Of a stretch of DNA of 26,766 nucleotides, positions 1-26,766 are shown piece by piece. Every line of letters begins with the position of its first letter. Position 1 is the stretch's first letter. The stretch is taken from the IMG/VR virus record IMGVR_UViG_3300040856_002372, positions 1-26,766 of that record; one strand, written 5' to 3'. The notes under the pieces are model-generated. The model had not been told where the DNA came from. It ran no database searches and was given only the letters and a program-made list of their open reading frames with translations. Source of the DNA: a virus (taxonomy: Duplodnaviria; Caudoviricetes). The position numbers and the translations under genes are program-made.

Positions 1-1
1 G

Positions 2-286
2 GGCGGGCTCCGGCTCTGCTTCTTCGGCAACTGCCGCTTCAGCTTCCTCGGCTACAGGCTCCTCTTCCGCAGCTTCTTCCTCTGCTTCTTCGGCTTCAGC
101 AACAACCTCTTCTACCTCTTCGGTCTCATCGGTCTCCTCTAGTTCAGCAACTGGCTCTTCCACCGGTTCATCACCTAAACCAAAGTTCAGATCAAGTGCC
201 TCAACAACTTCGGTGTCCTTATCGGCACCGGGCATTACGTCGAAAACTTGTTCAAACTGGTCTTTTGGGGTTTCTTCCTTCGCCAT
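2..286 (-). CDS. N-terminal part of a highly acidic protein, probable capsid scaffolding protein (runs off the window edge)
   Basis: ATG at 286 (minus) preceded by AGGAG. Reads MAKEETPKDQFEQVFDVMPGADKDTEVVEALDLNFGLGDEPVEEPVAELEE..., Glu/Ala-rich with no stop. Lies directly downstream of the portal, the usual scaffold position in P22-like gene order. Confidence 0.6.
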   Translation of the reverse strand, partial: MAKEETPKDQFEQVFDVMPGADKDTEVVEALDLNFGLGDEPVEEPVAELEETDETEEVEEVVAEAEEAEEEAAEEEPVAEEAEAAVAEEAEPEPA

Positions 287-297
287 AAGGCAATCTC

Positions 298-2460
298 CTA
301 TTGGGGGTTACGAAAGTTTGGGATATCAGCCTGCTTGGGACGTGCCGCCTGTTTCTTGGCGGAAGTCTGCATAGCAGTAGCAGCCATACGAGTTGCAGCA
401 TTTGTTTCTGACTGATCTCGACGGGTCTGATTAGTAAGAGCGGCAAGCTCACGACGCAGCATGAGCTCCTGCTCCTTCATCTGCATCTTGCCTTGCAGTT
501 CAGCGACGCGGACCTGCGGCTCAACTTCAGCCATGTCCTGAACCTTGGCGACGTTCAACGCGGCCTCGGTCTGAGTCTTTCTAACGTCTGCTTCAAGCTG
601 AGCAATTTCAAGCTGCAACTTGGCGATTGCCATCTGTTGCTGCATGGCCATGGCTTCTGCCTGCTCGGGAGTTGGCGGCTCCTGACCAGTAAGCTGGCGG
701 ATGCGCTTAGCCAACTCACCCTTCTTGGCAAGGTGGCTGTATTCGATGATCGCGTCGTCTGGTATGGCGACACCGACCTGACGGAGGTTAAGTGCCTCTG
801 CAAACTGCACTTCGTCGAACGAATCGCGGGCAGGTGCTGTGGCAATAACAACGTCGTACTCACCCAGCGTCAGATCATTAATAATCTGGCCTTCCGGCGT
901 AACCTCGTTGATCGTCATTGGCATGCGAGGCTGCAGCGGGTCACTCTCGTCGGTGACCATGATTATTCGCTGCTCGGTGTAGAAGGACTGAATCAGGTCC
1001 AGTACTTTTTCCGCGAGATACTGTCGTGACTTCCGCAGGTTGTCGAGTGGCACCTGAATCATGACCACGCCACGGTTCTGCTTGGCTTGGATCGCAACCC
1101 CTGATACCTCGGCGCTGTCGGAGCCGAGCATGCTGTCGTTGATGCCCGAGATAGTCTTGATATTCAGCGCAGCTTTCTGGCTTATGCGGTCGAGACCAGT
1201 AGGGATCTGATTAGGCTGAATCTTAACGGGCGGCGTAGAACCACGGTTGTACTCAACAACCAGACCCGTCTCAGCGCCGTGCTCTTCCAAATCGTCAGCG
1301 GTCATACCCACCAGCGAACCGCTCTCTACCATCCAGCCGCTATTAGCTGTGGTATTAACGATATGCAGTTCTTGGCTGGCGATTTTGTTCAACTGCTCCT
1401 GCGGTGACAGCAGGTTTCTTACCATGCCGAACGGTCGGCCACGGCGGAAGTAAGCGAAGAACGGCACAATCGTCAGGTCGTTGTAGGGGCTCCAATCGTC
1501 ATGCAGCACAACGTGATCGCAAGTTACGGTCCATCTTACTCGCCGCTTCACTTTGCTGATAATGTCCAGCCCGTACTGCTTGGCGAACTTCTTGGCCTTC
1601 GCGTCTGACCAGTTCTCCGGCACATCTCGCTGGTCTCCAGTGTTAGGGTCGACGTAGCAGTCCACGCGAGTCATGCGCTTGTGCTGACGCTCGATGACGC
1701 GCAGTGCCCGCACGTTGCGGTACTCATCTTCGCCTGGTACGCCTGCGCCGAAATAATCATCTACAGAGTCAGTGTCTCCAAACCGGTTCTCTTCGTATTC
1801 GATGGAGTCCCGTCCGAACCCCGCGCCGTTCTCAGCAATGAAGCGCAGCTCTTCTGCTTTCTTCTTACCGTATAGCTCTTCGATTTCGTCTAGGGTCATC
1901 CACTTCGTCTCAAACACCTCATTCCATGTCTTTGGGTCTGAGTCCTTAGCGTCTGGGTCGATTAAGATGTCGAGCGGATCTTTTGCGGTAATGCGAATTT
2001 CACCCTCAACGTGGTCGCTGAAGTCCATCCGAACGTCGAAATATCCCCGTCCGTCGAGGATCAAGCCGTCGCTGAACACCTGCTGCTCGACCCAGTCGAG
2101 TTTATTGTTATCAGCAATCTGCATATACAGCTTGGTCAGCGTCTGGGCGACCTCGGCCTCACCTGCTCGCCGTGGCTTAAACTGCACGTCTGCCCGACGT
2201 GTAGACTGCTCACCCAACACCGTGTTCACCGTAGGCAGGATCGTGTTGATGGTTAAGGCGGGACGCCCTTCGTTATCCAGCGCATGCAAATCATCCAAAT
2301 CCCACTGGTCGCCGCGATAAAAGGCATCACACTTCTTAGCCATCTCAATGTATTCAAGGTGCCCGTTATCCCGCGCTCGGATGTACCGGTCCCACTGCTT
2401 TGAAGCCACCTCTTGCTGCTCAGCCGCCGTCATCCGTGACAGTGATTTTTTGTATGCCAT
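298..2460 (-). CDS. Portal protein, P22 gp1-like
   Basis: About 720 aa with FYRGDQW...GRPALTINTILP near the N-terminus, YFRRGRPFGMVRNLLSPQEQLNK, SGVAIQAKQ and a Gln/Ala-rich coiled-coil C-terminus. Follows the large terminase. Start placed at ATG 2460 next to the terL stop (ORF track extends to 2469). Confidence 0.9.
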   Translation of the reverse strand: MAYKKSLSRMTAAEQQEVASKQWDRYIRARDNGHLEYIEMAKKCDAFYRGDQWDLDDLHALDNEGRPALTINTILPTVNTVLGEQSTRRADVQFKPRRAGEAEVAQTLTKLYMQIADNNKLDWVEQQVFSDGLILDGRGYFDVRMDFSDHVEGEIRITAKDPLDILIDPDAKDSDPKTWNEVFETKWMTLDEIEELYGKKKAEELRFIAENGAGFGRDSIEYEENRFGDTDSVDDYFGAGVPGEDEYRNVRALRVIERQHKRMTRVDCYVDPNTGDQRDVPENWSDAKAKKFAKQYGLDIISKVKRRVRWTVTCDHVVLHDDWSPYNDLTIVPFFAYFRRGRPFGMVRNLLSPQEQLNKIASQELHIVNTTANSGWMVESGSLVGMTADDLEEHGAETGLVVEYNRGSTPPVKIQPNQIPTGLDRISQKAALNIKTISGINDSMLGSDSAEVSGVAIQAKQNRGVVMIQVPLDNLRKSRQYLAEKVLDLIQSFYTEQRIIMVTDESDPLQPRMPMTINEVTPEGQIINDLTLGEYDVVIATAPARDSFDEVQFAEALNLRQVGVAIPDDAIIEYSHLAKKGELAKRIRQLTGQEPPTPEQAEAMAMQQQMAIAKLQLEIAQLEADVRKTQTEAALNVAKVQDMAEVEPQVRVAELQGKMQMKEQELMLRRELAALTNQTRRDQSETNAATRMAATAMQTSAKKQAARPKQADIPNFRNPQ

Positions 2461-2461
2461 G

Positions 2462-4135
2462 TTATGCACTCATCGCTGATTTGGAGGCCCGCATGGGCCG
2501 TACCATGTGTTCCAGCCGGTCTCGCCACGAAGGTGGCTTCACAACTGGCGCTTGGTATGTCGAAAACTCAGACATCATCAGACCCAGCCACGCCAGCGCG
2601 TCGACTTGGTCGTCATGTACACCGTTAGGGAACCGCAGTAGTTCTGCGACCAGCGGTCCCGTGAAATCTTCGTCCCTGGGGAAGAACACCATGCCTTGCT
2701 GCATCCGCCCCTGGATGGCTCGGGCTCGGGCTTCCTTGTCCCGTCGACCCGTCTTCAGGTCCTTAAAGTACGCCTCATATAAGCCGCGCTCTCTGACGCG
2801 CTTCTCCAAGAACGGCCCCAGTGCCATCTCAATGTGACCTTTCTCAATCCCGACGATGCTCGGCTTCCACGCCTCGTAGAGATCAAGAATCTGCTCTACC
2901 AGTTCAAAGCCGTCGAACTTACCCCGCACAACATCAATGATGTACAAGCAATCCATGTCGTCAACGCCAATAACCATGCCGACAGAGAAGTCGTTACGGT
3001 CACGCTTACCAATGGCCAAGTCCCACGCGGCGTAGTACCGCATCTGGTTGTAGTCAAGATCTTCCCTGTCGTAGTACTGAATCATCTGACGGGAGAAGTA
3101 GTCGCCGTCGTCCGCGACCGGATTCTGCTGATAGAGGGCCGACCAATCTCTCGGTCCAACGGCTCTTTGGATCTGTTTGAGGGCTTTAGTGTCGTATCGC
3201 TCTGGATGGAGCGCGTCGCCCTGCTCTCGAAACTCTTCGTCTTCCTCTGCAATGGCGGGGTACTTAACAACGACCCACTCATCACCACCTTCGGAACCTG
3301 CCTTGAGGAGCCGTCCAGCCAAATCGTCATCATGCCAGCGAGTGAGAATGACAAGTACGCCACCACCAGGAGCAAGACGCGTGTAAGCAGTAGACGTATA
3401 CCAGTCCCAGTTAGCATCGCGATTATTTTGGCTTTCAGCGTCTTCACGGTTCTTTACCGGATCGTCGATGACAAGGATGTGTGCGCCTTTACCAGTAATA
3501 CCGCCACCCACACCAGCAGCGACGTAGCCACCACCTCCAGTAGTAAGCCACGCTTCTGCAGACTGGCTGTCAGGATCGAGGCGAGTCTGGAAAGCCGTTT
3601 TATACGTGGGCTCTCGAAGGAGCTGACGGACCTTGCGACTGAAGCCCATCGCAAGCGAACCTGAATACGAGCAAGAGATAAATTCGTGGTCAGGGTGACG
3701 CCCCAGATGCCAAGCCGGGAACGCCACCGACGCCAAGGTACTTTTTCCGTGACGCGGAGGCATAAAGAGCATAAGGCGCGGAGACTTCTTTTCAGCCACG
3801 TCGCGACTGAACTGCTCCAGCCGCTTACAGATGTCTTTATGGACCCAGCCAGCTTGGTAATCGGGGTTAAACCGCTCAACGAACGGTAGGAGCCTTTTTC
3901 GGGTGAGTATCCGTAGCGCCAGCTCAGCTTTAGCTTTCTGCTCAAGACTTTGCTCTTCCTCCTTCCGTTCCTGAAGCGCTGCTTCTACCTCCGGCGCGAC
4001 AGTGGGTGGTGGGAGTGCCTCGCTACGTTCCGCAAGGCAGTAAACGCACTCATCAGCCGTATCGCTTGCAAACAGCGTCTCGGGCTGGAGTGTTTTGCAG
4101 TGGGCGCACTCCCTTTTAACAATCTCATTGCTCAA
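2462..4135 (-). CDS. terL: Terminase large subunit
   Basis: Walker A MPPRHGKS, GGGITGKGAH followed by Walker B ILVIDDP, motif III LTRWH, nuclease motifs AWDLA and FPNGVHDDQVDA. Confidence 0.95.
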   Translation of the reverse strand: MSNEIVKRECAHCKTLQPETLFASDTADECVYCLAERSEALPPPTVAPEVEAALQERKEEEQSLEQKAKAELALRILTRKRLLPFVERFNPDYQAGWVHKDICKRLEQFSRDVAEKKSPRLMLFMPPRHGKSTLASVAFPAWHLGRHPDHEFISCSYSGSLAMGFSRKVRQLLREPTYKTAFQTRLDPDSQSAEAWLTTGGGGYVAAGVGGGITGKGAHILVIDDPVKNREDAESQNNRDANWDWYTSTAYTRLAPGGGVLVILTRWHDDDLAGRLLKAGSEGGDEWVVVKYPAIAEEDEEFREQGDALHPERYDTKALKQIQRAVGPRDWSALYQQNPVADDGDYFSRQMIQYYDREDLDYNQMRYYAAWDLAIGKRDRNDFSVGMVIGVDDMDCLYIIDVVRGKFDGFELVEQILDLYEAWKPSIVGIEKGHIEMALGPFLEKRVRERGLYEAYFKDLKTGRRDKEARARAIQGRMQQGMVFFPRDEDFTGPLVAELLRFPNGVHDDQVDALAWLGLMMSEFSTYQAPVVKPPSWRDRLEHMVRPMRASKSAMSA

Positions 4136-4661
4136 CTGACGGCTCCAAGTACGTGTTGTCTTTGCCAGCGATCTTGATGAGCTCTTCGTCTGACAAGCGC
4201 TCCAGCTGTTTTGCTGTCGCGTTGATTTGCACGTTTACCTGGGCCTGCGGCTCTTGCTGCACCAACCCATGCAGCTTGACCAAGGAATCAGTGGTGTTCT
4301 TCATTTCCGTGGCATTAGCGGAGGCGCTGTAAGCCTCCATATACATGCCGTGTGCGTTGGCGATCGTGAACTTCACGGTTTCCCGCGCTTGTTCCCGAAA
4401 ATAGTCCAACGCCTTCTGTAACTCGGGTCTGCGTACCGCCTTTAGTGCGGCGTCATACGATTTGTAGCCTGCAGCACGGGCCCCCGCCCTAATCGACATA
4501 CCTGATGCTATTAGCATGACGAGCTTTTCTTGCTGCACAGTGAGTTGTCCATGAGCCAGGCCCATGTACGGCATATATGACTGAAACTCTGTATGCGTGA
4601 GGTCAATGTCCGAGCTAATGGACTCTATGCCTTCCTCCAGAAGTTCCGCTTTTGATTTCAT
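4125..4661 (-). CDS. terS: Terminase small subunit (putative)
   Basis: Immediately upstream of and overlapping terL. HTH-like segment LTVQQEKLVMLIASGMSIRAGARAAGYKS and C-terminal LSDEELIKIA are typical of TerS. Start taken at MKSKAELL (4661). Confidence 0.7.
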   Translation of the reverse strand: MKSKAELLEEGIESISSDIDLTHTEFQSYMPYMGLAHGQLTVQQEKLVMLIASGMSIRAGARAAGYKSYDAALKAVRRPELQKALDYFREQARETVKFTIANAHGMYMEAYSASANATEMKNTTDSLVKLHGLVQQEPQAQVNVQINATAKQLERLSDEELIKIAGKDNTYLEPSVEQ

Positions 4662-4893
4662 ACCGTAAGTCGTCGTCCAACCAAACAAACATAGGTGCGC
4701 GTTCACCCAGGCTAGCCACATTAAGCTCCTGTATAAACGCCCACAGTGAGAGCTCTGCACCACGGCTCTCTAATAGTTCTTCAACGCGTGCGGCGTCGTA
4801 CACAAGTACTTCTTGGCCGCTCTCTCTTAGTCCGATTCCAATCAAGGCTTCGAGAAGCCCGTCTATCGCATAAGCTTCAGTGTAGTCGGACAT
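4615..4893 (-). CDS. Hypothetical phage protein (92 aa)
   Basis: Clean ORF in the packaging operon (DGLLEALIG...VLVYD...P.FV), directly after a predicted promoter. Confidence 0.7.
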   Translation of the reverse strand: MSDYTEAYAIDGLLEALIGIGLRESGQEVLVYDAARVEELLESRGAELSLWAFIQELNVASLGERAPMFVWLDDDLRYEIKSGTSGGRHRVH

Positions 4894-4899
4894 AACTAT

Positions 4900-4928
4900 A
4901 TATTACCTGTACTAATACTTACTCGCAA
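4900..4928 (-). promoter_or_regulatory. sigma70-like promoter TTGCGA-N17-TAATAT overlapped by palindromic operator copy 1 (4902-4916, ATTACCTGTACTAAT)
   Basis: Minus strand reads TTGCGA gtaagtattagtacagg TAATAT with an exact 17-nt spacer. The ATG at 4893 lies about 7 nt after the -10 box. Confidence 0.6.
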
Positions 4929-5395
4929 GCGTAGTCGTGAATAGTCTTTACCCACCACCAAAACATGTCTGTCGATAATGTGTGCCGCATAATGTTGATG
5001 CGGTACGCGACAAGACGCACATTCATTTGTGAATATCCCTGATCGTTGTTTATTCGGTCGATTGAGGCATTAAATTCTTTAGCGCCAGAACCATCCAGAT
5101 GATGCGTAAGGGTAACCCCCGATATCGCGCAGCGACCTTTCTGCTTGTTCCAGATGTCAATTACGTCTTCTGGCGTCAGCGACCAGTCATGTGTCTTCTG
5201 TCTGTTGTACTTGAGCTTTGAAACCAGTTGCCGCAGGTAGGCTTCGGGAGACCCGTCCATAACCATGTGACGTTTACGTGATTTATGTTTCATGCGGCAT
5301 GGTTCGCATTGCTTGCGCCATTTGCCGCTCGGGTATTGCTCAAACTGATCTAGTAATAGCTCGGTGTTGCAAAGCGTACACGTCTGTGAATCCAC
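4919..5395 (-). CDS. HNH-like (His-Me finger) endonuclease-type protein with N-terminal Cys4 motif
   Basis: CxxC...CxxC (CTLC, CEPC), then QKGRCAISG...ASIDRINNDQGYSQMNVRLV, the SxDR...GY...N pattern of phage HNH-like proteins. GTG start at 5395 has GGGGGAG upstream. Confidence 0.65.
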   Translation of the reverse strand: MDSQTCTLCNTELLLDQFEQYPSGKWRKQCEPCRMKHKSRKRHMVMDGSPEAYLRQLVSKLKYNRQKTHDWSLTPEDVIDIWNKQKGRCAISGVTLTHHLDGSGAKEFNASIDRINNDQGYSQMNVRLVAYRINIMRHTLSTDMFWWWVKTIHDYACE

Positions 5396-5663
5396 AGGCT
5401 GTTTCTCCCCCGCTGCATAAACCGAAGATAAGCCCTTGAAATTATTTTGCAAAAATTTTTTTTGAAAAGTATTTCCGCACCGCTGACGCACTGTCTCCCT
5501 GCCGGATAGTCACGCGCCCCCTTCCCCCTTTTTCCGACTTGGAACCTTGTTTCGAGTCATTACGCATGAACCTTGTCCGTCAGTAACCCCATCAACCGCT
5601 CGTTCCTCGCGCTTGCCCATACATGTTTGTGAGCAATGACGCTCGCTTACTTGGAGATACACC

Positions 5664-5879
5664 ATGAACCAGTTTGACCTTCCGTTCGACCTGTACGAAG
5701 ACCCAACCATCGAGCTCAACTTCGAGACCGATATCGCTGTCTGTTACACCATCGAGGGACACGACACACTCTTCAATACCCGCGAAGACGCAGAACAAAC
5801 CCGCGACTTCCTATGCATGACCTACGGCAACCAAGACGGCTGGCCTATCAGCACCGTTGAATTCGAATACACCCGATAA
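5664..5879 (+). CDS. Hypothetical early protein
   Basis: GGAG RBS; first rightward ORF after the strand switch. Confidence 0.7.
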   Translation: MNQFDLPFDLYEDPTIELNFETDIAVCYTIEGHDTLFNTREDAEQTRDFLCMTYGNQDGWPISTVEFEYTR

Positions 5880-5889
5880 GGAGCCCATC

Positions 5890-6102
5890 ATGCACTCATA
5901 CTTCAAGCAACAAAAAGCCTACGCCGACGCCTTCAACGACTTCCTCAACGAGCAGAACGCTACCCCCGAGCAACGCCGTGAAGCCTACGCACGCATGTTC
6001 AAGATCGGACTCAAGAACGACACCGACCGAGTAATCAACGCCGTCAAGGAAAACCCCGGCAAGTTACTCACCGCCTTCATCGCTGGCGCAATCACCTTCT
6101 AA
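5890..6102 (+). CDS. Hypothetical protein with C-terminal KENPG motif and hydrophobic tail
   Basis: TAAGGAG RBS before ATG 5890; ends NAVKENPGKLLTAFIAGAITF. Confidence 0.7.
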   Translation: MHSYFKQQKAYADAFNDFLNEQNATPEQRREAYARMFKIGLKNDTDRVINAVKENPGKLLTAFIAGAITF

Positions 6103-6107
6103 CCAAC

Positions 6108-6123
6108 GGGGGCTCAGTCCCCC
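6108..6123 (+). terminator. GC hairpin GGGGG-CTCAGT-CCCCC, possible weak terminator or processing site
   Basis: Perfect 5-bp stem just after the stop at 6102; near-identical copy at 6710-6725. U-tail is poor. Confidence 0.4.
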
Positions 6124-6142
6124 ACCTTCTTTGGAGATCATC

Positions 6143-6352
6143 ATGAAATCACTTATCAAAATAGCTCTTGGCGTCCTATCCGTTTACATCCTTAGCATCG
6201 CCTACGCCGCATCAACCCAATCCGTAGTCCAACCTAACAGTATCCCCGACGACTACATCTGCATCAAAGACACCATGCCGGACTCTTACTTCTGCCTACC
6301 CGCATCAAAAGGCCCAGCCCCTTGGTATCTCGACACGGAGCATGCCTCATGA
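6143..6352 (+). CDS. Small exported or membrane protein
   Basis: GGAG RBS; signal-peptide-like N-terminus MKSLIKIALGVLSVYILSIAYA; two Cys. Confidence 0.65.
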   Translation: MKSLIKIALGVLSVYILSIAYAASTQSVVQPNSIPDDYICIKDTMPDSYFCLPASKGPAPWYLDTEHAS

Positions 6353-6534
6353 GCAAACTACTTATCGCAATTATCGCCGCCCTGTGGTTATTCACGGGCT
6401 TCTTCTTCTACTCAGCATGGATTGCCATCTGGGGTGACGACCTCGGTTCCCAAGCAGTCTTCACTCTTCTTTGGGGTAGCGCCTTACTAGCCTTCATCGA
6501 ACCTGAACCATCAACCATGGAGCATGACTCATGA
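6349..6534 (+). CDS. Small two-TM membrane protein
   Basis: ATGA overlap with the previous gene; two hydrophobic segments. Confidence 0.65.
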   Translation: MSKLLIAIIAALWLFTGFFFYSAWIAIWGDDLGSQAVFTLLWGSALLAFIEPEPSTMEHDS

Positions 6535-6719
6535 ACATCAAACCAGTTATCAACACCGCTAAGCTCTTCGCCCGTGAAGCATGGACCTTCGCTAAGGAGA
6601 ATCCGGGGGAGCTGTTGCTCTCCTTTATCACCGTCGCCGCCTTCGATATCGCTGAGTCACTCGACGGCATCGAGGAAATGGACGGATACCTATTCATCGA
6701 CCAGGAGCCGGGGGCGTAG
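6531..6719 (+). CDS. Hypothetical protein with KENPG motif
   Basis: ATGA overlap, GGAG RBS; contains FAKENPGELLLSFITVAAF. Confidence 0.65.
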   Translation: MNIKPVINTAKLFAREAWTFAKENPGELLLSFITVAAFDIAESLDGIEEMDGYLFIDQEPGA

Positions 6720-6728
6720 TCCCCCTTT
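6710..6728 (+). terminator. GC hairpin GGGGG-CGTAGT-CCCCC-TTT, probable terminator
   Basis: 5-bp GC stem over the stop codon, followed by TTT and a long non-coding stretch. Confidence 0.45.
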
Positions 6729-6760
6729 ACCGTCCGACAGGCGGGGCTCTGCGTGCCATT

Positions 6761-6788
6761 CATGCACCATGACCCATGAAACATGGTC
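6761..6788. repeat. CATG heptamer tract (4 units with perfect core)
   Basis: CATGCAC CATGACC CATGAAA CATGGTC read directly. Confidence 0.85.
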
Positions 6789-6830
6789 GGTTTTTCCGTG
6801 GCACATGGAGCCTGTCCGTGCCGCGTGGGG

Positions 6831-7114
6831 TGTGTGACATGTGTGTCAGGTGTGTGACACCCTTGTGTGCCAACCTTCTTAATCGCTAACCCATTGATAC
6901 ACATACACTTTCTCAAAATGTGTGTCATGTGTGTCGGGGTTACGCGATTTTTGTTTCACATAGACACGTTTTTGTTTTTTCTTATTTTTAATTTTCCCCT
7001 TATGAACAAAACCTTAAAAAGCTGACACACATGGTAATAGCAAGCAATAGCCTCAAATTTGCTGTCACACAACCTGTCACACACCTGTCACACATTGGCC
7101 ATTTCTGACACACA
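6831..7114. repeat. Two opposed arrays of 9-bp iteron-like repeats (TGTGTGWCA) around an AT-rich core; candidate replication origin
   Basis: Forward copies at 6831, 6840, 6851, 6864 (TGTGTGCCA), 6919, 6928 (TGTGTGTCG). Reverse copies (TGWCACACA) at 7023, 7063, 7075, 7086, 7106. T/A-run core at about 6947-7020. Confidence 0.75.
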
Positions 7115-7161
7115 AGACCCTATTATTTGTAGGGTTATTACCATTTTGTCCTATTTTTGTC

Positions 7162-7196
7162 CATGAACCATGCATCAGGAGACATGAACCATGAAC
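7162..7196. repeat. CATG heptamer tract (5 units, includes RBS and start codon)
   Basis: CATGAAC CATGCAT CAGGAGA CATGAAC CATGAAC. Confidence 0.85.
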
Positions 7197-7364
7197 GATC
7201 TCATAAATGAAATAGACCAGTTGTGCCGCATGCACACTCAAGCATGTAACGAGGACGACTGGCTCAAAGCACAGCGTAGTGATGACGAACTAGCGTCTGC
7301 GTTCCAGGCTCTAGGCAAGTACATCTACTACAACCAGTTCCACAACCCCCAACAAGAGGCATAA
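7191..7364 (+). CDS. Hypothetical protein (57 aa, below the ORF-track cutoff)
   Basis: AGGAGA RBS; MNDLINEIDQLCRMHTQACNEDDWLKAQRSDDELASAFQALGKYIYYNQFHNPQQEA-stop. Confidence 0.65.
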   Translation: MNDLINEIDQLCRMHTQACNEDDWLKAQRSDDELASAFQALGKYIYYNQFHNPQQEA

Positions 7365-7367
7365 ACC

Positions 7368-7568
7368 ATGTACCACGTTTATTGGGTCCACGATCAAGAT
7401 CTTCATGTAACCAAACGAGACACTCTGAAGGAGGCAGAGTGGGATCTCATGGTCCACAAAGAGCTCTATGGCAACAAGGCATGGATCTCAAAAGAGGTAG
7501 ATGTAACCACCACGGCTACTCGTTCCTCGCAGCCGACCATGACGTTTAGTGAAGTAGTTGGCGTTTAG
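7368..7568 (+). CDS. Hypothetical protein
   Basis: GAGG RBS; starts 3 nt after the previous stop. Confidence 0.6.
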   Translation: MYHVYWVHDQDLHVTKRDTLKEAEWDLMVHKELYGNKAWISKEVDVTTTATRSSQPTMTFSEVVGV

Positions 7569-7599
7569 TACTACATCGTCTGTTGCTTCGAAATCAAAT

Positions 7600-7614
7600 A
7601 TTAGCTGTACTAAC
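7600..7614. promoter_or_regulatory. Palindromic operator copy 2 (ATTAGCTGTACTAAC)
   Basis: One mismatch to ATTAG-N5-CTAAT. Intergenic, overlapping a possible -10 (TAACAT, 7611-7616) upstream of the gene at 7640. Confidence 0.65.
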
Positions 7615-7639
7615 ATTAATCAACGTAAGGAATACGCAC

Positions 7640-8305
7640 ATGAACCTAGCACAATCTTTCATCCCCGGCGCTCTCCAAATGCTTTGCACTGGCAAGTCCG
7701 GCACCTACACCACCAACCTGTCCAACTACATCGCAGGCTTCACCGACGCTGATACTCCAATCGACGTGGCATACGCCAAAGCCGCATTCGAGTGCAACGG
7801 CGAGCGCGAGTCAGCTCCGTTCCCAACCTTCGGTGTTCTGGGTCACATGCAGACACTGATGGATCGCATCATGTGGAACGCACGCAAGCTTGACATCGCA
7901 TTCCAGCGAGCCGAGCAACAGGAGTTAGAGTCAGGTGGCATCTACGGCCTCGACCTTGCACAGACTGCAATGGATGAAGTCAACGTCCACGACATCGCCC
8001 GCGACCGCATCAAGGACGCTGTTCAGTCTGACTACGAGCTGTTGTTCACCACGCAGACTCTGATCATGGCTGAGCTTGGCATCGACGGCGAGACATTCGA
8101 CATCGATCTGCTGTTCTTCAACCCGTCTACCTACGACGAGCAGTCAGATTCGTGGGTCAAGCCGTCACCAGCTTCCAGCTACGACGAAGCCTTCCGCATC
8201 ATGCAGGAGACAGTCGACGAGCTCAAAGCTAAGGAGACCAAGACGGCTCTCGCAGGCTTCATGGCCAACCGAGCGGCGGCACTTGAAGCACGACTCGCCG
8301 CATAA
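7640..8305 (+). CDS. Hypothetical protein (221 aa), apparently its own transcription unit
   Basis: TAAGGA RBS before ATG 7640; operator and possible promoter upstream, strong terminator downstream. Confidence 0.8.
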   Translation: MNLAQSFIPGALQMLCTGKSGTYTTNLSNYIAGFTDADTPIDVAYAKAAFECNGERESAPFPTFGVLGHMQTLMDRIMWNARKLDIAFQRAEQQELESGGIYGLDLAQTAMDEVNVHDIARDRIKDAVQSDYELLFTTQTLIMAELGIDGETFDIDLLFFNPSTYDEQSDSWVKPSPASSYDEAFRIMQETVDELKAKETKTALAGFMANRAAALEARLAA

Positions 8306-8317
8306 GCGTTACTCCAC

Positions 8318-8352
8318 CCCGGTGCCACTCGTTGGCATCGGGTTTTTTTTTT
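8318..8352 (+). terminator. Rho-independent terminator
   Basis: Stem CCCGGTGCCA / TGGCATCGGG (one G-U pair) followed by T10. Confidence 0.9.
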
Positions 8353-8377
8353 CAGGCCACCAGGGGATCAGCGTGCC

Positions 8378-8581
8378 ATGAACCATGTATCACCAATCGA
8401 AATCATGTTGTCTGCAGTCGAGGCCAACGACCGTGTCTTCTGGTTCACAAGTGAGGAACAAGCGCGTCAGTTCTGCCGAGACCGATGGGATAAAGAGACT
8501 GACGGCGTGCCCTTCATCAAGCACTACACAGTCCGCAGCCAGGAGGAGCTGGTTGCTTTGCTTAACGAACGTGCCAGCTAG
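8378..8581 (+). CDS. Hypothetical protein
   Basis: AGGGGA RBS; fits the tiling of plus-strand ORFs. Confidence 0.65.
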   Translation: MNHVSPIEIMLSAVEANDRVFWFTSEEQARQFCRDRWDKETDGVPFIKHYTVRSQEELVALLNERAS

Positions 8582-8615
8582 CCCACCACTACGCATAAAC
8601 CATGGAGCATGAAGC

Positions 8616-8879
8616 ATGAATTACTACCGGTTTCACGGCCAATTTATTACCGACAAATTCATAGACGTGATTGCTGACAACTATGACGAAGCGTTTCGTA
8701 TTGCTGAAAAACACATGCACGAAGCCGTAGACGAACTATTGATATCAGATCGCGGATTAGATTTTTACAGTCCAGATATCACTGTTACTAACACAGAAGA
8801 CAACAAACAACCCAGCACCGAATACCCTATCAAAGTTGTATCTGACTGGGCTTTTACTTCAGAGGATTATCCAGCATGA
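8616..8879 (+). CDS. Hypothetical protein
   Basis: GGAG RBS inside a heptamer tract; ATGA coupling to the next gene. Confidence 0.7.
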   Translation: MNYYRFHGQFITDKFIDVIADNYDEAFRIAEKHMHEAVDELLISDRGLDFYSPDITVTNTEDNKQPSTEYPIKVVSDWAFTSEDYPA

Positions 8880-9112
8880 GCGATGAAAACCATTACAAAC
8901 ACGTTTACGTCAAGGTCGGTTTGATCGTGCCTGACAACGATCTCGCCATTGACTACGCCACTGATTACATCGGTGAAATAGTCAGCGAAGAACACTGGCA
9001 GCTCACAGACTCTGTTTACAACCAGCTTGAAATACGCGACGCCTTCGATAAGACCTTCTTAGACGTGCCCGCATTTGTTTACGACTTTTTGGAAGACGAA
9101 ACAGCACCATGA
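8876..9112 (+). CDS. Hypothetical acidic protein
   Basis: GAGGA RBS; ATGA overlaps at both ends. Confidence 0.7.
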   Translation: MSDENHYKHVYVKVGLIVPDNDLAIDYATDYIGEIVSEEHWQLTDSVYNQLEIRDAFDKTFLDVPAFVYDFLEDETAP

Positions 9113-9369
9113 GCCAAGAAGACTTTCCATACAACGAGATCCGTGCGGAGGGCGGTGATCTGTTCACAACCATCCATGCCGCAAGAGAAGCAGGCTTTGA
9201 TGATAACCAGATCTGGTCCGTCGTCGACGCTGACTCAGATGACCCTGCTGTACACAGCACTTGGGTGTATGGCCCGCCCCGCCACTACGTGAACCTGCTC
9301 GGTTATGTATGTACCCGAGAAAGACACGACGACAACACTTACTACGAGGAGGTGTTTTACCGTGACTGA
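9109..9369 (+). CDS. Hypothetical protein
   Basis: ATGA overlap; protein-like sequence (QIWSVVD...HYVNLLGY). Confidence 0.7.
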   Translation: MSQEDFPYNEIRAEGGDLFTTIHAAREAGFDDNQIWSVVDADSDDPAVHSTWVYGPPRHYVNLLGYVCTRERHDDNTYYEEVFYRD

Positions 9370-9610
9370 AAATGACTTAAATGTGTTCCAGGCCCACAAC
9401 ATCGTGCACCAAGCACTCAACGCTGCTGATGTGCCCGATGACGTAATTAACGCCTGGTTTTTAATCTCAGACACACTGTTCCCACATGGGTATAAAGGGT
9501 ATGACGATGACTTTGTCATAACCTTTGAGCCAGATGCCATCGTGTATGACGTAATGGAAGAAGCTCAAAATACTAAACCTGTGCTTACTATCGTTCCAGA
9601 GGTCAAATAA
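9362..9610 (+). CDS. Hypothetical protein
   Basis: GTG start at 9362 after GAGGAGG; TAATG coupling to the next gene. Confidence 0.65.
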   Translation: MTENDLNVFQAHNIVHQALNAADVPDDVINAWFLISDTLFPHGYKGYDDDFVITFEPDAIVYDVMEEAQNTKPVLTIVPEVK

Positions 9611-9912
9611 TGGACCTGCAAGAGCGGATATTGCACAACAGTCTTTACTTAAGTGGCGACGAATTTGATGTCACCGCACTAGCTCAGCGCCTTGGTACAT
9701 CCCAACGGAAAATACACGACGCATGTGTACAGTTATGCGACACACGGCGCTTAATCAAACATCAACACCCAAGCAAAGCCATAAAATACTCGAGACCCGT
9801 CTTCAATAAATGGCTTTGTGAACCATGGATCAAGTACCGCCCACCATGTCCCACGCCTGAAGAACTAACACCAAGTACTGCATTCATCTACGGAGGACCT
9901 ATACATGACTGA
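9610..9912 (+). CDS. Putative winged-HTH DNA-binding protein
   Basis: FDVTALAQRLGTSQRKIHDACVQL...RLIK resembles an HTH plus wing. Confidence 0.5.
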   Translation: MDLQERILHNSLYLSGDEFDVTALAQRLGTSQRKIHDACVQLCDTRRLIKHQHPSKAIKYSRPVFNKWLCEPWIKYRPPCPTPEELTPSTAFIYGGPIHD

Positions 9913-10093
9913 CAACCTCAAGCACGACCCATGGACCAAGCTAACAGACATGGCGGCAGCACATGTAGAAGTGTGCATTCGAAGTGAAAACCGCAAGGCT
10001 GTTGAAAAGTTCATTAACGATCTGTGCAACAACACCAAGCAGAAGCGAGATGTCCTGGTGGACTTTCTCTGCACTAAACCAATAAAGGAGTGA
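9905..10093 (+). CDS. Hypothetical protein
   Basis: GGAGGA RBS. Confidence 0.65.
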   Translation: MTDNLKHDPWTKLTDMAAAHVEVCIRSENRKAVEKFINDLCNNTKQKRDVLVDFLCTKPIKE

Positions 10094-10096
10094 CTT

Positions 10097-10402
10097 ATGA
10101 TATTAGCTGGACTAATCGCAGCAGCAGGATTGCTGTTCCTTCTCTTCAAATTCGGCATGCGCCGCGTCATTAACTACGACATCTACGTGGATCTGTTTGT
10201 CACCACCCTGCTTATGTTCCTACTTGCGGGCACATTCAGCGGCATGATGGCAGCACTCTTCGCTGGCTTGGTTGTGTCTGTCTTGCTGTTTCTCATGAAG
10301 CGCACCATGCGTCATGAGTCATTCGGCATGATCAAGACCGACAAGTTTCCGTACCGCAAGCTAGGTTGGCGCGTGCATGAGCCACAAGGCGTGGCGTCGT
10401 GA
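10097..10402 (+). CDS. Small multi-TM membrane protein
   Basis: AAGGAG RBS; three hydrophobic segments. Confidence 0.75.
   Translation: MILAGLIAAAGLLFLLFKFGMRRVINYDIYVDLFVTTLLMFLLAGTFSGMMAALFAGLVVSVLLFLMKRTMRHESFGMIKTDKFPYRKLGWRVHEPQGVAS
10102..10116. promoter_or_regulatory. Palindromic operator copy 3 (ATTAGCTGGACTAAT)
   Basis: Exact ATTAG-N5-CTAAT just after the start codon at 10097. Confidence 0.7.
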
Positions 10403-10677
10403 CTAACGACATTGCCAAACAACTGCTCCAACAAATCAAAGAAATCAACGAGGCATATGCTATGCACTTAGATCTATCCGAAGGTCGCATGCCGTGCTCC
10501 ATCACGGACGACCCACTTAATGACTACTCTCACTGGCACGACAAGACCGGCCCGTATGCGGAGCGTGAAGAGGAAGATTGCTTCGACGCTTACCGCGAGC
10601 AACGTGAGCGTAGCCAACGCCCAGAGCATGACCCTAACGAACCTAACAACTACGAGAGCAAAAGCCATGGCTATTGA
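10399..10677 (+). CDS. Hypothetical protein
   Basis: GTGA overlap with the previous stop. Confidence 0.55.
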   Translation: MTNDIAKQLLQQIKEINEAYAMHLDLSEGRMPCSITDDPLNDYSHWHDKTGPYAEREEEDCFDAYREQRERSQRPEHDPNEPNNYESKSHGY

Positions 10678-10936
10678 TAACGATACATACAACGAAATAT
10701 CTAGCAAGCTTGTTTCTGCCATCGACCAAATTTGGAAAGAGCGCAACGCAGAAGACATAGGCCCGGTAATCGCATCTGCGTTTTGTCGCATGGGGGCATC
10801 CATGTTCTTTTACTGCAGCGAAGACAAGACCGCAGCAGCAATTGCTACGCTCGAAGCTACAGCAGCTGGTATCGAAGAAGCCATGAGACACAAAGAAGCA
10901 GACATGCATCAAGCAGCATCTGCCACGTTGCAATGA
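10667..10936 (+). CDS. Hypothetical protein
   Basis: Internal ATG (MAIDNDTYNE...) of ORF 10520-10936 fits the gene tiling. Confidence 0.6.
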   Translation: MAIDNDTYNEISSKLVSAIDQIWKERNAEDIGPVIASAFCRMGASMFFYCSEDKTAAAIATLEATAAGIEEAMRHKEADMHQAASATLQ

Positions 10937-11008
10937 GCGAACAGTACTGGGCGCTGCTGTTAGTCGTGCTTATCTACTTTTCACTTCTAATTTACGAAGG
11001 AGTCGAAC

Positions 11009-11209
11009 ATGTCTTCAGTTGATCTCCAGTCTCACGCTTGCAGACAAGACCCAGATGTCGACTACAGCTGGGAAAAATACGACGCCCGTGGCATTTACCT
11101 GTGCCGTGTCTGCGAAAAGTGCGAAGAAGCAAAGCTGTCAATGTACCGACAGGACGTTCTTACTAACTCTAATTACGAGGCCGATGAGCCTATCGAGGAA
11201 ACCTACTAA
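11009..11209 (+). CDS. Small Cys-rich hypothetical protein
   Basis: AAGGAG RBS; YDARGIYLCRVCEKCE. Confidence 0.7.
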   Translation: MSSVDLQSHACRQDPDVDYSWEKYDARGIYLCRVCEKCEEAKLSMYRQDVLTNSNYEADEPIEETY

Positions 11210-11397
11210 TGGGTCACCCATATCACTATACCGTCAGATGCGAATGGTGCGAAGGCGTTGTTGACGACAACGGTTCTGACTACCGAAACGATGATGATGG
11301 TCATATTTACCACTTTGATTGCTTCTCAGAAATGGAAGCAGAACTGCGTGCCGAGCAATACGCAAAGCATGCACCAGACAACATGGAGGTCGCATGA
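11209..11397 (+). CDS. Small Zn-finger-like protein
   Basis: CxxC...HxxC (CEWC, HFDC); TAATG coupling. Confidence 0.65.
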   Translation: MGHPYHYTVRCEWCEGVVDDNGSDYRNDDDGHIYHFDCFSEMEAELRAEQYAKHAPDNMEVA

Positions 11398-11543
11398 ATG
11401 ATTACATCGTTACTTGGCGAATTGAGCTTACAGCAAATTCAAAACAAGAAGCTGCTGAATTAGCACGAGAAATCCAGCTAGACCCAAACAGCAAAGCACT
11501 TGTTTTTGAGGTTGCAGAAGATATTGATCTGGAGGTCGCATGA
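11394..11543 (+). CDS. Hypothetical protein (49 aa)
   Basis: GGAGGT RBS; ATGA overlap; MNDYIVTWRIELTANSKQEAAELAREIQ. Confidence 0.65.
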   Translation: MNDYIVTWRIELTANSKQEAAELAREIQLDPNSKALVFEVAEDIDLEVA

Positions 11544-11734
11544 TCAAAACCCGACAAGAAGCAATCCTCTGGTGTTTAAAACATCTCCAACATCACTTAC
11601 TTCATACAGCCACGGACCATGAACCACGCCCTTTTATTCAGGTAGATCCTGCCGAGCTCACGCAGCTTCTGTCTTACCTATCAACCGAGCAATTCTCAAG
11701 AGGAGACACCTATGAGAACAATTCGCCCAGCTGA
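11540..11734 (+). CDS. Hypothetical protein
   Basis: GGAGGT RBS; ATGA overlap. Confidence 0.6.
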   Translation: MIKTRQEAILWCLKHLQHHLLHTATDHEPRPFIQVDPAELTQLLSYLSTEQFSRGDTYENNSPS

Positions 11735-12713
11735 TCTTGCTAAGCAAGCAGAGAAAGCTGCCAAGTCAGGCCAAGGCATCATGATCTGGGGTGCGCCAGG
11801 AATCGGTAAATCCGAGATCGTGTATCAACTTGGTGACACGCTCAACGCAAAAGTCTTTGAGATCCGTGCCAACCTGTTCGACCCAGTCGACGTTCGCGGT
11901 GGTCTCAAAGTCGTTGAGCAAATGGACGGCACATACCGCACTCGGTACGGCGTGCCCGAAGATTACCCAGACACAAACTACCAAGGCACTGTCTTGTTGT
12001 TTATCGACGACCTCACCCATGCACCAAAAGCAACACAGAATGCGCTGCTGCAACTGTTGTTGTGTCGCCGCATTGGTACATACGAACTGCCACCCAACAC
12101 AATCATCGTAGCAGCAGGTAACCGCAGCTTTGACCGTGCTGGTGCAGTAGAGATGACAACTGCAGTTAAGAGCAGATTCCGTCACTACGTCATGGAAGCG
12201 CACATTGACGACTTCTGTGCTCATGCACACAGAGTTGCTATGGACCCATCAATCCCTGCGTTCCTACGTTACAGACCCAATCTGCTCCACGACATCGACG
12301 CTGCTGCTTACGCGTTTCCTACTCCGCGTACCTGGTCTTTTGTCAATGATGCACTGCCATTCATGGATGATGATGGTTTCTATGACATTGCGTCATGTGT
12401 AGGTGACGGTGCTGCAGGCGAGTATCTGTCATTCCGCAAGATCTACCACGAGCTGCCCGACATTGATCAGATCGTTCGCAGCCCTGGCAGCGTCCGCGTA
12501 CCTGATTCACCAAGCACGCTGTACGCCGTCGCAGGTGCTTTGTCAGCTCGGGCAAACCAGCAAGACATCAAGCCGATCATGACCTACCTGCGTCGTCTGC
12601 CTGCTGAGTATCAAGTAGTTGCAGTCAAAGACATCCTGGGTAAAGACCGGTCGCTTGCTGTCGAACCATCAGTACAGCAATACATAACAGACAACGCATC
12701 AGTAATCTTCTAA
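11712..12713 (+). CDS. AAA+ ATPase (MoxR/AAA_5-like)
   Basis: Walker A WGAPGIGKS, Walker B LLFIDD, sensor VAAGNR, Arg finger SRF, sensor II TPRTW; GAGGAG RBS; neighbours a VWA gene. Confidence 0.9.
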   Translation: MRTIRPADLAKQAEKAAKSGQGIMIWGAPGIGKSEIVYQLGDTLNAKVFEIRANLFDPVDVRGGLKVVEQMDGTYRTRYGVPEDYPDTNYQGTVLLFIDDLTHAPKATQNALLQLLLCRRIGTYELPPNTIIVAAGNRSFDRAGAVEMTTAVKSRFRHYVMEAHIDDFCAHAHRVAMDPSIPAFLRYRPNLLHDIDAAAYAFPTPRTWSFVNDALPFMDDDGFYDIASCVGDGAAGEYLSFRKIYHELPDIDQIVRSPGSVRVPDSPSTLYAVAGALSARANQQDIKPIMTYLRRLPAEYQVVAVKDILGKDRSLAVEPSVQQYITDNASVIF

Positions 12714-12723
12714 GGAGATAAAC

Positions 12724-13377
12724 ATGGCATCAGTAAGACTTGGTAGAGATACACGTAGACAAATTCATAGAGCTGCTATGAAAGCCTACGACATTGCAGT
12801 AACCGAGCCTAAACTTGACAACGACACTATTGAAACTGTGTGGCGAGGCGTTATTGAACACCCATCCCACATAGCTTTTTCTAATTTTGTTACTGCACAC
12901 CGTGCAGAGTTTAATGACCTCTGTGAAACTAATTTTACACCACGCAAATCAGACATAGTGACTCTTCGTTGGGGCGAACGCCAATCCGAAGAATTTGATC
13001 TTCCAACAGAAAGGGAATCATGGCTTAGGCGTGGTTATTACAATCACGAAGTCTTTATCAAAGACTTGCATCTATCCGAAGTTGATCGTCTTCTTATTAC
13101 AGACAAAATCACAGACCTAGCAGAGCGTCGTAAACAAGCCCGAGACAACAGGCACAACTACGACAAGCAAGTTACTGCATTGTTAGAAAGTTGTAATACG
13201 CTCAAGCAGTTACTTGACGCGCAACCGTCAATGAAAGAGTTTGTGCCTGACGAAATGCTTCGTGAGCTGCACAAGAAAGTCACTCGCGAATCACAAGCTC
13301 GCGAGCGTCGTGAGATCGCACAAGTTGACGGCGATCTCATTAACCGAGTTGTACTCACATCCAAACTGGTAGCTTAA
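12724..13377 (+). CDS. Nmad5-like (nucleotide modification associated domain 5) protein, tentative
   Basis: N-terminal VRLGRDTRRQI and C-terminal ALLESCNTLKQLLDAQPSMKEFVP match my recollection of the Nmad5 pattern (L.s..T.k.Lle.wP....lP); TAAGGAG RBS. Confidence 0.5.
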   Translation: MASVRLGRDTRRQIHRAAMKAYDIAVTEPKLDNDTIETVWRGVIEHPSHIAFSNFVTAHRAEFNDLCETNFTPRKSDIVTLRWGERQSEEFDLPTERESWLRRGYYNHEVFIKDLHLSEVDRLLITDKITDLAERRKQARDNRHNYDKQVTALLESCNTLKQLLDAQPSMKEFVPDEMLRELHKKVTRESQARERREIAQVDGDLINRVVLTSKLVA

Positions 13378-13379
13378 CC

Positions 13380-14498
13380 ATGGACCATGAATCATCAACC
13401 ATGCGACGTGTTACATCGGCACGTTCGCAGCTTATTCTTAATGAGCCATTCTTTGGTGTATTAAGTCTCAAGCTCAAAGTACGTGAGCGTAATGACATTG
13501 ATACCGCCAGCACTGATGGTACTCATTTAGATTTCAACGCCAAGTTTTTAAACAAGCTGACAGACATGGAGTTGCAGGGCCTTATTGCACATGAGGTCAT
13601 GCACTGTGTCAGTCATCACATGACACGGCGGCAAGAACGTGAGCCCATGCAGTGGAACATTGCATGTGACCACGCTATCAACCTGTTTCTTTTGGACACA
13701 GGATTCATCCTGCCTGACGGTGGCGTGCACGATGAACAGTATCGTGACATGACAGCCGAAGCCATATACGAACACCTCGACGAGAACTCCCAGTCCTGTC
13801 CATGGGGTCTCGTCATGGACGCGGGTGAAGGCGCTATTGACGCAGATTCCAGCTCAGGACTCGAAGTATCGTGGGATCTGGCTGTGCAACAAGCAGCCGA
13901 AGTAGCCAAAGCAGCAGGCAAGTTACCCGGAGGTATAGATCGCCTCATCGACCACCTGCAAAAAGCTCAAATCGACTTCCGTCAACACCTGTGGCCATTC
14001 TTTACAGGCAACAGTAAGAACGACTTCACCTGGCGTCGGCCCCACCGTGCATACATCAGTGAAGACGAGTACTTTCCAAGCATGTACGACGAGGCTCCTG
14101 GCACATATGTTGTTGCTATGGACACATCGGGATCTACAAGCGACATGATTCACAAATTCCTTTCTGAGATTTGTGCTATCCACGAGGAGCTAAGACCCGA
14201 ACGTATGGTCTTCATTCAATGTGACACACAAGTCGATGAGGCACGCATTGTTGATGTAACCAGCGATGAAGAGCTGACCAGCGACATCCTCAATGTAGGC
14301 GGCGGAGGTGGCACACTGTTCCAGCCCATATTTGACTGGGTTGATGAAAACGACGTTGACCCCGAAGGAATGGTCTTTTTCACTGACTTGTGCCCGGCTG
14401 ACGATTACCCCTTTGAGCCAAACTACCCTGTGCTGTGGGTGTCCACCGAAGCTGATCAAGAAGCTCCGTGGGGGAAAACCACTTATTTGTTGCACTAA
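13380..14498 (+). CDS. DUF2201-type protein: HExxH metallopeptidase-like domain plus VWA domain
   Basis: TASTDG, IAHEVMH, WNIACDHAIN, W.RP.R, MIDAS DTSGS, GGGGTLF, FFTD, PVLW. Confidence 0.88.
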   Translation: MDHESSTMRRVTSARSQLILNEPFFGVLSLKLKVRERNDIDTASTDGTHLDFNAKFLNKLTDMELQGLIAHEVMHCVSHHMTRRQEREPMQWNIACDHAINLFLLDTGFILPDGGVHDEQYRDMTAEAIYEHLDENSQSCPWGLVMDAGEGAIDADSSSGLEVSWDLAVQQAAEVAKAAGKLPGGIDRLIDHLQKAQIDFRQHLWPFFTGNSKNDFTWRRPHRAYISEDEYFPSMYDEAPGTYVVAMDTSGSTSDMIHKFLSEICAIHEELRPERMVFIQCDTQVDEARIVDVTSDEELTSDILNVGGGGGTLFQPIFDWVDENDVDPEGMVFFTDLCPADDYPFEPNYPVLWVSTEADQEAPWGKTTYLLH

Positions 14499-14518
14499 AA
14501 CATTAGTAATACTAATAT
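14490..14518 (+). promoter_or_regulatory. sigma70-like promoter TTGCAC-N17-TAATAT overlapped by operator copy 4 (14502-14516, ATTAGTAATACTAAT)
   Basis: Exact 17-nt spacer; same operator/-10 register as at 4900-4928; heads the replication module. Confidence 0.7.
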
Positions 14519-14551
14519 CAAAGACCGCCCAGTAAATGACTTGCAAGCACG

Positions 14552-14863
14552 ATGCTAAACATAAACTTCAAAGAAGCACTCATCACCGTCATCGAGATCA
14601 ACAAAAAACACATATCGCCGCTGGACTGGGCACGCGTTTCACCAAACTTTCCTTACGGAAAGACAGCGTGGGTTGAGGTGCCTACAGAAGATGTTGATGC
14701 ACTGGGGGAGCTTGTAAAAGAAGGCGCGTCATTTGCTTACGCGTCACTTTTACAAAGCTGTGATCGCAACGATATCAAGTGGATTCATTTTTCAGATGAT
14801 TATCCACTGATTAAAGGGCTAAAGGTTTTTGAGAATGAGTGGGCCAAAGAGCCAACCAATTAA
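14552..14863 (+). CDS. Hypothetical protein
   Basis: ORF following the promoter; no strong RBS. Confidence 0.6.
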   Translation: MLNINFKEALITVIEINKKHISPLDWARVSPNFPYGKTAWVEVPTEDVDALGELVKEGASFAYASLLQSCDRNDIKWIHFSDDYPLIKGLKVFENEWAKEPTN

Positions 14864-15047
14864 GCAAAACATTCTGGACCGTATTCGCATAGAACAAGAA
14901 ACAAAAGAGTTCTTGGAGCGAGGCGGAAAAATACAACAGCTTCCAAAACACGCAAGCGCGTGGGACGAAGACGCGGTGGAATTTATACCCCGTAAGAAAA
15001 TGCGAGGACGCAAACGTGAGCAAGACGCTCCTGACATTGGACTTTGA
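14835..15047 (+). CDS. SutA-like RNA polymerase-binding-domain protein (putative)
   Basis: DRIRIEQETKEFLERGGKIQQLP resembles the conserved Pseudomonas SutA core (EEFLSRGGKVQEI). Confidence 0.6.
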   Translation: MSGPKSQPIKQNILDRIRIEQETKEFLERGGKIQQLPKHASAWDEDAVEFIPRKKMRGRKREQDAPDIGL

Positions 15048-16830
15048 AACATATTACGACACCAGACTATCTCTCCAAAAAATAACCACTATGGAATATG
15101 TCCGCGACCCCCAGTTCAAAGTCTGGGGAGTGGGCTTACAAGTTGACGACGACAAACCATACTGGGTAGGAGAAGACGAAGTCGAATCTGCGCTCGCAGA
15201 ATTTGACTGGGATAACACACACTTAGTGTGTCATAACACACCGTTTGACGGTTTTGTGCTGACCCAACACTACGGGCTTAAACCAGCGTATTACTACGAC
15301 ACTGCGGCTATGGCACGGGGGTGGTGGCCTGGAATGTCAGCATCGCTTCGAGCTACCAGCGAACGCTGTTTCCCCACCGACGAGTCGATGCGTAAAGGCG
15401 ACGAGTTAATCAACGCCAAAGGCATATACGACTTACCCCCTGACATCGAAAAGCAAATAGCTGGCTACTGCATCCAAGACGTAGCGCTTACTTACGCTAT
15501 ATTTAAACAACTATACGAAGCCTACCCGCAAAGCGAGCTGGATCTTATCGATCTAACTACCCGCATGTTTTGTGAACCTGTCTTGCAAATCGATCGGGAA
15601 CGGTTAACCACGTACCATGAATCAGAGCTCATGGCTGGCGAAGAAGCAATCAAGAACAGCGGATTGTCCAGGGAAGTGCTTGCTTCAAACCAAAAGTTTG
15701 CAGCAGCTATTGAAGAGCTGGGTATCACCGTGCCAACTAAAGTCAGCCCAAACACAGGGCTTTCTATACCAGCGTTCGGCAAGAACGACGCGGGCTGGAA
15801 GCAGCTGTGCAACATGTACCCTGAGCATCAGCACATCTGGGATGGTCGTACAGCAGTAAAATCCCGTATCAATGAGACACGCGCATCCAGGTTCCTGGCT
15901 GCAGCTCACCCCATTACTAACGAACTTCCTGCCCCTCTGCGGTATTACGCCGCTCACACAGGTCGTTTTGGAGGCACAGATAAGCTTAACCTGCAAAACC
16001 TCCCCCGTGGCAGCGAACTGCGTAAGTGCTTAATCGCACCAGAAGACAAACTTGTTTACGTGGCTGACCTTAGTAACATCGAAGCCCGCATGCTGGCATG
16101 GCTTGCCGGTGAAGACAGCTTATTAGCCCAATTTGCCAGTGGTGAAGACATTTACAGCAACTTCGCATCCACTGTCTATAACAAGCCAATCAATAAAAAC
16201 GACCACCCGACAGAGCGTTTTGTTGGCAAGACCGCTATTCTCGGTCTTGGCTATGGCATGGGCGCTGCAAAATTCCAAGCAACACTTGCGTCCGGGGCAG
16301 CAGGCCCTTCGCTTAATTTTAGCGATTCACAGGCGGCGTCAGTAGTAGGTAAATATCGTCAGACATATAGCCGTATCCCGATACTGTGGAAACGCTTAGA
16401 GAACTACTTGACCCTATCTTTGTATGAACAAACAGCGCTCCCTTACTCCGTACTTATATTCGATAGAGGGGAAATCAGGTTGCCAAATAAAATGTCGCTT
16501 AAATACAAAGACTTGCGAGTTCACAATGGACAGCTTCAGTACATTGGGCGTAATGGCATGGAAAAAACATACGGCGGAAGGCTGACAGAAAACGTCGTAC
16601 AAGCTCTGTCCCGTATTGTTATTACAGATGCTATGCTACGCCTGCAAAACAAAATACCAGATGGCACTGTTGCACTTACAGTGCATGACGAAGTGGTAAT
16701 AATTGCCCCAAGTCAAAACCCTGATGCTACAATGGAGCTTGTCATTGACACTCTGTGCAGGCCACCTCCCTGGGCACCGGATTTGCCCTTAGACGCAGAA
16801 GGGGGGTACGCACATAACTACAGTAAGTGA
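15016..16830 (+). CDS. DNA polymerase family A with 3'-5' exonuclease
   Basis: ExoI TLDFET, ExoII HNTPFD, ExoIII YCIQDV, HTGRFGG, NLQNLP, motif A ADLSNIEAR, motif B RFVGKTAILGLGYG, motif C TVHDEV. Confidence 0.96.
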   Translation: MSKTLLTLDFETYYDTRLSLQKITTMEYVRDPQFKVWGVGLQVDDDKPYWVGEDEVESALAEFDWDNTHLVCHNTPFDGFVLTQHYGLKPAYYYDTAAMARGWWPGMSASLRATSERCFPTDESMRKGDELINAKGIYDLPPDIEKQIAGYCIQDVALTYAIFKQLYEAYPQSELDLIDLTTRMFCEPVLQIDRERLTTYHESELMAGEEAIKNSGLSREVLASNQKFAAAIEELGITVPTKVSPNTGLSIPAFGKNDAGWKQLCNMYPEHQHIWDGRTAVKSRINETRASRFLAAAHPITNELPAPLRYYAAHTGRFGGTDKLNLQNLPRGSELRKCLIAPEDKLVYVADLSNIEARMLAWLAGEDSLLAQFASGEDIYSNFASTVYNKPINKNDHPTERFVGKTAILGLGYGMGAAKFQATLASGAAGPSLNFSDSQAASVVGKYRQTYSRIPILWKRLENYLTLSLYEQTALPYSVLIFDRGEIRLPNKMSLKYKDLRVHNGQLQYIGRNGMEKTYGGRLTENVVQALSRIVITDAMLRLQNKIPDGTVALTVHDEVVIIAPSQNPDATMELVIDTLCRPPPWAPDLPLDAEGGYAHNYSK

Positions 16831-16831
16831 T

Positions 16832-17017
16832 ATGTCGCGACTCGTATTGACAAGGAAAGTCAACGAAAAGATCACCATACGAAAAGATGGCGAAGAAGTT
16901 GCGACCGTGACAGTTGGCCGGATTGATCGCAATCAGGTCAGAATCGTTTTCGAAGCAGATCCAGAAGTAGAAATTACTCGCCACTCGCGAGATAAAAAAT
17001 CTGCCGATCAATATTAG
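16832..17017 (+). CDS. csrA: CsrA/RsmA-like RNA-binding translational regulator
   Basis: 61 aa; LVLTRKVNEKITI...VTVGRIDRNQVRIVFEADPEVEITR aligns with CsrA (LILTRRVGETLMI...[25 protein letters not shown]). Confidence 0.8.
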   Translation: MSRLVLTRKVNEKITIRKDGEEVATVTVGRIDRNQVRIVFEADPEVEITRHSRDKKSADQY

Positions 17018-17027
17018 CAGGACTAAT
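17013..17027. promoter_or_regulatory. Palindromic operator copy 5 (ATTAGCAGGACTAAT)
   Basis: Exact match covering the RBS (AGGA) of the primase-helicase gene. Confidence 0.75.
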
Positions 17028-17029
17028 TT

Positions 17030-19528
17030 ATGAGAGTTACATTTCTGGGGGCCTCAAACGGTCGTAATCTCAGTAAACACCACGACGGCGAAAATAACTT
17101 CACACCATATCCACACGTTAAAAAAGTCACATCATACGAACACGACATCAGCAATATCGCAGAACTCTATGACACAGTTGTAGAACATGCAGCTTTAGGC
17201 CACTGTCTCCTTAAAGGCAACCTCAAGCGCCCTCTTATAGAAGAAAGTCGAGCAGGCACAACTGACCGAGCGCAGCCAACTAATTTGCTTGTTCTTGACT
17301 TTGACGGCATATCTTTGCCTGGGCACAACTTTGCTCCTTACTGGAACATCGACAGTAAAAAGTTCAAAGACATCGCCGAAGCCCTGCTACGGTGTATGCC
17401 CAGCGAGCTGCAAAATGTAAGCTACATCGCACAAGCGTCATCCAGTATAGGGTTCAAAGACAATGCCATAAGCATGCACATATTCATGCTTTTAGATGTT
17501 CCCCTTCCTGCAAAGACAGTCAAGCTGTGGCTACAGCATATTAACTACACAAATGACTTGTTTAAAAACCAGCTTGAGCTGAGCGTAAACGGGCAGTCAT
17601 TAAAGTATCCGCTGGACATAAGCGTTGCAGATGCAAGTAAACTGATATTTATAGCACCCCCAACTTTTGCAGACCCAAGCAAAGATCCTTTTGCGTCAGC
17701 AGATGACCGAATTGTGTTAGTGGATAAGCAGAAGCCTCGGCTGCAGCTAGCTAACCTTGTTGCAAATCTCAGCCCGCAACAGGTTTATGAAAACAGCCAA
17801 ACAATAAAAAATAAGCTTCGAGAAAGCAGCGGTCTCCGCAAGATTGCAGAAAAGATCAAGGTAATGGACATCGACAAGCAGCCTCATGAAGTGCTGCTAA
17901 ATCCAGATCGCATGTCAATAGTAATTGCCGACACTACTAACTCGCCCTTTATCCGATGCAATATCAACGGCGGAGACAGCAACGCCTACTGGTTTAACCT
18001 TGAAAACCCAACGTACATGCACAACTTCAAGGGTGAGCCAATCTTCCTAATTGAGCAGGCAGACAGCGACTTCTATAAGTCAATTTTTGATCTCTTTGAT
18101 GAGGAGATGAAGAAAGAAGGAAAAGCAGATTACCCGGTCGTGTTTCGTGACTTCAACACTGACACCTATTGGAACGGGATATACAACCCAAACATCAGCG
18201 AATTTGAAACGCTTAAACCAACCTCCCGTCAGTCAATAGAAGACTTTATGCGCTCGCATGGTCGCCCAGCACCTGACTTTGTGCCAGATGCTGACATGTC
18301 GTTTGACCCGACTAACACAGGGCCTACTGTAGATCTGACTTCAGTGCCCTACCGTGTCAACACGTTCAAACGCACCATGTACATGAATAACGCAATCAAA
18401 CCAGCTGAAGCTCTGGAACTAGGCTATGTCTCAAAAATCCAAGACAAATGCCCTACTATCTATAAGCTAATGAAACACATATTAGGTGATGGGCAGCAAG
18501 AAATAGAACGCTTCTTTAATTGGCTGGCTTACATTTATCAGACGAAAGAAAAGGCAAAAACCGCATGGGTACTAAGCGGCGTCCCAGGGACCGGTAAAGG
18601 TGTCTTTGCTTACCAAGTACTTCGCCCTTTATTTAGCGAAGAACAGGCACCAGTAAAGACTCTTGAGAACCTTGAAGAGCAATTCAACTCATATCTTCAG
18701 CAAGCGCTTGTTTGCGTTGTTGATGAATTTCACATGGCAAGTAGTGCTGCTACACAGAAAGTCGCTAACAAGCTCAAAAACCAGATAACTGAACCAAGCG
18801 TTACTATCCGCAAAATGCGAAGCAATCAAATAGAAGTTCCTAACTATACAAGCTTTATTTTCTTGACCAACCACGTAGACGCAATTCGCATCGAGCCGGG
18901 TGATCGGCGTTACAACATCGCCCCCCGCCAAGAACAAAAGCTTTTGGATAAGCATCCAGAAATAGCATCGGAGTTCCCGCTCATCGCAAAAGAATTGCTT
19001 CATTTTGCTGGAGCACTAGAAACATTTAAATACAACGAGTCGTTGGTTCGCATGCCTGTGGATAACGACGCTAAACGCCTAATGAAAACAGCGTCTCTCA
19101 GTGTATTTGAAGAATTCTGCTCCAGCCTCAAAGAAGGTGCTTTGGACTGGTTTAACGACGTTCTTGATATCCGAATCACTAATGTCATGAACTCCGGTGA
19201 AATCGATGCAGCACAACGCTTTGTAAAAAGCTGGGTAGCAGATGCTCACGCAGATAGATACAGCGTCATACCTACTGACGCACTGCGTGTCGTATATAAT
19301 GTACTGACAGAAGCCAGACCCCCATTATCACCAATTGACTTTAAAAAGCGTCTAAATCGCAACAACATAGAGATAGTAAGGAAGCGGGCCGCTGACGCAG
19401 GCCGAGATGCAAATGCCATTCGAGGCGTTTATGTCAAATGGCGTACTGATGACCTATCGTTACAATCGGTCATCAAAACTTATTTTACAAATGAAGACGC
19501 TGCCCTCTTGCGAACTTCCAGTAATTAG
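17030..19528 (+). CDS. Primase-helicase (C-terminal SF3/DUF5906-like P-loop; N-terminal putative primase domain)
   Basis: SGVPGTGKG, VCVVDE, FIFLTN, DRRY; N-terminal LVLDFD...MHIF resembles AEP DxD/H motifs. Confidence 0.8.
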   Translation: MRVTFLGASNGRNLSKHHDGENNFTPYPHVKKVTSYEHDISNIAELYDTVVEHAALGHCLLKGNLKRPLIEESRAGTTDRAQPTNLLVLDFDGISLPGHNFAPYWNIDSKKFKDIAEALLRCMPSELQNVSYIAQASSSIGFKDNAISMHIFMLLDVPLPAKTVKLWLQHINYTNDLFKNQLELSVNGQSLKYPLDISVADASKLIFIAPPTFADPSKDPFASADDRIVLVDKQKPRLQLANLVANLSPQQVYENSQTIKNKLRESSGLRKIAEKIKVMDIDKQPHEVLLNPDRMSIVIADTTNSPFIRCNINGGDSNAYWFNLENPTYMHNFKGEPIFLIEQADSDFYKSIFDLFDEEMKKEGKADYPVVFRDFNTDTYWNGIYNPNISEFETLKPTSRQSIEDFMRSHGRPAPDFVPDADMSFDPTNTGPTVDLTSVPYRVNTFKRTMYMNNAIKPAEALELGYVSKIQDKCPTIYKLMKHILGDGQQEIERFFNWLAYIYQTKEKAKTAWVLSGVPGTGKGVFAYQVLRPLFSEEQAPVKTLENLEEQFNSYLQQALVCVVDEFHMASSAATQKVANKLKNQITEPSVTIRKMRSNQIEVPNYTSFIFLTNHVDAIRIEPGDRRYNIAPRQEQKLLDKHPEIASEFPLIAKELLHFAGALETFKYNESLVRMPVDNDAKRLMKTASLSVFEEFCSSLKEGALDWFNDVLDIRITNVMNSGEIDAAQRFVKSWVADAHADRYSVIPTDALRVVYNVLTEARPPLSPIDFKKRLNRNNIEIVRKRAADAGRDANAIRGVYVKWRTDDLSLQSVIKTYFTNEDAALLRTSSN

Positions 19529-19538
19529 CTACACTAAT
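19524..19538. promoter_or_regulatory. Palindromic operator copy 6 (ATTAGCTACACTAAT)
   Basis: Exact match spanning the stop at 19528 and the next start at 19537. Confidence 0.75.
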
Positions 19539-20316
19539 GTCTGACATTACGTCGGACCCCAATATGACTGTTGCACTTACGCAGGACTCTCGCCCTGACG
19601 CAGAAAAAATCACAGCTGCTCCTACCGAACTAGGGCCAATAATTGCTTGGTCTTATTCTGCTCTCAAAGTATTCGAAGAATGCCCTTATCGCTCTTATAT
19701 ACAACGTGTCAAAAAAGTACCCGAGCCAAGCAGTCCAGCCGCAGATCGTGGTACGCAAATTCACCAAGAAGCTGAAGACTACGTTAAAGGCGAACTTGGT
19801 GAATTACCCGACAGCCTCAAAAAATTTGAAGATGCTTTTGATGAACTGCGGCACTTGTACGCAGAAGCACAAGTCGAACTCGAAGGTGAATGGGGCTTTA
19901 CTAAAGAATGGGAAATATGCGGCTGGATGGAAGGTCGCACATGGGCTCGCATCAAACTCGACGCTTTAGTGCATCAAGACGAACAAAGCGCACGAGTCAT
20001 CGACTATAAAACTGGCAAAAAATTTGGCAACGAAATCAGCCATTCGCAGCAGGCCCTTCTCTATGCCATAGCAACATTTTTGCGATATCCAGATCTTGAG
20101 TTTGTCCAGACTGAGCTGTGGTACTTGGATAAAAACGAGACAACTAAACGCTCCTACACGCGAGCAGAAGCCATGGAATTCTTCCCGGCTTTTAACGCAC
20201 GCGCCGTCAAGATGACAACTGAAACGGAGTTTAATCCAACACCATCAAAAAACTCATGTCGATGGTGTTCATATCGCCAAGGTGACGACCCTCAATGCCA
20301 ATGGGGTGTTAGCTAA
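19537..20316 (+). CDS. PD-(D/E)XK exonuclease (Cas4/RecB-like, Cys cluster)
   Basis: WSYS...ECP, RGTQIH, RIKLDA, VIDYKTGK, Q..LY, C-terminal CRWC...C. Confidence 0.88.
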   Translation: MSDITSDPNMTVALTQDSRPDAEKITAAPTELGPIIAWSYSALKVFEECPYRSYIQRVKKVPEPSSPAADRGTQIHQEAEDYVKGELGELPDSLKKFEDAFDELRHLYAEAQVELEGEWGFTKEWEICGWMEGRTWARIKLDALVHQDEQSARVIDYKTGKKFGNEISHSQQALLYAIATFLRYPDLEFVQTELWYLDKNETTKRSYTRAEAMEFFPAFNARAVKMTTETEFNPTPSKNSCRWCSYRQGDDPQCQWGVS

Positions 20317-20331
20317 CAAGGGAGGTTAGCC

Positions 20332-21246
20332 ATGAAACACAAAATGTTAGCAGCTATTAGCTGCATTCTTGTACTAAGCGGATGTGCTTCTAGCTCATCT
20401 CAATACTACGAAGCAGTACAAAAAGCAGCAGAAGCTAATGCTGTAGCCTCCCAAGCAAAGTTTGAAGCTCTTTCAAAAATTGCAGCAGCGGGTGACGGTC
20501 AAGCGGCAAGTGCAGCAGTAATGGCCTTAGCTCTGACCCAAACCCCCACGGTTCAGCCAGTCCCTCAGCAATCTCAAGCTCTACAATGGGCGTCCATTCT
20601 AGCAACGCCAGTTACCAGCTTGGGCATGATGTGGATGCAGGCCGACTCCGCTAAAACCATGGCTAGGTATAACGCTGACGTAGATCTAGCCCGCATCTCT
20701 GCAGATGCCACGACTCAACAGGCAATGTATGGCTCGTTCGTCGATATGGGCCAGATCGCGGGCAACGTCGATTACACCCCATTCGTAGACGGGATGGTTG
20801 CTCTTGGCACCACCGGCATGGACAACCTCACCAATCTTGGTACTGCAGGATTTGACGCGAATACCGCTATTGCGACAGTTGGCCTAAACAGTACAACTCA
20901 ACTTGGCGTCACAGGAATGGATAACCTAACCAACCTCGGAGCCGCTGGATTCACCTCACTAGTAGATCTTGGCAATGCGGGCCTCGACGCGACTGTCACA
21001 ATGGGCACAGCTGGACTAGACACTGCCAGCACCCTTGGACTTGCGGGAATGAGCGGTATTACCGAGGTCAGCTTAGCAGGCTACGAAAACATGCTAAACA
21101 TGGACGCTGCAAACAACAACTTGTTCAGCACTGTCTGGTCTGATTACCAATCAGCAATCGCAGAAATTATGGCCAACGTACCACAGGTTTCGTGTACTTC
21201 AACAGTTAACGCAGACGGGTCCGTAAGCATTAACTGCGCTCCGTAA
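20332..21246 (+). CDS. Predicted lipoprotein with nine 11-residue Gly-rich repeats
   Basis: GGGAGG RBS; signal peptide with lipobox LSGC; xLGxxG-phi-D repeats encoded at 20800-21096. Confidence 0.8.
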   Translation: MKHKMLAAISCILVLSGCASSSSQYYEAVQKAAEANAVASQAKFEALSKIAAAGDGQAASAAVMALALTQTPTVQPVPQQSQALQWASILATPVTSLGMMWMQADSAKTMARYNADVDLARISADATTQQAMYGSFVDMGQIAGNVDYTPFVDGMVALGTTGMDNLTNLGTAGFDANTAIATVGLNSTTQLGVTGMDNLTNLGAAGFTSLVDLGNAGLDATVTMGTAGLDTASTLGLAGMSGITEVSLAGYENMLNMDAANNNLFSTVWSDYQSAIAEIMANVPQVSCTSTVNADGSVSINCAP

Positions 21247-21286
21247 GGGGGCTCCAATCCCAATGCTTCATTGGGACACTCCTATT

Positions 21287-21313
21287 GACCTCGCTTATGC
21301 GGGGTCTTTTTTT
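21287..21313 (+). terminator. Rho-independent terminator
   Basis: GACCTCGC-TTAT-GCGGGGTC followed by T7; a second hairpin TCCCAATG-CTT-CATTGGGA lies at 21258-21276. Confidence 0.85.
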
Positions 21314-21326
21314 ATGCGAGGTCGTT

Positions 21327-21509
21327 ATGAAACACATACTACAAACAATTCAATACCTGGTAGCTGCTGCAGCGTTGTTTATGCTGTTTTACTTCAGCTA
21401 CTTAATAGCCGTCAGCCTAGGCGCAGTCATGCTTCCGGTATTCGGTCTGCTTGCTGTTGTCGTTGTCTTATATGCAAAGCTTGACCATAACAAACAGGGG
21501 GACCAATGA
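21327..21509 (+). CDS. Small two-TM membrane protein
   Basis: GAGGT RBS before ATG 21327; two hydrophobic segments. Confidence 0.65.
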   Translation: MKHILQTIQYLVAAAALFMLFYFSYLIAVSLGAVMLPVFGLLAVVVVLYAKLDHNKQGDQ

Positions 21510-21510
21510 T

Positions 21511-21852
21511 TTGGCTGTCAAGACTAATAACCGCAATAGAAGTACTGCTCCTGCTAAGAGCAATACAAAGGAAAAGAGCGAAGGACACGGACTCCTCAAC
21601 AGTAAAGGACGTATCTCCGGATGTTTCTACGTGCGAGATGACGGAACCCACATCGAATTTGAACTCGCAACAGACCCGCCAGAAGCCGCCTTTTGGTCAA
21701 CATACCGACTAAAGCCAAGCCACATTAAAGTCGTAGGCAAATACGATCGTTCAGAAAAAGCGGCTCTTGCACGGGAAATATGCAATAGCATCGTGGAGCA
21801 TGAAAAACCTCCACCTAAACCAAAATCAAAGAAGGTAAGGAGACGACCATGA
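21511..21852 (+). CDS. Hypothetical protein (start uncertain)
   Basis: Frame of ORF 21451-21852; TTG at 21511 follows GGGGGA; globular-looking C-terminal half. An alternative frame (21506-21712) competes. Confidence 0.5.
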   Translation: MAVKTNNRNRSTAPAKSNTKEKSEGHGLLNSKGRISGCFYVRDDGTHIEFELATDPPEAAFWSTYRLKPSHIKVVGKYDRSEKAALAREICNSIVEHEKPPPKPKSKKVRRRP

Positions 21853-21935
21853 TGGCGATCCAGCTTATTGCCCTGCTGTACTTATTACAGGACAAAGAAT
21901 TTAACGCTCGGGTATTGAACTGTTCTGATGACTGT

Positions 21936-21950
21936 ATTAGTGTGACTAAT
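21936..21950. promoter_or_regulatory. Palindromic operator copy 7 (ATTAGTGTGACTAAT)
   Basis: Exact match, extended to GTATTAG-N5-CTAATAC; upstream of the ORF at 21974 and the helicase. Confidence 0.75.
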
Positions 21951-21973
21951 ACGTAACTGCGTCAGGAGGACAA

Positions 21974-22144
21974 ATGCGGATCAAAGTCGAGATCTCCCTC
22001 GATGACTACGAATGGGATGGCCGCACTCTCCTATTAAAACTCGTTCCTTCTGAGTACACCGAAGAAGACGAGGACCCTGACCCTGAAGAAATCATTATTG
22101 AAGAACCTGAAATCAAGCTAAAAGTTATTGGCCAAAAATCATGA
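21974..22144 (+). CDS. Small acidic hypothetical protein (56 aa)
   Basis: AGGAGGA RBS; MRIKVEISLDDYEWDGRTLLLKLVPSEYTEEDEDPDPEEIIIEEPEIKLKVIGQKS-stop. Confidence 0.65.
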   Translation: MRIKVEISLDDYEWDGRTLLLKLVPSEYTEEDEDPDPEEIIIEEPEIKLKVIGQKS

Positions 22145-22154
22145 GACATGAAAA

Positions 22155-23504
22155 ATGCAAAAACCCTTTGAGCACCAAGCAACAACAACTCAGTTCATAC
22201 TCGATAACCCCCGAGTTCTCATCACAAGCGATCCCGGCACAGGCAAAACACGTTCTGTACTCGACGCTTACGCCCAACGGCGTGAAGGTAAGCTTCTCGT
22301 CCTTGCCCCACTCAGCATCCTCGCTGCCAGTTGGGGAGACGACTGCGCCAAATTCCAACCAGGACTGAAATACGCTGTTGCATACGCACGTAATCGTGCC
22401 GAGGCATTCAAAGCAGACGTAGATATTGTCATCACAAATCATGACGCCGTTAAATGGCTAATGAAAAACAAACAGTATCTGAACGGCTTCGACACATTGT
22501 GCATCGACGAGTTTACTGCGTTCAAAAATAAAGACAGCCAACGTAGTAAAGCTGCTGCCCGCCTTGCGGAGCACTTTGAATATCGCATCGCTATGTCGGG
22601 CACCCCAAACAGCAACACAATTTTAGACATCTGGCACCCGGCGTTGCTTGTTGACGATGGTGAGCGGCTAGGCAAACGCTTCTACGGATTCCGTGGCGCT
22701 GTATGCACACCTCAATTCAATGGCTTTGCAAATGTATGGGTAGACAAGCCAGAAGCTCAAGAAATAATCGCTGCTGCTATAAAAGATATTAACGTGCGTT
22801 ACACGCTTGAAGACTGCCTAGATATGCCGGAGCAGTCAGTCAACACCATGTACGTCGACCTGCCACCTAAAATCCTGCAGCAATACAACACCCTGGCGGA
22901 AGATTCCGTGCTGTATACCGGTAAGGGCACTATCAACGCTATCCACGCAGGTGCTAAGGTCAAAAAGCTCCTACAGCTGTGTACCGGCGCTGTGTATGAT
23001 GACCATGGATCATCGCTCATGGTTCATGATGCACGATACGAGCTTGTTATGGACCTTATACAAGCACGCGACCACAGCCTGGTGGCATTCAACTGGCGTC
23101 ATGAACGCGAAAAACTAACCGAGCTTTCTCAAAAAGCCGATATCAAATACGACTTTATCGACGGCAGTACCCCCGCCAAAAAACGCAAGGACATCGTTGA
23201 CCGCATGCAAGCAGGTCAGCTCCAGGTTGTCTTTGCACATCCACAATCTGCTGGCCACGGACTCACTCTTACTCGTGCCACATCTGTTATCTGGGCATCA
23301 CCCACGTACAACGCTGAGCACTATCAGCAGTTCAACCGTCGTATCTACCGTGCTGGTCAAACTAAAAAGACCGAGGTAATACAGATCGCTGCTCGCGACA
23401 CCTGGGAACCTGATGTCTACGAAAAGCTTCAAGACAAACTTGGACGAATGGAAGACTTATTAAACGTACTAAACAAACTAAACCAACTGAGGAAAACAGC
23501 ATGA
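22155..23504 (+). CDS. SNF2-type SF2 helicase
   Basis: DPGTGKT, CIDEF, MSGTP, KLLQL, SAGHGLTLT, QFNRRIYRAGQ. Confidence 0.92.
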   Translation: MQKPFEHQATTTQFILDNPRVLITSDPGTGKTRSVLDAYAQRREGKLLVLAPLSILAASWGDDCAKFQPGLKYAVAYARNRAEAFKADVDIVITNHDAVKWLMKNKQYLNGFDTLCIDEFTAFKNKDSQRSKAAARLAEHFEYRIAMSGTPNSNTILDIWHPALLVDDGERLGKRFYGFRGAVCTPQFNGFANVWVDKPEAQEIIAAAIKDINVRYTLEDCLDMPEQSVNTMYVDLPPKILQQYNTLAEDSVLYTGKGTINAIHAGAKVKKLLQLCTGAVYDDHGSSLMVHDARYELVMDLIQARDHSLVAFNWRHEREKLTELSQKADIKYDFIDGSTPAKKRKDIVDRMQAGQLQVVFAHPQSAGHGLTLTRATSVIWASPTYNAEHYQQFNRRIYRAGQTKKTEVIQIAARDTWEPDVYEKLQDKLGRMEDLLNVLNKLNQLRKTA

Positions 23505-23866
23505 ACTTAGGTGAACTCATCGACGCACGCGTCAAAAACAAACAACAAATTGACCAGCTAAATTCAGAACTCAAAGAGCTTAACAAAGAGAAGCAAGATC
23601 TCGACTGGCAATGCATCCGTAACTTGGATGAACAAGGCTCTACAAAGGGTGGTAACTCTGCAGCAAACATTTCTGTTACCGAAGATACTGTGCCCGAAGT
23701 CTATGACTGGGAACAATTCTTCGAATGGCTCAGCGAAACCAGCAACTTTGAAGTATTACAACGTCGGCTGTCTAGTACCGCATGCAAAGAACTGTGGGCT
23801 ATGGGCGTTGACATCCCTGGAGTAAAACAGCGAGAACTTCGCAAACTATCAATCCGTTTAATCTAA
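23501..23866 (+). CDS. Conserved-looking phage replication-module protein (N-terminal coiled coil)
   Basis: ATGA overlap; VYDWEQFFEW...LQRRLS...IPGV. Confidence 0.75.
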   Translation: MNLGELIDARVKNKQQIDQLNSELKELNKEKQDLDWQCIRNLDEQGSTKGGNSAANISVTEDTVPEVYDWEQFFEWLSETSNFEVLQRRLSSTACKELWAMGVDIPGVKQRELRKLSIRLI

Positions 23867-23875
23867 CCTTGAGGT

Positions 23876-23890
23876 ATTAGCATGACTAAT
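23876..23890. promoter_or_regulatory. Palindromic operator copy 8 (ATTAGCATGACTAAT)
   Basis: Exact match centred on the start codon at 23882. Confidence 0.75.
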
Positions 23891-24556
23891 TTAGCAATCA
23901 AACTTGACGACAAAGTACCAGCACACATCAAACTGGATGGCATTGGTCGTGGCAACGAAAACGTAGGGCAAAACATTGTTGTCCCCCGGATCAAGTTGCT
24001 GCAAAAAATGTCGAACGAAGTCGACAAACACCACAAAGAGCACATTGCAGGTGCTGATGTTGGTGACTTTATCAACACTCTGACTAAACAAGTCATGTCA
24101 GAGATCTACTGCTTATCTCTTACTTTCAAAGTTGAGTGGGCCGTATGGCGCAACATGGAGGTAGGCGGCGGTTACGGTGGCAGCTTTGACAACGAGCAAG
24201 CAGCCAAAGAGTGTGTCTCCTCCCAAGAAGTTCCCGAAGAGTGGGACATCAAAGAGAACCACGCGCATCTGCTGTTGATCAAGAACCCCGAAACTGGGGA
24301 ACTTGACACCACTCCAGTCATATTCGACTTCACGGGCTCAAAGCTAGCAACATCAAGGGCTTGGAATAGCAAGATCGCGCTTCAGGGCGGAGATCGATTT
24401 GCTTCTTTGTGGAAGATTTCTTCCAAATCAGTCGAAAGCAAGAGCGGGTTCAGTTACATGAATATCGACCTTGACCTTCAAGGCTGGGCTCAGAAAGAAG
24501 ACTACGAGGTAGCAGAAGCTCTATATGAGCAGTACAACACCTCTACCTTCGCATAA
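23882..24556 (+). CDS. Putative single-stranded DNA-binding protein
   Basis: PRIKLLQKMS.EV motif, beta-rich aromatic core, replication-module context; function is inferred. Confidence 0.5.
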   Translation: MTNLAIKLDDKVPAHIKLDGIGRGNENVGQNIVVPRIKLLQKMSNEVDKHHKEHIAGADVGDFINTLTKQVMSEIYCLSLTFKVEWAVWRNMEVGGGYGGSFDNEQAAKECVSSQEVPEEWDIKENHAHLLLIKNPETGELDTTPVIFDFTGSKLATSRAWNSKIALQGGDRFASLWKISSKSVESKSGFSYMNIDLDLQGWAQKEDYEVAEALYEQYNTSTFA

Positions 24557-24562
24557 GGATGC

Positions 24563-24997
24563 ATGAACGAGCACGGTTTTATTAAAGCCGTGCATCGGCA
24601 TCTCTCACCTGAAGTGTATCGCTGGAAAATCCACGATACCTATACCGGCGGCGTCCCTGACGCTTTTTATATGGGACCCGCTGGTTCCCTTTGGGTTGAG
24701 TACAAATATGTCACATTGCCCAAAAGAAGCACTACGGTTGTCACCTTTGGCTTATCACAATTACAGATAGCCTGGTTGACAAAAGCCCAAATGTGCGGAC
24801 AATTAGCTGTGGTAATTGTCGGTTATGAGCGGTCAGCAGTGGTTGTGACAGATCCCCAGCTTTTTAAAGGCATGACAAAAACTCAGCTTCAAGATGAAGC
24901 GCTTTCCTTTCAATTAACTGCTAATTGGATAGAGAGTCACGTAATATCAAGAGGATATACCCGTGGCAACAAAAAACTTACCAATTGCAGTTCGTAA
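24563..24997 (+). CDS. VRR-NUC / Holliday-junction-resolvase-like PD-(D/E)XK nuclease
   Basis: MNE..F, GVPDAF, WVEYK, LSQLQIAW. Confidence 0.8.
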   Translation: MNEHGFIKAVHRHLSPEVYRWKIHDTYTGGVPDAFYMGPAGSLWVEYKYVTLPKRSTTVVTFGLSQLQIAWLTKAQMCGQLAVVIVGYERSAVVVTDPQLFKGMTKTQLQDEALSFQLTANWIESHVISRGYTRGNKKLTNCSS

Positions 24998-25559
24998 CCT
25001 TCGAAAAATATGGGACACCAAAAAAGACAAATTCGAAGTCACGCAAGTACAAGCAGCCAAAAAACTAGGCTGGACCCAAGGCGCGTTTAGTCAATACCTA
25101 AATAATCTTACAGAGCTACATGCTGACGCCGTCGCTAAGCTCGCTAACTTTTTAGAAGTTGATCCCCACGAAATTGATCCAAACTATAATCCCGTAGAAG
25201 CAGAGCGGTTCCGCGTGCCTGTTACTTGGGTACATGGCGGAACTTTACGTATCAGCGAAGAAGCACAATATCGGCGACGCGTTATTGGATCTGTATTTGA
25301 CGAACAATACCAAGCCGTATGCGGCGTCAGACTCGAAAAAGACTTACCGCCGATCGGCTATGCGGGCCAACTAATACTATGCTACGACTTAATAAAATGC
25401 CCTAAACCAAAACTTAGAACAGGTAGTCGTACTCCCCAGTGGCTAATAATCAAAAAGAAAAAAAGCAACTGTTTAGAAGTCGTTGAATGGGGCGATAAAA
25501 CACCCAAAAATCAACTAGATACAAAACTACTCCCAATCGTCTCATATTTAATTAACTAG
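24963..25559 (+). CDS. Cro/CI-type HTH transcriptional regulator (candidate repressor)
   Basis: NLRKIWDTKK...VTQVQAAKKLGWTQGAFSQYLN...KLANFLEVDPHEIDP resembles the lambda CI N-terminal domain. Confidence 0.8.
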   Translation: MATKNLPIAVRNLRKIWDTKKDKFEVTQVQAAKKLGWTQGAFSQYLNNLTELHADAVAKLANFLEVDPHEIDPNYNPVEAERFRVPVTWVHGGTLRISEEAQYRRRVIGSVFDEQYQAVCGVRLEKDLPPIGYAGQLILCYDLIKCPKPKLRTGSRTPQWLIIKKKKSNCLEVVEWGDKTPKNQLDTKLLPIVSYLIN

Positions 25560-25561
25560 TC

Positions 25562-25610
25562 TTGCATTAGCAAAAATTTTTGGTAATGTTTGCATATTAG
25601 CCTTTCTAAT
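25562..25610 (+). promoter_or_regulatory. Possible promoter (TTGCAT-N16-TAATGT with TG extension) followed by operator copy 9 (25596-25610, ATTAGCCTTTCTAAT)
   Basis: Intergenic and AT-rich; also contains the near-palindrome CATTAGCAAAAATTTTTGGTAATG (25565-25588). Confidence 0.6.
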
Positions 25611-25629
25611 AGATCTACATGAGGTAGCA

Positions 25630-25860
25630 ATGTCAGACGCAGTTCAGCGCCCTCCCCACTACAACAACGGCAGCATCGAGTGCATCACTGCAATCGAGGC
25701 GTCTATGTCTTTTGCTGAGTGGCAGGGCTATCTAAAAGGCAACTGCATGAAGTACCTATGGCGTTACCAATACAAAGGTAAACCTCTTGAAGATTTACAA
25801 AAGGCTAAGTGGTACTTAGAAAAACTAATAAACGCCCAGGAGGAAGAAGATGGGTTTTAA
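25630..25860 (+). CDS. DUF3310-family protein (T7 gp1.7 / SaV-like)
   Basis: DAVQRPPHY...IECI.AI...GYLKGNCMKYLWRY..KG...EDLQKAKWYL. Confidence 0.88.
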   Translation: MSDAVQRPPHYNNGSIECITAIEASMSFAEWQGYLKGNCMKYLWRYQYKGKPLEDLQKAKWYLEKLINAQEEEDGF

Positions 25861-25975
25861 CACAATAGAAAACTGGCTAAATGGGTCAGGCGATTCAGGA
25901 TATCCAATAAACGTCGGATTTTACACCCAAAACCACGGACCTTGGTTTATAGAAATTCGTGGAGGTAAATACTAA
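25850..25975 (+). CDS. Small hypothetical protein (41 aa)
   Basis: AGGAGGA upstream; overlaps both neighbours (TAATG coupling downstream). Confidence 0.45.
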   Translation: MGFNTIENWLNGSGDSGYPINVGFYTQNHGPWFIEIRGGKY

Positions 25976-26193
25976 TGGAACAGCTTTTAGTACAGAAATA
26001 CGGTCCACTCATGGACCTGCCAGAAGTAGCTGAGCTGTTTAAGCTTGAGCCTAAATCAATTTACCAACAAATTTATCGGGGCAAACTTGATGTGCCGCAC
26101 ATCAAGCACGGGAAAAAATACTTATTCCCTACACCCGAAGTAGCTAGTTACTTGGAATCCAAAATTACTAACTACCCACCGTCTGCTCTTTAG
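25975..26193 (+). CDS. Excisionase-like HTH DNA-binding protein
   Basis: LMDLPEVAELFKL...SIYQQI.RG.L...IKHGKKYLF...EV..YL fits the MerR/Xis-type wHTH; abuts the integrase. Confidence 0.75.
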   Translation: MEQLLVQKYGPLMDLPEVAELFKLEPKSIYQQIYRGKLDVPHIKHGKKYLFPTPEVASYLESKITNYPPSAL

Positions 26194-26766
26194 CAGCCAG
26201 CACCTCACCAGGCTTTAACTGTGTGTAGCGCTTTAAGGTGTCCCAAGACTTGTGCCCGGACACCAGCGCTACTTGCTCTATAGACAGACCACTCTCAAAC
26301 AACCGACTACAAGCTTCATGTCGAAGGTCATGAAAATGCAAATCCCCGCAGCCCGCCAGCTGTGCTACATCCGCAAACTTATCTGACACAGCACCAGCAG
26401 TAGCCACCTGGCAAAAGACTCTTCCCCGCTGCTTGCTGCATAACCATAAACCATGAAGCAAGGACCATGTCTCGTGGAACATGGGGATTGTTTCATCGTT
26501 GCCCTCCTTCTCGTGAGGATCTTTGCGATCTCGGATAGTTAATGTGCGATTCTCAAAGTCCACGTCTTCCCACGTCTGCCGATGAATCTCCCCCAGACGC
26601 ATAGCGTTGTGGACGGCAATAACAATGAAGTGTGAGATCCAGTGCCCTTTGGCTGCTTCCATAAGTTTTTCGTACTCACCAGAGGCAAGCCTCCGTGCAC
26701 GCTTGCGACTAGGACCCACCAACTTCATCTTAGCGAGGGCGTAGCGCGCGTCTCTCACGGGGTTTG
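26168..26766 (-). CDS. int: Tyrosine recombinase/integrase, C-terminal catalytic domain (5' end outside the window)
   Basis: AMRLGE (Arg), K, HFHDLRH (HxxR), SGH and KRY catalytic Tyr. Confidence 0.93.
   Translation of the reverse strand, partial: NPVRDARYALAKMKLVGPSRKRARRLASGEYEKLMEAAKGHWISHFIVIAVHNAMRLGEIHRQTWEDVDFENRTLTIRDRKDPHEKEGNDETIPMFHETWSLLHGLWLCSKQRGRVFCQVATAGAVSDKFADVAQLAGCGDLHFHDLRHEACSRLFESGLSIEQVALVSGHKSWDTLKRYTQLKPGEVLAAKEQTVGS

Follow-up and report, generated by a model that had tools for sequence, protein, structure and literature searches.

The window, that is, the whole stretch of 26,766 nucleotides analyzed here, is a temperate phage. The 3' part of its tyrosine integrase gene lies at 26168-26766 on the minus strand, and a relative of the phage was located in a Luminiphilus genome (a MAG), where it follows tRNA-Cys. 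An element at 6833-7112, composed of inward-facing TGTGACA/TGTCACA iterons around an AT-rich core, probably acts as a replication origin, and its layout is shared by the relatives L386, L379, G006, and G007, with different iteron words. The subject of this report is a set of tracts of adjacent 7-base units, for which the consensus in the window is AAN-CATG; their number is 15-26, depending on the threshold. They are confined to the early/replication arm, to the flanks of the origin-like element, and to the integrase region.

Coordinates of the tracts are those of the plus strand, except for the first, at 5277-5304 on the minus strand in an endonuclease gene, which reads best on the sense strand of this gene and has a counterpart in G004. 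Start codons are crossed at 6349 (tract 6334-6354), 7191 (7162-7196, flanking the origin-like element on the right), 7368 (7353-7380), 8616 (8587-8621), and the helicase start (22133-22160), and by a weak tract with a G004 counterpart at 8378 (8377-8397). The six-unit tract at 6495-6536 includes the ribosome-binding site and start codon of a family-wide gene (6531-6719), and another six-unit tract extends across the first 14 codons of a metallopeptidase/vWA gene (13379-13420). On the left flank of the origin-like element, a non-coding tract with four exact cores (6761-6788) stands behind a terminator-like hairpin and has counterparts in G004, G006, G007, and G009. Other tracts are located in the 3' parts of gene 9610-9912 (9817-9858; kept in G002, G003, G004, and G015) and of the membrane-protein gene 10097-10402 (10306-10333), at the start of gene 9905-10093 (9913-9940; weak here, stronger in G004 and G015), at the end of gene 10667-10936 (10882-10937; degenerate), before the start codon at 11394 (11361-11388), and within gene 11540-11734 (11611-11631), the last two being weak and kept in G002, G003, and G004. 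Three more lie within the genes of DNA polymerase A (15609-15636), where a His codon carries the core, the SNF2-type helicase (23004-23038), where conservation is partial, and the integrase (26445-26486), where the tract reads best antisense to the gene. The original prediction had seen no clear tract in portal, terL, polymerase, or primase; this holds above threshold in the window for portal, terL, and primase, but the polymerase tract had been missed.

The phased 7-bp signal is confirmed. All 17 tracts quoted in the original prediction were found where it had placed them, and the peaks that it expected in the CATG spacing histogram are present, with 16, 13, and 10 pairs at 7, 14, and 21 bp against an off-phase mean of 1.39; the excess is gone by 28 and 35 bp (2 and 1 pairs). 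CATG occurs 194 times and ranks first of the 256 4-mers in the window. The 39 phased pairs were reached in 0 of 500 codon-preserving shuffles under either scheme, synonymous-codon shuffling giving 20.1±2.4 pairs when non-coding DNA was kept and 5.1±2.2 when it was also shuffled. Four-unit tracts with a score of at least 5 numbered 15 in the window and 0.30 in shuffles (n=200). The score of the tracts at 8377, 11361, and 11611 is just 4, which shuffled sequences attain 4.5 times per window, and phased counterparts are present in relatives for all three. Among one-mismatch cores, CACG (13) and its mirror CGTG (12) are tolerated equally, and one-mismatch units favor a kept CA half (26 vs 51, p=0.05), except when CAGG units are set aside.

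In the integrase, three or four cores are retained in all 13 CATG-clade sequences, reading IPM(L/F)HETW(T/S)LLHGLWL, and the tract is absent from the 21 other integrases compared; synonymous variation affects 6 of 20 codons in the tract and 93 of 126 elsewhere (p=2e-4). The polymerase tract is conserved across the family, and its His codon is CAT in 7/7 CATG-clade rows and CAC in the 11/11 other rows with His there, a difference that may be a single inherited change. The helicase tract keeps three cores in 5, two in 4, and one in 2 of 11 close relatives. Integrase and polymerase tracts are kept without indels.

One alternative is that slippage or gene shuffling gave rise to the tracts incidentally, either as microsatellite-like heptamers or as shared linkers at gene junctions. 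Tract pairs with 19-24 identical bases in G002, G003, and G008 would fit it, as would strain variants that gain or lose genes at tracts: in one, the gene upstream of the 6334 tract is lost at a 6-base match there (joint 6140-6347), and a variant of the 8587 tract region has 190 different letters at 8581-8597. Simple period-7 repeats are also common in viral contigs, with about 140 stretches for CATG cores and 120 for GTAC cores. We nevertheless regard this idea as highly improbable, and weak as a sole cause, because coding tracts arose by point changes without change of length and altered the protein, because cores are kept while spacers vary, and because 7-bp unit indels were 0/12 among the indel rows listed (12 of 29). 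A scan of viral contigs for four CATG units returned mainly unrelated simple repeats, and since the GTAC control was about equally frequent, CATG is not special across viruses.

The arrays are a family-wide trait, and at homologous sites a sister lineage has the core CACG, its unit being (A/G)AC-CACG; natural core variants at such sites are CATG, CACG, and CCTA. In 2.0 Mb from 160 overlapping loci, period-7 tracts numbered 246, against 35-84 for periods 4, 5, 8, 10, 11, 13, and 16. Phased non-start cores were kept in 114 of 144 alignments with 11 relatives and isolated CATG in 270 of 608, the rows being related and hence not independent. KPP25 and phiA008, two distant relatives that have been cultured, showed no lattice in the 34 kb examined from each, and no clear tract was seen in the family loci L414 and L422. 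Near terL of L270, among distant low-GC phages, there are period-7 arrays whose core is of CAAG type; they were not tied to the family. In five CACG genomes, 22 tracts were sense and 2 antisense, compared with 0.36 in shuffles and 0 at periods 8, 10, and 11; the model was seeded from sense-strand tracts, so this polarity is partly circular, and it is weaker in the window with its palindromic core. Three features are additions to the original prediction: the change of core between lineages, the sense-strand polarity, and the putative origin.

A host origin of the signal was also considered, with the tracts either attracting a host protein or forming clusters of sites for a host methyltransferase. 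The core may track host groups, and no phage binder was found among the proteins examined, but the host MAG, with 36 pairs at a spacing of 7 bp and 28 at 10 bp, has no triple, only 2 of 81 genomes of the host genus have a triple (one each), and the distribution of cores matches a quick tree of the phages with a single change. We consider this explanation very improbable.

Another proposal is that an RNA-binding protein of the phage, either the CsrA-like gene product (16832-17017) or another, recognizes the units in mRNA and masks both the start codon and the ribosome-binding site in early genes. Besides the 22 vs 2 orientation, start codons are overlapped by 9 of 18 tracts (expected 2.5), 8 of which have the ATG in register; each of the 17 genome sets compared has the CsrA-like gene, and some units contain CA-N-GGA. 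However, GGA is found in only 23 of 228 CA.G units, which leaves the earlier suggestion of ANGGA sites for CsrA weak, and CGTG is as frequent as CACG. The perfect tract at 6761 is situated behind a terminator-like hairpin, the integrase tract is best in antisense, and the CsrA-like protein of G006 is without the arginine of the last strand, which we presume to be functionally relevant. An RNA-level role is in our judgment unlikely. RNA contigs, which reached 8 of 30 bins and low depth, were not informative on expression. A promoter scan gave 4 sites, compared with 8.7 in shuffles, and so does not demonstrate an overlap of the arrays with promoters.

The distribution of tracts along the genome touches two other proposals. 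In four CATG genomes, the early arm has 33-38 phased pairs (3-4 expected) and the late arm 1-4 (0.4-2 expected). Tract density is maximal just upstream of terS and declines along the early arm. This gradient would agree with a role of the arrays close to a physical end of the genome, where TerS or a virion protein would bind them to direct packaging or the entry of DNA, but tracts also occur 15-20 kb away in polymerase, helicase, and integrase, and the TerS recognition helices vary among CATG phages; we hold such a role to be very unlikely. Contigs examined for genome ends showed no start or end pile-ups. Alternatively, the arrays might be replication signals directed away from the origin, at which the primase-helicase or a helper loads or primes. 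They flank the origin-like element, diverging from it in L386 and L379, and the primase is distantly related to the NrS-1 primase-polymerase (27% over 313 residues). This enzyme primes at GTG/GTGG and TTTGGTTA templates (PMC8718748), and the reverse strand of the CACG unit is CGTGGTT. Against this, the late genome half is almost tract-free, priming needs neither tandem phase nor start-codon register, the iteron word and the heptad core vary independently of each other (as between G007 and the window), and base skew tracks gene direction, so that we rate this role as unlikely.

Candidates for a binding protein were searched among phage proteins, and no array-binding protein was found among those examined. 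The original prediction had named TerS, the 9610 wHTH, the XRE repressor, and the Xis-like protein, and none is upheld: helix 3, the recognition helix of TerS, differs widely among 7 CATG rows; the XRE repressor and the 9610 wHTH have no match in G006 despite its 37 phased pairs; and the Xis-like protein has none in the CACG members G011 and G012. For this last candidate, the attP side has 10-bp repeats, not heptads. Integrase and endonuclease, likewise without a match in G006, were also rejected. Pfam scans, which covered 49 proteins of the window, 73 small proteins from three relatives, and 10 homologues, gave no ribbon-helix-helix (RHH) hit and no RHH or ParA family, short RHH proteins being easily missed in such scans. 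Gene 9905, RHH-like by eye, has 27 close homologues only and no Pfam or atlas hit. For gene 7640 a confident helical model has no fold match in PDB or BFVD, and gene 21586, with a best fold match of Z 3.8, was not found in six CACG loci; neither model matches a known DNA-binding fold. By eye, the first strand of Nmad5 resembles that of RHH proteins, but the glycine turn is absent, no relative has a solved structure, and a partial match is also present in the array-free KPP25. A column-wise covariation screen of shared proteins against the core gave no outlier, with the TerS row empty and too few CACG rows for gene 7640.

With a probability of about one half, we interpret the tracts as polar lattices for a cooperatively binding, likely phage-encoded protein, with omega-like geometry and stoperator-like placement. 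The equality of mirror variants, the antisense integrase tract, the tract behind the terminator-like hairpin, and the indel-free coding tracts support a lattice selected at the DNA level, and this part of the original prediction stands, as does its omega-like geometry. The strong sense polarity and start-codon overlap count against it, as they suit an RNA-level binder equally and omega arrays are non-polar. The lean of one-mismatch units toward a kept CA half, seen when CAGG units are counted, and the lack of a lattice in the stretches of KPP25 and phiA008 also count against it. Conserved runs of three to eight 7-base units are predicted to form lattices on double-stranded DNA, on which a protein would bind as one dimer per unit and damp transcription of early and replication genes. 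The 4-bp near-dyad core (C-R-Y-G) with its loose 3-bp spacer would suit side-by-side dimers, as for omega on heptads, and a start codon with its preceding C would supply a fixed core that the ribosome-binding spacer could extend. Occupied lattices may then act as one-way roadblocks to transcription elongation in the manner of stoperators and, by covering the origin flanks, may tie early shut-off to the start of replication. Since arrays are retained in G006, G011, and G012, where repressor/integrase matches were not found, the switch would not concern prophage immunity alone but would more generally control copy number or the early-to-late transition. Shared tracts likely also provide short homologies for early-gene swapping. 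A bolder and doubtful version is a chromatin-like layer, in which a phage protein of unrecognised fold polymerises on heptad strips over 20 kb and covers origin flanks, early starts, and the integrase region at once, the lineage-switched code word (CATG, CACG, CCTA) being a private self-recognition key that rewrites enzyme sequences.

Our literature search of openly accessible papers found no description of these arrays, which point to an undescribed regulatory code in an abundant uncultured marine phage family, some of whose members are phages of the OM60/NOR5 group. So strong is the signal that it can change codons of integrase and polymerase. The CATG, CACG, and CCTA variants at homologous sites are matched baits for finding the binder, and make it possible to examine how specificity changes jointly in a phage protein and in twenty dispersed sites. 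A binder with a new fold would represent a new class of cooperative DNA binder.

Several known systems can be compared with the arrays. Unlike slippage-prone simple repeats, whose nearly identical units differ in copy number, they have 31 different spacers among 74 adjacent unit pairs and no coding length change. The SRL/SRR arrays of T7, for which our literature search found no source, are short period-7 repeats beside the terminal repeats and confined to the genome ends; the present arrays resemble them in period, in belonging to a podophage, and in lying near the start of the early region, but span 20 kb and enter genes. Origins of SaPI/P4 type have iterons bound by a primase-helicase, and the inward-facing iterons and AT-rich core at 6833-7112, in a phage with a primase-helicase, are similar; this model accounts for the iterons, not for the flanking, independently varying heptad tracts. 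CsrA/RsmA sites and CsrB heptamer repeats are similar in consisting of 7-nt units close to ribosome-binding sites, with a CsrA-like gene present in the phage, whereas here GGA occurs in 10% of units, mirror variants are tolerated, and tracts are also non-coding and antisense. In PMC9499535, the omega (ParB) arrays, parS of pSM19035, are contiguous 7-bp units with a short degenerate core (consensus WATCACW) in mixed orientation, forming six sites of 7-10 units over promoters, several per replicon, with one dimer per heptad and at least 4 units for full function. The strict 7-bp phase of contiguous units is the same here, but the units are AAN-CATG or RAC-CACG, not WATCACW, no gene for an RHH ParB or a ParA ATPase was found by Pfam scans, which easily miss short RHH proteins, and 15-26 sites of 3-8 units with sense polarity are placed at gene starts, at origin flanks, and within genes. 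The stoperators of cluster A mycobacteriophages (L5, TipsytheTRex) are, as described in PMC9283540, single asymmetric 13-mers bound by the immunity repressor, with more than 20 sites in short intergenic spaces oriented with transcription. Our arrays differ from them in being tandem heptads that also occur in members without a repressor/integrase match, and agree with them in having about twenty or more sites, many at gene junctions (half of the 18 tracts at start codons), and in an orientation that follows transcription in the five CACG genomes (22 vs 2).

The heptad tracts, runs of three to eight adjacent 7-bp units with a CATG or near-variant core, are real, selected and family-wide. All 17 tracts quoted in the original prediction were located in the sequence, and the claimed phasing was borne out by the 194 CATG sites of the window, which form 16, 13 and 10 pairs at 7, 14 and 21 bp, where other distances average 1.39. 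CATG is the stand-out 4-mer for phased pairs in the window, with all others far behind. The 39 observed pairs were reached in 0/500 synonymous-codon shuffles under each of two schemes, which gave 20.1 pairs if non-coding DNA was kept and 5.1 if it was shuffled too. Fifteen tracts in the window score at least 5 on a four-unit scale, compared with 0.30 in shuffles; three quoted tracts (8377, 11361 and 11611) are weak taken singly, and their counterparts are present in relatives. The unit is polar, CATG-A-A-N, with A at spacer places 1 and 2 in 50% and 56%, compared with 29% and 34% after isolated CATG.

Phased non-start cores were kept in 114/144 cases in alignments to 11 relatives, versus 270/608 for isolated CATG. 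Within the integrase, three or four cores are kept in 13/13 CATG-clade sequences with no indel in the clade, and the peptide at the tract is common to these 13 and absent from 21 other integrases. Synonymous variation is reduced there, to 6/20 codons in the tract compared with 93/126 elsewhere. A polymerase His codon is CAT in 7/7 CATG-clade rows of the alignment and CAC in 11/11 other rows with His there, a contrast that could be a single inherited change. The helicase tract is more weakly kept (three cores in 5/11 close rows). Tracts of one genome can share 19-24 identical bases, and strain variants differ by early genes gained or lost where tracts lie, with joints at 6140-6347 and 8581-8597; the tracts likely also act as short homologies for gene exchange, a role which leaves those inside enzymes unexplained.

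Across 160 overlapping loci (2.0 Mb), 246 tracts have period 7 and 155 period 14, and 35-84 were counted at other periods not divisible by three. The CATG core is confined to one clade, and RAC-CACG or GAC-CCTA is used in others; in a quick polymerase-primase-helicase tree, 7 CATG and 10 CACG genome sets are parted by one branch (SH-aLRT 100), G006 being a long branch. Early-arm tracts of five CACG genomes are 22 sense and 2 antisense under a polarity model whose seed was drawn from sense-strand tracts (0.36 in shuffles; none at periods 8, 10 and 11). Three related genomes (G006, G011 and G012) retain arrays and have no repressor or integrase match. Clear tracts were not seen in some family loci, nor was the lattice found in the examined parts of the closest cultured phages, KPP25 (terL identity 41%) and phiA008 (49%). 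The host genus is without it, with one triple each in 2/81 genomes.

Other arrays were also observed. Period-7 arrays of CAAGC type occur in the early genes of distant low-GC phages (terL 34%; loci L270, L009, L023, L054 and L061), for L270 at 64-130, 874-930, 1315-1365 and 3489-3520; these phages also have a four-core CATG palindrome adjoining GTGTGACA. Unrelated viral contigs (L136/L137/L144, L145/L146/L177, L159/L164 and L178/L179) each have several period-7 GTAC-core arrays, perhaps another lattice system. One lineage (L299-L306) has abundant TAGT repeats spaced 5 and 10 bp apart, in 10-13 clusters per locus.

The window encodes a P22-like portal, terL, small genes of an early region, an AAA/Nmad5/vWA block, polymerase A, a CsrA-like gene, primase-helicase, SNF2 helicase, XRE repressor, Xis-like gene and tyrosine integrase. 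It continues to 50.6 kb in G001, a contig nearly identical to it. The host probably belongs to the OM60/NOR5 group, since the integrase follows tRNA-Cys in a Luminiphilus MAG and the phage carries the 3' end of that tRNA upstream of int. The attachment junction at tRNA-Cys lies at 9360-10098 of L260 (Luminiphilus MAG) and upstream of int in G001; its phage side has TGACGCA-type and 10-bp repeats, possible arm sites of the integrase and sites for Xis. Identity between G001 and the window is 99.95% up to 25875 and 94% over xis and int (25875-26766), and this fall suggests that the integration module was exchanged recently.

Phased pairs in four CATG genomes number 33-38 in the early/replication arm, where 3-4 are expected, and 1-4 in the late arm. 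Of the 18 tracts in the window, nine run over a start codon, where 2.5 would be expected, and eight have the ATG in register; CATG occurs at 23/42 starts. Two strong tracts border the two sides of an origin-like element (6833-7112), in which inward-facing TGTGACA iterons surround an AT-rich core; it is a putative replication origin. Relatives keep the layout with different iteron words, and arrays beside the element are directed outward in two family loci (L386 and L379). Less probably, the tracts are replication signals for the primase-helicase or a helper, a reading that gains support from the NrS-1 primase sites (PMC8718748). G007, a related genome, has the CATG core of the window and a different iteron word, which indicates separate readers for heptads and iterons. 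An element similar to 6833-7112 is carried by KPP25. The right-hand iterons, CTGTCAC at 11-12 bp spacing, resemble a Pho box. A second repeated motif, of CTCGTTCCTCGC type, occurs in early intergenic DNA (5597-5615 and 7516-7535) and has look-alikes in other family members.

We give a probability of about one half to the reading that the tracts are lattices on DNA for a phage protein that binds them cooperatively. Among 76 distinct CATG-clade tracts, the commonest one-mismatch units are CACG (13) and CGTG (12), a pattern that fits a near-dyad core recognised in double-stranded DNA. Reading at the RNA level, by a CsrA-like or other protein, is compatible with the sense polarity and start-codon register, and the CA half tends to persist in one-mismatch units (p=0.05; 0.46 without CAGG units). 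However, the GGA of the CsrA consensus occurs in only 23/228 CA.G units, the perfect 6761 tract follows a hairpin whose form in G007 is a clear terminator, and the antisense reading of the integrase tract scores higher.

For a lattice on DNA, the reader was not found among the phage proteins examined by family scans, folds and covariation. The original prediction had named TerS, the repressor, the 9610 wHTH and the Xis-like protein; helix 3 of TerS varies among CATG phages, and none of the other three is universal among array-bearing phages. Pfam scans found no RHH, two folded family proteins had no structural match, and the covariation screen gave no outlier. The remaining shared candidates are genes 7640 and 6531, Nmad5, the primase C-terminus and virion proteins. 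The protein of 7640-8305, directly after the origin-like element, is acidic, mainly helical and family-wide, and its confident model (pLDDT 87) has no match in PDB or BFVD. In the small family-wide gene 6531-6719 (46 loci), a KENP motif is combined with a hydrophobic stretch and an acidic tail; 5890-6102 is likely its paralogue, and neither has a family match. A phage copy of the SutA RNA-polymerase-binding domain (14829-15047) and a CsrA-like regulator (16832-17017) likely act on host gene expression.

The end arrays of T7 are one comparison system. Omega of pSM19035 occupies six sites over promoters, each consisting of 7-10 units of 7 bp that take one dimer apiece (PMC9499535), and L5-type repressors bind >20 asymmetric 13-mers whose orientation follows transcription (PMC9283540). 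Although they do not qualify as members of either system, the phage tracts match the omega arrays in geometry and the L5-type repressor sites in placement.
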